NCBI GenBank assembly: GCA_963754085.1 | Contig: CAVWFA010000009.1 | Span: 7,086-71,085 of the forward strand | Source of the DNA: Candidatus Aminicenantes bacterium | GTDB lineage: Bacteria; Acidobacteriota; Aminicenantia; Aminicenantales; Saccharicenantaceae | Direction: 5' to 3' | DNA: 64,000 nucleotides | In this document: in pieces, positions 1 to 64,000 of the stretch | Position numbering within the stretch: the stretch's first letter is position 1 | How the letters are laid out: every line of letters starts with the position of its first letter | Made by a program: the position numbers and the translations under genes | Notes under the pieces: generated by a model | What the model was told of the DNA's origin: nothing | Database searches by the model: none | What the model saw: only the letters and a program-made list of their open reading frames with translations

Positions 1-753
1 CCCTTCGGCCACCACCACCAGCCCGTAGGGCCGCCTGGCTGATATCTTTTCCTCCAACCTGGCCGCCAGCATCTTCAGATCGCAGGGGATCTCGGGGATC
101 AGCACGGCGTCCGCGCCAACCGCAATGCCGGCCTGCAGGGCCAGCCATCCGGCCTGCTCTCCCAGGACCTCCACCACGGCGATCTTGCGGGCCGATTGGG
201 CCGCCTGACGGGCCTTGTCGAGCATTTCGATGGTGACGCTGAGGGCGCTGTTGAAACCGAAGGACACCGCGGTGGCGGCGATGTCGTTCTCGATCGACCG
301 GGGGATGCAGACCGTATTGAGCCCTTTGCGATGGAGCTTGTAGAAAATGCTCAGCCCCCGGCCGCCGACGACGGAGATCAAGGCATCGATCCGCTCCGCC
401 TTCAGCCTTTTCAAAAGCTCATCGGACAAGTCCAATTCCTCGACCATCTTGTTTTCATTGACCGTGCGGACATGGAACGGATCGACCCTGGCCGCTTGGC
501 CGAGGATGCCTCCGCCGGCCGGATCCAGATTCTCGACCAGTTGGGGGCTGAGGGGCACCAGCCCGCCATCGGGGTAGCGTTCCGGGCGCAGCAACCCGCT
601 AAATCCGTCCCGGATGCCGATCATCTCCCATCCCAGTTTTCCGGCCGCGAGGGCCGCCCCCATGACCACGGCATTCATCCCCGGGACGAAACCGCCGCCC
701 ACATTGATGGCGATGCGTCTGAGGAAGCCGGCATGGCCTGCGTCTCTGCTCAT
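1..753 (-). CDS. pfkA: 6-phosphofructokinase (PfkA family), 3' end cut by the window edge
   Basis: Absent from the ORF track because it runs off the window. My reverse translation from the ATG at 753..751 gives MSRDAGHAGFLRRIAINVGGGFVPGMNAVV...LISVVGGRGL...CIPRSIENDI...VVEVLGEQAGWLAL, which are typical PFK nucleotide/sugar-phosphate motifs. Confidence 0.8.
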   Translation of the reverse strand, partial: MSRDAGHAGFLRRIAINVGGGFVPGMNAVVMGAALAAGKLGWEMIGIRDGFSGLLRPERYPDGGLVPLSPQLVENLDPAGGGILGQAARVDPFHVRTVNENKMVEELDLSDELLKRLKAERIDALISVVGGRGLSIFYKLHRKGLNTVCIPRSIENDIAATAVSFGFNSALSVTIEMLDKARQAAQSARKIAVVEVLGEQAGWLALQAGIAVGADAVLIPEIPCDLKMLAARLEEKISARRPYGLVVVAEG

Positions 754-793
754 AATGGACCTCTCTTGTTCGTGCGTTATAGAACCTCCGGTA

Positions 794-816
794 CCGCGCG
801 GCTTTCGGCCGCGCGG
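794..816 (-). terminator. GC-rich stem-loop between the GRE and pfk (terminator or RNA-stability hairpin)
   Basis: ccgcgcggc-tttcg-gccgcgcgg: perfect 9-bp stem with a 5-nt loop, 25 nt after the GRE stop. There is no clear U-tract. Confidence 0.45.
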
Positions 817-840
817 CACCGGTTCCGTCGTATTTCAGCG

Positions 841-3267
841 CTAGCTCTTGCCCTCGAAAGTCTGTTCCGTGCGGGCGATGATCTCGTCCTGCACGCCCTT
901 GTGCAGCTTGGTGAAGAACGCGCTGAACCCGGCCACCCGGACCACCAGGTCGCGGTACTTTTCCGGGTGCTTCTGCGCGTCCCGCAGGATGTTGGTGTCC
1001 AGCACGTTGAACTGGATGTGGTAGCCGTCGTTGTCGAAATAGGTCTTGACCAGCCTCAGCACGTTGTCCCGGCCCTTGCGCGTCTTCAGCTGATCGGGCG
1101 GGAGCTTCATGTTCATGTGCGTCGCGGTGAACTTGATCGCGTCCTGGCTCTTGGCGGCGGACATCACCAGCGCGGTCGGTCCGTTGACGTCGGTGCCCGG
1201 CATGGCCGACAGGGATCCGTCGGTGAGCGCCACGCCGGCCTTCTTGCCGTTCGGCAGCGCCCCGGTCACCAGGCCCATCAGGTTGTGGATGCTCTTGGTG
1301 TAGGCGTCGGGCGCCGACTTGATGTCCTTGCTGATATAGTTCCCGCCTCCGAGGACGTTCTGGAAGGCCTGGAAGATGCTTTCGTACACCCGGTGCGTCA
1401 GCTTGTTCACCTCCGGAATGTCGTTGCCGTGCTTGGGAGCCTCGTAACACAGCTTCCCGATCCGCTCGTAGTCCCCCGTAAAATCGGCCTCCAGGGCTTT
1501 CCGCAGCTCGGCCATGGTCAGCTTCTTGGTGTCATAGACCAGGTGCTTCACGGCCATCAGGCTGTTGGCGGCGTCGATGCCGCCCACGACGATCTGGGCG
1601 ACCGTGTAGTAGTTGGCGCCGCCGTTCCAGACCTCGGTGCCGCTCTCGATGCAGCCCTTGGTCAGGATCGAGCGCCAGGCGACGGGCAGGTATTCGGCGC
1701 AGAGAATGCTGGCGATCCAGGCTTCCTTGCGCAGGGTGTCCTCGCAGAACTGCAGCTGCTTCTCGAAGGCCGCGTACAGCTCCTCGAAATCCTTGAAGGT
1801 TTCGGGATTGCCGGTCTTGGGCCCGATCTGCTGCTTGAACATGACGTCGTAGCCGTCGTTCAGCGTCAGGGAAATGACCTTGCCGAGGTTGGGCTGGCCT
1901 TCCACGGGGTGACCGGTCTCATAGGGAATGTAGCTGCCGACGCAGGCGCCGATGCAGGTCCGCCGGGCCTTTTCGAGCGTTATGCCCGTCTTGGAGTCGC
2001 CGAACAGGTTCAGGGCCCGCTTGACCATCACGTCGCCGTTCGTGATCTGGGGCATGCCGATGCCGGTGCCGATGACGTCCAGCACCTTTTCCAGGAACTT
2101 GCCGCTCATCCGTTCGGTGTAGGCGCAGGTCAGCGGAGGCTGCGGCAGGTGCAGATAGGCCGCGGCGTCGAGGACATTGTAGTCCATTTCCGCGGTGGCA
2201 TCCTCGCCTTCCGGGGTGAAGCCTCCGAGGGTGATGCTCTGACCCAGGTCGGCCGAGTTCTGCTTGGAGACCATCTCTCCGTAGTAATACCCGATCTCGT
2301 TCAGCTTGATGAACAGGTTCTCGAGCATGAAGACGGCTTCTTCCGGCCCGACGATCCCGGCCGCCTTGTCGCGCTGGTAGTACGGCTCGAGGTTCTGGCC
2401 CAGGTATGCCTCGGAATAGCCGCAGCCCACCTGCTCGATCTCCGCGCAGATGTGGCAGAAGAAATGGGCCTGGATGGCTTCTCTCAGGTTCCGGGCAGGA
2501 TGCTCGGGCACCCACTCGCAGGTTTCGGCGATGTCGATCAGCTCCTGCTTCCGGACGGGATTCGTCTCTTTGGCCGCCATGTCCCTGGCCAGCTCGGCAT
2601 AACGGTGCGCCAGGCGGATGACGGCCTTCATGGTGATGAGGCAGGATTCGTAGAAATAGAACTTGGGGGCGTTCGGCAGCCTCATCTCGAGGGCGGCCTC
2701 CCTCTCCTGGACGTCCTTGATCACGCTGGCCAGCCCTTCGTTGTAGACCCGGGGGTAGTTCAGGTTGCCGCCGCCGCCGGGCCAGGACATGAACTCCGCG
2801 ACCAGCCCGGTCTTATAGACAGGCGAGGGGTCATAGCCGTACTTCTTGATGAAGATCTCGTCGGCCCGCGGCCGCAGGGCCCGCTTGTCCCAGTAATCGA
2901 GCGCCCAGGCATTGGCCTTGCGGTCTTCCGGGGTCTTCGATTTTTCCACCGTCTTCTCTTCCTTCATCCACTCCACGTTCCACTCCGGATAGGTGTAGAT
3001 GCCGTTGACGGTGCTGGCCATGCTGCCCACGAGGAGATTGTCGTCGATGTACAGCTTCTTCCGCTCGATCAGGGTGGCGAAGAACTTGGCTCTCCGGAGG
3101 ATCTGCTGGTCGCCGACGGTGCTCTCGTAGACCTCGGCCATGATCCGGATGCGCTCGTTGTCGATCGCCTGAGGCGTGCTCAGGTACTGTTCCTTCAGCC
3201 GATCGACCCTGGCGTTGTCGACCTTGACGCGGCCCGTGGTGACCGCCTTGTTCGTTGTTTGTTCCAT
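841..3267 (-). CDS. glycyl radical enzyme, PFL2/glycerol-dehydratase-like class, substrate unknown
   Basis: 808 aa. The C-terminal glycyl-radical motif is VVRVAGFSAFFTKL. The N-terminus is PFL2-type (RVDRLKEQYL...ILRRAKFF...YIDDNLLVGS). The Cys-loop region reads RRTCIGACVGSY, and there is a LPNGKKAGVALTDGSLSAMPGTDVNGPTA loop. RBS aaaggag lies upstream of the ATG. Confidence 0.85.
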   Translation of the reverse strand: MEQTTNKAVTTGRVKVDNARVDRLKEQYLSTPQAIDNERIRIMAEVYESTVGDQQILRRAKFFATLIERKKLYIDDNLLVGSMASTVNGIYTYPEWNVEWMKEEKTVEKSKTPEDRKANAWALDYWDKRALRPRADEIFIKKYGYDPSPVYKTGLVAEFMSWPGGGGNLNYPRVYNEGLASVIKDVQEREAALEMRLPNAPKFYFYESCLITMKAVIRLAHRYAELARDMAAKETNPVRKQELIDIAETCEWVPEHPARNLREAIQAHFFCHICAEIEQVGCGYSEAYLGQNLEPYYQRDKAAGIVGPEEAVFMLENLFIKLNEIGYYYGEMVSKQNSADLGQSITLGGFTPEGEDATAEMDYNVLDAAAYLHLPQPPLTCAYTERMSGKFLEKVLDVIGTGIGMPQITNGDVMVKRALNLFGDSKTGITLEKARRTCIGACVGSYIPYETGHPVEGQPNLGKVISLTLNDGYDVMFKQQIGPKTGNPETFKDFEELYAAFEKQLQFCEDTLRKEAWIASILCAEYLPVAWRSILTKGCIESGTEVWNGGANYYTVAQIVVGGIDAANSLMAVKHLVYDTKKLTMAELRKALEADFTGDYERIGKLCYEAPKHGNDIPEVNKLTHRVYESIFQAFQNVLGGGNYISKDIKSAPDAYTKSIHNLMGLVTGALPNGKKAGVALTDGSLSAMPGTDVNGPTALVMSAAKSQDAIKFTATHMNMKLPPDQLKTRKGRDNVLRLVKTYFDNDGYHIQFNVLDTNILRDAQKHPEKYRDLVVRVAGFSAFFTKLHKGVQDEIIARTEQTFEGKS

Positions 3268-3374
3268 TCGTATTCTCCTTTGATCCGATTATTGTTGCCT
3301 GTAAGACTCAAACTCTGACCCGACGCCCGAAGCTATCCGTATTTCGCCTCCTTCTTCGGTCAATTTCATGGTCT

Positions 3375-3575
3375 TCACTTGGACATCGACATCGACCGGG
3401 CCATCATGCCGCCGGAGATGTTCCGGGCCTTGAACCCGTTCTGGAGAAGGATGCGCGTCGCGTAGTAGGCGCGCTGGGCCGAGCGGCAGATGACGTGGAT
3501 CTCGCGGTCGCGGGGAAGTTCGGCCAGGCGCGCCCGCAGCTGCGGCAGGGGGATGTTGACCGCGCCGACTTTCAT
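3375..3575 (-). CDS. 66-aa mini-rhodanese (C-terminal half of a rhodanese domain with an intact CRSAQR loop)
   Basis: The sequence MKVGAVNIPLPQLRARLAELPRDREIHVICRSAQRAYYATRILLQNGFKARNISGG matches the C-terminus of the 9680..11368 protein. Nucleotides 3390..3566 match 9695..9871 with 3 mismatches in 177 nt. It has its own GGAGGAA RBS and an upstream promoter motif. Confidence 0.6.
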   Translation of the reverse strand: MKVGAVNIPLPQLRARLAELPRDREIHVICRSAQRAYYATRILLQNGFKARNISGGMMARSMSMSK

Positions 3576-3599
3576 GGTTATTCCTCCATTCGCATCTGA

Positions 3600-3644
3600 A
3601 CTCTAAGCCCGGGACGCGAGGCCGTCAATGAGACCTTGGTCCAA
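3600..3644 (-). promoter_or_regulatory. candidate sigma70-type promoter with conserved upstream 16-mer (copy a)
   Basis: Minus strand reads TTGGACCAAGGTCTCA-TTGACG-17 nt-TAGAGT. It lies about 25 nt upstream of the mini-rhodanese ATG. Confidence 0.55.
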
Positions 3645-3664
3645 ACGCATCCGAGGCTCCCTCC

Positions 3665-4030
3665 TCATCCGGCCTGGCCCCGGGCCTTCTCGACGGTCTC
3701 GAGGCCCGCCGAGCTCGATATGGTATCGAATCTGATCTCCGGCCGTTTGGCCGCAAACTCCAAGGCGAGGAGCAGGTTGCGGTATTCGTCCGAACGGAGA
3801 TGACGGTCCATATCTTCACCGTTCCCCCAGACTTGCTCCAGCATGAGGACGTTCTTATCCTGCAGGTCCGCGTAGACGTGGCAGCTGAGGCACCCGGGAT
3901 CGTCTCTCGACAATTCCGCCACAGGCCTGAGGATCTCCAAGACCGCCTGGATCTTCGAAGGAGGCACGGTCATCCGGATGGTCGCCTGGATCATGGGGTT
4001 CTCGGTTTCAGCCGCTGCTAGCAGGGTCAT
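3665..4030 (-). CDS. ABM-type (dimeric alpha/beta-barrel) monooxygenase-like protein
   Basis: MIQATIRMTVPP...CLSCHVYADLQDKNVLMLEQVWGNGEDMDRHLRSDEY resembles the antibiotic-biosynthesis-monooxygenase fold. The true start is probably the internal Met at 3994, which fits the sigma-54 promoter position. Confidence 0.6.
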   Translation of the reverse strand: MTLLAAAETENPMIQATIRMTVPPSKIQAVLEILRPVAELSRDDPGCLSCHVYADLQDKNVLMLEQVWGNGEDMDRHLRSDEYRNLLLALEFAAKRPEIRFDTISSSAGLETVEKARGQAG

Positions 4031-4042
4031 GCCGTCCCCTAT

Positions 4043-4058
4043 TGCCGAAACCGTGCCA
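4043..4058 (-). promoter_or_regulatory. candidate sigma-54 (-24/-12) promoter
   Basis: Minus strand reads TGGCACGGTTTCGGCA against the consensus TGGCACG-N4-TTGCW. The GG and GC dinucleotides are at the exact spacing. It sits directly downstream of the sigma-54 activator gene and about 50 nt upstream of the Met at 3994. Confidence 0.55.
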
Positions 4059-4157
4059 GTGAAGGGACGGAGGACAACGATCTTGTTAAGCCGCTCTTAC
4101 CAGTTGACTTCCGTGGGGAAGAAGGAATGAGATCAAATCGAGACGGCTGAGCTATCG

Positions 4158-4173
4158 TGTCGGTATATCGACA
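4158..4173. promoter_or_regulatory. palindrome TGTCGGTATATCGACA, candidate enhancer (UAS) for the adjacent activator
   Basis: Perfect 5-N6-5 inverted repeat about 100 nt upstream of the -24 element, the usual distance for bEBP binding sites. Confidence 0.35.
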
Positions 4174-4180
4174 TTTGTCT

Positions 4181-6697
4181 TCATTTCGACAGGCCCTGGC
4201 CGGACCGCGTGATGCCCAGCTTTTTCATTTTCGATAGGAGCGTCGTCCTTTTCAGGCCCAGGATCTCGGCGGCTCCGCCCGGCCCGGAGATGCGCCAGCC
4301 GGTCTTCTTCAGAACGGCCGCCAGATGTATCCGCTCCATGTCTTTGAGGTTGCCGGCCATAAGGGCTTCGGAAGACGCACGCTGGGGCACCTCCATGTCC
4401 AGTGTCTTTCCCCTGCTCAGGATCATGGCGTGTTCGACGAGGTTCCTCAGCTCCCTGACGTTGCCCGGCCAGGAATAGGATTGGAGGGCCGCCATCGTCT
4501 TCTTGGGGATGCTCTCGATCTCTTTTCCCATCTTCTTCTGGAATTCCTTGACGATCGCCCGGACCAAGAGGGGGATATCTTCGGGATGCTCGCGGAGGGG
4601 CGGGATAAGGATCGGGAACACGTTCAGCCGGTAGAAGAGGTCCCGGCGGAACTTGCCCTCCTCCACCTCCCGCCCGATGTCCCGGTTGGTGGCGGCGATG
4701 ATGCGGACGTTCACGCGAACGGACGTCGACGAGCCCAAGCGCTCGAAGCTGCCCTCTTCGAGAAAGCGAAGCAATTTGCTCTGGAGCTCGAGGGGCAGCT
4801 CGCCGATCTCGTCGAGAAAGAGGGTCGATCCGTCGGCCATCTCGAAGCGGCCCACCATCCGCGTCAGCGCGCCGGTGTAAGCCCCCTTTTCCCGGCCGAA
4901 CAGCTCGCTCTCGATCAGCGTGGGCGGCAGAGAGGCGCAGTTGACCGTCACCAGCGGCCGGTCTTTTCGGGAGCTCAGGCCGTGGATGGCCCGGGCCAGC
5001 AGCTCCTTCCCTGTTCCGGTTTCCCCCAGGAGGAGGACCGTGGAGTCCGTTCGGGCAACCTGCTCTGCCTGGCTGAGGACCTTCTTCATCGGAGCGCTTC
5101 GCCCCACGATGTCCGAATGCTCGGCCAGGAGCTTGATCTCCTCCTGCAGATAGATGTTCTCGATTTCGAGCCGCTGCCTGAGGCCCTCGATCTCTTTGAG
5201 ACGTGCTTTAAGCTTCTCCTCCATCTGCTTGCGGGCGAGCGCGTTGGCAAAGATCTGCGAGATCATTTTGAGCGTATCGACGAGTTCACCCGGCCAATTC
5301 CGCTCTCCCTTCAAAGTGTTGAACGCCAGCACCCCAAAGGCCGGGCCATCGCCAACGTATAGCGGCAGGACGGCCAACGATTTGGCCCCCGAGCGCCGGA
5401 TGGCCTCGAGATCATCGGCGGCTTCGACGGGCAGGTCGGCGATCCGGGAGACGATAACGGGCTCTTTTGCCAAGGCCCGCTTCATCGCCCACGGAAAATG
5501 GACCCGGGCGTCATCGACACCCATCGTCTCTGCGGAAAAGCCCGGAGAGATATGGTAATGCGTTATCAAGAAGGTCCCTGATGCTTCCGGAGAGAACTGC
5601 CAGAGCAAACAGCGGTCGAATCCCAGGCCTTCGCATATCTCTTTCTGCGCGGCATTGATCTCGCCGTCCAGTCGGTCGATGGGGATATTGATGAACCGCG
5701 TAGAAATTTCGGCCAGCAGTTTCTCGACTTTCGCGCGGTCCAACAGCTGCTGTTGCGCCCGCTTGCGGTCCCCGATGTCCTCGACGATCGAAACGAACCA
5801 CTGCGGCCGGCCGGTCTCGTCGCGGACCAGGGCGACCGTCAGCTCGATCCACACCAGCCCGCCGTCCTTGCGGATGTACCGCTTCTCCATGGAGTAGGAA
5901 TCGATCTTTCCGGACAACAGCCGGCCGGCTTGCGCGAGATCAACCTCGAGGTCGTCGGCATGCGTGATGTCCTGGAACCTGAGCTCCAGCATCTCCTCGC
6001 ACGAGTAGCCCACGATCTCGCAGTATCTCCGGTTGACGCGGAGGAATTTGCCCCTGGGGGAAACATGGGCGATGCCGGCGGCGGCCTGCTCGAACGTGAT
6101 CCGGAACCGTTCCTCGCTCGCCCGCAGGTCATCCTCGATGCGTTTCCGGTTCAGCGCGTTGGCGAACACCTGCGCGACGAGTCCGAACCGGGTCGCGTCC
6201 GTCTCCGTCCAAATTCTCTCTTCGCGCACGGATGCGAAAGCGAGCAGGCCGAAGACCGGCCCGTTTCCAACCGACAGGGGAAGAGACGCCGTGGACTTGG
6301 TGGTAAACGCGCGGTGGGTCTCCAAGTCGCGACTGGCTTCCGGCGGGAAGTCGGCCATTCTCGAGACGATGACGGGCTCCCCGGCCAGGACCTTCCGCAT
6401 CGTCCAGGGGAAGAAGCGGCGGGCCGACATGTCCTCGGGGGGGGAAGGGGACTCCGGGGGAAAGTGCCAATGCGTCAGGAACAGGTCTCTCGGATTTCCC
6501 TCCGGAACCTGCCAGAGGGAGGAGCGATCGACACCGAGGAGCTCGCAGACGCGCCGCTGGGCGTCTCGAAGGCCGCTATCAATCTGGCCGGTGGGTAGAT
6601 CGATGAAGCGGGTGGAGATCTCGGACAGCAGCGTCTCGAACCGCAGCCGTTCCTCGAGGCTTTGCTCCGATGTCGCCGTTTGACCGGGCTTATTCAT
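4181..6697 (-). CDS. sigma-54-dependent transcriptional activator, GAF-PAS-GAF-AAA+-HTH(Fis)
   Basis: 838 aa. Motifs seen: Walker [31 protein letters not shown] (a GAFTGA variant), [11 protein letters not shown] and a C-terminal [24 protein letters not shown]. The N-terminus holds two GAF-like modules flanking a PAS domain ([17 protein letters not shown]). Confidence 0.9.
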
Positions 6698-6828
6698 GGC
6701 GTCGTTTTCTCAGGACCGCTTGTGACACAGAACGACCGATCCCCGATATGGCTAATTTAATAAAGAAGTTAGAAAAAATCAATGGACGCGTTCTGGCTTA
6801 TCGCGGTGACGAAGCGTAGACCGGGAAC

Positions 6829-7122
6829 TCACGCGTTCAGCTTCTTCCGCGCCGTCCCCCCGATGACCACGGCCGCCACGACGAGCACCCAGAACGGGAA
6901 AACGTAGAAGCCGGGGATGGCCTCCATGATCAGGCCGGGCAGCAGGACCCACTGAAAGCCCAGCACGACGAACAGCAGCGCCGCCGTCGCGAGGTCGACC
7001 GTCCATTGCACCGGCGGTGTGAAGGTCAGGACGACAGAGAGCGCATCGGCCAGCAAGGCTATGGCGAAGGCCTGGACCAGCGTTCTTCGGGAGAAGCGCG
7101 GGCGGGGCTGGGGCTCGCTCAC
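6829..7122 (-). CDS. small integral membrane protein, unknown function
   Basis: 97 aa with 3 hydrophobic helices (LVQAFAIALLADALSVVL, AALLFVVLGFQWVLLPGLIM, FPFWVLVVAAVVIGG). Confidence 0.45.
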   Translation of the reverse strand: MSEPQPRPRFSRRTLVQAFAIALLADALSVVLTFTPPVQWTVDLATAALLFVVLGFQWVLLPGLIMEAIPGFYVFPFWVLVVAAVVIGGTARKKLNA

Positions 7123-7311
7123 AGGTGATCTCCTTTTCTTCCCCGAGTTATCAACGCCAAGCCACGTCGACGGGCCTCCGTAGCGGGGATCCGCTGGTCC
7201 TTCTCGGCCGGATACCCGATCACGAACGTTCCATACGCCATATAGCCTTCCGGGATGGGGACGGGGTGCCGGTCAATGGTGATCAGCCCCCCGGGGCAGG
7301 CCCGGATTTCC

Positions 7312-8166
7312 TCAGAAGTCGGGGTCCTTGAAGGTCGGCTCCCGGCCTTCGGTGAAAGCCAGGATCCCCTCGACCCGGTCGGGGTGCACGACCGAGCGCC
7401 AGTGCTCGTCCATCATGATCGCGGCGGCCTGCTCGACAGGCTCGCCTTGCCCGTTCTGAACGGCGCGCTTGACCGACTGGACCGCCGTTGGGGAGTTGGC
7501 CGCGATCTTCTCCGCAATGCTGAGCGCTCCGGCCATCAACTCTGTTCGGGGATAGATTTCGTTGACCATGCCAAGCCGGTGCGCCTCTTGAGCCGTGATC
7601 GGTTCGCCCGTCATGAGCATCTGCATGGCCTTCCCCGGAGGGAGGACACGGGGGAGGAAGATCGGCCCGCCGCCGCCGGCGCTCAGGCCGACCAGCGCTT
7701 CGGGTTGCCCGAAAACGGCGTCGTCGGAGGCGATGATAAAGTCCGTGCTGATGGCGATCTCGCAGCCGCCGCCAAAGGCCATCCCATGGACAGCGGCGAT
7801 GATCGGCCGGCGCAGCTGGCGCAGCGTGTAGAGAACGCGGTCGAAGACCAGGCGCTGGCGCAGCCATTGCTCCTTCGTCATGTTCTTGCGCTGGTACAGG
7901 TCGCCGCCGACGGAGAAGGCTCTGTCCCCGGCTCCGGTGATGATGGCGGCGCGCACGGTGGCGCGGGCGGCGATCGTCTCGAGAACCTCGATCAGCTGTT
8001 CCGCCAATTCCGTCGTGATCGCGTTGTCGGCATGCGGCCGGTTGAGTGTGATGATCGCCACGCGCCCGCCGGAGACGTACTCGACGAGCACGAGCTGATC
8101 GGGCTCTCTATCAGAGGTCGGCGGACGGTAGCCCATTTTCCTCATGCGTGTTTGGGGATCGTTCAT
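7312..8166 (-). CDS. enoyl-CoA hydratase/isomerase (crotonase) family protein
   Basis: VAIITLNRPHADNAI...AAIITGAGDRAFSVGGDL...PIIAAVHGMAFGGGCEIA is the crotonase oxyanion-hole signature. The start is set at the Met preceded by GGAGGAA (8166), not the ORF-track start at 8244. Confidence 0.85.
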   Translation of the reverse strand: MNDPQTRMRKMGYRPPTSDREPDQLVLVEYVSGGRVAIITLNRPHADNAITTELAEQLIEVLETIAARATVRAAIITGAGDRAFSVGGDLYQRKNMTKEQWLRQRLVFDRVLYTLRQLRRPIIAAVHGMAFGGGCEIAISTDFIIASDDAVFGQPEALVGLSAGGGGPIFLPRVLPPGKAMQMLMTGEPITAQEAHRLGMVNEIYPRTELMAGALSIAEKIAANSPTAVQSVKRAVQNGQGEPVEQAAAIMMDEHWRSVVHPDRVEGILAFTEGREPTFKDPDF

Positions 8167-8229
8167 TGCAGATTCCTCCTTCAGCGATGATTCGATGTCA
8201 GCGGGCAGCGCCAGCGGAGATTTCGGGAA

Positions 8230-8263
8230 GGCGCCAGGCGGCAACGTTCTGCCGCCTGGCGCC
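8230..8263 (-). terminator. 13-bp perfect stem-loop downstream of the DszB-like gene
   Basis: ggcgccaggcggc-aacgttct-gccgcctggcgcc. No U-tract follows. Confidence 0.45.
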
Positions 8264-8329
8264 CGTACTTTACTTCATTTCAGCTGCGGCCTGATTGCCC
8301 GGGCCGCCTCGGGCTGAGCGTCCTCCCGG

Positions 8330-9523
8330 TTATCCGACCCGCTTGTTCTCCGCGAACAGCTTGGTCACATCGGGGAGCTTGGCCGCAGTCTTCTTGGTCC
8401 ACTCAAACTCGAGCAGCTCCTTCGCCGCCTGTTCGAGGAATTCCGGCGCGGCCCACTTCTTCACATCGAAGTCGTTCTTGATGTAGCCGTGGCTCAGCAT
8501 GAAGTTCTTCCCGACCTCGACGGCGGCAAGATTCAGAGGTGAAAGGTTGGGCACCAAGTCAACATCTCTGATACCTTGGTAAGTGGCCTCGACGTCACGG
8601 TAGAACGTCTGTTGGTCGAGAATTTCCGCCGCGGCATACTTGTTCTGATTGGCCCAGCGACCGGCCCGGATCATGCCCTTCATGAACGTGACGGCGAGTT
8701 CGGGATGCTCCTTGGCCATGACGTCGGTGCATGTGATGGCTGCAGGAATGTTGGCCACCTGCAGGCGCCAGTCCGGATAGCGGGAGAGATCCTCGATCGC
8801 CGCGAACTTGCCCGTCGCCTCGCAAACCTGTTGAAGCGGCTTGGTCTGCAAGTACAACGCATCGATGACCCCTTTTTCCAGCGCCGACTCCAATGGACGG
8901 AAGGCCAAATCGCGCTTATGATCACGAGCTAACCACAGATCAATCGAAAGCTCCATGGTCGCTTTCACCATTGCCGGCGCGTTATACCAGTCATCCGCGT
9001 AGGGGAACTCGACAAGTTCGATGTCGTCCATGGTCATGCCGTTCATCCGGAGCATCAGCTCGATCCCCTGGTGCTCCTGAATGCGCCACCAGTCGTTCTT
9101 GATCTTGTTCATGCTCTTGGAAATGCCGATTTTCTTACCTTTCAAATCGGACATCCGGTAAATATCGTCCTTGGCGCGCACCATCATAACGCCGCCTTCG
9201 GCCGGCATCTGCGTCACCCCAAGCAGTTTGGTCCGGCGGATATCTGCATGAACTTCGATGGGCGGAAACAAACCGCCGAAGCGGATGAGATTTTCCTGGT
9301 TGTGGATGTAGTGGGGATACCAGTCGGTCTCAGCGGTCGACCGCATGTAGGCAAACTTCACCCCGATCTTCTTAAACTCCTTCTTGGTCAAGCCCAAGCC
9401 TTCATCCACGTTGCTGGCGGACACAAGCGGGCAATTGGTGTAGTAGACCTCTTTCCAGTTCAAGGGAACGACCTTCAATTTCGTGTTCTCGAACGTCGTT
9501 TCTTTGATTTTTGTCTCAGCCAT
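8330..9523 (-). CDS. DszB-like desulfinase homologue (NMT1/THI5/SsuA periplasmic-binding-protein fold, no signal peptide)
   Basis: 397 aa. YYTNCPLVSASNV, LIRFGGLFPP, GKKIGISKSM and KKWAAPEFLEQ align by eye with the 2'-hydroxybiphenyl-2-sulfinate desulfinase DszB as I recall it (TYSNCPVPNA with the catalytic Cys, YTRFGGEIPP, GRRIGVSASA, DQWAAPEFLNN). No export signal. AAGGAGAG RBS. Confidence 0.55.
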   Translation of the reverse strand: MAETKIKETTFENTKLKVVPLNWKEVYYTNCPLVSASNVDEGLGLTKKEFKKIGVKFAYMRSTAETDWYPHYIHNQENLIRFGGLFPPIEVHADIRRTKLLGVTQMPAEGGVMMVRAKDDIYRMSDLKGKKIGISKSMNKIKNDWWRIQEHQGIELMLRMNGMTMDDIELVEFPYADDWYNAPAMVKATMELSIDLWLARDHKRDLAFRPLESALEKGVIDALYLQTKPLQQVCEATGKFAAIEDLSRYPDWRLQVANIPAAITCTDVMAKEHPELAVTFMKGMIRAGRWANQNKYAAAEILDQQTFYRDVEATYQGIRDVDLVPNLSPLNLAAVEVGKNFMLSHGYIKNDFDVKKWAAPEFLEQAAKELLEFEWTKKTAAKLPDVTKLFAENKRVG

Positions 9524-9679
9524 GTTCTGTCTCTCCTTTGATACGTTGTCTCATCACCGGACCGGCGGTGATGGCGATCTGTCCGAAACCCAGGCCCGGC
9601 CGCCCCGACCAACCTGAAACGTCAGAAGGCGTTTTCCTCTTCTCCCGATATTCCCCTCCTTTCCGGTTCAAATTCATTT

Positions 9680-11368
9680 TCATTTAGCTGCAAGCATCGA
9701 CCGGGACATCATGCCGCCGGAGATGTTCCGGGCCTTGAACCCGTTCTGCAGAAGGATGCGCGTCGCGTAGTAGGCGCGCTGGGCCGAGCGGCAGATGACG
9801 TGGATCTCGCGGTCGCGGGGAAGTTCGGCCAGGCGCGCCCGGAGCTGCGGCAGGGGGATGTTGACCGCGCCCGGCACGGCGGCCACGGCGATCTCCGGCG
9901 GGTTGCGCACGTCGAGGAGGAACCCGTCGCCCAGGGAGTCCCAGTGGCTGAGCGGCATGTCGCCCCGCAGGACGTCGGCCGAGACCATGCCCGCGAAGTT
10001 GACGGGATCCTTGGCGCTGCCGAACGGCGGCGCGTAGCAGAGCTCGGATTCCTCCAGGTCGTACACCGTCGCCCCCATCTGGACGGCCATGGCCAGGGCG
10101 TCGATCCGCTTCTCGACGCCGTCCTTGCCCAGCGCCTGGGCCCCGAGGAGGCGCCCGTCGGATTTCCGGAAGAGGACCTTCAGGACGATCGTCTTGGCGC
10201 CCGGGTAATACCCGGCGTGCGAGTTCGGGAAGAGGTAGATCTTTTCGTAATCCTTCTGGCCTTGCCGGACCAGCTGCTTCTCGTTGGCGCCGGTCGTGGC
10301 CACCGTGGCCCCGAAGATCCCGATGACCGAGGTGCCCTGGGTGCCGCGGAAGCGGGAGTCGCGCCCGGCGATGACGTCGGCCGCGATCCGGCCCTGCCGG
10401 TTGGCCGGCCCGGCGAGGGGGATGAGCGTCCATTCGCCGGTGACGAAGTCCTTGACCTCGACCGCGTCCCCGACGGCGAAGATGTCCGGGTCGCTCGTGT
10501 GCATCTGGTCGTCGACCCGGATCCCGCCGCGCTTGCCGATCTCGAGCCCGGCCGCCTTGGCCAGCTCGGTCTCCGGACGCACGCCGATGGCCAGGATGAC
10601 CATGTCCGCCGGATAGGTCTTGCCGGACTTCGTGAGCACCTCGAGCGCGCCGTCGGCCGTCTGCTTGAATCCGGCCACCGCGTCGTTGAGCGCGAGGCGG
10701 ACGCCGTTCTCTTCCATGTGGCGCTCGACGAGGCTGGCGCACTCCGGGTCGAGCGGCGCCATGACGTGATCGAGCATCTCGACCAGCGTCACTTCGAGGC
10801 CGCGGTGGACCAGGTTCTCGGCCATCTCCAGGCCGATGTACCCGCCGCCGACCACGACCGCCCGCTTGACCTTGTCCAGCGGCCGGAAGCCCGTGGCCGA
10901 GCCCTCGCCGGTCCAGGCGCTCGAACCCCGGTCGATCCATTCCCGGATCTCCCGGGCGTCCGGCACGGTCCGGACCGAGAAGATGCCCGGCAGGTCGATC
11001 CCGGGCAGGGGCGGACGGATCGGGGCCGCCCCGGGCGACAGCACCAGCTTGTCGTACTTTTCGGTCGTGACTTCGCCCGTCACGTGGTTCTTGAGGGCCA
11101 CGGTCTTCTCTTTCGGCGAGATCCCGACCGCCTCGCAGCGCGTCCGGCAATCGATGCCGAACACGGCGCGGAAGGTCTGCTCGTTGGACACGAGCAGGCT
11201 GGCCTCCTTTTCGATGACGCCGCTGACATGGTAGGGCAGCCCGCAGTTCGCGTACGAAACGTACGGCCCGCGCTCCACCATGAGGATCTCGGCCTTCTCG
11301 TCCAACCGGCGCAGGCGCGCCGCGCACGACGCTCCGCCGGCCACTCCGCCGACAATGACGACTTTCAT
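9680..11368 (-). CDS. CoA-disulfide reductase / NAD(P)H persulfide-polysulfide reductase-like flavoprotein with C-terminal rhodanese domain
   Basis: 562 aa. Motifs seen: MKVVIVGGVAGGAS FAD motif, the redox Cys in SYANCGLPYH, a second dinucleotide fold VVVGGGYIGLE, and a C-terminal rhodanese LLDVRNPPE...HVICRSAQRA. Confidence 0.85.
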   Translation of the reverse strand: MKVVIVGGVAGGASCAARLRRLDEKAEILMVERGPYVSYANCGLPYHVSGVIEKEASLLVSNEQTFRAVFGIDCRTRCEAVGISPKEKTVALKNHVTGEVTTEKYDKLVLSPGAAPIRPPLPGIDLPGIFSVRTVPDAREIREWIDRGSSAWTGEGSATGFRPLDKVKRAVVVGGGYIGLEMAENLVHRGLEVTLVEMLDHVMAPLDPECASLVERHMEENGVRLALNDAVAGFKQTADGALEVLTKSGKTYPADMVILAIGVRPETELAKAAGLEIGKRGGIRVDDQMHTSDPDIFAVGDAVEVKDFVTGEWTLIPLAGPANRQGRIAADVIAGRDSRFRGTQGTSVIGIFGATVATTGANEKQLVRQGQKDYEKIYLFPNSHAGYYPGAKTIVLKVLFRKSDGRLLGAQALGKDGVEKRIDALAMAVQMGATVYDLEESELCYAPPFGSAKDPVNFAGMVSADVLRGDMPLSHWDSLGDGFLLDVRNPPEIAVAAVPGAVNIPLPQLRARLAELPRDREIHVICRSAQRAYYATRILLQNGFKARNISGGMMSRSMLAAK

Positions 11369-11395
11369 GGTTGTTCCTCCGTTTTCTTCTCTGAT

Positions 11396-11965
11396 CTATT
11401 TGGACTTGTTCAGCTTGCTGATCTTCGAGCCTTCCAGGGTCAGGTTGTACATCAGCCCCTTCTGGCCGACGATGAACCCGACGATCGGGGCTTTGATGTT
11501 CGTGGTGTCGATGGACTTCCCGGCCCCGATGTCGATGAGGACCACGGAGCCGTCCACGCCGGCCTTCCAGCCGCTGCTCTCCCGGAACTTCTTCAGGGCC
11601 TCCTCGGCCAGGAAGACGATGATGACGTCCTTTTTCTGGGCCCCGAACTGCAGGCCGATCGAGGCCGAGGAGATGCTGTAGTAATCGACGGTCTGGCCGC
11701 CGACGCGGAGCGCCCCTTCCCCGTGCTCGCCGCCGATCCCGAGGCCCGCCTTGATGACGCCGGCGAAGACGCAGACGCCCTTGGCGCTCTTGAGGAATTC
11801 GGCCGAGCCCTTCACTTCCTTCTGGAACCGGTCCAGCGCCGCGTCGACCTTGGCGTCGATCTCCTTGGCCGTGGCCGCCTGAAGGGCCGGGGCCCCGGAG
11901 AACACGAGAAGCAGGATCGCCGCCGCCAGGACGGCCTTCGGTCTTCCGTGGGACTTGGCGTTCAT
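11396..11965 (-). CDS. SYLF (Ysc84/DUF500) lipid-binding domain protein, secreted
   Basis: Signal peptide AAAILLLVFSGAPALQA, followed by GVCVFAGVIKAGLGIGGEHGEGAL...IGLQFGAQKKDVIIVF...APIVGFIVGQKGLMYNLTLEGSKI, typical of SYLF. Confidence 0.7.
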   Translation of the reverse strand: MNAKSHGRPKAVLAAAILLLVFSGAPALQAATAKEIDAKVDAALDRFQKEVKGSAEFLKSAKGVCVFAGVIKAGLGIGGEHGEGALRVGGQTVDYYSISSASIGLQFGAQKKDVIIVFLAEEALKKFRESSGWKAGVDGSVVLIDIGAGKSIDTTNIKAPIVGFIVGQKGLMYNLTLEGSKISKLNKSK

Positions 11966-11966
11966 G

Positions 11967-12875
11967 TTATCGACCTCCTGGCGAGATGTCGCGGCCCGCT
12001 AACGGGCCGGCTCGCTCTTCAGCGTCTTTCCTTCCGGCCACCTTCAAGACGAGCATCAGCAGCAGGTTGGCGGGAGCCATGATGGCGCCGAAGACAACGA
12101 GCGGAGCCAGCACGGGCAGATCGGGAAAGCTCCGGCCCGCGATGGCGATGCACAGGGCGACGTTGCGCATGCTGCTGGCGGTGGCCAGGATCCCCCGCGT
12201 CCGCGTCCGCGGCCCTCCGACGATCCAGCCGATGAGCATCGAGACGAGGATGAGGACGATGACGCCGACGAGCACCCTCGGGCCGCCCCCGCTCTTCGCC
12301 CAGCTGGACAGAGACCGGGTCCTGACGATGACGACGATAAAGGCCAGGGTCGCGATGAGGGAGACCGGTCCGCCGAGCTTGCGGGCGACGGCCGCGGCCC
12401 GGTCGTGAACGGCGATCCCCAGGACCAGCGGGAGGATCGAAAAGAGCGCCAGATACAGGACAGCGTTCACGTAGGGGACGTTGATCGTCAAGCCCCGGGG
12501 CAGGACGAGCGAGATGAGGATCGGGGAGATGATGACCGAGAGGAGCGAGAGCAGGAAAGCCGTCGCCCCGGCGTAAGCGAGCATCCTCTCTTCCTTCGTC
12601 TTCGTCAGGAACTGGAGCGCGCCGAGACCGCCCGGGGCGCAGGACAGGAGGATCAGCGCCAGGGCGTTCTCCGGCTTGAGCGCGAACGCCTTGGCCGCCA
12701 GGACCCCCACGGCGGGGATCAGGATGAAATTGGCGATGAAGACCCGCACGAGCCAGCTTCTGTCCCGGACGACGGACAGGATCTCGTCCTTGCCGACCTT
12801 CAGGCCGATGCCCAGCATCGATCCCACGAGAAAGACATAGAACAGGGCCCTGGTCAAAGGATCCAGGATGAACAT
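11967..12875 (-). CDS. bile acid:Na+ symporter (BASS/SBF) family transporter
   Basis: 302 aa polytopic protein. FLVGSMLGIGLKV...FILIPAVGVL...LILLSCAPGG matches BASS-family signatures. Its stop lies 1 nt from the next gene's ATG. Confidence 0.7.
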   Translation of the reverse strand: MFILDPLTRALFYVFLVGSMLGIGLKVGKDEILSVVRDRSWLVRVFIANFILIPAVGVLAAKAFALKPENALALILLSCAPGGLGALQFLTKTKEERMLAYAGATAFLLSLLSVIISPILISLVLPRGLTINVPYVNAVLYLALFSILPLVLGIAVHDRAAAVARKLGGPVSLIATLAFIVVIVRTRSLSSWAKSGGGPRVLVGVIVLILVSMLIGWIVGGPRTRTRGILATASSMRNVALCIAIAGRSFPDLPVLAPLVVFGAIMAPANLLLMLVLKVAGRKDAEERAGPLAGRDISPGGR

Positions 12876-12928
12876 GATCTTTCCTTTCTTCTCCGGGGCT
12901 GGCCGGACCGACGGGCGGCGCGCGAAAA

Positions 12929-13306
12929 CTACGGGATCGACCCGTTCAGCTCCTGTTTCCGGACCAGTTCCAGCAGGGACTCCCCGGAGAACGGCTTCTG
13001 AAGATACCCGATCGCGCCGTTCTGCAGGGCGAACTCCCGCGCCTGGATGTCGGCATTCCCCGTGACCACGATCACCGGCATGCCGTGGCGCAGCTCCCGC
13101 ATCTTCTTCATCAGTCCGAACCCGTCGCAGACCGGCATGTGGATATCGACGATGGCATACCCGGTCTGCCCTGTCGGCACCGAGTCAAGGAACGACTGGG
13201 CCGACGCGAAGAACTCTGCGGGGATCCCTCGGGCGTTCAGCATTCGCTTGAGCGACTTGCCGAACGACAGGTCGTCGTCGACGATGCAAAAGGATAGCTG
13301 TTCCAA
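12929..13306 (-). CDS. single-domain response regulator (CheY-like receiver)
   Basis: FCIVDDDLSFGKSLKRML...YAIVDIHMPVCDGF...PVIVVTGNAD...GAIGYLQKPF. Uses a TTG start. Confidence 0.85.
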   Translation of the reverse strand: MEQLSFCIVDDDLSFGKSLKRMLNARGIPAEFFASAQSFLDSVPTGQTGYAIVDIHMPVCDGFGLMKKMRELRHGMPVIVVTGNADIQAREFALQNGAIGYLQKPFSGESLLELVRKQELNGSIP

Positions 13307-13355
13307 GTCCGTTCGGCCCTTTCCGCGGGCAGTCTCTCACAGGGCCGGAGGAGTT

Positions 13356-13376
13356 GTCTATTGGACCTTGGGCTAA
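13356..13376 (-). promoter_or_regulatory. conserved upstream 16-mer plus degenerate -35 (copy b)
   Basis: Minus strand reads TTAGCCCAAGGTCCAA-TAGAC. It overlaps the kinase stop codon and lies 50 nt upstream of the response-regulator start. The -35/-10 boxes are weaker than in the other copies. Confidence 0.35.
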
Positions 13377-15868
13377 GTGCCGCGAAGCGGCCGCCCGGGC
13401 CGGGCGAAGCGCCGGCGTTCGTTATCATCCTTCTCCGGGCTCCCCGACCCGGCTTTCAAGGCAAAATGGAAGATCGCGCCCCCCGCGGCATTGGTCTCCG
13501 CCCAGATCCGGCCGCCATGTTCGTCGAGGATCGATTGGCAGATGGTCAACCCCATCCCGAGGCCGTCCTTCTTGGTCGTAAAGAAGGGTTTGAACAAATT
13601 GTCCTGGCCCACCTGGCCGAACCCCGGCCCCGTGTCGCTGACGCTGACGACGACGGTGTCCGCCGCCGCCGCGGCGGAGCGGACTTCCAATACCCTCCGG
13701 GGCGCCCCTTTTATGGCGTCGACGGCGTTCGCCATCAGATTCAGCAGGACCTGCTCCAGCCGGACCCGGTCGCCGCGGACATCCGGCAGGCCCGTCGCCA
13801 GGTCTAACCGGAGCGTTATGTTGTTCATGGCCAAGCTGTTGCTCACAAGCCGGAGGACCTCCTCGATCAGGGCATTGACGTTCAGCGGCTCGAATTTCGC
13901 CTCGCCCTTTTTCACGATCCCCCGGATCTTGCGGACGACATCCCCGGCGCGAAGAGCGTCCTGGATGATATCCTCGACGATCTCGCCGATCTCCCCGCCC
14001 CCTCCCTCGACCCGGCCCAACAGCGACTTCGCGGCCTCGGCGTTGTTGAGGATCGCGCCCAGCGGCTGGTTGATCTCGTGGGCCAGGGAGGTCGAGAGCT
14101 CGTTCATCGTCATGACCCGGGCCAGATGAGCGAGCTCGTGGCGCATCTCGATCCTTTCGCTCTCGTCCAGCAGGTCTTTGGTGATATCGCGCGTCAGGCA
14201 GAGGTATCCCCGGTGCTCTTCGTCCGGCCCCCGAAGCGCCATGGACGAGACCTCGACAGTGAACTCGGACCCATCCCGCCGCAGGCCGGTGTAGATCCGG
14301 GGCGGCACGTCCCGGCCTTCCAGGATCTCCCGCATCGTCCGGGCGCCGCGTTCGCGGTCTTTTTCGGCGATGAACAGGGGGGTGTAGAGGCCGACGAGCT
14401 GCTCCGGAGAATCGTAGCCGTACAGGCGGGCCTGGAGGGAATTCGCGGCCCGGACATGACCGTCCGGTCCGATCAACACGATGCCCGCCGGGGCCGATTC
14501 GAACAACGTCCGGTAGCGCCGCTCCGAATCGGCCAGCGCCAGCTCCCCCTCCTTGCGCTCCGTGACGTCCAGGGACACCCCCTTCATGCTCGCCGGCTGG
14601 CCCGAGGGATCGAGGAACCCCTGGGCCCGGACGCCGACCCACCGAATGCGCCCGTCGGGCAGCACGACCCGGTATTCGGTCTGGACGATCGCGCCCTGGC
14701 GGAACCCCTGTTCCGCGACCAGACGGACCCGTTCGAGATCATCCGGGTGAAGCGTCCGCTCGTATCGATCGGCCGTGATCTCCTCGTCGGGCGCGAACCC
14801 GTAGAGCAGCCGGGTCTTGTCCGTCACCCAGATCTTTCCGGTCCGATAATCCCAGGACCACAGTCCGGCGCGGGCCGCGTCGGCGGCCAGCTGCAGCCGC
14901 GCTTCGCTCTCCCGCAGGTCGCCCTCGGTGAACTTCCGGTTCAGGGCGTTGGCGAAGATCTGGGCCACGATCCGCAGCTTGTCCCGCAGGTCCTCCGTCC
15001 ACTCCCGCTCCTCCTTCACGGCATTGAAGTTGATGGCCCCGAACGCCGGGCCGTCGCCCACATAGAGCGGGATCGTCAGGACGGACTTGAGGCCGAAATA
15101 CCTCCAGCCCTCCAGGTCGCGGGCGGCCTCCGGAGGAGCGTCGGCGACCCGGGACAACACGATCATCTCCTTTTGTTTCGACTTTTCGAAACACCAGGGG
15201 AACGTGACCTGGGCGTCCCGGCTTTCGTCGGTGACCACCGGGAACTCCGGGGGGACATAGATATGGGACATCACGAAATTCCCGAACGGCGTGAACTGCC
15301 ACAGGGCGCAGACGTCCAGCTTCAGGCATTCGCAGATCTGCCGCTGCGCGGCCAGGATCTCGCCATCCAGCTGATCGATCGGCAGGCCGATCAGCTTCGT
15401 CGATATGGCCGTCACCAATTTCTGGAAATTGGACCGCTCTTCCAGCTGTTCGTCCATCCGTTTCCGGTCGCTGATGTCCTCGACGATCGAAACGAACCAG
15501 CCCGGACGGCCGGTCACGTCGCGGACCAGGGCGACCGTCAGCCTGACCCAGACCGGCTCGCCGTCCTTGCGGAGGTAGCGCTTCTCCATGGCGTAGGAGT
15601 CGGCCTGTCCGGACAAGAGCCGGCCGGCCAGGGCGAGGTCGGCCTCGAGGTCGTCGGGATGCGTGATGTCCTGGAATGTGCGCTCGAGCATCTCGGCGGG
15701 CGAGTACCCCACGATATCGCAGAACTTGCGGTTGATGCGAAGGAATTTCCCGTCCGGTGAAACGTGGGCGATGCCGACCCCGGCCTGCTCGAACGTGACC
15801 CGGAAGCGTTCCTCGCTCGCCCGCAGGTCTTCCTCGACGCGCTTCCGGTTCAGCGCGTTGGCGAACAT
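13373..15868 (-). CDS. sensor histidine kinase, PAS-GAF-PAS-PAS-HisKA-HATPase (the largest intact frame of a longer, disrupted gene)
   Basis: H-box MNELSTSLAHEINQPL, N-box LEQVLLNLMANAVDA, G-boxes DTGPGF and GLGMGLTIC. The first ~330 aa are paralogous to the sensory module of the 4181..6697 activator. Confidence 0.8.
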   Translation of the reverse strand: MFANALNRKRVEEDLRASEERFRVTFEQAGVGIAHVSPDGKFLRINRKFCDIVGYSPAEMLERTFQDITHPDDLEADLALAGRLLSGQADSYAMEKRYLRKDGEPVWVRLTVALVRDVTGRPGWFVSIVEDISDRKRMDEQLEERSNFQKLVTAISTKLIGLPIDQLDGEILAAQRQICECLKLDVCALWQFTPFGNFVMSHIYVPPEFPVVTDESRDAQVTFPWCFEKSKQKEMIVLSRVADAPPEAARDLEGWRYFGLKSVLTIPLYVGDGPAFGAINFNAVKEEREWTEDLRDKLRIVAQIFANALNRKFTEGDLRESEARLQLAADAARAGLWSWDYRTGKIWVTDKTRLLYGFAPDEEITADRYERTLHPDDLERVRLVAEQGFRQGAIVQTEYRVVLPDGRIRWVGVRAQGFLDPSGQPASMKGVSLDVTERKEGELALADSERRYRTLFESAPAGIVLIGPDGHVRAANSLQARLYGYDSPEQLVGLYTPLFIAEKDRERGARTMREILEGRDVPPRIYTGLRRDGSEFTVEVSSMALRGPDEEHRGYLCLTRDITKDLLDESERIEMRHELAHLARVMTMNELSTSLAHEINQPLGAILNNAEAAKSLLGRVEGGGGEIGEIVEDIIQDALRAGDVVRKIRGIVKKGEAKFEPLNVNALIEEVLRLVSNSLAMNNITLRLDLATGLPDVRGDRVRLEQVLLNLMANAVDAIKGAPRRVLEVRSAAAAADTVVVSVSDTGPGFGQVGQDNLFKPFFTTKKDGLGMGLTICQSILDEHGGRIWAETNAAGGAIFHFALKAGSGSPEKDDNERRRFARPGRPLRGT

Positions 15869-16407
15869 CTGCGCGACGAGCCCGAACCGGGTGATGTCCG
15901 TCTCCGTCCAACGCTTTTTTCGCCCGTGGTCCCGAAAGCGAGCAGGCCGAAGACCGGCCCGTCTCCGACCGAAAGGGGAAGGGTCGCGGTGGACTTCGTG
16001 CCGAACGCGCGGTGGGTCTCCAGGTCTCGGCCGGCTTCCGGCGGGAAGTCGGACAAGCTCGAAAGGATGACCGCCTCACCGGCCAGGATCCTCGCGTACC
16101 GTCCAGGGGAAGAAACGGATGCCGGACATCGTCTCGGGAGGAGGCGGGGCTTCCCGGAGGAAGATACCAGTGCGTCAGGAACATCGCTCCGGGTTCACCC
16201 TCCGGAGCCTGCCAGAGGGACGAGCGGTCGAGATCGAGGAGCTCGCAGAGGCGCCGCTGGGCGTCTCGAAGGCCGTTGTCGATCCGGCTCGGTGGGCAGG
16301 TTGATGAATCGCGCGGAAAGCTCGGACAGCAGCCGCTCGAACCCCTCCCGCCGCTGCGGGAGCTTTCGCGGCCTGGCCGCCCGAGGTTTAGCCGGCGTCT
16401 TCAACAT
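15869..16407 (-). pseudogene. disrupted N-terminal GAF domain of the histidine kinase (at least 4 frameshifts)
   Basis: Pieces in three frames: EGFERLLSELSARFINLP / [28 protein letters not shown]...MFLTHWYLPPGSP / PPPPETMSGIRFFPWTVRE / [53 protein letters not shown]. They are colinear with aa 1-190 of the 4181..6697 protein. Shifts are near 16278-16292, 16138-16155, 16084-16096 and 15905-15925. Confidence 0.75.
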
Positions 16408-16445
16408 TATGGTCCTCGAGTATCCCTAAAAAGGAGAGGACAATA

Positions 16446-16474
16446 ACGATACCACCGGCCCCCGGATTTTTCAA
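16446..16474 (-). promoter_or_regulatory. candidate sigma70-type promoter of the kinase gene
   Basis: Minus strand reads TTGAAA-17 nt-TATCGT. A GAGGA RBS follows, then the ATG at 16407. Confidence 0.45.
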
Positions 16475-16526
16475 GTTTCCCGGCAGTCCGACGGACGGAA
16501 TCGGACCTCTGGCGGGTGCCGCCGGG

Positions 16527-17591
16527 TCAGCGTGTGGGCACGGTCACGACCGGCGCGGCCGGGCTCTGGCCGGTCTCGGCCAGCGAGAACAGGATCAACA
16601 GGAAGGTGAAGGTGCGCTTGCTGGCCAGGTCGGTATCCTCGATCCAGTACCAGTGGCCCTTGTAGGGCACCGAAGCATAGGTGGTCTCCGGCACGCTCGT
16701 TCCCGAACGGATCTCCACGAGGGGTGCCGCCTTTGCATCGCCGGGCCTCCACAGGCCGGGCAGGACACGGCCGCTCGTTCCGTGGCCCGCGGGCAGATCG
16801 ATGCCCGTCCCCATGTCCAGAATGATCTCCAGCATCGAACGGGTGATCATGGCCACCTGCTGGCCGCCGCGCGGCGCCAAGCCGTAAACGATCTCGATCT
16901 CCGTCGCACCCGGCTCCAACCCCAGGAGTTCCGCCAGACGGCGGACGTCTTCGAGCGGCCCGGACTGCCGGCCTTCCGGCCGGAGCACCAGAATGACCGC
17001 GCTGCCGTCTTTGCGGGCTTCGACCCGGTTGCCGAGGCCGCCGGCGCGTTGAAGACGGGACAGGAGATCGACGATCTCGCGGAAACCGGGATCGCCGCCG
17101 ACCCCGAAGGAATCGTTGCGCAACCCATTGATCGACCGGACCGCGGTCCCCATGACCAGGTCCGTCGGCCAGCCGCCCTGCATCAATTGCATGACGGCCG
17201 ACGGCGGAATGGGTTGGAGCAAAGACCTGGTGAACCGGTCTCCCAGCAGCGGTTGGTAGGTCACGGTCGGCGTGTTGGACCAGGCCCCCCCCGCGCCCAG
17301 CGTGAACCCGTCTCCGAGCTGGCCATTCGACACCTGGGCGCCTCCCGACGCGGTGCCGGCGACCGAATAGCTGTTGATGACGGAGGCGACGTCCAGGAAC
17401 ACCGGCGCGTCGGCATAGCGAAGGCGCACGACGTTGAGGAGCGTCTGGCGCTTCCAGGATTCGGCGATCACCTGCCCGTAGTCCATGCGGTCCACCGTGA
17501 CCCGCGCCGCGGGGACGCGGACGCAGCCGGCCAAGACCAGCAACAACAACACGCCGGAATACTTCATCCTTTGGCAAGTGACCAGTCGCAT
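16527..17591 (-). CDS. conserved lipoprotein of unknown function
   Basis: 354 aa with lipobox LLLVLAGC. GGAGG RBS. A truncated paralogue lies at 47060..47401. Confidence 0.6.
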   Translation of the reverse strand: MRLVTCQRMKYSGVLLLLVLAGCVRVPAARVTVDRMDYGQVIAESWKRQTLLNVVRLRYADAPVFLDVASVINSYSVAGTASGGAQVSNGQLGDGFTLGAGGAWSNTPTVTYQPLLGDRFTRSLLQPIPPSAVMQLMQGGWPTDLVMGTAVRSINGLRNDSFGVGGDPGFREIVDLLSRLQRAGGLGNRVEARKDGSAVILVLRPEGRQSGPLEDVRRLAELLGLEPGATEIEIVYGLAPRGGQQVAMITRSMLEIILDMGTGIDLPAGHGTSGRVLPGLWRPGDAKAAPLVEIRSGTSVPETTYASVPYKGHWYWIEDTDLASKRTFTFLLILFSLAETGQSPAAPVVTVPTR

Positions 17592-17725
17592 AATCGTTCC
17601 TCCCCCATCGAACCTACCGCCTGGCCCCGGGGACCCGGGAATTCCCCGTCCGGGCCGCTCACGGAACTATTCGCAGGACCTGAAGGCGGCTGCCCGCCGC
17701 CGTCAGGTCCGCTTCGTAACGATAT

Positions 17726-20091
17726 CTACTGCCGCGCCAGCGCCATGCGGATGGCGTCCTCCGGCGAGATCAGGTGATCGGCGTCCTCGGCCGCCTCGGC
17801 GATGGCCAGCTGGACTCCCTTGACCCGGCCGTTGAACGCGTTGCCTTGCGGGCCGTAGTCCGGGGAGACCGGCGCGCCGGTGTCCTCGCCGACGTCGCAG
17901 CCGTCGTCGGCGGAGAAGATCGTCGCCAGCGTCGCCGGGATGTCGCCCTCGCCGACCTTCTTTCCGTCGGTGTAAAGGGTGACCTTGCCGCCCTTGCCCA
18001 GGCCGCCGCCGGCGTAGGCAAATTCCATGCGGACCTGGTGCTCTCCCGCGGGAATCGGGGCGGTCCCCTCGACAAAGAAGTGCTTGTAGCCGCCCCAGTT
18101 GTAACAGTACTTGAGCTTGCCGCCCTTGGCGTAGAGGCTCCAGCCGCCGATGTTCGCGCCCTGGGCGATGATGACGCCCTCGGCGCCCTTCGTCCGGCAC
18201 GACGATCTCGGCGGTGACGGAGTGGGACTTGTTCTTGAGGTTGAGGACGCAGTTCTCCGACAGGTGCCCCATGCCGCCGAAGAGGAGCTGGGTCTTGCCC
18301 TTGACGAGCACCGGCCGTCCGGCCGTGTCCGGGTTGATCTTCTCCATCATCCGGTCGTCGAGGGGCAGCACCTTGTAGCGCACCGCCTCGATCAGCCAGA
18401 GCCGCTGCAGCTCGTGGAGCTTCTGCGGCATATCCTTGGAGAGGTCCTTGGACTGGCTCCAGTCCTTGGCCGTGTCGTAGAGCTCCCAGACGTCGTCGTC
18501 GAGCGCCGGCCTCGGGGCCATGATCCAGGGCGTGTAGTGCTTCGTCACGGCGCTCCAGCCCTTGTGGTAGATGCGCGCGGTTGCCCATGACCTCGAAGTA
18601 CTGCGTCTCGTGCCGCTCCGCCGCCTTGGCGTCGTTGAACGAGTAGAGCATGCTGACCCCTTCGATCGGGTCCTGCTCGATGCCGTCCACGGATAGGGGC
18701 TCGGGAATGCCCGCCGCCTCGAGGACCGTCGGCGCCACGTCGATGACGTGGCTGAACTGGGAGCGGATCTCGCCCTTGGCCTTGATCCCCTTCGGCCAAT
18801 GGACGATGGTCCCGTTGCGCGTCCCGCCCCAGTGCGAGGCGACCTGCTTGGTCCACTGGTAGGGCGTATTCAGGGCGTGAGCCCAGCCCACGGCATAGTG
18901 ATTGTAGGACTCAGGCCCGCCGAGCTTGTCGAGCCGGGCCGAGAGATACTCGGGAGTCTCGAGGGACTGCAGGCCGTTGAAGTAGCTCATCTCGTTGAAG
19001 CAGCCGTTGAGCGATCCCTCGGCCGAGGCGCCGTTGTCGCCGATGATGTAGTAGACGAGCGTGTCGTCGGCGATACCCAGCTTGTCGAGACCGTCGAAGA
19101 GCCTGCCCACGTGGTGGTCGGTATACTCCAGGTAGCCCGCGTAGACCTCCATCTCCCGGCGCAGCACCGGCTTTAACGCCTCCGGCATTTCGTCCCAAGC
19201 CGGGACCTCCTTGGGGCGCACCGTGAGCTGACAGTCCGCCGGGACGACCCCGAGCTTCTTCTGCCGGGCGAAGATCTCCTCGCGCAGCTTGTCCCAGCCG
19301 GCGTCGAACTTGCCCTTGTACTTGTCGGCCCACTCCTTGGGCACATGGTGGGGCGCGTGGGTGGCGCCGGGAGCGAAATAAACGAAGAAAGGCTTGTCGG
19401 GCGCGAGGGCCTTCTGTTGGCTGATCCAGGCGATGGCCTTATCGGTCATATCCTCTATAAGGTGGTAGCCCTCTTCGGGCGTCTTCTTCGGTTCGACCGG
19501 GTTGGTGCCCTCGTACAAGGTCGGATACCACTGGTTGGCCTCGCCGCCGATAAAGCCGTAGAAGTACTCGAAGCCGCCGCCGCCCGTGGGCCATTGGTTG
19601 AAAGGCCCCGCCGGGCTCGTCTCCCACACCGGCACCTCGTGGCACTTGCCGAACTGGGCCGTGTTGTAGCCGTTGAGCTTGAGCGTCTTCGCCAGCGGCG
19701 ACATGCTGTTGGGCAGGACCGAGGAATAGCCCGGCGCGCCGGTCGCGATCTCGGTGATGCCGGCCATACCCGCCGAGTGGTGGTTGCGGCCGGTCAGCAG
19801 CGCCTGGCGCGTCGCCGAACAGATCGCAGTGGTGTGGAAGCGGTTGTATTTCAGGCCGCTTGCCGCCAGCCTCTCCGCGTTGGGCGCCTGGCAGGGGCCG
19901 CCGAAGGCGCTGGCCGCGCCGAAGCCCGCGTCGTCGATCAGCACGATGAGCACGTTGGGCGCGCCATGGGGCGGCCGCAGCTGCTCGATCGGCACCATCT
20001 TCGTGTCCGGGTCCTTTGCGTCGTAGGTGATCAGCGTGGGACGCTTCGTGTTCCGCATGGGAAGATGTGTTCGGTCTTTTTCGTCTGACAT
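17726..20091 (-). pseudogene. arylsulfatase (formylglycine type), two frameshifts
   Basis: N-terminus PNVLIVLIDDAGFGAASAFGG...TAICSATRQALLTGRNHH (a C-x-A-x-R FGly motif). It is colinear with the intact paralogue at 20145..22502. The frame changes near 18571-18580 (NRA|IYHKGWSAVTKHY) and 18181-18190 (VPDEG|AEGVIIAQGANIGGW). The C-terminal piece MEFAYAGGGLGKGGKVTLYTDG lies in a third frame. Confidence 0.8.
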
Positions 20092-20144
20092 GGTTCTTTC
20101 TCCTCTTGTCTAAATGTGGCCGCCCGTACGTGGTCAGACAAGCC

Positions 20145-22502
20145 TTATTGCCTCATCATGATGGCCTTCAGCGCGGCCTCGTCATCCTTGATCATCTCGC
20201 CGCTCACATCGACCGTGACGCCGTGGAGCTTGCCGGTGAACTTGAACGGAGGGTCGTACTTGTCCCACACCGGCGAACCGCCGTCGGCGCCGCAGACGAA
20301 GCCCCCGCCCAGTCCGAGCGACAGGGGCATGGTGAGCGGGATGTCGACCTGCCCGACCAGCCGGCCGTCGATATAGAGCTGGCCGCGGCCCGGCGCGCCC
20401 TTGCCGCTCTTGACGTCGGGCTTGCCGGTCACCTCGAACTCGAACCGCAGCTTGTGGCGCCCCTCGGGAACGGGAACGTTCGATTCCGCGTGATAGAACT
20501 GGCTGCCCACGTAGTTGTAGACATAGTGGAGCTTGCCGTCCTGCACGTAGACGGCGAAGCCGCCTTGGACATCGCCGGCGGACAACAGGACTCCTTCGGC
20601 GCCCCCCTTGGGGATCTCGGCGTCCGCCGTGATGCTGTGGGGCCGGTTCAGCACGGTGGGGCAGGCGTTGATCGGGACCGCCTGCGTGCCGGGATAGTAG
20701 GTGTAGCTGTTGCGGGCGACGGCGATCTGCGGCCGGGGGTCGGCGAACCGCAGCGTGCCGCGCGAGTCGACCGGCAGGACCTTGTACTTGCCGGCCTCGA
20801 CGTACCAGGTCGCGATCATCTCGATCAGCTTGGCCCTGTTCTCGGAGGCGAGGTTGTGGTTCTCGGCCCAGTCCTTCTCGATGTGGTAGAGCTCCCAGCC
20901 TTTCGCGTCCAGCTCGGTCAGCTTGTCCTTGTCGATCGGCGCTCCGAAGAACAGGCCCGCTTCCGTGAAGGACGTCCCCGGCCACGGGCAGACGGCGCGC
21001 CAGCCGTCATGATAAATGGACCGGTGGCCCATCATCTCGAAGTACTGGGTGACGTGCTTGCTGGGCGCCTTGGCCTCGTCGAGGGCGTGGGCGAAGCTCA
21101 ACCCCTCGATGGGCGCCTGCGTGACGCCCTTGACGGCGGCCGGGGTTTCGAGGCCGAGCATCTCGAGCACCGAGGGGACCATGTCGATCGCATGGGCGTA
21201 CTGGGTGCGGACTTCGCCCTTCGCCTTGATGCCCTTGGGCCAATGGACGATGAACGGGTCGCTGATGCCGCCGCGGTAGGTCTCCCGCTTCCAGCGGCGG
21301 AACGGGGTGTTGCCCGCGAAGGTCCAGCCCCAGGCATAGTGGTTGAAGGTGTTCGGCCCGCCCAGCTGGTCGATCATGGCCAGGTTCTGCTTCAGGTCGT
21401 CGGGCACGTTGTTGAAGAACTTGTTCTCGTTGACCGATCCGTTCGGCCCGCCTTCCGAGCTGGCGCCGTTGTCGGAGATGAACATGATGATCGTGTTGTC
21501 CCATTCGCCGATCGACTTGAGGAATTCGAACAGGCGGCCGTAATGGTAGTCCGTGTGGCTCAGGAACCCGGCGAACACCTCCATCATCCGGGCATACAGC
21601 TTCCTCTCGTCGGCCGAGAGCTTGTTCCAGTCCTGCACGTCGGGATCGTGGCGCGACAGCTCGGCGTCGGGCGGGATGATCCCCAGCTCCTTCTGGCGCT
21701 TGAACGTCCGCTCGCGGTAGGCGTCCCAGCCGTCGTCGAACTGGCCCTTGTACTTGTCGGCCCACTCCTTGGGGACGTGGTGAGGGGCGTGCATCGCCCC
21801 GGGACAGAAATACATGAAAAAGGGCTTGTTCGGCGCGACCTGCTTGGAGTCGGCGATGAAGCTGATCGCTTTGTCGGTCAGGTCCTCGGTCAGGTGATAG
21901 CCTTCGTCCGGCGTCTTTTCGGGCTCGACGCTGTGGTTGTCGTACACCAGCTCCGGATAGTACTGGTGCGTGTCGCCGCCGAGGAATCCGTAGTAGCGCT
22001 CGAACCCGCGGCCCAGGGGCCAGCGATCGTACGGACCGGCCGCCGAGATCTGGTCCGCGGGGGTCAGATGCCACTTGCCGATCGCGAAGGTGTTGTAGCC
22101 GTGCTGGAGCAGGATCTCGGAGAGCATCCCGTTCTCGAACGGCATGTAGCCGTTGCCGCCGGGGTATCCGGTCGAGCCCTCGGTGATGCACGACATGGCG
22201 TTGGAGTGGTGGTTGCGCCCCGTCAGGATGCACGAGCGCGTCGGCGAGCACAGCGCGGTGGTGTGCATGTTGTTGAAGAGCAGGCCGTTCTTGGCCAGCG
22301 CGTCGATGTTCGGCGTCTTGATCGGGCTGCCGTAGCAGCCCATCTGGCCGAAGCCGGTGTCGTCCTGGACGATGAACAGGACGTTCGGCGCGCCCTCCTT
22401 GGCCCGCAGCGGCTGGGGCCAGGCCGGGCTGGACACATCAAAAGTCCTTCCGATCACGCCGTTGAAGGCGGCACCGGGCTTGTACTCTTTTAGAACGGCC
22501 AT
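20145..22502 (-). CDS. arylsulfatase (formylglycine-dependent, Cys type)
   Basis: 785 aa from the ATG preceded by AAGGAGGG. Motifs seen: PNVLFIVQDDTGFGQMGCYGS, TALCSPTRSCILTGRNHH (C-x-P-x-R) and HAPHHVPKEWADKYKG. Confidence 0.9.
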   Translation of the reverse strand: MAVLKEYKPGAAFNGVIGRTFDVSSPAWPQPLRAKEGAPNVLFIVQDDTGFGQMGCYGSPIKTPNIDALAKNGLLFNNMHTTALCSPTRSCILTGRNHHSNAMSCITEGSTGYPGGNGYMPFENGMLSEILLQHGYNTFAIGKWHLTPADQISAAGPYDRWPLGRGFERYYGFLGGDTHQYYPELVYDNHSVEPEKTPDEGYHLTEDLTDKAISFIADSKQVAPNKPFFMYFCPGAMHAPHHVPKEWADKYKGQFDDGWDAYRERTFKRQKELGIIPPDAELSRHDPDVQDWNKLSADERKLYARMMEVFAGFLSHTDYHYGRLFEFLKSIGEWDNTIIMFISDNGASSEGGPNGSVNENKFFNNVPDDLKQNLAMIDQLGGPNTFNHYAWGWTFAGNTPFRRWKRETYRGGISDPFIVHWPKGIKAKGEVRTQYAHAIDMVPSVLEMLGLETPAAVKGVTQAPIEGLSFAHALDEAKAPSKHVTQYFEMMGHRSIYHDGWRAVCPWPGTSFTEAGLFFGAPIDKDKLTELDAKGWELYHIEKDWAENHNLASENRAKLIEMIATWYVEAGKYKVLPVDSRGTLRFADPRPQIAVARNSYTYYPGTQAVPINACPTVLNRPHSITADAEIPKGGAEGVLLSAGDVQGGFAVYVQDGKLHYVYNYVGSQFYHAESNVPVPEGRHKLRFEFEVTGKPDVKSGKGAPGRGQLYIDGRLVGQVDIPLTMPLSLGLGGGFVCGADGGSPVWDKYDPPFKFTGKLHGVTVDVSGEMIKDDEAALKAIMMRQ

Positions 22503-22538
22503 GATTCCCTCCTTTATCAAACAAACCTACACGGGCTA

Positions 22539-22584
22539 TCTGTATCCTGAAGCAATGTGGCGCGTCAATGGGACCTTGGGCTAA
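22539..22584 (-). promoter_or_regulatory. candidate sigma70-type promoter with conserved upstream 16-mer (copy c)
   Basis: Minus strand reads TTAGCCCAAGGTCCCA-TTGACG-18 nt-TACAGA, about 35 nt upstream of the sulfatase ATG at 22502. Confidence 0.5.
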
Positions 22585-22606
22585 GGCGGCCGGCCGGCTC
22601 ACCCGC

Positions 22607-23355
22607 TCACAGCAGGATGATGAGGAGGGCCGTATAGAGGGCCCCGCCGCAAAGAAAGGCCAGGGGCCGCGCGTCGTTCTCTTTCGGCAGTTCCGAGACC
22701 ATGGCGTTCAGGATGATCCCTCCTGAGAGGAACCCCAGGAGGGCCGCCGCGAAGAACGGGCTGAATTCCACGAAAATCCCCACCGCCCATCCGGCCAGCG
22801 GGGCGAGGGCGAAAACATAACGGACCGTGCGATCGTACCAGGAACCGTATTCCTGCAAGAACGAATAGTCCAACGAGAGGAAGTGGAGCCCCAGGGCGGC
22901 GGCGTAGAGGGCGATCGGCGTCGCCCCTTCCTCGAAGCTCCGGACCGCCAGATATCCGGCCAGCCAGACATAGGCCAGGAAACCCGCGGCGTGGACCGCC
23001 CGGCGGAAACGGTCCTCTCCGCCGTGGGCGTCCCGGGATCGGCAGGCCGATGGGCCTTCGCGATCATCTGCTTGAGCGCGTAGAAGGCCATGAATCCGAC
23101 CAGGGCGGCCAAATAGACCCTCAAGGAGAAGACGGGCAGGGCCATCCGGGCTTCGTTATGGCCGAGGGCCTCTCTCGCGGCCTCGAGCTCGGGCAGAAGG
23201 TGGACGAAAACGTAAGCGATCGTCACCCCGGCTCCGAACGACAGGATCCTCCTCCGATGGCGGCGGATGGCCTCGGGGATCAGGACATGGCTGCCGAGAA
23301 GGAAGATGGCCGAGAACACGAGGGCTGCGGCCAGCGGCCCGATCTCGAACGGCAT
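22607..23355 (-). CDS. polytopic membrane protein, possibly a ZIP-like cation transporter; one frameshift
   Basis: Two ORF-track pieces (22708..23355 and 22607..22873) join through an alternative frame (AHGGEDRFRRAVHAAGFLAYVWLAGYL...LGLHFLSLDYSFLQEYG). The shift is near 23030-23045. Motifs FVHLLPELE and LNAMVSELPKE are the only functional hints. Confidence 0.4.
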
Positions 23356-23389
23356 GGGGGGCCTCCTTTGACGATTCCGTGTATCCGGG

Positions 23390-24319
23390 CTACCGGCCGA
23401 ACCACCGGTATTGGAATGCCAGGCCGAAGACGGTGAACTTTCCCCCGATGCGCGTGATCACCCCGGTCGAGCCGCTGAATTTCAGGGAATAGGCCCGCCC
23501 GATCGGGACGGAGAATGTGAAGCCGATCCGGGAGTTCTCCTGCCGGTCGTCTTTGACGACTCCGTCGATGGTCGTCTCGCCCCCGGCGTACAGGGTTCCG
23601 TCGGCGGCGAGCCAGAGTCCGGGACGGAAAGTGTAGCTCGCGTGGGCCTGGCCCGACCAGAGCGGGGTTTGGGCGCGCAGCTGCCCGCCGTAGAAATCCG
23701 GGTTGTCGGTGAAGAGCCAGACGGCCATGGCCACGTCCAGGGTCCATTTTCCCGTCGGGAACGAGAATCCGAGCTCCGGCTTGAAGGCCCAACGGTTGGC
23801 CCCGATATTGACCAGCTTGTCGGGATAGTACTGACCCACCGGCGCCACGACCACCAGGCTGGCGCCGAGCGAGGGGCCCGGCTTGCGCAGGGCGAATTCC
23901 CGCGGCGTGAGCGCGCGGCCGCCCATCAGGTTCACGGCGAGGCGCAGCCGGAGATCTCCGAAGCCCGATCGCGTGATCTCCGTGAAATCCTCGCCGACCA
24001 TCCCGCTCATCTTGCCGAAGGCATAGGGGATGAGCACGGCCAGGCTGGCCGTGCGCCCCGCCAGGGCAAAGGTCCCGGAGTAGCCCGGGACGAACATGCC
24101 GAGGTCGGCCGTGACATCGGTGACCGGCACTGAAGGGTCGAGCAGGACATCTCCATACGAGTAGGCCGTGCCCAGGACGAGGAAATTCGCTTTGATCGGC
24201 ACCGCCGAATAAGCCCGCGGCTCGAGGTCCTGGCCGAACATGGTCCCCGCCAGGCCCAGGAGCGCCAAGCTTAAGAGCACACGGCCCGCGCGATAGGAGA
24301 GGGTTCCGGACATGATCAT
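23390..24319 (-). CDS. outer-membrane beta-barrel, MetA-pathway-of-phenol-degradation-like (hydrophobic-compound channel family)
   Basis: Signal peptide, then QDLEPRAYSAVPIKANFLVLGTAYSYG..., alternating beta-strand pattern and C-terminal FQYRWFGR. Confidence 0.65.
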   Translation of the reverse strand: MIMSGTLSYRAGRVLLSLALLGLAGTMFGQDLEPRAYSAVPIKANFLVLGTAYSYGDVLLDPSVPVTDVTADLGMFVPGYSGTFALAGRTASLAVLIPYAFGKMSGMVGEDFTEITRSGFGDLRLRLAVNLMGGRALTPREFALRKPGPSLGASLVVVAPVGQYYPDKLVNIGANRWAFKPELGFSFPTGKWTLDVAMAVWLFTDNPDFYGGQLRAQTPLWSGQAHASYTFRPGLWLAADGTLYAGGETTIDGVVKDDRQENSRIGFTFSVPIGRAYSLKFSGSTGVITRIGGKFTVFGLAFQYRWFGR

Positions 24320-24323
24320 CTCC

Positions 24324-25088
24324 TTATCTCGATGCGGGCTTTTTCAGGTCGAAGAGGATCGAGAGGTACCAGCGGAACTTGATCTTCATCCGGACCATCT
24401 GGTTCCGGTAGGGCCCTTCCTTGCAGAACCAGATCCGGAGATTGCCCTTCTTCCTCCAAACGTCTTTGGGGGCCCGGTCCGGCCCGGCTGTCTTCTCGAT
24501 GGCGTAGAGGACGATCTCGTAAACCCGAGCCTTGAGCGGCGAGTAGGTCTCGAGATCCTCGACCTCCATGCGGAAGATCCGCGGGATCCCCTTGAGGATG
24601 AACGGGGTGTCGATGACTTCCCCGACCTTGATGTCGTGCTCCATCAGATACTCGAGCGGCGCGAGGATGCAGCCGTAGCTCCCCTCGACCCTCGTCTCCG
24701 GGCCGTCGTTGCGGACAACGACGGCGTGGTCCGGGAAGAAGGTCATCCGTTCGGCCTGGGTCTTCTTGTTGGTCTTCAGGAAACCCGAGGAGGAGCTCCC
24801 GACGCCCCGCCCTTCGGCCACCGCTTGGTCGTCCACGGAACCGTCGGACCGGAGCGGATAGGTCTTGAGGACCTTGAACTCGCCGCCGTAGTCCCTGTTC
24901 TTCTTGACCTGTTCGGCGTTGGTCCCTCCGGCCATGCGCAGCGTCTTTTCGAGACGGCCGTCCTTCTTCTGCAGCGTCGACTCGATGGTCATGGACCCGG
25001 CGTCACCCAGGTTGCCGAGGAAGAAGACGTGGGCGCTGATGCCGTACTGGCCGGCCTGCTGACTTTCCGTCGCCGGGACCGCGGACAC
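24324..25088 (-). CDS. hypothetical protein (DUF3108-like?), N-terminus uncertain
   Basis: ORF-track protein of 254 aa from a GTG start. Upstream in frame there is a signal-peptide-like stretch (CLAVAFLFAASGG) with no usable start codon, so the 5' end may also carry an indel. Confidence 0.35.
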   Translation of the reverse strand: MSAVPATESQQAGQYGISAHVFFLGNLGDAGSMTIESTLQKKDGRLEKTLRMAGGTNAEQVKKNRDYGGEFKVLKTYPLRSDGSVDDQAVAEGRGVGSSSSGFLKTNKKTQAERMTFFPDHAVVVRNDGPETRVEGSYGCILAPLEYLMEHDIKVGEVIDTPFILKGIPRIFRMEVEDLETYSPLKARVYEIVLYAIEKTAGPDRAPKDVWRKKGNLRIWFCKEGPYRNQMVRMKIKFRWYLSILFDLKKPASR

Positions 25089-25224
25089 CGGGGCGGGCGC
25101 GGAAGCCCGTTCCTGAAGCTCCCGGCCGCCGGAGGCGGCGAAGAGGAAGGCGACGGCGAGACACGAGCCCCGTCACAACGGGCCGTTGGCGCCGATCGCG
25201 GACCCGACGGCCCCCTCCCGGATG

Positions 25225-26787
25225 TCACGCGCCTCCCTTGGGGGCGATCTTGTAGTTCGGATCCAGATAATGCTCTTTCCAGATGGGGTCCATGAGGGCG
25301 GCCACGGCCTCGTTGTAGGCGATCAAGCCCTTCTGGTACTCCGGATCGGCCATGGCGATGCCGGCGTTCTCGTCGAGCGGCTTGGGCTTGAACTCGTCGA
25401 GGATGGGCCTGAATTCCTTGAAATGGTCGCGGATCGGACAGGGCATCATCCAGTTCTTGATCTTCGCGCTTTCCAGGTAGTTCTTGCTGTAGCCGTAGTC
25501 GACCTGCCACTCCCTGATCTTCTTGAAGAACGGGGTCTGCCAGACGTCGATGAGGTTCTTGCCCTCGGCATAGACCTGGTTGATGTTGACCGGCGAATAG
25601 GGCATGAAGACGCAGGGCACGACGTCCCCGTTCCAGACGACCGCAAAGTACCCGCCGGACCGGCCGGCGCCGATGCAGCCCAGGGCGGTCGTACCGCCGT
25701 TCCAGAAATCGGAGACGTAGAGGCGGCGCTCCTTGATGAGCTCCCAGGTCCGCTTCCACATCCACAGCCGCTGCTGGGGCGTGGGCAGGTAGTCCAGGGT
25801 GATGGCCCGCCCGATGGGCATGTACTGGAACACCCAGGCGAAGTGGGCGCCCATCTCGTTGAAGTAGAAGTCGATGACCTTGTCCGAGAGGATCTCCTCG
25901 ACATTGCTCTTGGTCGCCGTGATGGACAGGCCGAACAGGACCTTCTCCCGGCGGAGCCGGCCCATGGCCTCGACGATGCGGTCGAAGACGCCGTCGCCGC
26001 GACGGGCGTCGGTGCTCTCCTTCAGGCCCTCGACCGAGATGCACGGCATGACGTTCCCCAGCCGGGACATCCGGCGGGCGGTCGCATCGTCGATGAGCGT
26101 CCCGTTCGTATACATCATGAAGAAGACGTCGGGATAGCGCTCGGCCAGGTCCAGGACCCCGTAGCCCTGGTCCCGGTAGGCCAACGGCTCGCCGCCGCTG
26201 AAGGCGACGAAGCGGCTGCCCCAGAGCGTCCGGATGTCGCTGACGAGGTGGTCCAGGACGGGCCAGGACAGCTTCTCGTTGATCGCGGTCGAGTCGGCGT
26301 AGCAGCCCTTGCAGTTGAGATTGCAGAACTTGGTCGGGCTGACGAGAATGACCTCCGGCGGCCGGACGCCGTGTTCGGCGATGAACTTGGCCCGGGCCGT
26401 GGGATCGCCCTTCTTGAGGATGATGTCATGGGCCAGGTTCTTGATGACCCGGCGCATCGAGGCCTTGCTGAGGCTGTTGCGGGCCAGGGCCCGGTCGAGG
26501 GTCGCGAAGATGGCCAGGGTGAGCTCCATCCGGTCCTCGACGATCCGGGGCGGGCGCCGGCCCTCTTCGGCCAGGCGGATGCTGCCCCGGCGCAGGTTCT
26601 TCTCCATCGTCCGGAGCAGGGCCTTGCGGACGAAGCCGATCCTGGCCAGGACCGGGGCCGCCCAGGCGAAGATCTTCAGACTGGCCGAGAGGAAGATCTT
26701 CCGAAGGTTCAGCTTCTTCGTCTGGTCCGGCATGAGAGTGCCGGGATCGGCCTGGGGCCGATCTGAAGTGTTCTCTTTATTGTCCAT
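25225..26787 (-). CDS. radical SAM enzyme with ~150-aa N-terminal extension and a C-terminal auxiliary-cluster (twitch/SPASM-like) region
   Basis: 520 aa. Motifs seen: CX3CX2C motif FCNLNCKGCY, a GGEPL glycine-rich SAM motif (AFSGGEPLAY), and later Cys residues in MPCISVEG, GCIGAGRSGGYFAVVWNGDVVPCVF and MPCPIRDH. RBS ACGGAGG. Confidence 0.8.
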   Translation of the reverse strand: MDNKENTSDRPQADPGTLMPDQTKKLNLRKIFLSASLKIFAWAAPVLARIGFVRKALLRTMEKNLRRGSIRLAEEGRRPPRIVEDRMELTLAIFATLDRALARNSLSKASMRRVIKNLAHDIILKKGDPTARAKFIAEHGVRPPEVILVSPTKFCNLNCKGCYADSTAINEKLSWPVLDHLVSDIRTLWGSRFVAFSGGEPLAYRDQGYGVLDLAERYPDVFFMMYTNGTLIDDATARRMSRLGNVMPCISVEGLKESTDARRGDGVFDRIVEAMGRLRREKVLFGLSITATKSNVEEILSDKVIDFYFNEMGAHFAWVFQYMPIGRAITLDYLPTPQQRLWMWKRTWELIKERRLYVSDFWNGGTTALGCIGAGRSGGYFAVVWNGDVVPCVFMPYSPVNINQVYAEGKNLIDVWQTPFFKKIREWQVDYGYSKNYLESAKIKNWMMPCPIRDHFKEFRPILDEFKPKPLDENAGIAMADPEYQKGLIAYNEAVAALMDPIWKEHYLDPNYKIAPKGGA

Positions 26788-26927
26788 GATCGAGCCTCCG
26801 TTAGAAGCGTCTGGACGGGTCGGGCGCTATGGATCGAACCACCTACGGCCCCCCGCCGGAGGTAACTAGCGAACCCATCCACTTTCTTCTATTCTAATTA
26901 CACCTTTCCGGGTCATAAGTCCAGATA

Positions 26928-26973
26928 TTAGTAGCAGGTGCCCCCGGGTAGGGTCAATGGGACCAAAGTCCAA
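26928..26973 (-). promoter_or_regulatory. candidate sigma70-type promoter with conserved upstream 16-mer (copy d)
   Basis: Minus strand reads TTGGACTTTGGTCCCA-TTGACC-18 nt-TACTAA. This implies a ~135-nt 5' UTR ahead of the radical SAM ATG. Confidence 0.55.
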
Positions 26974-27034
26974 GGCCCCATCGTGCGGAAGAGGTCCGGC
27001 GGCGCTGCGGCGCCCCGGGGAGGTTCCGTTGGCC

Positions 27035-27706
27035 TCAGAAGCGGAAGAACAGGCCCGTCTTGAACTCCCACTGGGTCATCGTGTTGCGCATCGAGGCGGT
27101 CTGGGAGCCGCCCTCCCAATCGACCAGGACTTCGTCGATGTTGTTGATGTAGGTCGTGACGAAATTCCCCTGGGCCCGGAACCCGAACTGGCCCTTGATC
27201 GGGACGTCGAGACCCAGGCCGAGGCCCCAGGAGAACCGGTTGAAGCTGGAGTTGTTCGTCTGCGGATTGAGACCCGTCATGCCCACGGCCAGCAGGAAGA
27301 AGGGCTTGACCTGGCCCATCTTGTATCCGGTGGACAGGAGGAGGTTCGCGTGCAGCTGGTCCTCGGTGGCCCCGAACAGCAGGTCATTCACGGCGGGGTC
27401 GGTTTCGGTGGCGTCGGCCAAGCCGAAGATGTCGGGCGTGCTGCGATTCCAAGCCACTTCAACCGCAAGGATGTCCGAGATCCTGTAGCCAAGGGCCAAG
27501 CCGTAGGAGACGCCGGAGCCGAACTTGATGCTGGTATAGGGCTGCTCTTCGCTATTGACGTCGAAATTGCCGCTGCCGCGGACGCCGATGGTCGGCATGA
27601 CCCAGAACTTCTTGGGGATTTCCGTCTGGGGGGTCTCCGCCGCGACCGCGATCGCATTCAGGCCGAGCCCGAGAAGAAGAGCCGCGATAAAGATCTGTTT
27701 TTTCAT
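27035..27706 (-). CDS. small outer-membrane beta-barrel protein (OMP_b-brl/OmpW-like size)
   Basis: Starts at MKKQIFIAALLLGLGLNAIAVAA (signal peptide, GGAGGAA RBS). Alternating strands and a terminal aromatic ...GLFFRF. Confidence 0.7.
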   Translation of the reverse strand: MKKQIFIAALLLGLGLNAIAVAAETPQTEIPKKFWVMPTIGVRGSGNFDVNSEEQPYTSIKFGSGVSYGLALGYRISDILAVEVAWNRSTPDIFGLADATETDPAVNDLLFGATEDQLHANLLLSTGYKMGQVKPFFLLAVGMTGLNPQTNNSSFNRFSWGLGLGLDVPIKGQFGFRAQGNFVTTYINNIDEVLVDWEGGSQTASMRNTMTQWEFKTGLFFRF

Positions 27707-27782
27707 ATCTATTCCTCCACCTTGATCTCGCATTCTATTAGACGGAATCCGGCCGGATTTCTTTCACCGGTCCTCCATCATA

Positions 27783-30700
27783 TCACCGCGCCCTCTGACG
27801 GGCAAGCGGCGGGCCGCCCCTCCGGGGCCGTTCCGGGGACCCGGCCGGACCATCCGGCCGGCTCTTCTTGCGGTCGGCGTATTGGCGGACCTGGTAGACG
27901 AAGGCCTCGAGCCGGGTCCGCTCCGAGGCCAGCTCGGACCCGGCGTAGATGAACGTCGGGATGGGGATATTCGAGTAGTCGGTCCGGACGGAGGCCGAAA
28001 GGACCGCGGAGGCCGCGCCGATCATGCAGTTGAAGCAGACGGCGTTGATGACGCCGTCCGCGCCGCGGCGGGCGAAATCGACGATCTTGGCCATATTGAG
28101 GAAGAGGAACCGGTTGGCGTCGATCCCCAGGTAGGGGGTCGTGGACTTGACGATGTCGGAGTAGGCCGGGTCCTTGGCGAAGGGGACGGCCCGGCCCAGG
28201 CGGCGGCGGACCTTGGCTTTCTCCAGTTCCTTGCGCAGGTACAGGAGGGCCAGGACGGACGACTGGCCGTACTTGCGCCCGACGAGCTGGGTCCGCAGGC
28301 CCTTGCCGAGATTGAAATCCACTTCGTCGATGAAGAACGACGGCGGCAGGACCTCGCAGCCGAGCGCTTCCAGCTTGAGGAAGAGGTCGTGATTGGCCGC
28401 CGGATTGATGCGGGTGAAGAGGTCCCCCGCCACGCCGACGACCGGGCGGCGCTCCCGCTTCACGGCGATCGACCTGAGCCTCTCCGCGCAGCGACCGAGG
28501 GCGGGGCCGAGGTCCCGGGCCGCGAGCCCGGCTTCGACGTCCTTGATGTTGGCGGCGTGGGCTTCGTCCGTCGCTCCCTTCCGGACCTCGTAGGGCCGGA
28601 GCGAGCACAGGGCCTGGACGAGGAGGTCGATGGCCACCAGGCCCTGATAGAGGGCGAGTCATGCCTTTGAGGGTCAGGATCCGGTTGAGCTGGTCGCCGA
28701 CCGGGGCGAACACGTCGATATCGGCGATCCCCAAGTCCTCCGCCAGGTAGGCCAGGGCCTTGTCGTACTGGGCCAGAACGCAGGTGTACTTGGAGCCGGG
28801 GAAGAAAAAGACCTCGTTCCCCCGCCGCGCCGACAGGGCCAGCTTGGCGAAGTCTCCGGCGATGATGGAATAGGCATGGCACTCTTTTCCCGAGCTGTGC
28901 TTCTCGCCCAAGGCCACGGTCGCGGCATCGGTCAGGGGCAGGACTTCGGCTTCGACGCCCGCGGCCTTCAAGGCGCCGGAGAAGGCGTAGGCATGGTCGG
29001 CGAAATAGGGCAGGACGAAGCGGCGCGTCCGGAAGGACCCGACGTCCTTCGGACGGAGCGGGGCGGGCGGCGGGGACGGCTCGGTCCGCCGGCCGCCCTG
29101 GCGGGACTCGCGGACCTCGTCCAGGAACGCCTCGATCCTCGTGATCAGCCCGGCCTCGGCCCGGTGCTCGTCGAACTCGAGGACCAGGTGAGGCTTCCCG
29201 GCCAGGATCCGCTCGATGTGCCTCAGATTGAAGGAGTCCAGGCCGCAGCCGAAATTGGTCAGGACGACCGGTTCGATCCCCTCTTGCCCGGCGGTCCACA
29301 GCGCGGCCCGCAGAGCCTGCCGGTTGTATCGCCAGTGCGGGGCCCCGGGCCATTCGAGTCCCTCGATCCCGTCCAGCGGCAGGAAATCGACGGGCAGGGC
29401 GGTGACCCCGAGCTTGGCCAGGTGACGGCCCAGATTGAGGTTCATGAACGGATCGTGGACAGTGTAGGGACGGCCGATGACGGCCCAGACAAGGCCGCCG
29501 TCCTCCCGGGAGCGGGCGATCGCCTCCCGCCCGAGGGCTTGAAGCCGGGCCCGGAAATCCGCTTGAGCCCGGACCGCGGCCTCATAGGCCTCCCCCATCG
29601 CATCATCCGTCTGCTCCAGGACGTCCCGGACCGCAGCCATGGACCTCAGGAAATCCTCCCGCGTGCCGTTGAAGGCCACGAACGGCGCGAGGATGTCCGC
29701 CGAGGTCGCGGCCCGGGCCATGAAGGGGAAGCTCTCCGTGTAGGGACAGTACGATGCGGAATCGCGGGCCTCCTTGCGGAGGTCGAGGACGGCCGGAAAG
29801 AAGATCAGGTCCACGGCCTTGTCCTTGAACCATTCGATGTGGCCGAAGGCGGCCTTGACGGGCACGCAGGTCTCGGCCGCGAGCTTCCGCAGGCCCTTCT
29901 CGAGGATCTCAGGACTGTTCTCCGGCGAGACGACGACCTCGGCCCCCAGCCGGTTGAAGAAGACCGACCAGAAGGGCAGGTCTTCGCAGAGGAGCGAAGC
30001 CCGGGGGAGGCCGATCCGCCGGGACGGCCGCTCCGGATTCCGGATGTAGCTGTCCAAACGTTCAGCGCGCTCTCTGAAGAGGTCGTAGCGCGCTTTCGGG
30101 CCGGAGCGCTTCACGGTTTCTCCTCCGGCCGGCTTGAGGCCCTGGCCGGCCGTGTACCGCTCGCAGGTATCGCCGAAGAAGACCGCGCCGTCTTCGAAGG
30201 AGATCCGGTTGACCTGGCAGCAGTTCGTGCACTCATGGCAGGTAAAGCTCGTGACGGCGTACTCCTGAGCGAGCCGGCGGCCGACGGCGGCCGTGTCTGG
30301 CGAGGTCTTCCCGGCTTCGCGGACCCGCTCGCGGGCCATAAGCGCGGCGCCGATGGCGCCCGAGATCCGGTTGTAGGGATGGACGCGGACCTCCCGGCCC
30401 GTCTCGAGGGCCAGGGCCCTCACGACCGACGGATTGGAGGCGACGCCGCCCTGGAAGACGACCGTTTCGCCGACGGGACGTCCGGCCACGACCTTCTCGA
30501 GATAGTTCCTGGCGATCGAAAAAGCCAGCCCGGCCGAGATGTCGGCCGCCGCGACGCCGCGGCCGAGCGAGTCGGCCAGCTCCGATTCCATGAAGACCGT
30601 GCACCGGCTGCCCAGGTCGGCCGGCGTCGCGGAGCCGGCGGCCAGGCGCGAGAACTCGTCCTCGATCCGGATGCCCAGGATCTCCGCCTGTTCCTCGAGG

Positions 30701-32040
30701 AAGGAGCCCGTCCCGGCGGCGCAGATTTTGTTCATGGCGAAGTCCACGATCTTGCCGCGGCGGGCGCTGATGTACTTGGAATCCTGGCCGCCGATCTCGA
30801 AGACCGTGTCCACGTCCGGGACATAGTGGGCCGCGCTCCGGAGCTGGCAGGTGATCTCGTTGTGGACGACGTCGGCCTGGAGGAGCGCGCCGGCGAGATG
30901 GCGGCCGCTGCCCGTCGTGCCGATGCCGAGGAGATCGAAGCCGCCGGGGCATTTCCGCAGGAGCTCCCGATAGCCTTCTTTCAAGACCTCGAGCGGCCGT
31001 CCCCGGGTCGGAAGGTAGACGCCCGCCCGGACTCGACCCTCCGCGTCGACCAGGACGAGGTTGGTGCTCACTGAGCCGATATCGACTCCGAGCGTGGCCT
31101 CGAGGAACTCCCCGGGCCGGGGCGAGGGTTCCTCGGACTCGCGGACTTCGAGCTCGCCCAACGCCGCGGCCCGGACTTTCGGGCGGAGCTTCCGGGGTTT
31201 AAGGAACCGGAGGAGGTCCCCGGGCTCGCCGATCTCGAGGCCGCCCGGGCCTTTGGCAGCGCCGGCCGCGGCCCCCAGCGCGCCGAGCATGTGGGGCAGC
31301 TCGGCCAGCAGGCACTCCCCTTCGCCGAGACGCAGGACTTCGCGGAAGGCGTTGATCAGGCCTTCGTTCCGGAACCCGCCTCCCGCGAGGAGCACGGGCG
31401 CAAGGGACTCGCGTCCCTTGAGGACGGTGGCCACGAAGTTCCTGGCCAGGGCGAGGCAAAGGCCGTAGGCGATCTCCTCGACGGGCGTGCCCTTCTGCTG
31501 GAGATGGATCATGTCCGTCTTGGCGAAGACGCTGCAGCGGCCGGCGATGGCCGCCCCGCGCTTGGCCGTCGCGGCCAGCCGGGCGAATTCCTCGATCGGC
31601 ATCTTCAAACGGGCGGCCTGCTGCTCGAGGAAGCTCCCCGAACCGGCGGCGCACACGTCGTTGAGGGCGAAATCGAGGATCCCGGGCTCGGCCGAGAGGT
31701 CCCCCGCCCGGTCGAACAGCACCCAGCGGGACGTTTGGGCGCCGATCTCGATGACGGACCGGGTCTCGGGATACGCATGAGCTGCGCCGAGAGCCAGCGA
31801 GACGACTTCGTTCGGCTGAAAGACCTCCGGAGGGGCTTCGACGATCTCCCTCCCGGCCCCCGTGATGCCGAGCGCCCGGATCCTGCGGCCGGACACCTCG
31901 AAGATATCCCCCACGACGGCCCGGAACGCGTCCGCGGAGCGGCCGCGGTTCGGGCGCTCCCAGGATCCCAGGAGAGCGAGAGCTTCGTCGAGCAGGACGG
32001 CTTTGACCGCCGACGAGCCGATATCGATGCCGAGGAACAT
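27783..32040 (-). CDS. PlsA/PlsR(Ger)-type fusion: two BcrAD/BadFG (HgdC-like) ATPase domains plus a 2-hydroxyacyl-CoA-dehydratase-like (DUF2229/HgdB-like) region; one frameshift
   Basis: Motifs seen: MFLGIDIGSSAVKAVLL and TLGVDIGSVSTNLVLV (two actin-fold ATPase starts), CAAGSGSFLEQQA and CAAGTGSFLEEQA (activase cluster-bridging Cys motif), Cys cluster TSFTCHECTNCCQV, and a C-terminal DGVINAVCFNCMIGAAS. The frame changes near 28655-28662 (LTLKGMT|LALYQGLVAIDLLVQAL), joining ORFs 27778..32040 and 27783..28637 into ~1419 aa. Confidence 0.75.
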
Positions 32041-32792
32041 CAGAAGAACACGTGCAGGATCGCGTTCAGGGCGTAGGTGTTCGTGACCGAGGTCTTCGTG
32101 TCGTTTTGATAGGTGAGGTTCGTCTCGATCGCGAAGAACGTTTTCCAGGCCACCGTGGCCCCTCCGATCAACCGGACGCGGTTGACGGTGTCGTAGCGGG
32201 TGTCATAATAGGGCTCGACGTTCAGATAGGGGACGATCGACACGCGCCCGGCCAGGAACTCCCTCTCGATCATCAGGCGATAGCGGAAGCGGGCGGAGAA
32301 ATCACGGTCGACGCCCAGCCAGCGGAGATCGGTCCGCAGCCGATGGGACACGAGGACCTTGCCCTTCAGCGGGGTCCTCATGTGCAGCTCGACCAGGGCC
32401 GTGTCCTCGCTGTACGCCTCGCCCTGGTCGTCGAGGCTCTTCCCTCCGAGATACCCGGCGCGAAAGAGGAAGCGGCGCATGTCCCTGGCCCGGTCCTCGT
32501 CCATCATCCGTCTCTTGAGCACGTTCTTGAACTTCCCGAAAGCGACATCCGCCTGCAGGATCAGGCTTCCTTCGCGGTACTTGGTGTCGACGTTCTGGGA
32601 TAGGGCTATGAACGACGAAAGGCGCCAGGCCGGGCTAAGGCGCAACCAGATGTCCGTCTCGGGCCAGAATTCCGTCGACGAGGTCGAGGCCTCCTGGGCG
32701 AAGGCGGCTCCGGCCGCTCCGGTCCAGGCCATGAGGGCTAGGCAAACGAGGCGGAGCAGGCCTCTCACGGTCGATCTTCGGTCATTCCTCAT
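32040..32792 (-). CDS. outer-membrane beta-barrel protein, DUF2490-like
   Basis: Signal peptide LLRLVCLALMAWTGAAGAAFA and terminal ...AILHVFF. The stop overlaps the downstream ATG (TGATG). The start is set at the Met at 32792 because the predicted -10 box lies downstream of the ORF-track start. Confidence 0.55.
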   Translation of the reverse strand: MRNDRRSTVRGLLRLVCLALMAWTGAAGAAFAQEASTSSTEFWPETDIWLRLSPAWRLSSFIALSQNVDTKYREGSLILQADVAFGKFKNVLKRRMMDEDRARDMRRFLFRAGYLGGKSLDDQGEAYSEDTALVELHMRTPLKGKVLVSHRLRTDLRWLGVDRDFSARFRYRLMIEREFLAGRVSIVPYLNVEPYYDTRYDTVNRVRLIGGATVAWKTFFAIETNLTYQNDTKTSVTNTYALNAILHVFF

Positions 32793-32812
32793 CGCTCGGA
32801 TCACTCCCCCGT

Positions 32813-32857
32813 CATTTATCAAAAGTGCCGGCCGGGGTCAATAGTACCATGGCCTCT
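32813..32857 (-). promoter_or_regulatory. candidate sigma70-type promoter with a diverged copy of the upstream 16-mer (copy f)
   Basis: Minus strand reads AGAGGCCATGGTACTA-TTGACC-17 nt-TAAATG. Confidence 0.45.
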
Positions 32858-32889
32858 GAAGGGATCGTCCGGGCGAGGGCCGGCCCCGG

Positions 32890-33948
32890 TCATTGCAGCG
32901 ACCAGCTGATCCCGAAGGTCAAGCTGTAATCGTTCTTGGTCGTCGTCTCCCCGCCCGGCTTGCTGTCGTACGAGTCGAGGAACCCGAGCGAGACATAGAA
33001 CCGGCGGAAGACCTCGTAGCGGATCGACGTCTGGAACTTGAGACGGACCCGACCTTTCTCGGTCAGGCTCGGGTAGGCAAAGAAGCTGGAGGTGATGCTC
33101 ATGTTTGGGAACCAATACCGGAAGGCGTCGAAGCTCGCCCCCAGCACGGCTTCCATGTTCGTCTGGGACTCCGTCGCGTCGATGTAGTTCTCCCGGGTCA
33201 CGTCGATGGCCGCCACCGCGCTCAGGCTGTTGCGGTTGGTCCGGATGAAGTACCTCCCGATGCCCCCGCCGGCCAGCACCCGCAGGGCCAGGTTCAGCTC
33301 GGTGTTCTGCTCGAGCTGAACGAAAGCCGCCGCAGTCCACCGCTTCTTGAAAAGCCTCATGACGTCGAACGCCAGGAGGTTCTTCTTGATGTCCTGGACG
33401 TTCTCCTGGCTGGTGAAATAGGAGCTGGCGTCGCTCTTGACCTCCCATTTCTGAGACAGGTAGCTGAGGTTGGCGGCCAGGTTCAGCTGGGTGTACTTCT
33501 GGGCCTTTTGCAGGGAGAACCCGAGATCCAGGTAGCCTTGGAACCGCTGGACCGGGCGTTTCCCGAACCGGACGATGCCGACGATGTCGACGAGCTTGAG
33601 GGTGACCGGACCGGAATCCGTGAGGACCATGACCTCGCCGTCCTCGGGGGTCTCGTGGAGGGCACCGGTGTAGCGCAGGCCGTTCTTGTCCTCGAGGATG
33701 AACGGCCACTGGCTGGAGATCCGCTTGATCCGTTCCCACTCGACGGACAGGGTCCCCATGTCGTCCGTTTTGTACGTGAGGAGGCCGTCTTTAAGGTTCC
33801 GGATCTCGCCCGTGACCCGGTCGCTGTTCGCGAGGACGATGATGTCGGTCTTTTCGGCGGCGGCGGCCTGCGGCCCGAGCGCGAAAAGAAAAGCAGCGAG
33901 GAGCAGGGCGGAGGGCCCCCACTCGGATCGGCTGCTGCAGGCTGTCAT
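32890..33948 (-). CDS. outer-membrane protein, DUF481 (YdiY-like) family
   Basis: Signal peptide, then an N-terminal DRVTGEIRNLKDGLLTYKTDDMGTLSVEWERIKRISS repeat typical of DUF481. Barrel region and terminal FGISWSLQ. Confidence 0.65.
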   Translation of the reverse strand: MTACSSRSEWGPSALLLAAFLFALGPQAAAAEKTDIIVLANSDRVTGEIRNLKDGLLTYKTDDMGTLSVEWERIKRISSQWPFILEDKNGLRYTGALHETPEDGEVMVLTDSGPVTLKLVDIVGIVRFGKRPVQRFQGYLDLGFSLQKAQKYTQLNLAANLSYLSQKWEVKSDASSYFTSQENVQDIKKNLLAFDVMRLFKKRWTAAAFVQLEQNTELNLALRVLAGGGIGRYFIRTNRNSLSAVAAIDVTRENYIDATESQTNMEAVLGASFDAFRYWFPNMSITSSFFAYPSLTEKGRVRLKFQTSIRYEVFRRFYVSLGFLDSYDSKPGGETTTKNDYSLTFGISWSLQ

Positions 33949-34019
33949 GGCGCCATATTACCATAGGGGGCGGAGGCGGTAAATCGGGCCGGCCGGCCCC
34001 AGGAGGGCTCGACGGGGCG

Positions 34020-34421
34020 TCACAGCGACGCGTTGATATCCGGCGAGACATAGGTGCCGCCCTGGCTCACTTCGCGGATGGCCGGGATCAGATCGATCAC
34101 CGCTCTTCGCTTCAAGACGAATCCTTCGACTCCGGACGCCATCACCTCGTCGACCACGGACCGTTCGTCGTGAAGGCTCAGGATGATGACCTTGATCTTG
34201 GGATAGCCCTTCTTGATCTCGCGGCCGATGTTCGTTTTCGCGGAGATGGGGAAGGAGAGGTCCGCCAAAACCAGATCGGGGGAGAAATTCTCCAGGACAT
34301 GAAAGAGGGAGATCTCGTCGCCGACCATCAGGACCGATTCGACCTCGTCTTCCAGAAGGCGACGGATCCCGCACAGCGCCGTTGGATTCTTATCGACAAG
34401 TATGATCCGCCCTTGTCCCAT
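34020..34421 (-). CDS. receiver-only response regulator of NarL type (no HTH)
   Basis: ILVDKNPT...DLVLADLSFP...KVIILSLHDE...GFVLKRRAVIDLIPAIREVSQGGTYVSP. The protein ends where NarL/LuxR regulators continue into the HTH. Confidence 0.8.
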   Translation of the reverse strand: MGQGRIILVDKNPTALCGIRRLLEDEVESVLMVGDEISLFHVLENFSPDLVLADLSFPISAKTNIGREIKKGYPKIKVIILSLHDERSVVDEVMASGVEGFVLKRRAVIDLIPAIREVSQGGTYVSPDINASL

Positions 34422-34510
34422 GGCCGGTCCTTTCCGGGCGCGTACGATCGCCCTGGCGTATGGTGCGTCAGGGCGGGGAACGACACAACTGGGAAAACTA
34501 CCTGCGGAGG

Positions 34511-34540
34511 AGAAAAAAAGCCCCTATTCTCGAAAGAGGC
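34511..34540 (-). terminator. rho-independent terminator after the NarL-type regulator
   Basis: Minus strand reads GCCTCT-ttcgagaat-AGGGGC followed by TTTTTTT. Confidence 0.65.
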
Positions 34541-34556
34541 CGCGGAATCCGCAGGG

Positions 34557-35198
34557 TCACAAGGAGATGATGCCGTGTCTTACGGCGTACTGGACCAGCT
34601 CGGCGCTGGTCTTGATATTGAGCTTTTCCATCATCCGGTACTTGTGGAATTCCACGGTCCGCGGCGATATATTCAGGATGGACGCGATCTCCTTGCCGGA
34701 CCGCCCTTCGGCCAGGAGCTGGAGGATCTCCCGCTCCCGGGGGCTCGTTTTCCGGAGAAGCTCCTTTTCCGGCGAGCCTCCCTCCCGATAAGTGCGGAGA
34801 AGGTCTCCTGCGACCAGGGGGGTGATATAGGTCCGTCCCTTCATCGCCTCATGGATCGCGGTGACGAGCTCGGAGGGCGCCGCGTGTTTCAGGACGAAGC
34901 CCGAAGCACCGGCCTCGAACGCGTCCGCCGCATAGGTCGCGTCCGGGTGCATGGTCAGGAACACGATCTTGACCCGCTTGTTCGCTTTTTTGATCTGCCG
35001 GGCCGCTTCGATGCCGTTGAGCTGGGGCATCGAGATGTCGGCCACGATCACGTCGGGACGGAGCTTGGCGGCCTGCTCGACGAGGACCCGCCCGTTCTCC
35101 GCGGTCCCGACGACCTCGAACTCGTCCCCCAGGAGCCCTTTCAGGCCCTCGAGCACGATGCGGTGATCATCGGCCAGCAGGACGCTCGTCTTACGCAT
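34557..35198 (-). CDS. NarL/LuxR-family response regulator (REC + HTH_LuxR)
   Basis: VLLADDHRIVLEGLK...DVIVADISMPQLNG...VKIVFLTMH, and a C-terminal SPREREILQLLAEGRSGKEIASILNISPRTVEFHKYRMMEKL. Confidence 0.9.
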   Translation of the reverse strand: MRKTSVLLADDHRIVLEGLKGLLGDEFEVVGTAENGRVLVEQAAKLRPDVIVADISMPQLNGIEAARQIKKANKRVKIVFLTMHPDATYAADAFEAGASGFVLKHAAPSELVTAIHEAMKGRTYITPLVAGDLLRTYREGGSPEKELLRKTSPREREILQLLAEGRSGKEIASILNISPRTVEFHKYRMMEKLNIKTSAELVQYAVRHGIISL

Positions 35199-37005
35199 TC
35201 TCCCTCCCCGCCAACGGCGCCCTCAGGGTGATCACCGTTCCCCGTTCGGGCCCGGACTGAATGGCCAGGTCGCCGTGGATCAGCCGGGCCCGTTCGCGCA
35301 TGCTCAGGAATCCCAGCCCCGGCCGGTCCCGGGCCTCCGCCCCGTCGAATCCGATGCCGTCATCCTCGATGGACAGGAGAACGTCGCGATCCAGGCCCCT
35401 CAGGGAAACGGACGCATGCTCCGCGCAGGCGTGTTTGGAGATGTTCCGCAACCCCTCCTGGACGATCCGGTAAAGATGAAGCGACACGTCTTGCGGGATG
35501 ACCCGGGGCATGTTCTCGTGGCGGAAGACGACCTCGAGGCCTTCCCGCTTCGAGACGCCGGCGCATTCCGATTCGACCGCCTTGATCAGCCCCAGATCGT
35601 CCAGGATCGAGGGGTGAAGCTGGCGCGACAGGCTATGGACATCCTGGGAGAGGCCGACGATCCCCTTCTTGATCTCTCGCAGTTCCTCTTTGACGGGACC
35701 CGCCGGATCCACCCACCGTTTCTCGAGCGCGCCGACCTCGATGGCCAGAACCGCCAGGCGCTGCGCCAGATCGTCATGAAGCTCCCGGGCGATGCGGCTC
35801 CGCTCTTCCTCGTGAGCGTCGATCAGCCGTCCGGCGAGCCGCCGGAGATCGTGCTCATTCTGTCTCAGGATCCTCTCGCTTTCCCGTGAGGCCTCCTCGG
35901 CTCCCTTCCGGGCCATGGCATTGACCAGGATATCCCCCAGCAAGCGCAGCCGCGGGATGAATCCGTTCGGCCAGGTCCGCTCCCTCCGGGTCGCCACGAG
36001 GGCACAGGATCCCTGCGTCATCCCGCCGCTCACCAGCGGGATCGAAAGAAACGATTTCATGCCCAGGCCCCGGCAAACCCGGCGCTCGCACTCCGCTTCG
36101 GGCGGCAGATCCTCCAGGCGGTTCACGACCACCGGTTTCCCCTGGATCAATTGCTCCAGATACCAAGGCATTTGGTCCTTGGATATGGATCCCGGGCCGG
36201 GGCCGGTCCCTGCGGCATGATGGTCAAAAGCGAGCGTCAGTCGGGTCCTATCCTCGGAGAACAATCCGATGCTGCACCGGTCTGCGTCGAAGAACTCGGC
36301 CATGCTGCGGATCCCTTTTTGGATCTCGCGGCCGATCTGGTCGAACGCTACGTACACGAAGCCGGCCGAAAGATCGGAGATCAGCTTCTCGAATCTGAGA
36401 CGTTCCTGGATCTCGAGCCGGGCCTGCTTACGCTCCAGCGCGTTGCTGAACACCTGGGCGATCAGCTGGAAGCCTTTCAGGACCGACTCCGGCCAGGCCC
36501 TCTCTTCCCGGATGACGGCGAATGACATCCCGCCAAAGACCGGCCCGCCTCCCACCGAAAAGGGAAACACCACCGTGGACTTGGTTCCGAAGAGGGTGTA
36601 GCTTTCCCGATCGCGGCCGGCTTCCTGCGGGAGCTCGGAGAGCTTCTGGACCGCGACCATCTGCCCGGACATGATCCTCTTTTCCGTCCACGGGAAGAGA
36701 TCGCTCGCATCGACCCCCTTGGGAACTGGCGGACCTCCGCCTGGCTGATTAAGATGTTTCAGGCGCAGCGTCCTGGGTTCCAGGTCGGAAAGGAGCCAGA
36801 GGGCGGAGCGATCGAGATCCAGGAATTCGCACACTTGGCGCTGGGCGTCGACGATTTCGGATTCGATCCGGTCCGGCGGCAGGTGGACGAAGCGCGCCGA
36901 TGTTTCGGCCAGGAACGTCTCGAATCGGAGCCGTTCCTCCAATTCGGCCCGCAGGGCGTCGAGGGACTCTGGGGCCATTTCCGGATCGGTAGGGACCCTC
37001 TTCAT
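35191..37005 (-). CDS. sensor histidine kinase, GAF-GAF-HisKA_3-HATPase (NarX/DegS type)
   Basis: HEEERSRIARELHDDLAQRLA (HisKA_3 H-box), LYRIVQEGLRNISKHA, DDGIGF. The N-terminal [27 protein letters not shown] is the same GAF signature as the other two sensors. An 8-nt overlap with the regulator gene. Confidence 0.85.
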   Translation of the reverse strand: MKRVPTDPEMAPESLDALRAELEERLRFETFLAETSARFVHLPPDRIESEIVDAQRQVCEFLDLDRSALWLLSDLEPRTLRLKHLNQPGGGPPVPKGVDASDLFPWTEKRIMSGQMVAVQKLSELPQEAGRDRESYTLFGTKSTVVFPFSVGGGPVFGGMSFAVIREERAWPESVLKGFQLIAQVFSNALERKQARLEIQERLRFEKLISDLSAGFVYVAFDQIGREIQKGIRSMAEFFDADRCSIGLFSEDRTRLTLAFDHHAAGTGPGPGSISKDQMPWYLEQLIQGKPVVVNRLEDLPPEAECERRVCRGLGMKSFLSIPLVSGGMTQGSCALVATRRERTWPNGFIPRLRLLGDILVNAMARKGAEEASRESERILRQNEHDLRRLAGRLIDAHEEERSRIARELHDDLAQRLAVLAIEVGALEKRWVDPAGPVKEELREIKKGIVGLSQDVHSLSRQLHPSILDDLGLIKAVESECAGVSKREGLEVVFRHENMPRVIPQDVSLHLYRIVQEGLRNISKHACAEHASVSLRGLDRDVLLSIEDDGIGFDGAEARDRPGLGFLSMRERARLIHGDLAIQSGPERGTVITLRAPLAGRENA

Positions 37006-37091
37006 GCCGGGCCCATCATATCAAAGGAACGGGAAGTGAGTAAATGGACTTCGGCCGGGGGGCGGGGCGGGCGGTCGGCGCCCGGGTGCGC

Positions 37092-37137
37092 TTGGGACCA
37101 AGGTCCCATTGACGGGCGGGCCGGGGGCGTTTAGTCT
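37092..37137 (+). promoter_or_regulatory. candidate sigma70-type promoter with the perfect-palindrome copy of the upstream 16-mer (copy e)
   Basis: TTGGGACCAAGGTCCCA-TTGACG-17 nt-TAGTCT. TGGGACC-AA-GGTCCCA is a perfect inverted repeat. This implies a ~175-nt 5' UTR. Confidence 0.55.
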
Positions 37138-37320
37138 GCCGATAGGGGCAGGGGAAAGACCGATCGCTTCAGGCGGCAGGGAGATTTTCTCTCTGCAATC
37201 AGGTAGTTTCCCGAGTTGTCGGGTTTCCCGGCCTCCCGTTAAAATGATGTACGGTTCATTATTGGGCTATCGAGAGGCCAGCCCTCGGGTTCGAAGGCCT
37301 GGAGCGAAAGGAGTTTGCTC

Positions 37321-38772
37321 ATGGGATCGATGATCATCTGTTCCGTGTTGTGTCTGGCCCAGTTCCTCGCCCCGGCAGCCTCGCCCGGCCCTCGGACACC
37401 CGGCGCATCTATGGCGATCGTTTCGGAGATCGGAGCGCTGCCCCACGGACCGGCGGATGCCCCGTCTGCCCCGAACGTCGCCGCGCCTCAGGAGGAGCCG
37501 TCTTCCGTGCAGGCCGAGTCCGGGCAGAAGGCGGCGGATACGGCTCCGAAGAAGGACGGGCCCACCCCGACTCTGGAGATCTGGGGAGAGTTCATGCCCG
37601 GCAACGGTTTTCTCGTTGCCAGAACCAGCTTCGGAGAGCTGGACATCAGCGGCTACGCGCTGGTGCGTTACATCAACCAGATGCCCGGTCAACAGACGTT
37701 CACCGACCACCTCGGCAACGAGCACGCAGGTCGACGGGCGGAATGACATCTTCCCCCACCGGGCGATGATCTTTCTCAAGGGGTGGCTCGGCACTCCCAA
37801 GCTGGTCTACAACATCCTCCTCTGGACGGTGAATACGACCGACCAGAAAGGGATCTTCCCGACCATCGGCTACCAGTTCAGCCGGAAATTCAGCCTGTAC
37901 GCGGGCATCAACGGCATTCCCGGCACCCGTTCGATCATGGGCTCGCACCCCTTCTGGCTCGGCACCGACCGGGTCATGACCGACGAGTTCTTCCGCCCCT
38001 TCTTCACCTATTCCGTCTGGGCCCAGGGCGAGGCTCTGCCGGGCTTCTGGTACAACGTCGTGCGTCGGCAACAACAACAGCGCCCTCGGCGTCAAGGCCG
38101 CGGACCTGGACCGCAAGTTCTCGTACGGCGCCTCCGTCTGGTGGATGCCGACGACGCACGAGTTCGGCCCGCGCGGGGGCTACGGCGATTGGGAGTGGCA
38201 CGACAAGCTGGCCACGCGGTTCGGCGTGGGTTATGCGATGAGCCCGGAGAACCGCCAGACCAGCGCCACCACGGGCCCCTCGAACAACACCACCTCTGAG
38301 ACTGGCGGACAGCCTCAACCTGTTCGACACCGACTCCCTGGCGACGGGGGTCACGGTCCAGTCGGCCGACTATCAGGTTGTCTCGGTCGACGCCGGGATC
38401 AAGCTCCGGGGGATCTTCCTCCAGGCCGAGCTCTACAACCGCTGGCTCGACAAATTCGTGGCGGACGGGCCGCTGCCGGTGACCCAGATCCACGATCTGG
38501 GCTTCTACGTCCAGGCGGCCTTCTTCCCGATCCCGAAAAAGCTCGAGCTCTACGCCGCGACCTCGCAGGTCTACGGCGACAAGGCCGCGGGATTCAGCAA
38601 CAGCAACGAATACCTGGCCGGCGCCAACTACTATCCCTTTGATTCGCGCAATTACCGCGTCAACCTCCAGGTCATCGACGTGAACCGTTCGCCGGTCAGC
38701 AGCACCTTCGGCTACTACGTCGGCGGCCAGAAGGGGACGACGGTCTCCATGGCGGCGTCGGTCTTCTTTTAA
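37321..38772 (+). pseudogene. outer-membrane porin (OprO/P-like or related), three frameshifts
   Basis: Signal peptide MGSMIICSVLCLAQFLAPAAS. The coding signal hops frames near 37725, 38064 and 38295. It ends ...VGGQKGTTVSMAASVFF (terminal aromatic). RBS AAAGGAG. Confidence 0.6.
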
Positions 38773-38795
38773 AGGAAAGGATCGGGAGGCCTATC

Positions 38796-39899
38796 ATGAC
38801 GCATCACAGGAAAACGCGGCTTCTCGCGGCGCTGGCGGGCGTGCCGGCCCTCGCCCTGGCCGGAACCGCCGTCCTGACCGCGACGGCGCCGGCCGCGACG
38901 ACAGCGTGGGCCGGATACCTGCATGCCACGACGGCCACGTCCATCTGACCAATTACATCCAGGAGGGCCCGACCGCCCGCGAATTCCTGAAGGTCATGGG
39001 CGACAAGGTCGGCCGGGCGACGCTGTTCGGCCTGCCCTTGCAGCAGATGTGGGCCCACGGCAACACGGGCGACTACGCCCCGACCTACTACCTGCAGACG
39101 GACGCGCCCCTCTACTATTATTCCTTCACCGACGCCTGGATCGCCATGCAGTACAAGTCTTTGACACCGAAGGAACAGGCGCGGTTCGATCCCATGATCA
39201 CCGGCTTCAATCCGGCCGACATGTACGCGACGGACCACATCAAACGGGTGCTCAGGACCTTCCCCGGGGTCTTCGTCGGGATCGGCGAGTTCACGATCCA
39301 TAAGGAATTCGTGTCCGCCAAGACGGCCGGCGGGCCCGCCTCGCTCACGGATCCGGCGCTCGACCGGATCTTCGACTTCGCCGGCGAGGCCGGCCTGGTC
39401 ACGATCATCCACAGCGACGCGGACGTGCCGTTCCCGAAGCCCAACCAGGAGCCCTGGCAGATCCTCCAGATGCGGGACCTCTTCCTGCGCCACCCCAAGA
39501 CGACCATCATCTGGGCCCATATCGGCGTCGGGCGCGTCGTCCGTCCCGTGGAGGACCAGATCGGCATCGTCGAGAAGGCCCTCAACAACCCCGCCCTCAA
39601 GCCACCTCTACTTCGACATCTCCTGGGACGAGGCGGCCAAGTACCTGGTGGCGACGCCGGAGACGATCCAGCGCGGCGCCGACCTCATCAACCGCTTTCC
39701 CGACCGGTTCCTGTTCGGCACGGACGAGGTCGGGCCGACCGATCAGGCCAAGTACCTGAAGACCTACGACATCTACGCGCCCCTCTTCGCCAAGCTCACC
39801 CCGGCGGCACGGGAGAAGCTCCTGAAGGGCAATTACGAGCGCATCTTCGACGAGGCCCGGCGCCGGGTCCGGGCCTGGGAGAAAGCGAATCTCAAATAG
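38796..39899 (+). pseudogene. secreted metal-dependent amidohydrolase (TIM-barrel), two frameshifts
   Basis: Signal peptide MTHHRKTRLLAALAGVPALALAG, then DGHVHLTNYIQEG...VTIIHSDAD...TIIWAHIGVG and, in a third frame, HLYFDISWDE...FLFGTDE. Shifts are near 38860-38905 and 39598-39603. Confidence 0.65.
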
Positions 39900-39942
39900 A
39901 TGGGACCGATCAACACAGTCAAGAAAGGAGTCAGGATCTAAG

Positions 39943-41236
39943 ATGAGACACACACCGAAGCACATTCGTCACACGGCCCTGCGGCTGCTGCTGGTCGCGC
40001 TGCTCGTGGTCGCCGCCCTGCCCGCGCTGCGGGCCGAGGATACGGCCGAGACGACCGCGGCTAAGAAGGCCGAGGAAGCCAAGGCCGCCGCCGCGGCGCA
40101 GGACACCGAAACCAAGTTCCGGCTGGACATCAACGGCGCCGCCATGCTGGACATGGGGTATCAGTCCGGCTCGAGCGATCCGAACTGGTTCGACGTGGTC
40201 CGCCCGACCAAGCTGCCCGCTTACGAGGGCCAGTACGGCAAGGACGGCAGCTTCTTCTCCGGCGTCCGGCAGAGCCGCCTCGGCTTCAGGGCCTACATCC
40301 CCTCGAGCCTCGGCGAGATCAAGACGATCTTCGAGTTCGAGCTCTTCGGCACGGGCGTGGACGCCGGCCAGACGACGTTCCGGCTGCGCCACGCCTACGG
40401 CGAGCTCGGCCACTTCGGGGCCGGCCAGACCTGGAGCCCGTTCATGGACGCGGACGTCTTCCCCAACTCGATCGAGTACTGGGGGCCGAACGGCATGGTC
40501 TTCTTCCGCAACGTCCAGTTCCGCTGGATGCCGCTGATGGGCGCCACGAGCGTGACCATCGCCATCGAGCGTCCGGGCGCCAGCGGCGACCAGGGCGTCT
40601 ACGCGAACCGCGTCGAGCTCGGCGATGTCAAGGCCCGCTTCCCCCTGCCGGACATCACGGCGAACATCCGCCGGAGCGGCAAGTGGGGCCACGTCCAGCT
40701 GGCCGGGATCCTGCGCCGGATGCAGTGGGACGACATGGGCGAAGAGGAATACGACCTGTCCGGCAGCGCCACGGGCTGGGGCTTCAACCTCAGCACCAAC
40801 CTCAAGGCCGGCAAGGGGACGTTCCGCGGCTCGGTCGTCTACGGCGAAGGCATCCAGAACTACATGAACGACGCCCCCGTGGACATCGGCATCAAGAACA
40901 ATTTCTCCGACCCGGACAAGCCCATCCTCGGCGTGGCGCTCCCCGTCCTCGGCCTCGTCGCCTTCTTCGACGTCAACTGGAACGACAAGTGGACCAGCAC
41001 CGTCGGAGGCTCGATGGTCGACATCACCAACTCGGACGGCCAGGCGTCCGACGCCTTACAGCCGGGGCTACTACGCCCTGGTCAATCTGCTCTACTACCC
41101 GACCTCGAACGTCTTCCTGGGCCCCGAGCTCCAGTGGGCCCGGCGCGAGAACTTCTCCGACGGCTGGAACGTGGACGATTTCCGCATCCAGTTCTCGGCC
41201 AAATACAGCTTCAAAACTTCCATAGGAGGCAACTGA
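39943..41236 (+). CDS. DcaP-like outer-membrane porin with N-terminal coiled-coil; one frameshift
   Basis: Signal peptide, an AAKKAEEAKAAAAAQ coil, and RLRHAYGELGHFGAGQTWSPFMD. After ~41055-41070 the true frame continues YYALVNLLYYPTSNVFLGPELQWARRENFSDGWNVDDFRIQFSAKYSF...GGN*. The ORF-track 771-aa protein is an artefactual read-through into glsA. Confidence 0.65.
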
Positions 41237-42258
41237 TGAATCGCAAGACCCTCACGGCCATCTGCGCGGTCTTCCTCGGTGTGGCGCTTCTCGCCGGCAC
41301 CGTGGCCGCCCAAACGGAATCCGAGATCAACGCCGCCCTGCAGGCCGCGTACGCCAAGTACAAGGACCTCCAGGAAGGCAAGAACGCCGACTACATCCCG
41401 GCCCTGGCCAAGGTCGACTCCAAGATCTTCGGCATCGCCCTCGTGACCCCCGACGGCAAGGTCTACACCGCCGGCGACATCAAGTCCGAGGTCTCCATCC
41501 AGTCCATCTGCAAGGTCTTCACCATGGCCAAGGTCATGGAGGAGCAGGGGCCGGACGCCATCATCGAAACGATCGGCGTCGACCCGACCGGCATGCGCTT
41601 CAATTCGATCGTGGCGGTCGAATGGTCCCAGAAGCTGCTGAAGAACCCCGAGATCAACCCGCTCGTCAATCCGGGCGCGATCGTGGCCGCCAGCATGGTC
41701 AAGGGCAAGAACCGGGCCGAGATCTGGAAGAGCCTCCTGGGCTTCTATTCGGATTGCGCGGCCCGGCCGCTCGGCGTCAACCAGGAAGTCTTCAAGTCCG
41801 AGAGCGACACGAACCAGCGCAACCAGGCCATCGGCTACCTGATGTACGCCTACGAGTGGATCAAGTCGGAGCCCATGCGGGCCACCGACATCTACACCGA
41901 GGCCTGCTCGGTCAACGTCAACGCCAAGGACCTGGCCATGATGGCCGGCACGCTGGCCAACGGCGGAAAGAACCCCGTGACCGGCAAGCAGGTCATCAAG
42001 CCCACGAACGTCCCCGGCATCCTGGCGGTCATGGCCATCGCCGGCCTCTATGACGATTCGGGCAAGTGGCTCTACCGCACGGGCCTGCCCGGCAAGAGCG
42101 GCGTCGGCGGCGGCATCATCGCCGTCTCCCCCGGCAAGTTCGGCATCGCGGTCATTTCGCCGCCTCTCGACGACGCCGGCAACAGCATTCGGGCCCAGAA
42201 GGCCATCGCCGACATCTCCAACGCGCTCGGCGGCAACCCGTACGCGGCGAAGAAGTAG
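41236..42258 (+). CDS. glsA: glutaminase A with an N-terminal signal peptide
   Basis: MNRKTLTAICAVFLGVALLAGTVAAQ, then ADYIPALAKVD...FGIALVTPDGKVYTAGD...SIQSICKVFT...GLPGKSGVGGGIIAV, classic glutaminase (serine-dependent beta-lactamase-like) motifs. The ATG overlaps the porin stop (TGATG). Confidence 0.9.
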   Translation: MNRKTLTAICAVFLGVALLAGTVAAQTESEINAALQAAYAKYKDLQEGKNADYIPALAKVDSKIFGIALVTPDGKVYTAGDIKSEVSIQSICKVFTMAKVMEEQGPDAIIETIGVDPTGMRFNSIVAVEWSQKLLKNPEINPLVNPGAIVAASMVKGKNRAEIWKSLLGFYSDCAARPLGVNQEVFKSESDTNQRNQAIGYLMYAYEWIKSEPMRATDIYTEACSVNVNAKDLAMMAGTLANGGKNPVTGKQVIKPTNVPGILAVMAIAGLYDDSGKWLYRTGLPGKSGVGGGIIAVSPGKFGIAVISPPLDDAGNSIRAQKAIADISNALGGNPYAAKK

Positions 42259-42289
42259 GGTCGGCGCGGATCAGGTTTTCGTATTCAAG

Positions 42290-42343
42290 AGCCCGGGGCG
42301 GGCCGGCGGAAGCGCCGGGTCCTCCCCGGGCTTTTCTTTTTCT
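42290..42343 (+). terminator. rho-independent terminator of the porin-glutaminase operon
   Basis: agcccgggg...ccccgggct stem enclosing ccggcg-gaa-gcgccgg, followed by TTTTCTTTTTCT. Confidence 0.75.
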
Positions 42344-42393
42344 CGTTCCCGCGTCGGCCGTTGAGCGCGTTCTCCGGCCGGGGGCCGATGGCA

Positions 42394-42422
42394 TTGACGG
42401 TGCGGCGACCCGATGGTAACAT
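42394..42422 (+). promoter_or_regulatory. candidate sigma70-type promoter
   Basis: TTGACG-17 nt-TAACAT, preceded by GGGGCCGATGGCA (a loose match to the right half of the 16-mer). Confidence 0.5.
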
Positions 42423-42463
42423 CCGGAACGAAAGGACAGTCCGGGGCGGAAGGAGAGAGCGAC

Positions 42464-42827
42464 ATGGGCGCACAATTCCTGGGCATCGAGGGGGACGTCC
42501 TGACGATCAAGGTCACCGGCCGGCTCGAGCGGACCGAGCTCGCGGAAGCGCAGAGGCTGGCGACGGAGGCCATCCGGAAACACGGCCCCGTCCGCATTCT
42601 CGTCCTGAGCGAGGATTTCCGCGGCTGGGCCAAGGGCGGGGACTGGGGCGACCTGTCCTTCCAGATGGACAACGACAAGCACATCGCCAAGATGGCCGTC
42701 GTCGCCGAAGAGAATTGGGAGGACCTGATCCTCATGTTCACGGGCAAGGGGCTCCGCCCCTTCCCGATCGAGCACTTCTCTCCCGGCCGACGAGGCCAAG
42801 GCCCGGACCTGGCTCGCGACCGACTGA
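42464..42827 (+). CDS. STAS_2 / SpoIIAA-like (DUF3478) protein; frameshift near the 3' end
   Basis: MGAQFLGIEGDVLTIKVTGRLERTELAEAQRL...VRILVLSEDFRGWAKGGDWGDLSFQMDNDKHIAKMAVVAEENWEDL. The expected C-terminus ADEAKARTWLATD* lies in the +1 frame after ~42780-42790. Confidence 0.6.
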
Positions 42828-43057
42828 TCCGCCCCTCATCCAGGGCTCTCCGGACCTGACAACCGGGGTCGCCGGCGCAATTATTTCTTCCCTATCCTGG
42901 CCCCTCGGCGTTCCCTCGAGAGAAGCCCTGAACACCGGCCTGAGCCGCCCCCTGATAATCCCTACTTATTTTCTAGGAAATGAAACCTTTCGGCGCGACG
43001 TTGCGTCTAAATGGATGGAAAGAAAAAAGAAAAGAACAAGAGAAAGAGGTAAATATC

Positions 43058-43423
43058 ATGAAGATCAGCACGAAGTTAGCCATTCTTCTCGTCGCCGCCG
43101 TCATGTCGCTGGCCGGATTCGGCGTCCTCGCCAGCTCCCTTTCGGTGAGCAAGATCGTCGCGGATCTGACGCCGACGACCGTGGTCAGCGTCACCATCAA
43201 CGGCTGAGTCCGCTCGGGCCTGAAGAACCACATCGGCTTCTATCCGACGTCGAGCGGGATCGCGGCGTTCAAGAGCGAGCTCGCGGACTACGAGACTTCA
43301 AAAGGCGCGGTCAGGTTCCCGATCGACAGACCGCTGCCGCTCAAGCTCATCGCCCGGATCGTCAAGTTCCGGGCGGCCGAGAACGCGAAGAAGGCGAAGG
43401 CTCGATCAGCCCCAAAAAGATAG
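43058..43423 (+). pseudogene. DUF1801 (YdhG-like) protein interrupted by an in-frame TGA
   Basis: The 49-codon ORF ends at the TGA at 43205..43207. The same frame continues VRSGLKNHIGFYPTSSGIAAFKSELADYETSKGAVRFPIDRPLPLKLIARIVKFRAAEN, the conserved DUF1801 C-terminal half. The total length (~121 codons) equals a normal DUF1801 protein. Confidence 0.5.
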
Positions 43424-43505
43424 CGCCTCGCTGAACGGCGGACAGCCTTGACTCCGGCCCTCTGAAGTCCCCATAATCGGGACGAGAGAAAGAGGGGCTC
43501 TCGCC

Positions 43506-44445
43506 ATGAACGGTGGACGGAGACGCGCCGGACCCGGCTTGACGGGTTCTCTCCCTCTGACCCGCCGCGAAGCCCTCCGCCTCGGACTCGCGGGCGGCGC
43601 GCTGGCCTGTTTGGGCCGGGCCTGCCAGACGGGATCGAAGCCGCCCGAGCCTCCCGAGCCGCCGCCCGGCGACGAGCCCGTCTACGCGCTCACTCCGGGC
43701 GACTCGCTCTACGACGACTTCGACGGTCACGGGTGCTTCCAAACCTACGAGGGCCGCGACTTGGCCACGGCCGGCGCGCTCTACGAGCGGATCTGGGTCC
43801 AGGATGGCGGGTCGCAGGTCGTCGCCGACCCGTCCGGTCTCTGCATCGGGCCTGGCCCCGGTCCCGAATGACGTCCTCGAGATCGGCTGTGTCGGGCAGA
43901 CGATGACCTATGCCTGGCTCAACAGCCCCCGGGAGATCACCTTCGCCGATTTCGGCTCGCTCCGCGCCGACGTCAGGCTCTCCTCCCGGTCCACGGCCCC
44001 CCACCCTGGCGCCTTCCTGAATTTCCACACGACCATCCCCGAGCAGCCGCCCGGGAAGAGCTGGTGGGTCAACCTCGGCCTCTTCAAGGACCTCGGCGGG
44101 CCCGGCGCGTTCGTCGTCGGCCAGTACGGCAACATCAACCTGGGCCTCGTCCAGAACGACCTGCTCGGAGCGGTCGCGCTCGACGAGTGGCACGCCCTCC
44201 GGCTCGACATCGTGACCGGGGCCGACGATCCCCGGCTCGGCGCCCAGGACCTCCGTCTCGACTATTACCTCGACGGCGAGCTCAAGGCCTCCAGGATCCC
44301 CGAGGACAGCGCCATCCTCATCGATCCGGCCCGGACCGGGCTCGGTCCCCACCGCAGCCTCGTCGTCAACCGCGACGGATACGAGGGAGACGCCTACGGG
44401 TACTTCGACAACGTCCGCGCCGTGTACCGCGACCGGATCGCCTGA
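43506..44445 (+). CDS. TAT-exported hypothetical protein; one frameshift
   Basis: The twin-arginine motif is LTRREALRLGLAGGALA. ORFs 43506..43871 and 43804..44445 join near 43845-43865. No recognisable catalytic motif. Confidence 0.5.
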
Positions 44446-44512
44446 CGGGGGGCATGTGCGCGACGTGCCCCGGTCTCGATGATCCCGCGAATCCGGGAAC
44501 GTTGGCGGCGGA

Positions 44513-45175
44513 TTAAGTGCCTGCCCCGGCGGCGGCGGCGACCACGGCCGCTTTGGCCGCTTCGATGACCCGGGCGACGACGCTCCCGACCGGCTGGCTC
44601 GCGCTGATCTCCTTGGCCCTCTTCTTCGCTTCCCTGCGCTCCCCCTTGTCGAAGAGGGTCCCCGTCAGCTCACAGGCGTGGACGAGGCTGATCAGGGCGG
44701 CCGTCCGCTCGTCGGGCGGGGTCATGCCGCGGAGGGCCTGGCGGACCCGCTCCCGGATGCCGTACTCCGGCATGGGATTGGTCTGCGGATAGCGCTTCGT
44801 CGGGAAGATCAGGAGCACGCGGTGGTCCTCCTTCTGCAGGATCCTCTTGTCGACCAGGCGATCCGCGAGCTTCCCCCGGATCTTGCCGGCCGAGCGGCCG
44901 ATCTTGCCGACCCAATGCTTGAGGTCGCGAATCTTCGCGGAGGCGCGAATAAGGCCGAGGACCTCGTCCAGGACTTCGTCCCGCGCCGCGCCGGCCGGCG
45001 CCGCGACGAGGTTCTTCCCCTCGATGCGAACGAGGCCGGCGTCGACGAGCTCGATGAGGAGCGCGCCGGCCAGCCCGTAGGGCAGGGCCATCGATCCCGC
45101 CATCAGGACGGTCCCCTTCTCGTCGTTCAGGGCCAAGAGCAGAAGCTCTTCGGCCAAAGAGAGTCTCGGTTCCAT
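44513..45175 (-). CDS. GPP34/GOLPH3-family protein
   Basis: MEPRLSLAEELLLLALNDEKGTVLMAGSMALPYGLAGALLIELVDAGLVRIEG... is the typical GPP34 opening. Only the last 220 codons of the 892-aa ORF-track entry are credible. The rest is antisense to the SulP gene. Confidence 0.7.
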   Translation of the reverse strand: MEPRLSLAEELLLLALNDEKGTVLMAGSMALPYGLAGALLIELVDAGLVRIEGKNLVAAPAGAARDEVLDEVLGLIRASAKIRDLKHWVGKIGRSAGKIRGKLADRLVDKRILQKEDHRVLLIFPTKRYPQTNPMPEYGIRERVRQALRGMTPPDERTAALISLVHACELTGTLFDKGERREAKKRAKEISASQPVGSVVARVIEAAKAAVVAAAAGAGT

Positions 45176-45240
45176 GTCGCGAATGTAATCCAAGGAGGAA
45201 AGCCTTGTCAACCTCGACCGGCCGCCGGGCATCCGGACTA

Positions 45241-45270
45241 TTGAAATGGGCAGCCGTTCTGCACTATAAG
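45241..45270 (+). promoter_or_regulatory. candidate sigma70-type promoter of the SulP gene
   Basis: TTGAAA-18 nt-TATAAG, preceded by GGCATCCGGACTA. Confidence 0.5.
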
Positions 45271-45328
45271 AGGTCTGAGATCGCCGTCCCCTGGACCCGG
45301 TCCGCAGCCACGTCGAAAAAGGCGCCCC

Positions 45329-46981
45329 ATGATCAGGCCGCTGTCGGGATATCGGAAGAGCTGGCTCCGCTACGATCTCCTGGCGGGCGTATCGGTGGCC
45401 GCGGTGGCCGTGCCGATCGCCATCGCCTACTCGCAGCTGGCCGGCGTTCCCCCGGTCTACGGGTTGTACGCCAGCCTCCTGCCGCTCGTCGCTTACGCCT
45501 TTCTGGGCTCGTCCCGCCAGCTGATCGTCGCGCCCGATGCCGCGACCTGCGCCATCGTCGCCGCCGTAGTGGCGCCCCTGGCCGGCCAGGACCTGATGCG
45601 ATACGTGTCGCTGACGGCGGCGCTGGCGATCATCACCGGCGTCTTCTGCATCGCGGCCGGCCTGGCCCGGCTGGGATTCCTGGCCAATTTCCTGGCCCGG
45701 CCCATCCTGACGGGTTACATCAACGGCATCGCCATCTCGATCATCGCCGGCCAGCTCGGTACCCTGTTCGGGTTCCGGTTGGAGCCCGCCGGGGTCTTCC
45801 GTCTGCTCTGGAGGTTCTTCTCGAAGCTGGGCGAGACCCACGCCCCGACGCTCGTGGTCGGCGCGGCGATCCTGGCCCTGCTGCTGGTGCTCTCCCGGGC
45901 GGCCCCAAAGGTGCCGGGGCCCCTGGTCGCCATCGTGCTCGGCGCGGCCGGTTCGGCCGTCTTCGGGTTCGCCAAGCTCGGCATCAAGCTTCTGGGCGAG
46001 ATCCCCGCCGGGCTTCCGGCCCCCAGGATCCCGGCCGTCACCGGGCTCGATTGGCAGCCGCTGGCGGTGGGCGCGGTCGGGTTGGCGCTCATCAGCTACA
46101 ACAGCGCCATGGTCACCGCCCGGGGGTTCGCGGCCAGGAACCGCTACGAGATCGATCCGAATCGGGAGTTCATCGCCTTGGGCGTTGCCGACATCGGGGC
46201 CGGCCTCCTGCAGGGCTTCGCCGTCAGCGGGGCCGATTCCCGCACCGCCGTCAACGATTCGATGGGAGGCAAGAGCCAGGTGACGGGGCTGGTGGCGGCG
46301 GCCGGATTGGCCCTGACCCTGATCTTCCTCACGAAGCCCCTCGGCGGACTGCCCATGGCCGTGCTCTCGGCGGTCCTCATCAAGTCGGCCTTGGGTTTGT
46401 TCGATCTGCGCGCCCTGGGCGCGCTGCGGCGCGTCAGCCCCCACGAATTCCGGCTCTGTCTCCTGACCCTGCTCGGCGTTGTCACCGTCGGCGTGCTGCC
46501 CGGCGTGATCGTCGCTGTTCTCGCGGCCCTGGGGCAGCTCCTGGCCCGGGCGTCCAAGCCGCACGACGCGGTCCTCGGACGCATCCCGGGGACGAACGAT
46601 TACGGCGACCTGACGAAATACCCCGGAGCCGAGCCGGTCCCGGGCCTCGTCATCTACCGTTTCGACGCGTCCCTGGTCTTCTTCAACGCCGACCACTTCA
46701 AGGCGCGCGCCAAATCCGTGATCCGGGATGACCCGGCGCCGGTCCGGGAGTTCGTGCTCGATGCCGAGAGCATGCCCAACCTGGATACCACCGGCGCCGC
46801 GGTTCTGGACGACCTCCGGAACGATCTCGAGGCGGCCGGGATCGCGATGGCCGTCGCGGCGGCCAAGAGCCCTGTCCGCGGCATGCTCGAACGGACCGGC
46901 TTTGCCGGCCGGATCGGGGCGGACCGCATGTTCTCCTCGGTCCACGCCGCGGCCGCGACGCTGCGGAAAGCCGAACCCTGA
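45329..46981 (+). CDS. SulP-family anion (sulfate) permease with C-terminal STAS domain
   Basis: 550 aa. DLLAGVSVAAVAVPIAIAYSQLAGVPPVYGLYASLLP is the SulP signature region. C-terminal STAS (YRFDASLVFFNADHF...LDAESMPNLDTTGAAVL). Confidence 0.9.
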   Translation: MIRPLSGYRKSWLRYDLLAGVSVAAVAVPIAIAYSQLAGVPPVYGLYASLLPLVAYAFLGSSRQLIVAPDAATCAIVAAVVAPLAGQDLMRYVSLTAALAIITGVFCIAAGLARLGFLANFLARPILTGYINGIAISIIAGQLGTLFGFRLEPAGVFRLLWRFFSKLGETHAPTLVVGAAILALLLVLSRAAPKVPGPLVAIVLGAAGSAVFGFAKLGIKLLGEIPAGLPAPRIPAVTGLDWQPLAVGAVGLALISYNSAMVTARGFAARNRYEIDPNREFIALGVADIGAGLLQGFAVSGADSRTAVNDSMGGKSQVTGLVAAAGLALTLIFLTKPLGGLPMAVLSAVLIKSALGLFDLRALGALRRVSPHEFRLCLLTLLGVVTVGVLPGVIVAVLAALGQLLARASKPHDAVLGRIPGTNDYGDLTKYPGAEPVPGLVIYRFDASLVFFNADHFKARAKSVIRDDPAPVREFVLDAESMPNLDTTGAAVLDDLRNDLEAAGIAMAVAAAKSPVRGMLERTGFAGRIGADRMFSSVHAAAATLRKAEP

Positions 46982-47059
46982 CATGGGGCTAACCCGTCGG
47001 ACATGCCAGACCTCGATCGCCGGCCGTCGAAGACCGGCAAGTCGATAGGAGGGACGATC

Positions 47060-47401
47060 ATGGGAAGATCTCGCGTGAGACGGTTCGGGTCCTTCGTCGG
47101 GCTGGGCGTGCTGGTTTTGACCGGTTGCGTCAGGGTGCCCGCCGGGCGGATCAACACCGACCGCATGGATTTCGGGCAGGTCATCCAGCAATCCTGGAAG
47201 CGCCAGACGCTCCTGAACATCGTGCGGATGCGATACGGGGACGCGCCCATGTTCCTGGACGTCGCGTCCGTCATCAACAGCTACACGCTCGGCGGCAGCG
47301 TCTCGGGCGGGGCTTCGCTCCAGGGGCGGAAAAGATGCCGAAGGGGCTGCAAGATCGCCGACGGCGTCACGTATCCCGCGGAGATCCTGTTCTCCTTATA
47401 G
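47060..47401 (+). pseudogene. 5' fragment of a paralogue of lipoprotein 16527..17591
   Basis: MGRSRVRRFGSFVGLGVLVLTGCVRVPAGRINTDRMDFGQVIQQSWKRQTLLNIVRMRYGDAPMFLDVASVINSYTLGGSVSGGA matches the first ~88 aa of the 354-aa protein. It then diverges into non-homologous sequence and stops. Confidence 0.65.
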
Positions 47402-47426
47402 GATCACCAGGACCACCTGAAACGCT

Positions 47427-48698
47427 CTACGGCGGTGAAGTATCCTGTTGGCGCAGGATGGCCATGACCTCGGAGGCGGGCCGGTCCTGCCGCAGCAGGT
47501 CGGCCATGATGCGCATGGCCCGGTCGGCGTGCTTGAAGAAGGCCTTGTACCCGGCGCAGAGATAATTGAGCCCGGACCCTCCGCCGGGCGCCTCGACGAA
47601 GCGGTTCTTGGGGCATTCGCCGTGGCAGACGCGCAGGAATTCGCATTCCCGGCAGTATCGGGGCAGGGTCTCTTTCTTGTCGCGCCCGAACTTGGTCTGT
47701 TTCTCCGAGGCCACGAGGTCGATCAGGGGCGTCTCCATGATGTTCCCGAGGAGGAACTTCGGCTCGACGAAGTGATCGCAGGAATAGAGATCGCCGTTAT
47801 GCTCGAGGGCCAGGCCCAGACCGCAGGTGGGCCCGAAGATGCAGACCGTCCCGGCCATGTCGAGCCAGCCGGCCAGGGCGCCGTCGAAGTTGAGGACGAA
47901 GGTCTCTCCGACGTCCTGGCTCACCCACTCGTCGAAGATCGCGATCAGGAAGCGGCCGAATTCTTCGGGCCCCACGGACCGGTCCGTGACCGTCCGGCCT
48001 TCCTGATAACCGGTGTCATTGTCGCGCTCAACGATGGGGATGAACTGGATGTAGCGGGCCCCCAGCTCGTCCCGGAAGAACCGGTAGACATCCAGGGGAC
48101 GGCGGGAGTTGTCAGAGTTAACGGTGCAGAGGATGTTGAATTCCACCTGATGCGCCTGGAGCCGGCGGGCCGCCGCCAGGACCCGGTCGAAGGTCCCCCG
48201 GCCGCCCCTGTCCTTGCGGTGGACATCGTGAAGCTCCTGGGGACCGTCGAGGCTCAGGCCGACGAGGAAGGCGTTGTCGTGAAAGAACCGGCACCAATCG
48301 TCGTCGAGGAGAATGCCGTTGGTCTGGAACGTGTTCTCGATCCGTGTGCCCGGCTTCCGGTATTTCTGCTGGAACTCGACCGACCGCCTGAAGAAATCGA
48401 GGCCCATGAGGGTCGGCTCCCCGCCCTGCCACGCGATCGTCACCTGCGGGACCTGGTGAGCCTCGAGAAGCTGCCGGATATAGGCCTCGTGGACCTCATC
48501 CGGCATCCGGAAGCGGCTGCCGGGGTAAAGAGCCTCTTTCTTCAGGAAAAAGCAGTAGTCGCAGGCCAGGTTGCAGGCCGAACCCGTCGGCTTGGCCATG
48601 ACGTGAAAAGCCGGGGGCACGCCCGACGGAGGTCGAGATGGCGCCTTTCGGGCCGCCCCGGCCAGGCTCTTCAGGATCTTCGCCTTTTTCGTCATCAT
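47427..48698 (-). CDS. anaerobic sulfatase-maturating enzyme (radical SAM/SPASM)
   Basis: The start is set at MMTKKAKIL (GAAGGAG RBS). Motifs seen: the CX3CX2C motif SACNLACDYCFF, WQGGEPTL, and SPASM cysteines CIFGPTCG...YSCDHF...RYCRECEFLRVCHGECPKNR. The ORF-track N-terminal extension overlaps the upstream gene. Confidence 0.9.
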   Translation of the reverse strand: MMTKKAKILKSLAGAARKAPSRPPSGVPPAFHVMAKPTGSACNLACDYCFFLKKEALYPGSRFRMPDEVHEAYIRQLLEAHQVPQVTIAWQGGEPTLMGLDFFRRSVEFQQKYRKPGTRIENTFQTNGILLDDDWCRFFHDNAFLVGLSLDGPQELHDVHRKDRGGRGTFDRVLAAARRLQAHQVEFNILCTVNSDNSRRPLDVYRFFRDELGARYIQFIPIVERDNDTGYQEGRTVTDRSVGPEEFGRFLIAIFDEWVSQDVGETFVLNFDGALAGWLDMAGTVCIFGPTCGLGLALEHNGDLYSCDHFVEPKFLLGNIMETPLIDLVASEKQTKFGRDKKETLPRYCRECEFLRVCHGECPKNRFVEAPGGGSGLNYLCAGYKAFFKHADRAMRIMADLLRQDRPASEVMAILRQQDTSPP

Positions 48699-48733
48699 GG
48701 CTCCTTCGGCCCGTCGAACGGAAAAATGCGCTC

Positions 48734-51511
48734 CTAGTCTCCTCTTGCGGCCGGCCCGCGGGGAAGCAGGATCCGCACGGGTCCGAAGAGGCCGGACGCC
48801 GCGGCTTCGCCGTAGCTGTTGCTGATCAGATTGGCGACGCGGACCCGGATCTCGTTCGGACCGGGCCGCAGCGCCTGACCGATCGCATAGACGTGCGGGC
48901 CCCAGAGACGGGCGCCGCAGCTCGCGCCGTTCACCCAGACCTCGGCGACGTGGGCGACCTTGCCGAGGTCGAGGAGGAGGCCCTTGTCGGCCGCCTCGAC
49001 CGTGACCGTCTTGGTGTAATCGAGCAGCCCGCTGAACTTCTCGAGCCCCCAGGCGCCCCAGTCCTCGAGCGGCTTCCCGACGCCCGCGGCGAAGGGCGCC
49101 GGAGGGACCATCGGGAACTCCATCACCGGCTGAACGGCCGGATCGAAACTGACCTTCCAGGGCCCTTCGACGGCGGCGACCACCTCGATATCGGGTTGCT
49201 GTTCCGGAGGCCCGGCCAGAGCCGTCTGCGCGGGATCGAAGACCAGCCAATAAGCTTCGTAGGGCTTGAAGACCACGGTGACCTCTGCCCCCGTCTCCCC
49301 GTCGGCCGAGGCGATCGGCCGGATCGTCCCGGTCTCGCAATCCCAGATCGAGGCGGCGCCGCGCCCGCCCTTGAGCGAGACCTGTCCCGACTGCCACGCA
49401 TCGGTATTGTTAGCCAGCCAGAAGAACTCCCGGCCGTCGATGCGGCGGTGGTGCCGCAGCATCGGGAAGGCCCCCGAGGAGAAAACGACCTGGCTTTCCA
49501 GGCCGGCCAGCGCGCTCGAGGCGTCAAAGAGGGCTTTCAAGCCGTCCTCGGGACAGGCCGTGTACGTCGGCTGCGCGCGAAGCGTGTCCATCAGCTCTTT
49601 CATGCGCGGGTCGCCCAGCCCCTGCTCCGCCGAAGCGGCCGGCAGCTCGGCCAGCGCATAGACCCGGCCGCCGGCCTTGGCGAAATCGACCATCTTCCGG
49701 GCCGCTTCGAGCGGCAGGATGTCGAGGGCCGGCAGGACGAGCGTCCGGAAGGCCAGCTCGCCGCGGACGAGGCTCCCCTTCCCGACCGTCATCTGGCCGA
49801 GATAATGACGGTCACCGACGAGGAACTCGATCCCGGCCTCGGTCAGGTCGTCGATGGCCCGGGCGTAGATCTTGTCGAGGGCGTTGACGCGACGGCCGGC
49901 CGGGTCCTTCTCCGGGAAGTTCCACATATCGACGTCGAGCAGGCCGGCGTCGGCCTGCATCCAGGCGGACTCGATCGGATTGTAGAGCAGCACGTCGGCC
50001 GCGGCCTGGCCCTGAGAATTGACAAAGCTCGCCCGCCGGACGAAGTCGGTCCAGAGGTGGAGGTACGGGAACATCGGGTTCTCGGAGTACCAGTCGGGGG
50101 GCCAGGGGTTGCCGGTGAGCTTGCGGGCCGTGAAGACGCCGTGGGGGATGACGTGGCTCATGCCCCAGGCGGTCACGGCGTTGGCGGCCTGCTTCAGGAA
50201 GGGCGGATTGAACGTGCCCCAGGGGGTCCCTTCGAACGCGCCGGCCCCCATGAGCTCGGTCACGGCCCGCCGGCCCTCGAACTCCGCGACCGACTCGATC
50301 TCCTTGAAGTCGTGGACGCGCAGGGGCTTGCGGCCGAGGCAGTCCTGGCCCGGCATGGTCACGCTGCGGAGGAGCTTCAGGTGGTCGCCGACGGCCGAGA
50401 CCTGCGGCTGGATCCCCTCCTCCCAGAAATGGATCGTCGTGTACATTCCCCGCTTCTCGTGCCAGTCGGTTACGGCCTGGAAACCCTCGGCGTAGATGTC
50501 GGAGACGAGGTCGAACCACTCCCAGCGGGCCCGGGCAAAGACGCCCTCGGCGTCGCGGTCGACCGAAAGCGGGAGCCAGAGGCGGATATCACGGCCGTAC
50601 CGCTCTCTGTAGCGCTGGTCGAGCGTCCCCGACCAGGCCAGGCCCCAGCCGTAATCGCCTTCGTTGTCGATGAAGTCGCCGGGGATGGAGCGGCCCAGCC
50701 TGTCGGAGAGGCGGCGGGCATAGGGCTCGAGCGCGATGTCGATGAAGGCCGGAGCGAGCCGGGCGTCGAGATAATTGACTTTCGAGCCGTCGGCGCCGGC
50801 GTGGCTGTAGGTGTTGAAGACATAGACGCGCCACGGACCGCCGCCGGCCGGCGCCGTCCAGTTGAACGGCGCCCCGGCGCCGATCGTCCGCAGAGTCTTG
50901 CTCAGGATGAGGCCCGAGGCCGGGTCCAATTCGGCGGCCGCGGCGAAGAACGAGGCGGGGACGGTCGCCTCAGCTCCGCCCGGGACTTCGACGGTCGCCC
51001 AGCTCAGGGACGCGGCCTGAAGATCGGGATTGGCCTTGAGAATGCGGCCGTTGGCCTGGAAGCTCGGCCACCAGTATTCGTCGCAATAGCCAAGATAGTT
51101 CTGCCGGGCCTCGGCCTCTTTCAGGGCGGCGTCGAACGAGGCGAACCACGCGTCGCCCAGCCACTCCGAGTCGGGCAGGTCGGGCGTCCCGACCATGGAC
51201 CGCCGGGCGTGGGCGTAGCCGGGGCTGAAGCGCTGGCTCAGCATCGTCCGCGACATCTCCGCCATCTTGGCCGGGTCGAGCGGCTCGTCCCAGAACCAGA
51301 AGATGAAGGGCGCATAGGTCATGTCCGGTTCCGCGAAGGAGGCCCGGATCGTCTCGAACGGCACGGCCGTCCGGACGCCGCGGTTGGCAGGTCTGTCCGG
51401 GGCGGCCGGGGCGGCCGGCGACTGGCTCCGGCGGCAGGCCGGCAGAACCGACAAGGCGACGGTCAAAACGGTGAGTATGAGGGTCTGCGGTCGCGGCCAG
51501 GGTCGGGACAT
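48734..51511 (-). CDS. large glycoside-hydrolase-like lipoprotein (GH106-like N-terminal region, GH2-type sugar-binding jelly-roll at the C-terminus)
   Basis: The start is set at MSRPWPRPQTLILTVLTVALSVLPAC (lipobox, AGGAAGGAG RBS). Also seen: YAPFIFWFWDEPL and a C-terminal AEVWVNGASCGARLWGPHVYAIGQALRPGPNEIRVRVANLISN. The family call is tentative. Confidence 0.55.
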   Translation of the reverse strand: MSRPWPRPQTLILTVLTVALSVLPACRRSQSPAAPAAPDRPANRGVRTAVPFETIRASFAEPDMTYAPFIFWFWDEPLDPAKMAEMSRTMLSQRFSPGYAHARRSMVGTPDLPDSEWLGDAWFASFDAALKEAEARQNYLGYCDEYWWPSFQANGRILKANPDLQAASLSWATVEVPGGAEATVPASFFAAAAELDPASGLILSKTLRTIGAGAPFNWTAPAGGGPWRVYVFNTYSHAGADGSKVNYLDARLAPAFIDIALEPYARRLSDRLGRSIPGDFIDNEGDYGWGLAWSGTLDQRYRERYGRDIRLWLPLSVDRDAEGVFARARWEWFDLVSDIYAEGFQAVTDWHEKRGMYTTIHFWEEGIQPQVSAVGDHLKLLRSVTMPGQDCLGRKPLRVHDFKEIESVAEFEGRRAVTELMGAGAFEGTPWGTFNPPFLKQAANAVTAWGMSHVIPHGVFTARKLTGNPWPPDWYSENPMFPYLHLWTDFVRRASFVNSQGQAAADVLLYNPIESAWMQADAGLLDVDMWNFPEKDPAGRRVNALDKIYARAIDDLTEAGIEFLVGDRHYLGQMTVGKGSLVRGELAFRTLVLPALDILPLEAARKMVDFAKAGGRVYALAELPAASAEQGLGDPRMKELMDTLRAQPTYTACPEDGLKALFDASSALAGLESQVVFSSGAFPMLRHHRRIDGREFFWLANNTDAWQSGQVSLKGGRGAASIWDCETGTIRPIASADGETGAEVTVVFKPYEAYWLVFDPAQTALAGPPEQQPDIEVVAAVEGPWKVSFDPAVQPVMEFPMVPPAPFAAGVGKPLEDWGAWGLEKFSGLLDYTKTVTVEAADKGLLLDLGKVAHVAEVWVNGASCGARLWGPHVYAIGQALRPGPNEIRVRVANLISNSYGEAAASGLFGPVRILLPRGPAARGD

Positions 51512-51561
51512 CGGGATCTCCTTCCTGTTGAGGGCAGGTCGGTCCTCCAAGTTACAGGCCC

Positions 51562-51591
51562 ATGATATTCACGGCCCCGGGCGGGTGTCAA
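51562..51591 (-). promoter_or_regulatory. candidate sigma70-type promoter of the GH-like/anSME operon
   Basis: Minus strand reads TTGACA-18 nt-TATCAT. Confidence 0.55.
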
Positions 51592-51621
51592 TGACGAAGG
51601 AGGCCCCGGCCGGGAGGCCCG

Positions 51622-51651
51622 TTGACAAGCGCTTCCGGCCGCGCCTATAGT
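51622..51651 (+). promoter_or_regulatory. candidate sigma70-type promoter (divergent partner)
   Basis: TTGACA-18 nt-TATAGT, preceded by GGGAGGCCCG. Confidence 0.55.
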
Positions 51652-51682
51652 TGACCCAAGAGTCCGCCCCGGGAGGGACACT

Positions 51683-52852
51683 ATGAAGCGCCTTGCGACG
51701 ATCATTATTCTCGGCCTTTCCATCGTCATCCGGGCCGCGTCCGCGCCGCCCCGAGATTCGGCTCAAGCCCGGCCGGCGCAGCCCTCCCCTGCCCCGGGCG
51801 GAGCCCCGCTCGTCTTCCGCAACCAGGTCGTTTTCGACCAGCAAGGGCTCGGCCTGGAATACCTCCGGATGCTCGTCCCCAAGGATTGGGCCTTCAACGG
51901 CGGCCTCACCTGGAATTTCGCCAAGAACCCGCCCGAAGCGTTCCTGGTCTATACCGTCGCAAGCCCGGACGGCAGCTCGGTCATCCAGCAATTCCCCTAC
52001 GCGAACTTGTACTGGTCGCCGGACCAGCAGCTCCAGTATTCGTTCGCCCATATGGGGAGCACGATCATGCAGACCATGGGCGCGCTCGATTTCCTCCAGC
52101 GCGCCTTCATTCCCCAGGTCCGCCAGGGAGTGAGCGGCATCAAGGTCCTCGAAACCCAGCCGCTCCCGGCCGTGGCCCAGCAGGCCTTGGCCGTCACCAA
52201 CCTGACGCTCAATCTATTCGGCCAGATCTCGCCGCCCAACGCCCCCTATCAGACGCAGGCCGACGCCGGGCGGGTCAAGGTCGAATACACGGTGAACGGG
52301 CGCCGGATCATCGAAGATTTCGGGGTGATCGTCACCTATTACATCACCAACAGTCCGACGCTCTCGGGCATGGTCGTCCCGAGCGTCAGCTGGTCGCCCA
52401 CCGTCGTCAGCTTCCGCTGCCCGGCCGAGGAGATGCCGGCCAAGATCCGAACGTTCCAGATCGCCCTGATGTCCCGCTTCGACAATCCGGTCTGGCAGGT
52501 GAGCTATACGCGGCTCTGCGCCCTGGTCACTCGCGAACAGCTCCGCCAGCAGCAGGCGATCTTCGCCCGCTACCAGCAGATCCACAAGACGCTCGAGGAA
52601 TGCAACGACATCATCTGGCAGACCTATCAGAACAAGAGCGCCGCCCAGGACCGGATGTTCGACAGCTACAGTCAGGCGCTGCGGGGTGTCGACACCTATG
52701 TCGACCCGGTCAACAACTGGAACGTCGAGCTGCCGACGGGCTACGGCAACGCCTGGACGAACGGCACGGATTACGTCTTCAGCGACAGCTCCAGCTTCAA
52801 CCCGAACACCCTGTCCTCGGGGAACTGGCAGAAGATGACCCCCAAACGCTGA
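51683..52852 (+). CDS. secreted hypothetical protein
   Basis: 389 aa with signal peptide MKRLATIIILGLSIVIRAASA. No motif I can assign. Confidence 0.5.
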   Translation: MKRLATIIILGLSIVIRAASAPPRDSAQARPAQPSPAPGGAPLVFRNQVVFDQQGLGLEYLRMLVPKDWAFNGGLTWNFAKNPPEAFLVYTVASPDGSSVIQQFPYANLYWSPDQQLQYSFAHMGSTIMQTMGALDFLQRAFIPQVRQGVSGIKVLETQPLPAVAQQALAVTNLTLNLFGQISPPNAPYQTQADAGRVKVEYTVNGRRIIEDFGVIVTYYITNSPTLSGMVVPSVSWSPTVVSFRCPAEEMPAKIRTFQIALMSRFDNPVWQVSYTRLCALVTREQLRQQQAIFARYQQIHKTLEECNDIIWQTYQNKSAAQDRMFDSYSQALRGVDTYVDPVNNWNVELPTGYGNAWTNGTDYVFSDSSSFNPNTLSSGNWQKMTPKR

Positions 52853-52894
52853 AGAGGGGCCGGAGGGAGGGCCCGCGGTCGGTCCTCGAGGCGT

Positions 52895-52940
52895 ATAGGA
52901 CTAAGGTCCGATTGAATCCCGCTCGGGGGTCTGGTATAAG
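52895..52940 (+). promoter_or_regulatory. candidate sigma70-type promoter with conserved upstream 16-mer (copy k)
   Basis: TAGGACTAAGGTCCGA-TTGAAT-17 nt-TATAAG. Confidence 0.55.
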
Positions 52941-53063
52941 TCCTTGAGTAGGCTATGGTCTCCCTGCTGCGGCGGGAATTAGACCTTCACGGGAGGCATA
53001 TGTCTGGAAGAGAACAGCTCCCCGGAAACCGGAGAGCGAGATCTGGAGGAAAGGGGAATTCCG

Positions 53064-53900
53064 ATGAAATTGAATAAAAGCCTTTTGCTGACGGGTGTTT
53101 TCTTGGCTGTCCTGGGGCTGGCCGGCGCGGCCTGGAGCCAGGAGGGATCGGAGCAAACGGCCAAGGTCTGGCCGAAGAAACCCAATTTCTCCATCCGCCT
53201 CGGGTCCATCTTCAGCGATGTCAGCAGCCAATTCCGGGTCGACAGTGCGGACGGCGAAGGGACGTTGATCGACGCGCAAGACGTCCTGAACATCCCCAAG
53301 AACGGGACCGCGTTCCGGGCCAAAGGGGACTTTCGGATCGCCAAATGGTTCGGCATCGAGGCCGAATTCTATCGGATCGCCGACTCCGCGACCACGGTCA
53401 TCGATCGCCAGCTCATCGTCGGTGACGAGATCTTCGACATCAACGAGACGGTCACGACGGGTTTCAACCGGTCTTTCCTGGACACATTCCTGAAATTCTA
53501 TCTCGTCCACAAGCCCCGGCTGGACCTGGGCCTGTTCGTCGGGGCCAACATCCATTTTATGGAGCTGACTCTGGACGCCCAGCCGTCGGGCCGCTCCGTC
53601 GTGAAGAATCCCTGGTATCCCATCCCCTCCCTCGGCGCGACCTTCAGCTACACGCTCGGACCGCGGTGGTACCTCTACGGCAAGGCCGGGTATTTTTTCT
53701 TCAAGGTCCAGGATTCGGGCCTGAAGCTCGATTCCACGCGCTTCGACGTCAGCATGGATTACTACATCTGGAAGTCGCTCGGGGTCGGCGTGACCTACGA
53801 ATACATCAAGACGTCGATGGACCGGAGCACGGAAGAATTTACGGGCATGATCTCGAACAGGAGCAGCAGCTTCCAGATCTACGGGGTGATCGGCTTCTGA
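53064..53900 (+). CDS. outer-membrane beta-barrel protein, family unknown
   Basis: Signal peptide MKLNKSLLLTGVFLAVLGLAGAAWS, alternating strand pattern and terminal ...FQIYGVIGF. Confidence 0.6.
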   Translation: MKLNKSLLLTGVFLAVLGLAGAAWSQEGSEQTAKVWPKKPNFSIRLGSIFSDVSSQFRVDSADGEGTLIDAQDVLNIPKNGTAFRAKGDFRIAKWFGIEAEFYRIADSATTVIDRQLIVGDEIFDINETVTTGFNRSFLDTFLKFYLVHKPRLDLGLFVGANIHFMELTLDAQPSGRSVVKNPWYPIPSLGATFSYTLGPRWYLYGKAGYFFFKVQDSGLKLDSTRFDVSMDYYIWKSLGVGVTYEYIKTSMDRSTEEFTGMISNRSSSFQIYGVIGF

Positions 53901-53931
53901 TCGCCCGCAGCCTCCAAAGCAACGAGCGGTC

Positions 53932-54921
53932 TTACCCTTCGCCGCGGATCAGCCGGCCGACCTTGGCCAGCGTTTCGACGTCGATGGGCCGGAGCCGGCC
54001 ATCGGTGCCCGGGCCGACATCGATCGAGAAGATGTTGCCGTACTTCACCGCCCCCAGATAATCCGCATAGATCTTCTCGACGGGAAGGACAAGGCGGTCG
54101 TGCTTCGGCAGGGAGTAGAACCAGTTCGCCCCGCCCTCGTGTTCGGGCAGGATGGGGTAGGTGAACTCGGCCAGCCGGTAGCCCGCGCTCGGCACATCCT
54201 TCATGAACGGCCCCGCGGCCGCGCTGTCGGTGAGGGGGCCCGGCCGGCCCATCTCGCCGAGGCGGATGTCGGCCCCGTCCTGGTCGCCGTGGTTGAAGCC
54301 GACGAAGCAGCCCGGCTGGAGAGATTTGCACCAGGCGGCGGTCTCCCTGTGGCTCAGGCCGCCCGTGCCCACGGCGTGGTCGAACCAGATGTATTCGATG
54401 GGACCGTACTCCGTCAGCAGCTCCTTCAGCTGGGCTTTCTTCATTTCGGGGTTGGAACCGCCCTCAGCGATCTTCCCGTCGACCGCGCCGGGCCAGGTCC
54501 AATCCCCTTCCGAGAAATAAAGCGCCAGCTTGATGCCGAACTTGTCGCAGCTTTTCCTGAGCTCGGCCAGGACGTCCCGGCCGAGGGGGGCGTTGGTGAC
54601 CTTGCGCGCGGTGGTCTTCGTGTCCCAGAGACAGAAGCCGTCGTGGTGCTTGGTCAGGAACAGGATGTAGCCCATGCCGGCGTCCTTGGCGGTGCGCGCC
54701 CACTGGTCCGTGTCGACGGCGGCGGCCCTGAAGAAGGACACGTCCGTGACGCCCGGCGTCCATTCCTTGCCGGAGAACGTGCTGAAGCTCCAGCAGATGA
54801 ACATCCCCCAGCGCAGGTTCTTCAACTCTTCGGCGCGCTTGGCCATATCCACGGGCTGGGTGGCGCCGAGCGAAAGGGCGATCGCGAACAGGGCCAGCAG
54901 GGTCTTCGCCGTCTTGGTCAT
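53932..54921 (-). CDS. alpha-L-fucosidase (GH29 catalytic domain), secreted
   Basis: WGMFICWSFSTFSGKEW, YILFLTKHHDGFCLWDT, EYIWFDHA. The start is set at MTKTAKTLLALFAIALSLGA (GAGGAG RBS). Confidence 0.8.
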   Translation of the reverse strand: MTKTAKTLLALFAIALSLGATQPVDMAKRAEELKNLRWGMFICWSFSTFSGKEWTPGVTDVSFFRAAAVDTDQWARTAKDAGMGYILFLTKHHDGFCLWDTKTTARKVTNAPLGRDVLAELRKSCDKFGIKLALYFSEGDWTWPGAVDGKIAEGGSNPEMKKAQLKELLTEYGPIEYIWFDHAVGTGGLSHRETAAWCKSLQPGCFVGFNHGDQDGADIRLGEMGRPGPLTDSAAAGPFMKDVPSAGYRLAEFTYPILPEHEGGANWFYSLPKHDRLVLPVEKIYADYLGAVKYGNIFSIDVGPGTDGRLRPIDVETLAKVGRLIRGEG

Positions 54922-55016
54922 CACGTCTCCTCTCATGCCGGAGCCGGTTGTTCAGGAAGGTGTTCGCATGATACTCGGGCCCCCGCGCCGGCGTCAACCG
55001 CCGCCGGAGGGATCGA

Positions 55017-55052
55017 TCGACGAGCGCTGGCGGGTCCGCGTCGTCAGGTAGC
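55017..55052. repeat. 36-bp perfect direct repeat, copy 1
   Basis: tcgacgagcgctggcgggtccgcgtcgtcaggtagc is identical to 56493..56528. It contains an imperfect hairpin GACGA(C)GCG...CGCTCGTC on the minus strand. It lies 23 nt after the Kelch stop. Confidence 0.85.
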
Positions 55053-55074
55053 CGTCATTCCGGGGCCGGAGCAT

Positions 55075-56262
55075 TCAGCGGCGCGCCGCCGGACTCGTCT
55101 CCACCAATTCGCTCGGCTCGATCATCACGTTCCCGGGCCCTATGCCTCCCGCGACCAGGATCCGGCCGTCGGGCAGGCGCGTGGCGCTATGCCAGAACCG
55201 GCCTTGGAGAAGGCGGCCGCACTCGGTGGAGCTCCCGACGAGGGGATCGTATTTTTCGATCTCCGGGACGAGATCGGATGGGTGCGGCCACGCGTAGCCG
55301 CCGATGACCAGGATCTCGCCTGTTTCTTCGAGGAGCGTGAGGCTTGCGGCCGCCCGGGGGTGGATCAGTCCGGCCCGGCTTTCGAAGAGGCCCGTCCCGG
55401 GATCGTAGAGCGCTGCGAAATTGTGCACCATATCGAGATACAGGATCTTCCCCGATGGCAGCTCCACGGCCTTATGCCCATAGCCGAGAGGGATCGGATA
55501 GGGGGCGTCGCCCAATCCAAAGGTCGCGGTGACCGGATCGAACAGCTCAAGATCGACCGGGTAGAACGTCAGGCCGCCGTACCAGCTCGCGCCGCCGGCG
55601 ATGAGCACGAGGCCCGAATCCAGCAGCGCGGCGGTGTGACCGGTCCGGCAATGCCACATCTCTCCGGCAGGGGCGAAAGTCCCGGTCGCCGGATCGAACA
55701 GCTCGCATTCCTTGTTCACGCTGTCGATATATCGGCCATCCCCGCCGGCCAATAGCACCCGGCCGTCCGCCAGGAGCGTCGCCGTATGGTCACGGCGGGC
55801 GGTGATCATGGGCCCGCTGGCCGGCTCGAACCGGTTCGTCGCCGGGTCAAAGACCTCGGCCTGGTCCGTCGCGATCAGGTAGGGGTCCAGCGACTGCCCC
55901 CCCGCGACGAGGACGCGTCCGTCGCGCAGGAGGGTCGCCGTGAACTCGGTCCTTTTCAAGGCCATGGACCCGGCCGGCCGGACCCGGCCGGAGACCGGAG
56001 AGATGATCAGCGCAGTGGCCGTCGCCTCGGACCCCTCCGGATCCGGGGGAGCCGGGACCCGGCCGCCGATGACCAGGATCCGTCCGTCCAGCAGAGTGAT
56101 TGCCGCGTGGCCGGCCCGGCCCGGCGAAATGACGGGAGGAGAGAAGCTCTGCGGCTCGGGGCTGCAGCCCCAGAGGAAAACGAAACTCCATGCGACCGCG
56201 AGTGCGAGCGCCGGCATCGCCGGCACAAACAGGACTCCCTTGAAAATCGACCGGGTTTTCAT
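55075..56262 (-). CDS. Kelch-repeat beta-propeller protein, secreted
   Basis: Six repeats with the DGR(I/V)L(V/L)(I/A)GG signature: GRILVIGG, DGRVLVAGG, DGRVLLAGG, SGLVLIAGG, GEILVIGG, DGRILVAGG. Signal peptide after MKTRSIFKGV. Confidence 0.8.
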   Translation of the reverse strand: MKTRSIFKGVLFVPAMPALALAVAWSFVFLWGCSPEPQSFSPPVISPGRAGHAAITLLDGRILVIGGRVPAPPDPEGSEATATALIISPVSGRVRPAGSMALKRTEFTATLLRDGRVLVAGGQSLDPYLIATDQAEVFDPATNRFEPASGPMITARRDHTATLLADGRVLLAGGDGRYIDSVNKECELFDPATGTFAPAGEMWHCRTGHTAALLDSGLVLIAGGASWYGGLTFYPVDLELFDPVTATFGLGDAPYPIPLGYGHKAVELPSGKILYLDMVHNFAALYDPGTGLFESRAGLIHPRAAASLTLLEETGEILVIGGYAWPHPSDLVPEIEKYDPLVGSSTECGRLLQGRFWHSATRLPDGRILVAGGIGPGNVMIEPSELVETSPAARR

Positions 56263-56295
56263 TTCCGCCTCTTTCAGGAGCCGACTATACAAGCA

Positions 56296-56311
56296 GCATA
56301 TTTTGTGCCAC
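56296..56311 (-). promoter_or_regulatory. candidate sigma-54 promoter of the Kelch gene
   Basis: Minus strand reads TGGCACAAAATATGCT against TGGCAC-N5-TTGCW: one mismatch in the -12 box and correct GG/GC spacing. It lies 33 nt upstream of the ATG. It overlaps a possible TTGTCC-17-TATGCT sigma70 reading. Confidence 0.5.
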
Positions 56312-56492
56312 CAGGGTGGACAAAGGAACTCCCCTATGGGACGGAGGAACGCATCTCCCGATGTAATTTATTTTTACATGGCCCTGGTGTCCTCGAACTC
56401 AAACAATGTCCTATCATTGCGACAGATGGACAGGTCGGTGGACGAGGTCCGGGCCTGGGGCTTCGAGACGTAGAGGATCGTCAAGCTCTGGG

Positions 56493-56528
56493 TCGACGAG
56501 CGCTGGCGGGTCCGCGTCGTCAGGTAGC
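56493..56528. repeat. 36-bp perfect direct repeat, copy 2
   Basis: Identical to 55017..55052. Together the two copies bracket the Kelch gene and its promoter. Confidence 0.85.
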
Positions 56529-56545
56529 GGACGCGCCCGGCCGGC

Positions 56546-56566
56546 CTACTTGAGCAGGATGAGCGA
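56546..56566. repeat. 21-bp direct repeat A (a relic copy of the LVIVD gene 3' end)
   Basis: ctacttgagcaggatgagcga versus ctatttgagcaggatgagcga at 56931..56951 (1 mismatch). On the minus strand it reads ...SLILLK-stop, like the real gene end. Confidence 0.8.
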
Positions 56567-56626
56567 GTTGATTTTAGTTAACTTTATATTTATTAATTTA
56601 ACTTTTCATCGTAGACTGGCCTTATC

Positions 56627-56860
56627 ATGAAAGAACAGAAAGCCCTTCTGGCCGTGAAGGTCGATCCCGCCGTGGCGGAACGGGTCAGGCTATTCTGCCG
56701 CGAGCGGGGCTTGAAGTACGGGTTCTTCGTCGAAAAGGCCGTGGTCGAGAAGATCGCCCTGGAGGAGCTCAAGGAGGACCTTGTCGACTTGAAGAGCTTG
56801 CGCGAGCTCGAGGATAAGGCGGTCCCCCTTGACCGCTACGTCAAGAAACGCCGTGTATGA
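56627..56860 (+). CDS. ribbon-helix-helix-type antitoxin (RelB/ParD-like)
   Basis: 77 aa. It is preceded by a very AT-rich stretch (tttagttaactttatatttattaatttaac) that is atypical for this GC-rich window, and followed by an overlapping RelE/ParE-like start. Confidence 0.55.
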   Translation: MKEQKALLAVKVDPAVAERVRLFCRERGLKYGFFVEKAVVEKIALEELKEDLVDLKSLRELEDKAVPLDRYVKKRRV

Positions 56861-56921
56861 GATCCTGCTCCTCGCTCCGGCCCAAAAGGACCTCGACAAG
56901 CTCAATGATTCCTATTCGTGA
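56853..56921 (+). pseudogene. 22-codon remnant of a RelE/ParE-family toxin
   Basis: A GTG overlapping the antitoxin stop gives VYEILLLAPAQKDLDKLNDSYS*. This matches the conserved toxin N-terminus (Y-x-I...A-x-KDL-x-KL), but the ORF stops after 22 codons. Confidence 0.55.
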
Positions 56922-56930
56922 CCGGACCGC

Positions 56931-56951
56931 CTATTTGAGCAGGATGAGCGA
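56931..56951. repeat. 21-bp direct repeat B (the functional 3' end of the LVIVD gene)
   Basis: Partner of 56546..56566. Confidence 0.8.
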
Positions 56952-58868
56952 ATAGGTGTCGGCGACGAGGATGGTCTTGCCGAGGAGACAGAGGTTCTGG
57001 GCCTCTCCGGGCGTGTCATAGGACGAAACGAGCCGGGGGGCTTTTGGATCGGAGACATCGAATTTCTTGACCCCCGCCAACCCGTCGGCGACGAAGGCGA
57101 AGTCCCCGTCCAGGACGACGGCGCTGGCGAAATCGTCGACGGCGGCCGTGCCCAGGACCTTCGGCGCGTCGGGCCGCCCGACGTCAACGACGATCAGACC
57201 GTCGGCCCCGGCGGCCACGAAGGCGAGCGGACCGCGGACGGCAAGACCGGTCGGCTCCCCCGCCAACTTGAAGGCGGCGATCTGGACCGGCGCTTCGGGC
57301 TTCTTGATATCGATGACATGGAGCCCCGTGTCGCTGTTGGCCAGGAAGGCGATGTCGCCGGAGACGGCCAGTCCGTAGGTGAATCCGGACAGCTTGAACG
57401 AGCCGACGATCTTCGGCAGGGCCGGGTCGGTGAAGTCGAGAGTATAGAAGCCGAAGTTGTCGGCGGTGAGATAGCCGGCGGTCCCCCGGACGACCAGGGT
57501 CCTGGGGATGCCCTCGGTGAAGGTCAGGGGCTTGCCCGCCCTGGGCTTGGCCGGGTCGGTGACATCGAAGACCTTGATCGACCAGCGGTCGGTGACGTAG
57601 ACGAAGTTCCCGCCCGCCGCGATCCCTTGGACGCCGCGGAAGATGCTGGTCCCGCCGACGAGGGCGGGCCGGGCCGGGTCGCCGACGTTGACGGCCATGA
57701 CCCCCGAGAGCTCCCCGACCGCGTAGGCGTGGCGGTCGCGGCCGCAGACGGCGATGACGGAGCTCGGAGCGGCCAAGCGTGCCGTGACCTTCGGCTTGGC
57801 CGGATCGGCGAAGTCGACGAAGAAGATCCCGGAAAAGTAGTCGATAACGACGCCGGCGTCTCCGTCGAGGACGACCCGCCAGCCCTCGTTGTACATGGTG
57901 TACTTGTTGGTCGAGAGGACGGCTGGAGCGGCCGGGTTCGTGATGTCCAGGACCTGGTAGCCGCCGTCGTAGAGGCTGCCGACGCCAAGCAGCTTCCCGC
58001 TCACCGAGACGCTCCGGGCATATCCCGACGCGACCAGGGAGGCGGCCAGTTTCGGCGCGGCCGGTGCGGACGCGTCCACGACCTTGAGCCCGCCGGCCCC
58101 GTCGGCGATATAGGCATAGTCACCTGCCAGCGCGACCCCCTCGGCCGTCCCGTCCGTGTCGAGGGCCCCGACGGGCTTGAGCTTCGCCGGCGCCGAGACG
58201 TCGACGATCGCGAGGCCGCCGCTGCCGTCGGCGACGAAGAGGGACTTGCCTTTGAGCGCGAGCCCGGTCGCCTCGCCGGGCGAATCCCAGGCGCCGAGGA
58301 GCTTCGGCGCGGCCGGCCTGGCGATATCGACCGCCAGCACGCCGCCGGTCCCGTCGGCGACCAGGGCGACGGAGCCGTCGACCGCGACGTCGCGGGCCTG
58401 GCCCGGTGTGTCCAGGAGGCTCTTCAGGACCGGAGCCTTCGGATCGGTGATATCGATCACGGCCAGGCCCTTGTCGGACGCCGCGACCAGCGCCAGGTTC
58501 CCCGCCAACGAGACGGCGAAGCCGCCGCCGAGATGAAGGCTGGAAAGCGCCTGCGGCTTCTTCGGATCGGACAGGTCCAGGATCTGCAGTCCGTCGAGGA
58601 ACGCGCAGTAGGCCCGCCCGTCCCGGACCTCGACGTCGTGGGCTTTCGTCCACAGGGACGAGCCGAGGAAGGCCAGCTGTCCCTCGTCCGGCCCGACGCC
58701 GGCCGACCCGGTCGTCGCGGACAACCCGGTTGTCGAGGACGACCCGGCGACCGCCAAGAACGCAAGAACAGGAAGCATCCCCAAGACGGATCTCGGTTTA
58801 ATCATGTTCGCCCTCCGCTGCGGCGACTCGCCTGGATTATTCATGAAAACGCCGTTATTCTCCATCAA
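56931..58868 (-). CDS. LVIVD-repeat beta-propeller protein, secreted
   Basis: Repeated motifs LVADGTGGVLAVDI, FVADGSGGLAIVDV, YIADGAGGLKVVDA, FVADGLAGVKKFDVSDP. Signal peptide SVLGMLPVLAFLAVAGS. The exact start is uncertain. Confidence 0.75.
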   Translation of the reverse strand: MMENNGVFMNNPGESPQRRANMIKPRSVLGMLPVLAFLAVAGSSSTTGLSATTGSAGVGPDEGQLAFLGSSLWTKAHDVEVRDGRAYCAFLDGLQILDLSDPKKPQALSSLHLGGGFAVSLAGNLALVAASDKGLAVIDITDPKAPVLKSLLDTPGQARDVAVDGSVALVADGTGGVLAVDIARPAAPKLLGAWDSPGEATGLALKGKSLFVADGSGGLAIVDVSAPAKLKPVGALDTDGTAEGVALAGDYAYIADGAGGLKVVDASAPAAPKLAASLVASGYARSVSVSGKLLGVGSLYDGGYQVLDITNPAAPAVLSTNKYTMYNEGWRVVLDGDAGVVIDYFSGIFFVDFADPAKPKVTARLAAPSSVIAVCGRDRHAYAVGELSGVMAVNVGDPARPALVGGTSIFRGVQGIAAGGNFVYVTDRWSIKVFDVTDPAKPRAGKPLTFTEGIPRTLVVRGTAGYLTADNFGFYTLDFTDPALPKIVGSFKLSGFTYGLAVSGDIAFLANSDTGLHVIDIKKPEAPVQIAAFKLAGEPTGLAVRGPLAFVAAGADGLIVVDVGRPDAPKVLGTAAVDDFASAVVLDGDFAFVADGLAGVKKFDVSDPKAPRLVSSYDTPGEAQNLCLLGKTILVADTYSLILLK

Positions 58869-58909
58869 AGATAAAGAACCAAGAGCGGCGTTTTCATGAA
58901 TAGTCCAGG

Positions 58910-59806
58910 CTAGATCAGGACGTCGTCGGGCCAGCCTAGCTTGACCAGCTCGATCCGGGCGGGGTCGGCCGTGCCGATCCCGTACTTGGTGTCGGCGATC
59001 TGGATGTGCTTGGGGACCGGCGGGATCTCCTGGTCCGGGCCCAATTCGATCCGCCGCTTGGCCATGATCAGCCGGAGGCCGACCGAATCGACGGCCACCG
59101 GATCCTCGCCGACGATGAGGCCCTTGTAGTTCCAGACGTATCTGCGGCTGAAATTGTGCGGGCCGCGGCCGTGGAACTGCGGGGTCAGGGCGCAGAGGAC
59201 GTTCAGCCGCGTCTTGCCCTTGACCTGGGGCAGGAGGAAGAGCGAGCCGAGCGAAGCGCAGCTGTCGGGATGGTGGTCCGGCTGGGACTCGGCGAACATG
59301 ATGTAGTTCTTGAGGCAGCCCGACATGCCGGCCAGATAGTGCGTCCGGACGGGCCGGACGTTGATCAGGGCCGTGGCCTTGACGAAGAGCGGGTTCGTCC
59401 GCACGGTGTGGTCGTCGAGCCCGATGTTCGGCTCGGCGACGCCGGCGTCCAGGAGCCGGCGCTTGATGGCCTTCTCGACCGGGGCGGGCGTCGGCAGGAA
59501 GGACCAGACGTTGGTCTTGATGCCGACGACGTCCTCGGGCTTGACCAGCCGCTTGAACGCTTCGACCGGATCGCTCACGTCGAGGAGCTTCGAGACGGCG
59601 TCGTCGAGCATCTGTTGGATGACAGGCTCGTTGAATGCCGAATCGGCGTCGAGCGCGTCGGGGTGGCGGACGAGGACCACCCGGGTCTTCCCGGCCGGCG
59701 CGGCGCCGGTCTGGCCGAACGCGGTGGAAGCGGCGGACGCGCCCAGCACGGCGGCCGCGGTGCCTCGGATGAAATCGCGGCGGGTCATGAAGGATGTCAT
59801 GGTCAC
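58910..59806 (-). CDS. TAT-exported DUF362-domain protein
   Basis: The twin-arginine signal is MTRRDFIRGTAAAVLGASA. The body (VVLVRHPDA...VGIKTNVWS...INVRPVRTHYLAGMSGCLKNY...EDPVAVDSVGLRLI) fits DUF362. Confidence 0.65.
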   Translation of the reverse strand: MTMTSFMTRRDFIRGTAAAVLGASAASTAFGQTGAAPAGKTRVVLVRHPDALDADSAFNEPVIQQMLDDAVSKLLDVSDPVEAFKRLVKPEDVVGIKTNVWSFLPTPAPVEKAIKRRLLDAGVAEPNIGLDDHTVRTNPLFVKATALINVRPVRTHYLAGMSGCLKNYIMFAESQPDHHPDSCASLGSLFLLPQVKGKTRLNVLCALTPQFHGRGPHNFSRRYVWNYKGLIVGEDPVAVDSVGLRLIMAKRRIELGPDQEIPPVPKHIQIADTKYGIGTADPARIELVKLGWPDDVLI

Positions 59807-59807
59807 C

Positions 59808-60737
59808 TCATCGGGGCGGACGGGTGGCCGTCTCGGCCAGCCGCCCGGCGAATTCTTTCGACGACGCTTCGAAAACGACGGCCAGGACGCAGTCCCGCGT
59901 CCTGATCATCGACCATCCCTTCTTCTCGGTCAGGGCGGCCCCGTCGGCGTCCGCCTGGGGCAGAAGCGTTCTCAGGAACGACGCGGCCGCGGCGCCAGCT
60001 CTCGCGGCGTCGGGGTACCGGACGACGAGCAGCCGCGCGGAATCGCCGCCGACCGGGCCGGCCGCGCCAACCGGGTTGTCCGCGACGACCGGGTCGTATT
60101 CGGCGAACAGGCATTCGGTCTTCTCGTCGAGGTCCAAGACGTTCTCGGCGGAGACGAAATAGCGGTTGCTGAGATGGACGTGGTTGTGGAAATAAGCGGT
60201 CTTTCTCGGCTTCAATCCGGCCGTAGGCAGGACCTTGATCATGTCCGGCGGGGCGCCGTCGGGGACGAGGAGCGGCGCGACCGCCTTCCCCAGGTCGAGG
60301 ACGGCCATCTCCGCCTTGTCCTCGTTGCCAGAGACCGTGATCGACACGAAATAGCGGCCGCGCCAGAACCGCAGCAGCCCCGGGCCGTACTCCGAGCCCT
60401 GGCCGATCCCGGCCTCCGGGTCCTGCCGGTCGCAGGAGAACATACCGAAAGCTTCGGCCGGCGAGCCCATGTCGTAGATGTCCAGGGCGATCTCGTTCCC
60501 GGCGGCGTCGGCGTACTTGCGGACGAAGACCTCGCGGAAATCGAAGGCCAGGTAGACTTCCGCGCCCCCGTCCATGTAATCGTAGAGCGTCTTCCGGTCA
60601 TAGACCGCGTCCTCGCCGGACGCCTTCCAGTCCAGGACCTGCTTGGGGATCTTGGGTCCGAAATCCTTCACGGCACCTCCGACGACGGCAAGTAAGGCGG
60701 GTATGACCGCGAGGGTCAGGCATCGGGCGATCTGCAT
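59808..60737 (-). CDS. secreted protein of unknown function, paralogue B
   Basis: 309 aa. LYDYMDGGAEVYLAFDFREVFVRKY...GRYFVSITV is paralogous to 62522..63442 (LFNQIDGGAELFLEFGFVRLRLQAY...GRYFIQVDN). Confidence 0.55.
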   Translation of the reverse strand: MQIARCLTLAVIPALLAVVGGAVKDFGPKIPKQVLDWKASGEDAVYDRKTLYDYMDGGAEVYLAFDFREVFVRKYADAAGNEIALDIYDMGSPAEAFGMFSCDRQDPEAGIGQGSEYGPGLLRFWRGRYFVSITVSGNEDKAEMAVLDLGKAVAPLLVPDGAPPDMIKVLPTAGLKPRKTAYFHNHVHLSNRYFVSAENVLDLDEKTECLFAEYDPVVADNPVGAAGPVGGDSARLLVVRYPDAARAGAAAASFLRTLLPQADADGAALTEKKGWSMIRTRDCVLAVVFEASSKEFAGRLAETATRPPR

Positions 60738-60743
60738 CGGGAC

Positions 60744-62525
60744 CTACTTCTTCTCCAGGACGCCGATCCCGACTTCGGTCCCGTCCATATCGACGACCAC
60801 AAGGAGCGACCCGCTCGCCTGATAGTAGACGATGTTGAGGCTGCCGCCGCCCGCCGTGAAAGTGCCCGTCCATCGGCCGGGACGGCCCGCGTCGGCGTCG
60901 AACGTGCCGGCGAACACGGCGCCGGCCGCCGTCCGCCCGGCCTGGTTGGCATCAATGGTCCCGGCCAGCGCGCCGGCCGAAGCGTCCGCCCGTCCGATCC
61001 AATCGATCTCACCGGGAGTGGCGATGAACTGCAGGTTGACGGCGTAATCACCCTCGAAGGATCCCGGGATCCGGGGCACGATGAATCCCGTGGCGACCGC
61101 GCCGGCGTCCCAATCAAAGAGCAGGGCCCCGCCGCCCCCTTCGGCGCTCGAGGGATCGAAGAGGTTCAGGGTTGGGTCGACGGCGAAGATCAGCTGCGCG
61201 GACACGTTCCTTCGCTCGTCGACGGCGGGGGGGAAGTCCAGGGTGCCGACCCCGTCGGCGGCGATGGTGTACCGGGCCTGGCCCTCGAGCGAGGCAAAGG
61301 CGCCCGTCCCCGCGTTGTTCAGGTCGGAGGCGCCGGCCGTGAAATTGCCGGCCCCGTCGGAGGTGAACTGCCCGGCCATGGCCAGGGGCCCGTTCGACGT
61401 CCCCCCGGAGTGGGAGAAGACATAGTCCCCGGTCAGGGACGCGGCCGAGAACGTCGCGCTCATCCCCGCGTCCCCCTGCCCGTACATGCTGCCGCCGGTC
61501 ATGAAGGACGGATAGCCCTTTTCGACGAGCCTCAGCACCCGGCCCTCGACGGCGTAATAAGCGAAGTCGACGTTGACGTCGAGCGCGATCGTGCCCCGGC
61601 CGAACTGGTCCGGGGCCGTCACCGATCCCGTGGTCTCAGACAGGAACGTGAACCCCCCGTCGTTCTCGAAGTAGGTGCCGCTCGAGACCGCCCCGGACAG
61701 GGCGCTCATGATGAGGGCGCCGCCGCGGGCGATCGGCTGGTTGTAGGAAACGTCGACGCCCTGGGTCGTGAAGGCGAAGGCGCCGCTCAGGGCCGCGGCG
61801 TCGAGGGCTCCCGGGGCCTGAGCGTCGAGGCTCCCGCTCGAGGTCGCGGTCCCGTCGAACTGGGTGATGAGCGCGTGGGCGTTCGAGGTCAGGACGACGC
61901 TGAAGGTCTCGACGCCGTTGTTCGGAAGCTCCGCGTTGTCCACGACGAGCGTGATGCTGCCCCGGCCGTCCGGGCCGACGGCATAGGTCCCGGTGACGAG
62001 ATCGGGCCCGGCCTGGAGCGTCTCGTCGGAGTAATCCTGTTCTCCCCCGGTGATCGTGCCGTTGCCGTCGGCGACGATCGTTCCCGCGGCCGCGTAGCCT
62101 CCGGAGTTGTCCGCCCCCTGGACGGCGAAGACATAGGCGCCGTTGAGGCGGACGTTCGAACCCTCCGGGACGACGGTGACGGTCGCGCTGGCCGTGGCGC
62201 TGACGTCCGCGGCCGCGGTCACCGTGACCGTGACGGTGCCCGGCGACGCGGGGGCCGTGAAGGACGTGACACCGCCGTTGGCCGTATGGGCCGGCGCGAA
62301 GGCGCCGCAGGACCCGCCGCCGCACGACCAGTCGATCCCGGCCCCCGATTCGTCGTTGCCGACGTTCGCGGCCAAACGGACCGTCTGGTTGACCGTCACG
62401 ATCGCCGGGGCGTTGGTCAGCTGGATCGTCACCGCCGCCGGCTCCTGCTTGGCGCAGGCGGAAGACGAGACGACCGCGAAAGCCAGGGCCGCGATGAGTC
62501 CGGGATATCCGCAGAGCTTCTTCAT
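60744..62525 (-). CDS. lipoprotein with N-terminal Ig-like (Big_2-like) domain and a long Gly/Thr/Ala-rich beta-rich region
   Basis: Lipobox AFAVVSSSAC. VTVNQTVRLAANVGND...WSCGGGSCGAF...TVTVTVTAAAD. No catalytic motif. Confidence 0.55.
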   Translation of the reverse strand: MKKLCGYPGLIAALAFAVVSSSACAKQEPAAVTIQLTNAPAIVTVNQTVRLAANVGNDESGAGIDWSCGGGSCGAFAPAHTANGGVTSFTAPASPGTVTVTVTAAADVSATASATVTVVPEGSNVRLNGAYVFAVQGADNSGGYAAAGTIVADGNGTITGGEQDYSDETLQAGPDLVTGTYAVGPDGRGSITLVVDNAELPNNGVETFSVVLTSNAHALITQFDGTATSSGSLDAQAPGALDAAALSGAFAFTTQGVDVSYNQPIARGGALIMSALSGAVSSGTYFENDGGFTFLSETTGSVTAPDQFGRGTIALDVNVDFAYYAVEGRVLRLVEKGYPSFMTGGSMYGQGDAGMSATFSAASLTGDYVFSHSGGTSNGPLAMAGQFTSDGAGNFTAGASDLNNAGTGAFASLEGQARYTIAADGVGTLDFPPAVDERRNVSAQLIFAVDPTLNLFDPSSAEGGGGALLFDWDAGAVATGFIVPRIPGSFEGDYAVNLQFIATPGEIDWIGRADASAGALAGTIDANQAGRTAAGAVFAGTFDADAGRPGRWTGTFTAGGGSLNIVYYQASGSLLVVVDMDGTEVGIGVLEKK

Positions 62526-63442
62526 GGGCGACGCTCCGAAACCTCATTCGAGCTGTTGAACCGGATATCCAGGACGGCGCCGCGCCGGGTGACGGAGCCT
62601 TTCTTCGCCTGGAAGTCGACGAAATCGAACCCGTCGGGCCGTTCACGCGTGACCTTGAGATAGGGGTCGAGATCGGCCTTGAGATGGGCCAAGGCTTCCG
62701 CCGAAGCGGCCGGGTCGGGATAAGGCACGAGGAGCCTATGGAAGGTCGATCCGCCGGCCGTCTTGTAGGCGGCCAAGCCCCCGAAGACCCGGCCGCCGAG
62801 CGAGAGGGAATCCCCTTCCCCGAACGTGAAGTAGGGTTGGAGCCCGTAGGGTCCCCGGATCAGGCGCTCGGAACCCGGCATCTTTCCCTCGGCGGGAAGG
62901 AGGTCGAGCGGCGTCGGCGCCGCTTCCTGGGCGACGCCGGCCAGGAAGGCGTTGGCCAGGGCGACCGTCTCGGTCCGCGATGCGGCGACCTCGCCGAGGT
63001 TGTCGACCTGGATGAAATAGCGGCCCTTGAGGATGGTCAGCTGGATCTCTTCGGAAGAGTTGCGGGCCGCGATCCCGGCGAACGGGGCTTCTCGGCCCAT
63101 CTTCATCAGATAAACGCCGAGAGCGGACGCGGCGCTCTCCATCTCGTAGGCGTTGAGCGTCAGCTCGGCCCGGCCGCGGGCGTAGGCCTGGAGGCGCAGG
63201 CGGACGAATCCGAACTCGAGAAAGAGCTCGGCCCCGCCGTCGATCTGGTTGAAGAGGTCCTGGCCGGTGAACGTCCGCAACGCCCCGGCCTTGGCCCAGC
63301 CGGCGGCGAACATCGCCTCGGGAACGGCGGGCGGGCCCGGCGGCGTCTGGGCCGTCGCGAACAGGCCGCTCGATAGACAGGCCAATACTGAGAGAACGGC
63401 GAATCTCCCGGTCCCCTCGCGCGGCCCGTCAGACCTTGACAT
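62522..63442 (-). CDS. secreted protein of unknown function, paralogue A
   Basis: 306 aa with a signal peptide. A 4-nt ATGA overlap with the lipoprotein gene and a 14-nt overlap with the upstream DUF362 gene. Confidence 0.55.
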   Translation of the reverse strand: MSRSDGPREGTGRFAVLSVLACLSSGLFATAQTPPGPPAVPEAMFAAGWAKAGALRTFTGQDLFNQIDGGAELFLEFGFVRLRLQAYARGRAELTLNAYEMESAASALGVYLMKMGREAPFAGIAARNSSEEIQLTILKGRYFIQVDNLGEVAASRTETVALANAFLAGVAQEAAPTPLDLLPAEGKMPGSERLIRGPYGLQPYFTFGEGDSLSLGGRVFGGLAAYKTAGGSTFHRLLVPYPDPAASAEALAHLKADLDPYLKVTRERPDGFDFVDFQAKKGSVTRRGAVLDIRFNSSNEVSERRP

Positions 63443-64000
63443 GCGTGATCTTGGCCGGGTCGGCGATCCCCAGGCCCAGCTTCTCCGCGTAGCGCAGGTA
63501 ATTCGTGAAGCGGGGATTCTCGTTAACCGCGACGCCCATCTCCTTGCGCTTGGCCACGATCTTGGTATGGCAGACCAGGTCCAGTGCGAACGGGTCGGAG
63601 GCGAAATAGAGCCGGTTGTCGATGTAGGCGAACTTGGCGTTCTTGTCCGGGCCGCCGTCGTACTGCGACCGCAGGCCGTCGGTGACGTTGAGGACCATCT
63701 TGTCGCGCACGGGCCAGAAGGCCGGCACCTCGACGCAGACGTCCAGGAACAGGGGCGCGTGGAGCCGGTTCGTGTTGCAGACGGCGCCGTAGCCGATGTT
63801 CTTGGTGGCCATGGAGATGGCGTTGCCGGTGTTCTTGAACACGGGCAGGTTGACGATCTTGGTCAGCTTCTTGGTCAGGAGGTTGCCAAAGTAGGAGTGC
63901 TTGCCGTTGAAGACGTGCTGGTTGAGGTAAGGCAGGTCCTTGGGCCCCTCGACGTCGGCCCAGTAGAAGACCTCCTGGTCGAAGTTGGGCACGCTGACAT
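63429..64000 (-). CDS. DUF362-domain protein, 5' end beyond the window
   Basis: ...VNLPVFKNTGNAISMATKNIGYGAVCNTNRLH...ASDPFALDLVCHTKIVAKRKEMG... is the C-terminal DUF362 region. The ORF-track GTG start is an edge artefact. Confidence 0.6.
   Translation of the reverse strand, partial: VSVPNFDQEVFYWADVEGPKDLPYLNQHVFNGKHSYFGNLLTKKLTKIVNLPVFKNTGNAISMATKNIGYGAVCNTNRLHAPLFLDVCVEVPAFWPVRDKMVLNVTDGLRSQYDGGPDKNAKFAYIDNRLYFASDPFALDLVCHTKIVAKRKEMGVAVNENPRFTNYLRYAEKLGLGIADPAKITHVKV

Follow-up and report, generated by a model that had tools for sequence, protein, structure and literature searches.

A widespread glycyl radical enzyme family without the eliminase glutamate and its possible link to organosulfur substrates

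A gene close to one end of a 64-kb stretch of DNA from a Candidatus Aminicenantes bacterium (hereafter the window) raises the question of what a glycyl radical enzyme (GRE) might catalyze if it lacks the active-site glutamate of the eliminases and seems to have no activating enzyme beside it. The gene lies on the reverse strand (841..3267) and codes for a protein of 808 residues, recognized as a GRE by its Pfam domains (PFL-like, PF02901, 4.7e-142; Gly_radical, PF01228, 4.9e-28), its glycine fingerprint, and its thiyl cysteine. The motif RVAGFSAFF occupies residues 777–785, with Gly780 as the radical glycine, and the segment 777–799 (RVAGF-SAFFTK-L-HKGV-Q-DE-I-IA-R) matches the published GRE fingerprint RVxG[FWY]x6-8[FL]x4Qx2[IV]x2R (PMC13450708). 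The thiyl cysteine, Cys442, sits within CIGACVGSY (438–446) and is unchanged in 121 family members as well as in a 104-sequence superfamily alignment, where the consensus reads GCVE. The preliminary description of a clear PFL2-class GRE with these two motifs thus stands. An AlphaFold2 model built from the 104-sequence alignment (pLDDT 95.5) also has the GRE fold, with TM-scores of 0.87–0.92 against all PFL2-class GRE structures; the active-site assignments given below come from sequence alignment. An earlier model from 27 close homologs was dropped, as its pLDDT was 62 with active-site loops below 50.

Our analysis placed this protein in a family found in at least 145 species from more than 10 phyla, with identities of 67–95%. 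Its identity to solved GREs does not exceed 33%, and it scores under the cut-off of every NCBIfam equivalog or subfamily model. The best of these is HypD (485 against a cut-off of 1100), and the PFL2-3 subfamily model gives 473 against 678; the protein is likewise below the cut-off for the other curated equivalogs, namely CutC, HpsG, HpfG, and the PflD-type. The decarboxylase models behave similarly (IAD, 433 against 1100; HPAD, 347 against 1150). BSS and MASS are among its more distant solved relatives; in the X-succinate synthases, the gene for a catalytic subunit of about 860 aa is accompanied by genes for small beta and gamma accessory subunits with FeS clusters. Judged by these scores, the GRE belongs to no characterized clade, and the earlier suggestion of a GRE with non-eliminase chemistry or an undescribed substrate is to that extent supported. 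Literature that pairs GREs with a phosphofructokinase, a desulfinase, a persulfide reductase, or various sulfonates yielded no description of the family.

Is this GRE an orphan, as had been proposed because no activase was seen within 20 kb on either side? In the 64-kb window a tblastn search (1e-8) indeed found no GRE-activase homolog, and the 520-aa radical SAM protein (25225–26787) is SPASM-type and no GRE activase. However, only 840 nt are readable on the downstream side before the left edge of the window, and this gap is occupied by a PFK-family gene (1..753, reverse strand) that begins 87 nt past the stop codon of the GRE and is cut by the edge after about 251 codons of its 5' portion. 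Among the 68 related loci with at least 3 kb downstream of the GRE, 67 have a GRE activase after the PFK-like gene, and the latter is present in 65. The activase of these loci carries the cluster motif CSLRCKWC and passes TIGR02494 with 314 bits against a cut-off of 174. The closest relative (92.6% nucleotide identity) shows the order GRE, PFK-like, activase; a 99% identical sequence is on a 3.9-kb contig that stops short of the PFK-like gene. The GRE thus opens a conserved core operon, GRE–PFK-like–activase, and since the window ends inside the PFK-like gene, the cognate activase almost certainly lies just past the left edge, about 1.2 kb beyond it. The orphan label is in all likelihood an artefact of that edge. 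That the protein is a true orphan or a decayed GRE, devoid of a cognate activase and of catalytic function, is barely credible: the absence of an activase from the window would be its support, and against it stand the synteny of the related loci, the early end of the window, and the 67–95% identity over more than 10 phyla with catalytic Gly and Cys invariant. This last combination points to strong purifying selection. The gene encodes a genuine oxygen-sensitive radical enzyme of a widespread, unstudied family, and we regard it as a good biochemical target.

The active site sets the family apart. In GRE 1,2-eliminases and isomerases, the substrate hydroxyl is hydrogen-bonded or deprotonated by the Glu of the CXE motif, at Cys+2 relative to the thiyl Cys. 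A June 2026 review finds CXE kept in all characterized GRE eliminases and isomerases. In pairwise HMMER alignments with HypD, glycerol dehydratase, and propanediol dehydratase, the C442-V-G444 of our protein sits on the C-V-E of all three, so that Gly444, and not Glu, is at the canonical position, as the by-eye alignment of the preliminary description had it; 119 of the 121 family members share this Gly. A second change affects the general-acid histidine on strand beta-1 (H164 of glycerol dehydratase; H160, in a PGH motif, of HypD), which aligns with Gly166 in the invariant loop WPGGGGNLNY (162–171). By alignment, both the eliminase Glu and its partner His are lost. The third change lies at a position that contacts the substrate (D278 of HypD, H281 of glycerol dehydratase), with which a further invariant cysteine of the family, Cys282, aligns. 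The loss of the Glu is real but less exceptional than had been implied, as it is absent from 63 of the 133 nearest cluster representatives; Glu-less GREs are common, and one Glu-less superclade keeps an equivalent of Cys282. Close to the Cys loop, E450, H453, and E456 are also invariant and, as acids or bases, could stand in for the missing Glu, and eliminase-type chemistry would therefore still be conceivable. A family that lacks both the CXE Glu and its partner His, and is conserved at about 70–85% identity across more than 10 phyla, probably performs chemistry not yet described for GREs.

Comparison with the known systems sharpens this picture. The PFL2-class eliminases, namely HypD (PDB 6VXC), glycerol and propanediol dehydratases, CutC, IslA/IseG, and HpsG/HpfG, share with our GRE the fold (TM 0.88–0.92), the length, the Gly-loop fingerprint, and the position of the thiyl Cys, and their activases are of the same type as those of the GRE loci (the PFLE_PFLC family with a ferredoxin-like insert). 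In contrast, they are just 27–33% identical to it, have Glu and His where it has Gly444 and Gly166, have D278 (HypD) or H281 (glycerol dehydratase) where it has the invariant Cys282, and lack the PFK-like gene inserted here between GRE and activase. The GRE decarboxylases also carry a Glu at Cys+2 (E505 in HPAD, E502 in IAD); this Glu of HPAD, IAD, PAD, and AAD is again missing from our protein, where Gly444 occupies the position. PflB and TdcE, members of the same superfamily, resemble it in lacking CXE and in having a second cysteine, which is catalytic in PFL; yet the PFL cysteines are adjacent (C418, C419), whereas Cys282 of our GRE is on a different barrel strand. The residue before the thiyl cysteine is A441, giving A441-C442 in place of a Cys-Cys pair, and the nearby Cys438 is variable (97 Cys and 24 Ala among 121 members). 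This bears on the automatic naming of homologs as ‘formate C-acetyltransferase’, which, with the CoA-linked CoA-disulfide reductase (CoADR) and enoyl-CoA hydratase genes nearby, would favor a pyruvate or 2-ketoacid formate-lyase. We consider that function very improbable: the essential Cys-Cys pair is borne only by PFL and TdcE, the TIGR01255 (PFL) model gives 94 bits against a cut-off of 994, and PFL is the most distant solved relative of the GRE (E = 4.6e-24).

The neighborhood offers clues to the substrate. In the window, all the genes upstream of the GRE discussed here are, like it, on the reverse strand. Directly upstream is a truncated rhodanese ORF with a CRSAQR loop (3374..3575), in which 177 nt repeat, at 98% identity, the 3' end of the gene for a CoADR–rhodanese fusion of the persulfide-reductase type (9680..11368). 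In many relatives this fusion gene is itself directly upstream of the GRE. Between the two lie genes for an ABM-domain protein (3665..4030), a sigma-54-dependent activator (4181..6697), an enoyl-CoA hydratase/crotonase family protein (7312..8244), and a cytoplasmic DszB-like desulfinase homolog of the SsuA fold (8330..9523); further upstream is an SBF (bile acid:sodium symporter family) transporter (11967..12875). The SBF protein matched only a generic BASS subfamily model (below its cut-off) and PanS among the NCBIfam models; no ACR3 model was among the matches, and an ACR3/arsenic assignment was rejected.

The sulfur-related part of this set recurs beside the GRE in other phyla. Across the 46 loci in which the GRE has 10 kb of flanking sequence on either side, we found the DszB-like protein in 24, the CoADR–rhodanese fusion in 24, the SBF transporter in 25, a rhodanese in 16, and the enoyl-CoA hydratase in 6. 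At least one of DszB-like, CoADR–rhodanese, rhodanese, and SulP is present in 31 of the 46, and none of them within 10 kb in the remaining 15. The frequent pairing of a GRE with a desulfinase homolog and a persulfide-reductase-type enzyme had no precedent in the literature searched. These recurrent neighbors would favor an anionic organosulfur substrate. The earlier suggestion of such a substrate, made from the rhodanese, desulfinase-like, and sulfatase neighbors, is accordingly strengthened in its genomic context, but qualified by the 15 loci without sulfur genes. Two other observations gave no further clue to the substrate. A 1272-aa fusion of an outer-membrane protein, a DszB-like domain, and CoADR, from a high-GC long-read MAG, was discarded as Rosetta-stone evidence, its junctions being low-complexity read-through. 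The outer-membrane proteins unk269 and unk298 showed no similarity to the Phenol_MetA_deg-type or other outer-membrane proteins of the window, and hence offer no hint of an aromatic substrate.

Part of the organosulfur reading comes from the DszB-like protein. It matches DszB (2'-hydroxybiphenyl-2-sulfinate desulfinase) in the PDB (2DE2, 1.4e-12), to which it is homologous and with which it shares the SsuA-type cytoplasmic fold. Its His71, Arg81, and Gly84 align with the sulfinate-site residues His60, Arg70, and Gly73 of DszB. Cys31 in an NCP motif, an N-terminal cysteine invariant in 39 sequences, is assigned as the equivalent of DszB Cys27 by motif only, as the alignment begins at DszB residue 57. 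Against these likenesses, the overall similarity is low, the partners DszA and DszC are missing, and the setting is an anaerobic one beside a GRE.

The constant neighbor, the PFK-like protein, is less easily read. It represents a non-canonical subfamily always placed between GRE and activase, and with 15 of the 46 loci free of sulfur genes, it is the sole universal partner of the GRE besides the activase. In canonical 6-phosphofructokinase, R162, R243, and H249 bind fructose-6-phosphate and D103 binds Mg. The family consensus has GG(R/Q)GL, SIEND, and LG(E/A) in place of the canonical GGDGS (D103), TIDND (D127), and MGR (R171), so that D103 is replaced by R/Q and R171 by E/A; R162 and H249 are changed to K and P. 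The protein falls under all NCBIfam PFK cut-offs, and its homologs bear just the automatic name ‘6-phosphofructokinase’ with no further context. Since residues needed by canonical PFKs are missing, its status as a kinase is doubtful, and it may not be one. SqiK, the PfkA-family sulfofructose kinase of the sulfo-EMP2 pathway, is a precedent for a kinase acting on a sulfonated sugar, and hence for a PF00365-family protein in an organosulfonate pathway; this likeness is drawn by description, and differs in that the PFK-like protein lacks D103 and R171 and its cluster lacks both an SQ isomerase and an SFP aldolase. The fixed pairing of a GRE with an atypical PFK-family protein was likewise without precedent in the literature searched.

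These features bring up a carbohydrate reading, with a derivative of a sugar or polyol as the substrate of the GRE: a relocated acid/base residue (E450, H453, or E456) would take over from the CXE Glu, the kinase of the pathway would be the PFK-like protein, and the sulfur genes would be bystanders in the same island. It would parallel the anhydroglycolysis isomerases YbiW and PflD (1,5-anhydrohexitol-6-phosphate), which, like HplG, are PFL2-class GREs and, in their sugar-phosphate pathway, are the nearest precedent for a GRE tied to a glycolysis-type enzyme. The near-universal PFK-like gene (65 of 68 loci), the loci without sulfur genes, an aldose 1-epimerase gene upstream in Eudoraea, the invariance of the three residues beside the Cys loop, and the sugar-phosphate substrates of the characterized GRE isomerases all speak for it. 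We nevertheless judge it unlikely, as the PFK-like protein lacks the Mg-binding D103, R171, and most sugar 6-phosphate-binding residues, and conserved aldolases and isomerases are absent from the cluster, the pathway aldolases of the YbiW/PflD type included. Moreover, all known sugar-phosphate GREs keep CXE; YbiW, PflD, and HplG, which are 27–28% identical to our GRE, have Glu443, Glu433, and Glu429. The presence of so rare a neighbor as the DszB-like protein in different phyla (24 of the 46 loci) is also hardly incidental.

We therefore lean, tentatively and short of calling it probable, to a functional, activase-dependent GRE of an uncharacterized family that performs Glu-independent chemistry on an organosulfur anion. 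In this mechanism, the activase would use SAM to install the radical on Gly780, from where it would pass to Cys442; the resulting thiyl radical would attack a small anion, and ketyl chemistry aided by a Glu would play no part. The reaction could proceed by hydrogen abstraction followed by radical beta-scission of a C–S bond, or by one-electron oxidation of a sulfinate. The likeliest substrate would be a sulfonate or sulfinate, or else a hydroxy compound bearing a sulfonate group, for which the PFK-like protein may serve as the kinase. An outer-membrane barrel, the SBF transporter, and SulP would supply the path for uptake or export, the DszB-like desulfinase would free sulfite from a sulfinate, and the rhodanese and the CoA-persulfide-reductase-type fusion would deal with sulfane sulfur. 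A bolder version, which we hold to be doubtful, is that the GRE, the PFK-like protein, the activase, the DszB-like protein, and the fusion form a new anaerobic organosulfur pathway, common among soil and sediment bacteria from more than 10 phyla. Its GRE would carry out Glu-independent radical C–S chemistry with a second active-site cysteine located on another strand, for example a desulfonation or desulfination that proceeds through beta-scission or sulfinate oxidation. If the organosulfur reading is true, it would imply that soils and sediments harbor an anaerobic route by which sulfonates or sulfinates are turned over, and two cultured hosts, Flavihumibacter profundi KCTC 62290 and Eudoraea adriatica DSM 19308, allow direct tests.

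The taxa that carry the family also bear on its role, as they include the nominally aerobic or facultative Eudoraea, Flavihumibacter, and Methylobacter. The cultured Flavihumibacter and Eudoraea strains have only the GRE, the PFK-like protein, the activase, and MetK, with no sulfur genes within 10 kb. The module could be one for surviving anoxia or reactive sulfur species, switched on under anoxia or sulfide stress, and not one for catabolism, with the GRE running a central-metabolic reaction for facultative aerobes deprived of oxygen, and the CoA-persulfide reductase and rhodaneses detoxifying sulfane sulfur. Besides the taxa, minimal clusters that bring their own SAM synthetase and a ferredoxin–NAD(P)H reductase fusion, regulation by PAS/GAF sensors, and the occurrence of CoADR–rhodanese fusions as persulfide reductases in sulfide-stress operons would suit such a role. 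It is, however, improbable in our estimate: no known central-metabolic GRE reaction fits a site without the Cys-Cys pair and CXE, and the outer-membrane channel, SBF, SulP, and the desulfinase homolog suggest that the cluster processes a small molecule taken up or released by the cell.

Finally, the arrangement upstream of the GRE hints at its regulation. The ABM-domain gene is a recurrent upstream neighbor in other loci, where it is often found between a sigma-54 activator and the GRE. In the window, a sigma-54-type -24/-12-like element, TGGCACGGTTTCGGCA (4043..4058, reverse strand), lies just upstream of the ABM gene, though it is a weak match to the consensus and the window as a whole has 9 sigma-54 promoter matches against 16 expected by chance. 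In other loci, the candidate sigma-54 elements ahead of the ABM genes are no more than suggestive. The activator itself has a GAF-PAS-GAF-AAA+-HTH_8 architecture and probably controls expression of the adjacent ABM–GRE operon.

The query glycyl radical enzyme (GRE) is a member of a widespread, uncharacterised family, distinctive in both active site and operon, which is not described in the literature searched. Its 808-aa ORF (841–3267, minus strand) has a good Shine-Dalgarno sequence and a coding-type GC3 of 0.90. The product combines PFL-like and Gly_radical domains (Pfam, 4.7e-142 and 4.9e-28) with RVAGFSAFF at residues 777–785, a region matching the extended fingerprint that PMC13450708 gives for GREs, and CIGACVGSY at residues 438–446. 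The fold is canonical, with a high-confidence AF2 model (pLDDT 95.5, pTM 0.94) that superposes on all PFL2-class GREs at TM 0.87–0.92. No characterised clade is close: identity to solved GREs does not exceed 33%, and the enzyme reaches no NCBIfam cut-off, scoring 485 versus 1100 for trans-4-hydroxy-L-proline dehydratase (HypD), 473 versus 678 for the PFL2-3 subfamily and 94 versus 994 for PFL.

Database searches recovered more than 120 clusters 77–99% identical to the query, and scanning a single genome for each species gave 145 relatives. We kept 80 loci, with GREs 67–95% identical to the query, and retrieved flanking DNA for all of them. These loci come from Acidobacteriota, Bacteroidota, Planctomycetota, Nitrospirota, Verrucomicrobiota and Chloroflexota, with further hosts among the Desulfobacterota, Pseudomonadota, Actinomycetota, Gemmatimonadota, Ignavibacteria and Calditrichia; two of the hosts, Flavihumibacter profundi KCTC 62290 and Eudoraea adriatica DSM 19308, are strains in culture. 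When 1.84 billion cluster representatives were searched exhaustively, the nearest clusters outside the family showed 51%, 46% and then at most 42% identity. Within the family, the radical Gly780, the thiyl Cys442, the WPGGGGNLNY loop, Cys282, E450, H453 and E456 vary little or not at all, and Gly444 is present in 119 of 121 members. One deltaproteobacterial MAG (locus L030) also codes, about 8 kb downstream of its family member, for a second, distant GRE (20035–22407) that shares 30% identity with the query.

We aligned the query to its three best solved relatives, HypD (6VXC), glycerol dehydratase (GD, 1R8W) and propanediol dehydratase (5I2A). In all three HMMER alignments C442-V-G444 falls on C-V-E, and in a superfamily alignment of 104 sequences Cys442 is invariant within a GCVE consensus. 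The preliminary description had proposed from a by-eye alignment that Gly replaces the eliminase Glu, and the agreement of these alignments bears it out. Two further changes emerged from the HMMER alignments: Gly166, in the WPGGGGNLNY loop, occupies the position of the eliminase general-acid His (GD H164, the PGH histidine of HypD), and Cys282 aligns with HypD Asp278 and GD His281, which contact substrate in their own enzymes. The query active site lacks both the Glu and the His of the eliminases, and we infer that Glu-assisted ketyl chemistry plays no part in the reaction of its thiyl radical.

According to a June 2026 review, the CXE Glu is kept by all characterised eliminases and isomerases, and two Cys-loop cysteines are restricted to PFL and TdcE. 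In the present family Cys438 of the loop varies, and PFL-type chemistry is unlikely. Among the 133 nearest full-length representatives, Glu occupies Cys+2 in 70 and is absent from 63, with both Glu and His missing in 53; Glu loss is therefore a mark of uncharacterised chemistry, yet not a rare one. The five nearest clades (P0121, P0122, P0124, P0125 and P0126; 39–51% identical) retain the Cys282 equivalent, and their Cys loops read C-V-S/P or C-T-S, without the CXE Glu. Judged from these sequences, this suggests a larger uncharacterised superclade of Glu-less GREs, with a second active-site cysteine on another strand.

The position of the window edge accounts for the GRE having previously been called an orphan. 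As the gene lies on the minus strand, its downstream side is 1–840, which contains the first ~251 codons of a PFK-family gene (1–753, minus strand; PF00365, 6.6e-57); this gene begins 87 nt past the GRE stop, without an intervening minus-strand terminator-like site, and continues beyond the window edge. The order GRE, PFK-like protein, radical-SAM protein (315–323 aa) holds in every relative examined in detail, including the closest (92.6% nucleotide identity, a deltaproteobacterial MAG); among the 68 related loci in which 3 kb or more of downstream sequence was available, the PFK-like gene is present in 65 and the radical-SAM gene in 67. The latter protein has a CSLRCKWC motif and scores above the cut-off of TIGR02494, a curated model for GRE activases (314 bits versus 174). 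Related loci carry this dedicated activase at a conserved position. Since the window stops within the PFK-like gene, the orphan status is almost certainly an edge artefact, and we predict the query's own activase some 1.2 kb past position 1. The window itself contains no activase homologue, the radical SAM protein at 25 kb (520 aa) being SPASM-type; the GRE is intact and under strong purifying selection, and a dead orphan is unlikely. In Eudoraea and Flavihumibacter, whose minimal clusters lack sulfur genes, a SAM synthetase follows the activase (F. profundi L002, 15375–16556), succeeded in E. adriatica (L060, 15017–17536) by a ferredoxin-FNR (ferredoxin/FAD/NAD-binding) fusion; these plausibly provide a built-in SAM and electron supply for GRE activation.

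The PFK-like proteins of the window and the related loci (L001–L084) are automatically annotated in public sources as 6-phosphofructokinase. They reach no PFK cut-off, and comparison of 58 core copies and 28 paralogues with canonical PFKs showed GGDGS replaced by GG(R/Q)GL, with loss of the Mg-binding D103; PGTIDND by PRSIEND, with D127 mostly E; R162 by K; MGR by LG(E/A), with loss of R171; and H249 by P. Given these deviations and scores, the protein is no standard fructose-6-phosphate kinase; it could phosphorylate another substrate, sense a ligand or serve as an accessory protein. In six Bacteroidales loci (L021, L026, L033, L035, L037 and L043), the core operon is followed at ~14.6–22 kb (locus coordinates) by tandem gene pairs, each coding for a PFK-like paralogue and a 382-aa protein whose N-terminal region is winged-helix-like and which also has a CNCCSCCCG cysteine cluster and a 2x[4Fe-4S] ferredoxin domain.

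Neighbours were counted in the 46 loci that extend 10 kb to each side of the GRE. The 382-aa protein, frequently paired with additional PFK-like paralogues, is found in 27, an SBF transporter in 25, a DszB-like protein and a CoA-disulfide reductase-rhodanese fusion (CoADR-Rhd) in 24 each, a single-domain rhodanese and a signal-peptide beta-rich (outer-membrane) protein in 16 each, an ABM-domain protein in 12, and SulP and a sigma-54 activator in nine each. At least one of DszB-like, CoADR-Rhd, rhodanese and SulP occurs in 31. The window has ABM, sigma-54 activator, crotonase, DszB-like, CoADR-Rhd and SBF genes at 3.6–12.9 kb. The sole PDB match of the DszB-like protein is DszB (1.4e-12), whose His60, Arg70 and Gly73 align with its His71, Arg81 and Gly84; Cys31 of its N-terminal NCP motif, invariant in 39 sequences, corresponds to DszB Cys27 by motif resemblance only, as the alignment starts at DszB residue 57. 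Judging by the desulfinase homologue, the persulfide-reductase-type enzyme, the rhodaneses and the anion transporters, the likeliest substrate class is an organosulfur anion. SqiK, a PfkA-family sulfofructose kinase, is the one precedent tying PF00365 to organosulfonates. Against the organosulfur reading, no sulfur gene lies within 10 kb in a third of the loci, and it is the PFK-like protein that universally partners the GRE. A carbohydrate-type substrate, with the base relocated to E450, H453 or E456, is a serious rival.

A 177-nt direct repeat (98% identical) has copies 6305 nt apart. The copy at 3390–3566 lies in a truncated rhodanese ORF (3575–3374, minus strand) that immediately precedes the GRE, and the copy at 9695–9871 forms the 3' end of the CoADR-Rhd gene. 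Since CoADR-Rhd and the GRE adjoin in many relatives, the 6.3-kb block that separates them here (ABM, sigma-54 activator, crotonase and DszB-like) looks inserted or rearranged. A sigma-54 -24/-12-like element, TGGCACGGTTTCGGCA (4043–4058, minus strand), is located immediately upstream of ABM, beside the sigma-54 activator gene, and similar elements precede ABM genes in several related loci; window-wide, such matches are not above chance. In L001 and L007, a 1272-aa ORF (6160–9978) joins an outer-membrane protein, DszB-like and CoADR regions; we rejected it as a fusion, since its junctions are low-complexity read-through, probably a calling or assembly artefact. Outside the conserved GRE neighbourhood, a separate sulfur-ester module (20145–26787) comprises a 791-aa sulfatase (20145–22520), a Phenol_MetA_deg-type outer-membrane protein (23390–24319) and the radical SAM/SPASM protein (25225–26787), a possible sulfatase maturase.

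Follow-up and report, generated by a model that had tools for sequence, protein, structure and literature searches.

A conserved palindrome locked to the -35 box as probable operator of a FixJ-like response regulator in Candidatus Aminicenantes

Introduction

The closest described counterparts of the element reported here are operators of NarL/FixJ-family response regulators. NarL recognises heptamers with the consensus TACYYMT, and in the oxygen-sensing FixL/FixJ system of alpha-proteobacteria FixT acts as a feedback inhibitor of FixL. Activators of a different family, the class II regulators of the CRP/FNR type, bind palindromes centred near -41.5. In Escherichia coli, NarL/NarP 7-2-7 sites are found at yeaR, where one site is centred at -43.5 just upstream of the -35, and at ogt, where the sites are centred at -44.5 and -77.5 (PMC10853779). 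In Pseudomonas fluorescens ST, a dimer of StyR-P activates PstyA from the high-affinity inverted repeat STY2, at about -40 (PMC2442086). The FixJ motif has been reported as GTACGTAG in a study that also names FixT (PMC13327599).

Here we analysed a stretch of 64,000 nucleotides (the window) from a Candidatus Aminicenantes bacterium, in which a 16-mer abuts the -35 box of several promoters. The 16-mer is probably the operator of a dimeric response regulator of the NarL/FixJ family, the likeliest being a protein that we call RR-B, and it would activate about 20 promoters.

Results

Operator-promoter copies in the window

The preliminary description had listed seven copies of the 16-mer. Six strong ones exist as described (Table 1), whereas the seventh (32837-32857) is weak: its matrix score is just 14.6, and it is uncertain because genic chance matches also score 12-19. 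It is probably a promoter with a degenerate operator. The two copies on the plus strand are 21-mers at 37093-37113 and 52896-52916, for which the coordinates first given were out by one. Both promoter hexamers stand where they had been placed, with spacers of 17-18 nt and a weak -10 (GAGACT) in the copy at 13376-13356. Every copy has the orientation of its downstream gene, and the best one is indeed a perfect 7-2-7 palindrome, TGGGACC AA GGTCCCA (37093-37108).

Table 1. Operator-promoter copies and regulatory genes in and near the window.
Feature	Position	Strand	Elements or domains	Downstream
Operator-promoter 1	3600..3644	-	palindrome 3629-3644 = TTGGACCAAGGTCTCA; -35 TTGACG 3623-3628; -10 TAGAGT 3600-3605	rhodanese gene (3375-3575), glycyl radical enzyme (841-3267)
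Operator-promoter 2	13331..13376	-	palindrome 13361-13376 = TTAGCCCAAGGTCCAA; -35 TAGACA; -10 GAGACT	receiver-only response regulator (12929-13306), SBF transporter, Ysc84-like gene, Pyr_redox-rhodanese flavoprotein
Operator-promoter 3	22539..22584	-	palindrome 22569-22584; -35 TTGACG; -10 TACAGA	two sulfatase genes (20145-22520, 17770-20091)
Operator-promoter 4	26928..26973	-	palindrome 26958-26973 = TTGGACTTTGGTCCCA; -35 TTGACC; -10 TACTAA	radical SAM/SPASM gene (25225-26787), outer-membrane channel gene (23390-24319)
Operator-promoter 5	37093..37137	+	palindrome 37093-37108; -35 TTGACG 37109-37114; -10 TAGTCT 37132-37137	leader of ~200 nt, then porin-like region
Operator-promoter 6	52896..52940	+	palindrome 52896-52911 = TAGGACTAAGGTCCGA; -35 TTGAAT; -10 TATAAG	outer-membrane beta-barrel gene (53064-53900)
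Doubtful seventh copy	32813..32857	-	AGAGGCCATGGTACTA before TTGACC-N17-TAAATG	DUF2490 (32040-32822), 1420-aa BcrAD/BadFG-type activase fusion (27778-32040)
PAS-GAF-PAS histidine kinase, FixL-like transmitter	13373..15868	-	FixL kinase core, E 1e-60	
Single-domain receiver protein	12929-13306	-	always first gene after an operator copy	
Second two-component pair	34557..37005	-	GAF/HisKA_3 kinase 35191-37005; NarL-like RR-A 34557-35198	
RR-B	G000:C24:14591-15223, ~21 kb left of window (via C24/C9 overlap)		REC + GerE	

Orthologous promoters in related genomes conserve the operator and the -35, and their flanks have diverged. Operator-promoter 1 is kept in genome G003, operator-promoter 2 is conserved with diverged flanks in G003, G038, and G244, and operator-promoter 4 is identical to its G038 counterpart in motif and -35, again with diverged flanks. 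Divergence between genomes was gauged with GyrB; RpoB and RpoC were not found in the gene calls.

An Rfam scan of the window gave no match, so no known RNA accounts for the long leaders. Three metatranscriptomes of a related sample hold a few short contigs of the locus (e.g., 32214-32477 and 34556-34754, at about 99% identity), too sparse for usable 5' ends, and among public runs it is held by metagenomes alone. The radical SAM/SPASM gene after operator 4 has no NCBIfam match to anaerobic sulfatase maturase, and such an assignment is not demonstrable.

The motif is locked to the -35 of a small set of promoters

In each site, the heptamer T(T/G)GGACC occurs twice in inverted orientation with 2 bp between the copies (7-2-7, 16 bp), and the consensus across 66 sites is T(T/G)GGAC(C/T) WW (A/G)GTCC(C/A)A. 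The window contains eight strand-matches at no more than three mismatches against 0.49 expected, a number reached by none of 100 shuffles. A matrix scan of the whole genome (G000), as proposed in the preliminary description, found that its 23 best matches (score at least 21) are intergenic and point in the direction of the following gene, in a genome that is 88% coding; three of the 23 touch a long-ORF call, which we read as a calling artefact. When the genome was searched for the palindrome only, at up to two mismatches, 24 matches were obtained. Nineteen have a TTGAC-like pentamer at an offset of exactly 0 on one side, and the other five are genic and lack it; a -35-like pentamer thus stands at offset 0 in 19/19 intergenic palindromes. 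In 61 of the 66 distinct sites, which come from 10 or more genomes, a -10-like hexamer follows at 17-18 nt.

Only about 18-21 promoters of this genome carry the motif. It had been suggested that other promoters keep only its right half, yet none of the 233 other intergenic TTGAC-N17/18-TAnnnT sites of the genome reaches a right-half score of 7; the motif is absent from them, and the sequence upstream has background composition. In G069 and G003 a single palindrome has a -35 on both sides and serves divergent genes, which fits a symmetric dimer.

This arrangement closely resembles NarL sites, in which inverted heptamers 2 bp apart likewise make up 16 bp immediately before the -35. Reckoned from the predicted -35 and -10 hexamers, the operator would be centred at about -43.5 from the real transcription start. 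The heptamer itself, T(T/G)GGACC, differs from that of NarL. The StyS/StyR system also has an inverted repeat next to the -35; STY2, with the sequence ATAAACCATGGTTTAT, presumably has only an ACC-NN-GGT core in common with the operator here. While StyR serves a single catabolic promoter that also has IHF and further sites of low affinity, there is one site per promoter in our set, and about 20 promoters. The motif reported for FixJ differs from our palindrome. A literature search for the motif string returned only unrelated primers.

A candidate regulator and its conserved module

The likeliest binder is RR-B, which has the domains Response_reg and GerE and is the only EKT[VI]K[VIF]H-type regulator of the genome. 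Its contig (C24) is joined to that of the window (C9) solely by a 703-bp overlap. The closest solved relatives of RR-B are StyR (1yio, 1.6e-49) and FixJ (5xso, 7e-44), and against the NCBIfam equivalog models it scores 210 bits for FixJ (cut-off 255) and 67 bits for NarL. It shares with NarL the combination of REC and a LuxR/GerE HTH, but is FixJ/StyR-like, and its kinase is of the FixL-like HisKA type rather than the NarX-type HisKA_3. StyR is an activator that dimerises on phosphorylation, and we propose the same role for RR-B.

A copy of the operator adjoins the regulator gene in G000, G003, and G244, and in 10 loci of other phyla. The conserved module reads FixL-like PAS/GAF kinase, RR-B, operator-promoter, single-domain receiver; C24 of G000 lacks the kinase that G003 has ahead of its receiver gene. 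The kinase at 13373..15868 is likely the sensor of the system, since other genomes have a homologue of it immediately ahead of the candidate regulator. Kinase transmitter and regulator are most similar to FixL and FixJ, but both score below the equivalog cut-offs, the kinase with 318 bits against 850. Read by eye, its PAS domain before the DHp has no His at what we take to be the proximal heme-His position of FixL, and on this reading heme-type sensing was set aside. The single-domain receiver (12929-13306) recalls FixT, which likewise accompanies a kinase/regulator pair, and is a candidate feedback element.

The recognition helix covaries with the half-site

We compared 80 FixJ-like loci from many phyla. 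The palindrome occurs within 6 kb in all 15 loci whose regulator has the helix EKT[VI]K[VIF]H and in only 4 of the 65 others (Fisher 6e-13). In the 15, it usually follows the regulator gene by 0-220 bp and stands ahead of a receiver-only gene. Helices of the true FixJ type (RTVE[IV]HRA) do not pair with it. Loci with the EKT[VI]K[VI]HR-type clade are found in Acidobacteriota, Verrucomicrobiota, Desulfobacterota, Bacillota-labelled MAGs, and others.

Paralogues of RR-B with the helix SERTVKAHRS pair with the half-site TTGTACC instead of TTGGACC; more generally, KFHRA and KVHRA helices go with GGAC, and KAHRS with GTAC. In NarL, base contacts are made from recognition-helix positions that vary here with the half-site: by a hand alignment to the NarL sequence, the altered residues presumably correspond to the base-contacting Val189 and Lys192.

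The sites cluster on an island

Contig C24 and the window together make up an island on which the sites are concentrated. This island is common to a genome of another family, with up to 97% protein identity, and most genomes of the same genus lack both the island and the motif. The genes behind the approximately 20 promoters comprise two glycyl radical enzymes, sulfatases, the radical SAM/SPASM enzyme, sulfur-handling genes, and many outer-membrane proteins.

The order's 246 genomes include 11 with RR-B-like genes (E at most 1e-35), each of which also contains the motif family, a co-occurrence confounded by island linkage and shared descent; in G093, the gene is a fragment at a contig end. No RR-B homologue was found in G069, a single 4.35-Mb contig with about nine good sites, nor in G084 and G125, which are both incomplete.

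Discussion

We propose that a dimer of RR-B, through its LuxR-type HTH, would sit on the two inverted heptamers immediately upstream of a sigma-70-type -35 hexamer. Once phosphorylated, putatively by the FixL-like PAS/GAF kinase acting as the sensor that feeds the module, the regulator would recruit or stabilise RNA polymerase from there, a non-canonical class II activation like that by NarL at yeaR.

The same protein family might instead bind as a repressor or anti-activator that occludes the approach of alpha-CTD/sigma-4 until a signal arrives. The promoters of this genome have a near-consensus -35 (TTGAC) and a decent -10, and might fire unaided; such a -35 is unusual where a promoter depends strictly on an activator, and a repressor or modulator would be compatible with it too. 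Repressor sites, however, normally vary in position, overlapping -35, -10, or +1, whereas the offset here is exactly 0 in every promoter and phylum. Moreover, the -35 beside the palindrome is degenerate in other phyla (TATCCA, TGGCGG, TATACT), as at activator-dependent promoters. Even though a report on R. palustris describes repression of nif promoters by FixJ in its unphosphorylated form (PMC13327599), we consider repression unlikely. It is quite unlikely, too, that the binder is the NarL-like RR-A or some other factor, although RR-A stands beside the best palindrome, is divergent with its kinase from operator 5, and G069 has sites without RR-B. Close orthologues of RR-A occur only in G000, G003, and G038, while the motif is found without RR-A in G244, G091-G095, G102, G126, and G129, and the recognition helix of RR-A, PRTVEFHKYR, falls in classes that do not track the palindrome; RR-A was rejected on this distribution and helix class.

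The preliminary description had offered two readings, a global class II regulator of the CRP/FNR type or a lineage-specific extended -35/UP-like element. The geometry does speak for a dimeric class II-type activator: the palindrome touches the -35 region, and its 5-4-5 core, GGACC-N4-GGTCC, even has the half-site spacing of the FNR box. The proposed family and global scope find no such support: the operator has no box of the TGTGA-N6-TCACA or TTGAT-N4-ATCAA type, its predicted centre lies 2 bp further upstream than -41.5, and only about 20 sites exist, mostly on one laterally shared island that most congeners do without. The search that had been suggested for CRP/FNR-type regulators found no HTH_Crp_2 domain (PF13545) above the Pfam cut-off in this genome, which is 73% complete, while 14/14 control genomes score; two matches of 22-23 bits in a 140-aa frame stay below it. 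We rejected a regulator of this family, which differs from our candidate in sequence recognised as well, and hold it very improbable. An element read by RNA polymerase itself would explain the fixed position against the -35, but it would hardly be G+C-rich and palindromic, with one copy working in both directions, nor absent from most congeners yet present in other phyla beside one regulator clade. With no trace of the motif in the 233 other promoter-like sites of the same genome, a general extended -35/UP-like element was rejected, and we give this reading very little credence.

Activation by an RR-B dimer, which we favour, would make the 16-mer a control element of an ordinary kind with a conventional mechanism. 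A wider proposal, which we regard as evenly poised, is that TTGGACC-AA-GGTCCAA is the operator code of an uncharacterised FixJ-like clade (EKT[VI]K[VI]HR) that always comes as a three-part module (FixL-like PAS/GAF kinase, regulator, operator-promoter, and single-domain receiver). In Aminicenantes, this minimal loop of autoregulation would have grown to govern about 20 promoters, a regulon that moves with the island between families, its operator-promoter cassettes being gained or lost between near-identical strains.

To our knowledge, nobody has studied this regulator clade, and we know of no transcription factor studied in this uncultured phylum. Our analysis provides the phylum with a testable regulon and operator, and proposes a DNA code for a branch of the FixJ/NarL family that is widespread yet uncharacterised. 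The covariation of helix and half-site constitutes a small natural experiment on the specificity of the LuxR-type HTH. Because the regulon joins oxygen-sensitive radical enzymes, sulfatases, sulfur-handling genes, and outer-membrane channels, the signal sensed by the kinase would tell when sediment Aminicenantes turn this metabolism on.

A probable operator flush with the -35 box

Within the window, the consensus TTGGACCAAGGTCCCA occupies eight strand-positions at three mismatches or fewer, against 0.49 expected, and none of 100 shuffles reached eight. All six strong copies join the palindrome (two inverted heptamers, 7-2-7) to a -35 hexamer flush after it and a -10-like hexamer 17-18 nt further on. 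Their sequences and flanks are as the preliminary description gave them, and so are the copy positions, except that the two plus-strand 21-mers begin one base later, at 37093 and 52896. Six of its seven copies stand as strong; the seventh scores 14.6 with a matrix from the good copies, a range shared by genic chance matches, and is seemingly a promoter whose operator has degenerated.

We scanned the source assembly (G000; 2.96 Mb, 66% G+C, 32 contigs, 73% complete), in which the window spans C9:7086-71085 and gene calls are rough, GC3-based and 88% coding. In this genome-wide scan, proposed in the preliminary description, the best matches were intergenic and oriented with the downstream gene, as expected there: all 23 matches scoring at least 21 lie between genes and are followed within 0-202 nt by a co-directional gene; three touch a long-ORF call, which we take for an artefact of the gene calling. 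Genic and intergenic matches are mixed at scores under about 19. The palindrome by itself (TKGGACYWWRGTCCMA, up to two mismatches) has 24 matches in G000, of which 19 are directly abutted on one side (offset exactly 0) by a TTGAC-like pentamer; the other five are genic, carry two mismatches and lack the pentamer. Across 66 distinct sites from G000 and ten related genomes, a -10-like hexamer follows after 17 or 18 nt in 61, a count from a picker biased to those spacings; the base frequencies (A at position 2 in 62, T at position 6 in 54) are firmer evidence.

Parts of C9 recur as variants of 93-98% identity in contigs C1 and C19, and C24 shares a 703-bp overlap with the beginning of C9. With duplicates removed, G000 has about 18 firm and three weaker operator promoters, 13 or 14 of them on the contiguous C24-C9 stretch; the operator set is therefore a regulon that is small and clustered rather than a global element. 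It includes two PFL2-class glycyl radical enzymes, one together with a rhodanese and the other encoded on C4 after its own copy of the operator; three sulfatases and a GH63-like hydrolase; a radical SAM/SPASM protein and a Pyr_redox-rhodanese flavoprotein; a receiver-only protein; an SBF transporter; and numerous proteins that are exported or sit in the outer membrane (OMP_b-brl, DUF481, DUF2490, Omp85/POTRA, Gly-zipper, DUF4136). Gene calls give the C4 enzyme in two pieces (611 and 254 aa), perhaps through a frameshift or an error of the calling.

Coordinates of operators and associated features (window positions, or contigs of G000, unless another genome is named)
Feature	Coordinates	Details
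Strong copy 1		-35/-10 TTGACG/TAGAGT
Strong copy 2		TAGACA/GAGACT
Strong copy 3		TTGACG/TACAGA
Strong copy 4		TTGACC/TACTAA
Strong copy 5 (operator 5)	37093-37108 (+)	TTGACG/TAGTCT
Strong copy 6		TTGAAT/TATAAG
Seventh copy	32837-32857
Sulfatase promoter 21-mer	22564-22584
RR-A	34557-35198	divergent from operator 5
GAF/HisKA_3 kinase	35191-37005	paired with RR-A
RR-B	C24:14591-15223	REC + GerE
Window kinase	13373-15868
Leader after operator 5	37140-37310	orthologues in loci L025, L017
Porin-like region	37315-38772
Second glycyl radical enzyme	C4:173342-175901
Extra promoter in C19	C19:10136-10210
Same junction in C9	11368-11396 (C9:18453-18481)
390-aa protein/receiver-only junction	C24:10800-10849
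PAS kinase	G003:C256 (L027 6140-8218)	692 aa
Operator sites	G069:C1:1016669-1019874 and 1202516	loci L073, L074

Mechanism

The preliminary description had also offered an extended -35 or UP-like element, with other promoters keeping the right half. Upstream of 233 other intergenic TTGAC-N17/18-TAnnnT sites in G000, we found background composition and no right half-site; both proposals therefore fall. NarL sites are likewise 7-2-7 inverted repeats, and yeaR has a single one centred at -43.5, immediately before the -35, where cryo-EM shows a non-canonical class II complex with NarL touching alpha-CTD, not sigma-4 (PMC10853779). Similarly, PstyA is activated by StyR-P from an inverted repeat at about -40 (PMC2442086). 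The present element has the anatomy of these sites, and by this analogy it is read as a putative activator site of the NarL/StyR kind. A repressor or modulator acting here seems improbable, the room for it being left by the near-consensus -35 of G000. In other phyla the palindrome is followed by a degenerate hexamer (TTTACA, TATACT, TATCCA, TGGCGG) with the -10 still at 17-18 nt, which has the look of activator-dependent promoters.

The class II type of activator named earlier was probably the right mechanism class; the CRP/FNR family and global scope proposed with it were not. A CRP/FNR binder is unlikely, as the search for this family gave no HTH_Crp_2 match at cut-off in the 73% complete G000, whereas 14 of 14 control genomes score.

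Candidate regulators

Two regulators with a LuxR-type HTH are encoded on the island. RR-A draws interest as a binder because its gene diverges from the best palindrome, but its close orthologues are confined to G000, G003 and G038. RR-B is closest to StyR, its nearest solved relative (1yio, 1.6e-49), and to FixJ (5xso, 7e-44), and scores under the FixJ equivalog cut-off. Of 246 genomes, 11 carry RR-B-like genes (E<=1e-35), and the motif family is present in all 11; G093 shows a fragment, at the end of a contig. None was found in G069 (one 4.35-Mb contig), G084 or G125 (both incomplete), despite sites. G069 has about nine good operator sites, two bidirectional, ahead of OMP and receiver-only genes; its sole similar LuxR-type regulator carries the helix SVKTISTHRARI and is not of RR-B type.

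The helix SEKTVK(F/V)HRA of RR-B orthologues pairs with the half-site TTGGACC, and SERTVKAHRS (a G092/G094 paralogue and a G126 protein) with TTGTACC...GGTACAA, directly after these regulators' own genes. The changed residues presumably align with NarL Val189 and Lys192, going by a hand alignment to the NarL sequence. Both, along with Lys188, make base contacts in NarL (PMC10853779). Exactly one regulator in G000 has the helix EKT[VI]K[VIF]H. Among 80 FixJ-like loci from many phyla (one genome per species), this helix occurs in 15, and all 15 have the palindrome (16-mer score of at least 15 within 6 kb), against four of 65, marginally, with other helices (Fisher 6e-13, the loci being phylogenetically non-independent). 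True FixJ-type helices (RTVE[IV]HRA) never accompany it in these loci. In ten of the 15 the regulator gene is followed at 0-220 bp by the palindrome; those checked have a receiver-only gene after the palindrome and a FixL-like kinase just upstream.

The recurring cassette reads 390-aa membrane protein, PAS/GAF kinase, operator, receiver-only gene, RR-B, operator, DUF481 outer-membrane protein. The window kinase is homologous to the cassette kinase and has a FixL-like transmitter; its last PAS, read from sequence, lacks a His at what we take to be the FixL heme-ligand position. In G003, a PAS kinase separates the 390-aa membrane protein from the receiver-only gene. The same two genes lie only 49 bp apart on C24, so that kinase copy is missing there.

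Distribution and lateral transfer

Among the 246 genomes of the order, the multi-copy motif (up to three mismatches to the G000 consensus) is limited to G000 and G003 (two of the genus's 42 genomes), G038 and G244 from another family, one genus in each of its five species (G091-G095), and G069; a reversed pattern gave 0-1 match per genome. A degenerate pattern brings in G084, G102, G125, G126 and G129, some with the half-site variant TTG(T/C)AC.

The C24-C9 island (C24 plus window 1-54000; about 80 kb) is shared gene by gene between G000 and G038 (C1/C2), of different families, at 45-97% protein identity: 97% for the radical SAM protein and 89-92% for others. The highly conserved GyrB shows just 75-80% identity between them, against 90-95% with congeners of G000 that lack both motif and regulator, and most congeners lack the island. 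This disparity indicates that the island moved laterally as a whole regulon, operators and regulators included. Orthologous promoters keep palindrome, -35 and -10 while their flanks have diverged, as seen for the receiver-only gene (G000, G003, G038, G244), the radical SAM gene (G000, G038) and operator 5 (G000, G003, G038). Some single palindromes in G069 and G003 have a -35 on either side and serve divergent genes, which a symmetric dimer site would allow.

The strain variants C19 and C9 differ by one entire operator-promoter. In C19 the Ysc84-like and Pyr_redox-rhodanese genes are separated by about 100 bp that include TTAGCCCAAGGTCCCATTGAC and a -10; in C9 they are separated by only 27 bp, without promoter. 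The 21-mer of this extra promoter and the sulfatase-promoter 21-mer are identical.

The leader of about 200 nt after operator 5 has conserved blocks in G000, G003 and G038, such as ATC(A/C)GGTAGTT...CGAGTTGTC; nothing in Rfam matches it, and a regulatory RNA or leader element may lie here. The porin-like region beyond it runs in several frames (143-, 280- and 104-aa pieces), with the Porin_O_P match confined to the last, and one RNA contig has a 1-nt deletion at 37726.

Searchable literature returned only unrelated primers for the motif string, weak evidence that it is undescribed. The motif is a genuine cis-regulatory element; its kind is known, the regulator clade to which it belongs is uncharacterised, and RR-B is its putative binder.

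Follow-up and report, generated by a model that had tools for sequence, protein, structure and literature searches.

A mobile clade of cytoplasmic DszB-like proteins associated with rhodanese genes: candidates for sulfinate or thiosulfonate cleavage

The window, i.e. the whole stretch of 64,000 nucleotides that was analysed, contains at positions 8330-9523 of the minus strand a gene for a DszB-like protein of 397 amino acids (P0001; hereafter T). The ORF starts with ATG, with a AAAGGAGAG ribosome-binding site 7 nt 5' of it, and the same reading frame contains two stop codons 9-10 codons 5' of the ATG, so that a longer N-terminus is impossible. Hydropathy maxima are low, 0.54 for a 12-residue window in the first 50 residues and 0.73 for a 19-residue window across the whole protein; thus, both a signal peptide and a membrane segment are absent. 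The gene has a low GC content. A search for −24/−12 sigma-54 promoters yielded 25 matches vs. 44 expected by chance, and for the minus strand a promoter and terminator scan of positions 6600-13500 yielded no usable signal.

The neighbouring genes are likewise on the minus strand. On one side of T lies a crotonase-family enoyl-CoA hydratase (P0005, 7312-8244; Pfam ECH_1, E = 1e-61), which keeps both catalytic Glu contexts (GGGCEIA and QPEALVG) and is likely to have its true start at an internal ATG (MNDPQ). On the other side lies a CoA-disulfide/persulfide reductase with a C-terminal rhodanese domain (CoADR-RHD; P0003, 9680-11368), recognised by the Pfam domains Pyr_redox_2, Pyr_redox_dim and Rhodanese and containing a CRSAQR loop; it matches the NCBIfam CoA-disulfide reductase model under the cut-off and is 72% identical to the copy that adjoins T on the Rhizobium plasmid pRL22b1. 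The Pfam domains at both genes agree with the preliminary description, which had placed a crotonase and a persulfide-reductase-type flavoprotein next to T. Beyond CoADR-RHD there is a BASS/SBF-family anion:sodium symporter (11967-12875; Pfam SBF), a recurrent transporter of the islands, and between the two a Ysc84-domain protein (11396-11965), which is not a recurrent partner. Beyond the crotonase are a small ORF of 97 aa without a family match that recurs in 4 loci (6829-7122; cluster c42), a sigma-54 activator with a GAF-PAS-GAF sensor (P0004, 4181-6697), the ABM-domain protein paired with it (3665-4030; cluster c39), and a glycyl radical enzyme of the HypD/PFL2 class (841-3267; cluster c5), a recurrent island member. 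The activase of this enzyme is encoded just off the window, also on the minus strand (G000:C9:5636-6949). The pair of sigma-54 activator and ABM-domain protein is also found upstream of CoADR-RHD/T in the loci L024, L070 and L071.

Both sequence and fold support the homology of T to DszB that had been claimed for it. In a phmmer search against the PDB, the best solved relative of T is 2DE2 (DszB, E = 1.4e-12), and BLASTP aligns residues 16-363 of T with annotated DszB (E = 2e-20), with an identity of only 25%. Foldseek, run with the predicted structure of T (pLDDT 87.9), retrieved 2DE3 (E = 4e-21, TM 0.67/0.76) and ranked DszB above SsuA (6e-15), Thi5 and TauA. Together with the hydropathy and the upstream stops, this match upholds the earlier statement that T has a binding-protein fold and no signal peptide. 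The four DszB blocks recognised earlier in T were all recovered in real alignments: YYTNCPL aligns with AYSNCPV of DszB, LIRFGGLF with YTRFGGEI, LKGKKIGIS with LAGRRVGVS, and KKWAAPEFLE with EQWAAPEFLA. The active site of DszB consists of Cys27, His60, Arg70 and Gly73 (PMC12168087), and these residues align with Cys31, His71, Arg81 and Gly84 of T. Among diverse family members, with identity down to 23%, C31, H71, R81, G83 and G84 are invariant in 32 of 32 sequences; thus, the Cys/His/Arg triad, which the preliminary description had proposed to check, is retained in T and across the family, and so is the Gly. N30 and F82 of T are common to true DszB and differ in most other family members.

In the databases, T is labelled an ABC-transporter substrate-binding protein. 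Pfam gives a weak NMT1 match only, the NCBIfam model SsuA_fam scores 60.7 bits, far under its cut-off of 163.5, and a feature search of the ESM Atlas led back only to clusters of the protein itself, annotated 'ABC binding protein'. A DszB model is absent from both Pfam and NCBIfam, and bona fide DszB shows a sub-threshold SsuA_fam match like that of T. The best match of T is neither an NMT1/THI5 protein nor an ABC binding protein, the Cys is not lost, and no ABC permease or ATPase was found among the annotated recurrent neighbours of T. We regard the label as almost certainly an error: T has the fold and the active site of DszB and is a cytoplasmic enzyme, not a transporter binding protein. 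Judged from sequence and the structural model, its closest structure, the Cys, the His/Arg/Gly set and the cytoplasmic location without an ABC partner would assign T to the DszB-type desulfinase family. It is, however, not the classical DszB, i.e. the 2'-hydroxybiphenyl-2-sulfinate desulfinase of the 4S pathway.

The closest homologues of T form a clade (the T clade) in which sequences from at least 13 phyla are 72-93% identical; between phyla, conservation reaches 97% or more at 175 of the 397 positions. Only in this clade is Cys265 invariant, and a lid formed by residues 175-212 contains the invariant residues W179, Y180, R200, H202, K203 and R209. The carriers, roughly 340-550 genomes, extend from anaerobes through Rhizobium, Methylobacter and a cyanobacterium; cultured ones include Rhizobium leguminosarum ATCC 14479 (NZ_CP030763) and bv. 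trifolii 22B (pRL22b1), both with T on a plasmid. At least 13 metagenome studies of sediment, freshwater and wastewater contain near-identical copies, which also occur in contigs from metatranscriptome libraries. In contigs from many organisms, the read depth of T/CoADR-RHD differs from that of the flanks; we take these values as a sign of presence in RNA and DNA libraries, not of expression level.

The module is mobile. A search of 300 other genomes from the phylum of the window, a same-genus genome included, gave no T-clade member, and given this distribution and the low GC, T was probably acquired horizontally. When the DNA was compared with the same-genus genome, the first 40 kb showed no alignable synteny by which the borders of the island could be set, and no tRNA genes were found flanking the T region. 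A phage collection contained no T-clade copy and only two distant DszB-like matches. For the nearest relatives from outside the clade (P0133 and P0129), the contigs measure 2-4 kb and give no informative gene context, and a literature search retrieved no characterisation of the T clade or of the module.

Gene neighbourhoods were compared across 80 T loci, and partners within 10 kb were counted in 50 loci with full flanks. A rhodanese-domain gene, either a stand-alone rhodanese (cluster c1) or CoADR-RHD, is located within this distance in 47 of the 50 full-flank loci, and a CoADR-RHD homologue in 27. Rhodanese is the tightest partner, the minimal unit consists of T and a rhodanese, and in gammaproteobacterial loci T-rhodanese pairs occur in tandem repeats. 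About half of the c1 rhodaneses have a signal-peptide-like N-terminus. A complex prediction for T with c1 gave no answer (score 0.00) and is evidence neither way. The crotonase has a homologue in 19/50 full-flank loci (median identity 80%), and in many loci such a homologue lies directly 3' of T; glycyl radical enzyme homologues lie within 10 kb in 18/50 (median identity 79%) and a ferredoxin-nitroreductase in 13/50. SulP transporters are frequent beside T, and the BASS/SBF symporter (cluster c7) was identified in 21 of the 80 loci and again in the T island of Rhizobium ATCC 14479. On the plasmid of that strain, T is situated between two BzdNO/double-cubane-like subunits and two activase ATPases; the loci L015 and L016 contain the same reductase pair (68-79% identical), together with the set of glycyl radical enzyme and activase. 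Genes for PFK-family, GH63/GH13, G6PD and alcohol dehydrogenase proteins are found in T islands as well. The conserved partners of T are rhodanese-type sulfane-sulfur carriers, the CoA-persulfide reductase and anion transporters, not enzymes that build or use up an organic skeleton. One 829-aa protein seemed to fuse SulP to T; however, its SulP part starts in the middle of the transporter, some 100 residues unrelated to either protein come next, and as the sequence is from a single contig, read-through is the most likely explanation.

With these partners, we tentatively favour, at a little short of an even chance, a role of T as the Cys-dependent sulfinate- or thiosulfonate-cleaving step of a compact, horizontally mobile sulfur module. 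T would bind a sulfur oxyanion, of the R-SO2- or R-SO2-S- type, via His71, Arg81 and the Gly84 backbone, and Cys31 would split the bond to the bound sulfur, yielding sulfite (or thiosulfate) and a desulfurised remainder. Rhodanese domains (c1 elsewhere, that of CoADR-RHD in this window) would take away or accept sulfane sulfur; CoADR-RHD, with NAD(P)H, would reduce the CoA persulfide so formed, giving CoA and H2S; and SulP and BASS would transport an anion, either the substrate or the product. Optional additions, which may prepare or finish the organic part, would be the crotonase, the ferredoxin-nitroreductase, the glycyl radical enzyme and the BzdNO/double-cubane-like reductase. In classical rhodanese enzymology, thiosulfonates are good sulfur donors and give sulfinates, so that a rhodanese followed by a desulfinase would make a coherent two-step route. 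It is in this sense that we infer the chemistry of T, the direction of sulfur flow and the class of substrate.

Several observations weigh against such a cleavage. Known sulfite-releasing pathways come with sulfite exporters, oxidases or reductases, and none of these is among the recurrent neighbours of T, which counts against the proposed reaction. So do the T island, which lacks an acyl-CoA ligase or transferase to supply the crotonase, and the host genome (73% complete), in which no siroheme sulfite reductase domain was found. Those c1 rhodaneses that resemble secreted proteins would not directly meet the cytoplasmic T. Ipso-protonation of the DszB type requires an aromatic carbon, and we know of no widespread natural aryl sulfinate. 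Given the low identity between T and DszB, the common site could serve other chemistry. The preliminary proposal of a C-S (sulfinate) cleavage in the organosulfur metabolism of this organism is supported in part: the homology to DszB and the retained site bear it out, but the conserved partners, the mobility of an island not found in the closest relatives sampled and the missing siroheme domain do not. An unstudied and nearly invariant family that moves between phyla with sulfur-transfer genes probably marks an undescribed sulfur reaction. A more specific form of the proposal appears possible but rather unlikely, namely that T and rhodanese carry out an undescribed oxygen-independent sulfinate or thiosulfonate cleavage, that the substrate derives from a reduced or rearranged sulfonate or sulfone where a BzdNO/double-cubane-type reductase or a glycyl radical enzyme is present, and that the module has spread horizontally in sediment, soil, lake and wastewater.

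The tight link to rhodanese, with T plus rhodanese as the minimal unit, is also what would be expected if T were a sulfurtransferase or sulfur carrier that cleaves thiosulfate or polysulfide, and the island a unit for detoxification or assimilation of inorganic reactive sulfur. The SO3 end of thiosulfate, or a sulfane chain, would then fill the position of the sulfinate in DszB; Cys31 would attack the sulfane sulfur to form a persulfide, possibly resolved by Cys265; and the sulfur would pass via rhodanese to CoA, from which CoADR-RHD would free H2S. The frequent CoA-persulfide reductase, the assignment of SulP to an inorganic-anion transporter family, the second invariant Cys restricted to the T clade and the inconsistent linkage of carbon-skeleton enzymes are all compatible with this scheme, and the breadth of carriers, with anaerobes as well as Rhizobium, Methylobacter and a cyanobacterium, fits a general stress function better than catabolism. 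However, rhodaneses do the same reaction already, which would make a catalyst of another fold redundant, the many clade-specific aromatic residues and the 40-residue lid suggest a larger organic ligand, and the crotonase and radical enzymes of the islands point to an organic moiety. On balance, we regard the sulfurtransferase role as unlikely.

The radical enzymes could alternatively supply the substrate directly, T being the final step of an oxygen-independent desulfonation in which an island enzyme turns a sulfonate or sulfone into a sulfinate that T hydrolyses to sulfite. We give this scheme a small probability. Candidates for the first step would be the glycyl radical enzyme (18/50 loci), the BzdNO/double-cubane-type ATP-driven reductase and the ferredoxin-nitroreductase (13/50), and the arrangement on the Rhizobium ATCC 14479 plasmid and in L015 and L016 is suggestive of such a coupling, as is the action of aerobic DszB-like proteins after sulfinate-making oxygenases, for which an anaerobic version would need reductive or radical partners. 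In most T loci, however, neither radical system lies within 10 kb, the link to rhodanese goes unexplained, and sulfite reductase or exporter genes are not linked to T; moreover, the PFK-family, GH63/GH13, G6PD and alcohol dehydrogenase genes of the islands raise the possibility that the radical enzymes are part of an anoxia or fermentation module that travels with T instead of working with it. Finally, it is improbable that T is a non-catalytic cytoplasmic ligand binder of the SsuA/NMT1 fold (a sensor, chaperone or transporter accessory) or acts on a non-sulfur isostere, e.g. as an aromatic-acid decarboxylase: the database name, the weak Pfam match and the isosterism of carboxylate with sulfinate speak for it, but the catalytic Cys/His/Arg/Gly are invariant family-wide, signal peptide and ABC partner genes are lacking, the sulfur-enzyme neighbourhood is consistent, and the extent of conservation across phyla is more typical of a tightly constrained enzyme.

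To our knowledge, no member of the family other than DszB has been characterised, DszB itself being known solely from the aerobic desulfurisation of fuel, and the oxygen-free processing of organosulfur oxyanions and sulfane-sulfur adducts is poorly known. The T clade may offer an anoxic route of C-S cleavage that uses the catalytic site of DszB, and its widespread mobile module of two to five genes provides a concrete, testable handle on oxygen-free sulfur processing. If the T-rhodanese reaction is as proposed, it would open a new way for sulfur in organic form or of intermediate oxidation state to enter the anoxic sulfur cycle. The carrier plasmids of Rhizobium leguminosarum, a cultured and genetically tractable host, make direct tests feasible.

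Among known systems, SsuA, TauA, ThiY and THI5 of the NMT1 superfamily resemble T in overall fold (Foldseek E = 1e-11 to 6e-15); however, the first three are secreted and serve ABC importers as binding proteins, whereas T has neither signal peptide nor ABC partners and possesses a DszB-type site. CoADR-RHD enzymes are CoA-persulfide reductases (PMC9405070; PMC7969121), and the cst-like persulfide-clearance operon of Enterococcus faecalis (CoAPR with RhdA/RhdB) combines a CoADR-rhodanese fusion with stand-alone rhodaneses, as T islands do (PMC9405070). The cst-like operons lack, however, a DszB-like protein, a crotonase, SulP and radical enzymes, and their regulator CstR was not seen in T islands. 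DszB/TdsB/BdsB (EC 3.13.1.3; PDB 2DE2, 2DE3 and 2DE4) is, like T, a cytoplasmic enzyme with the class-II periplasmic-binding-protein fold, and shares with it the blocks YxNCP, RFGG, G(K/R)(K/R)IG(I/V)S and WAAPEFL. T differs from it in an additional C-terminal helix of about 30 residues, in the clade-specific 175-212 lid and in the second invariant Cys (C265). Genes for dszA/dszC or other flavin monooxygenases are found neither in the window nor among the recurrent neighbours in the 80 loci, and rhodaneses, CoADR-RHD, crotonase and SulP/BASS take their place beside T. The aerobic DszB-like proteins encoded on Sinorhizobium meliloti AK83 pSINME01 and Sphingobium pTomTYG65a belong to the family of T (26-29% identity) and keep the Cys/His/Arg site. 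In contrast to the T clade, their genes adjoin oxygenases of the NtaA/DmoA and acyl-CoA-dehydrogenase types (DszA/DszC-like), flavin reductases and sulfite oxidase, an association that ties the wider family to sulfinate and sulfite chemistry.

The DszB-like protein (P0001) is encoded by an open reading frame of 397 amino acids (8330-9523, minus strand) that starts with an ATG codon preceded by a good ribosome-binding site; a longer N-terminus is impossible because two in-frame stops are located 9-10 codons 5' of this ATG. Within the N-terminal 50 residues, 12-residue hydropathy peaks at 0.54, and the whole protein has no hydrophobic segment; it is therefore cytoplasmic. The gene is thus real and its product lacks a signal peptide, as proposed in the preliminary description.

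Profile matches of the protein consist of a weak, partial match to NMT1 in Pfam and a match to SsuA_fam in NCBIfam (60.7 bits vs. a cut-off of 163.5). A genuine DszB likewise gives a sub-threshold SsuA_fam match, indicating that a curated DszB model is absent from both collections. When compared with all PDB sequences using phmmer, the protein has a single significant match, DszB (2DE2; E = 1.4e-12, residues 68-366 against 57-360). The BLASTP alignment with the annotated DszB of Mycobacterium plasmid pMyong1 (E = 2e-20, 25% identity), which is encoded within a dszA-dszB-dszC operon and itself matches 2DE2 with E = 3e-147, reaches residue 16. The four sequence blocks described as DszB-like in the preliminary description all align with DszB, and Cys31, His71, Arg81 and Gly84 are equivalent to Cys27, His60, Arg70 and Gly73 of DszB, which bind the sulfinate in the active site and attack it (PMC12168087). 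In a family alignment that included the protein, five other members of its clade and 26 distant representatives of the family, with identity down to 23%, nine columns are invariant (C31, H71, R81, G83, G84, G129, L158, P260 and W357). The AlphaFold2 model built from this alignment (mean pLDDT 87.9) has DszB 2DE3 as its top Foldseek match (E = 4e-21, TM 0.67/0.76), followed by SsuA (6e-15), Thi5 and TauA. Thus, sequence and predicted structure agree with the homology originally suggested: the closest known protein is DszB, and the active site is intact.

A word-indexed search identified 2,978 relatives, and the best 120 of these are all 75-89% identical to the protein. In an exhaustive search of 50%-identity representatives, which yielded only 920 clusters at E 0.001, the clade corresponds to one full-length cluster (P0028), and the nearest full-length relatives outside it show at most 48% identity. 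When the 76 clade sequences of the retrieved loci are compared, conservation is 97% or higher at 175 of the 397 positions. N30 and F82 are invariant in the clade and rare elsewhere in the family, but also present in true DszB; a second cysteine, C265, is clade-invariant and rare in the rest of the family, as are residues of the lid (175-212), including W179, Y180, R200, H202, K203, D205, R209 and E212. The lid is the lowest-confidence part of the model. From the fold topology, we infer that C31 and C265 are in the same lobe, each at a strand end that faces the cleft. Judging by these alignments, the clade is distinct and extraordinarily conserved.

The species-genome collection contains 338 places encoding the protein, and the best 80, 72-93% identical to the window protein, are in metagenome-assembled genomes (MAGs) that carry the labels of 13 or more phyla; several copies are on 2-4 Mb contigs, so the phylum spread is not explained by mis-binning. 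The maximum-likelihood tree requires 30 phylum-label changes vs. a minimum of 12, with seven changes for the seven Acidobacteriota rows, and the window protein is nested among Bacteroidota and Ignavibacteriota copies. At E 1e-120, a sample of 300 other genomes from across the window's phylum (274 of high quality) contained no copy of the protein. The sample included a 95% complete genome of the same genus, which also has no orthologue of the CoA-disulfide/persulfide reductase with a C-terminal rhodanese domain (CoADR-RHD) or of the glycyl radical enzyme (GRE), only 33-36% paralogues. The gene has a GC content of 55.2% vs. 65.1% for the window, the lowest among local genes. The clade is thus horizontally mobile. 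The 4.1-kb stretch of crotonase, DszB-like gene and CoADR-RHD is nearly identical in sediment, freshwater and wastewater metagenomes from at least 13 studies; it is also found in metatranscriptome-library contigs from two studies, which indicate presence in RNA libraries and are not proof or a level of transcription. In the same assembly, a 16-kb contig (G000:C19:1-16272) closely matches window 5331-20137, at 93-99%, and encodes an identical DszB-like protein; most likely, it is a co-assembled strain variant and not a true duplication.

The window array is encoded on one strand in the order BASS transporter, Ysc84, CoADR-RHD (9680-11368, minus), DszB-like gene, crotonase (7312-8244, minus), small ORF, sigma-54 activator, ABM and, at the left window edge, GRE (841-3267, minus). 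The radical-SAM GRE activase is just off the window (G000:C9:5636-6949, minus), and after it come genes for a ferredoxin-domain protein and another BASS transporter; the ORF between GRE and activase (L089:4550-5629, on the same contig) has no Pfam match. A 75-codon open frame (window 3399-3566; G000:C9:10484-10651) that passes the Pfam cut-off for a rhodanese duplicates the 3' end of CoADR-RHD as a 'mini-rhodanese'. A stand-alone receiver-domain gene (12929-13306, minus) and a PAS/GAF histidine kinase (13373-15868, minus), both directly upstream of the BASS-CoADR-RHD-DszB-like array and on its strand, could be its local regulators.

To survey the neighbours, ORFs were called in 80 loci and clustered, and recurrent clusters were annotated; recounting by tblastn used 50 loci with a full 10 kb on both sides. 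Within 10 kb, a small rhodanese was present in 33 of the 50 loci, the CoADR-rhodanese fusion in 27, either of these in 47, crotonase in 19, a HypD/PFL2-class GRE with a PFK-family protein and activase in 18 (in the order GRE, PFK-family protein, activase) and a 2x[4Fe-4S]-nitroreductase fusion in 13. Other recurrent neighbours are transporters (SulP-STAS and BASS/SBF), outer-membrane barrels and regulators that differ with the host (LuxR, AraC, sigma-54). In gammaproteobacterial loci, the rhodanese-DszB-like pair is repeated two or three times; a signal-peptide-like N-terminus is seen in about half of the small rhodaneses and is missing from the other half, and none of this stand-alone type was found in the source genome (73% complete). 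Median identity to copies from other phyla is 73% for the window CoADR-RHD, 80% for crotonase and 79% for GRE; the island partners, too, are unusually conserved.

The evidence shows a DszB-type enzyme in a sulfane-sulfur context, for which retention of DszB chemistry is the most economical mechanism: His71, Arg81 and Gly84 would anchor an S-oxyanion, and Cys31 would cleave the bond to the anchored sulfur. This mechanism would also account for the rhodanese and the CoA-persulfide reductase: thiosulfonates are classical rhodanese donors, yielding sulfinates, and rhodanese, desulfinase and CoA-persulfide reductase together would make up a closed route whose products are sulfite and sulfide. Persulfide reduction is an established activity of CoADR-RHD enzymes (PMC9405070, PMC7969121). 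That the protein cleaves the bond to an S-oxyanion sulfur within such a route is the likeliest of the readings considered, albeit one we hold tentatively. Against sulfite release, the island's recurrent genes include no sulfite exporter, oxidase or reductase, and a siroheme sulfite reductase domain was not found in the 73% complete source genome. A role as an inorganic thiosulfate or polysulfide sulfurtransferase seems unlikely.

The clade has cultured carriers, namely plasmids of Rhizobium leguminosarum ATCC 14479 (NZ_CP030763, 68% identity) and of R. leguminosarum bv. trifolii 22B and R. johnstonii (60%). In ATCC 14479, two BzdNO/double-cubane-like reductase subunits on one side and two BcrAD-like activase ATPases on the other bracket the gene, the activases being followed by BASS, two rhodaneses and SulP; identity to MAG-locus copies is 68-80% for the rhodanese, SulP, glucosidase and reductase subunits. 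In deltaproteobacterial loci L015 and L016, the same two-subunit reductase follows the GRE-PFK-activase-ferredoxin set (L015:17320-19760, L016:4759-7202, L081:9457-14885 in ATCC 14479; 68-79% identity between Rhizobium plasmid and deltaproteobacterial MAGs). This reductase travels in the same island, and the DszB-like gene is thus repeatedly near radical or low-potential redox enzymes. Even with these neighbours, and with GRE sets in fewer than half of the loci, it is quite improbable that the protein acts last in an anaerobic route of desulfonation by reductive or radical chemistry. On pRL22b1, another of the Rhizobium plasmids (L082:10954-13164), the gene follows a homocysteine S-methyltransferase-family gene and a polar-amino-acid ABC importer under an Lrp/AsnC regulator; going by these genes, the substrate in this host could be a sulfur amino acid or a sulfonium compound. 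On this plasmid, the gene faces a CoADR-RHD 72% identical to that of the window. Genes that recur beside the sulfur module (L002, L004, L014, L022, L046 and L081:21591-25110) encode a GH63/MGH1-like glucosidase (Rhizobium and MAG copies up to 79% identical), a GH13 amylase-family protein, a Zn-alcohol dehydrogenase, an aquaporin-family channel and G6PD; they suggest that the mobile island is larger and related to 'anoxia or stress'. A non-catalytic or non-sulfur function, set against the invariant site and the sulfur-enzyme neighbours, is very improbable.

A full-text literature search found no paper characterising the clade or its module. Other DszB-like clades, found in aerobes, adjoin DszA/DszC-type oxygenases and sulfite oxidase, which ties the whole family to sulfinate/sulfite chemistry, whereas in the present clade sulfane-sulfur enzymes are found in place of the oxygenases. 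The protein thus combines the DszB fold and site with a different, conserved and mobile pathway context.
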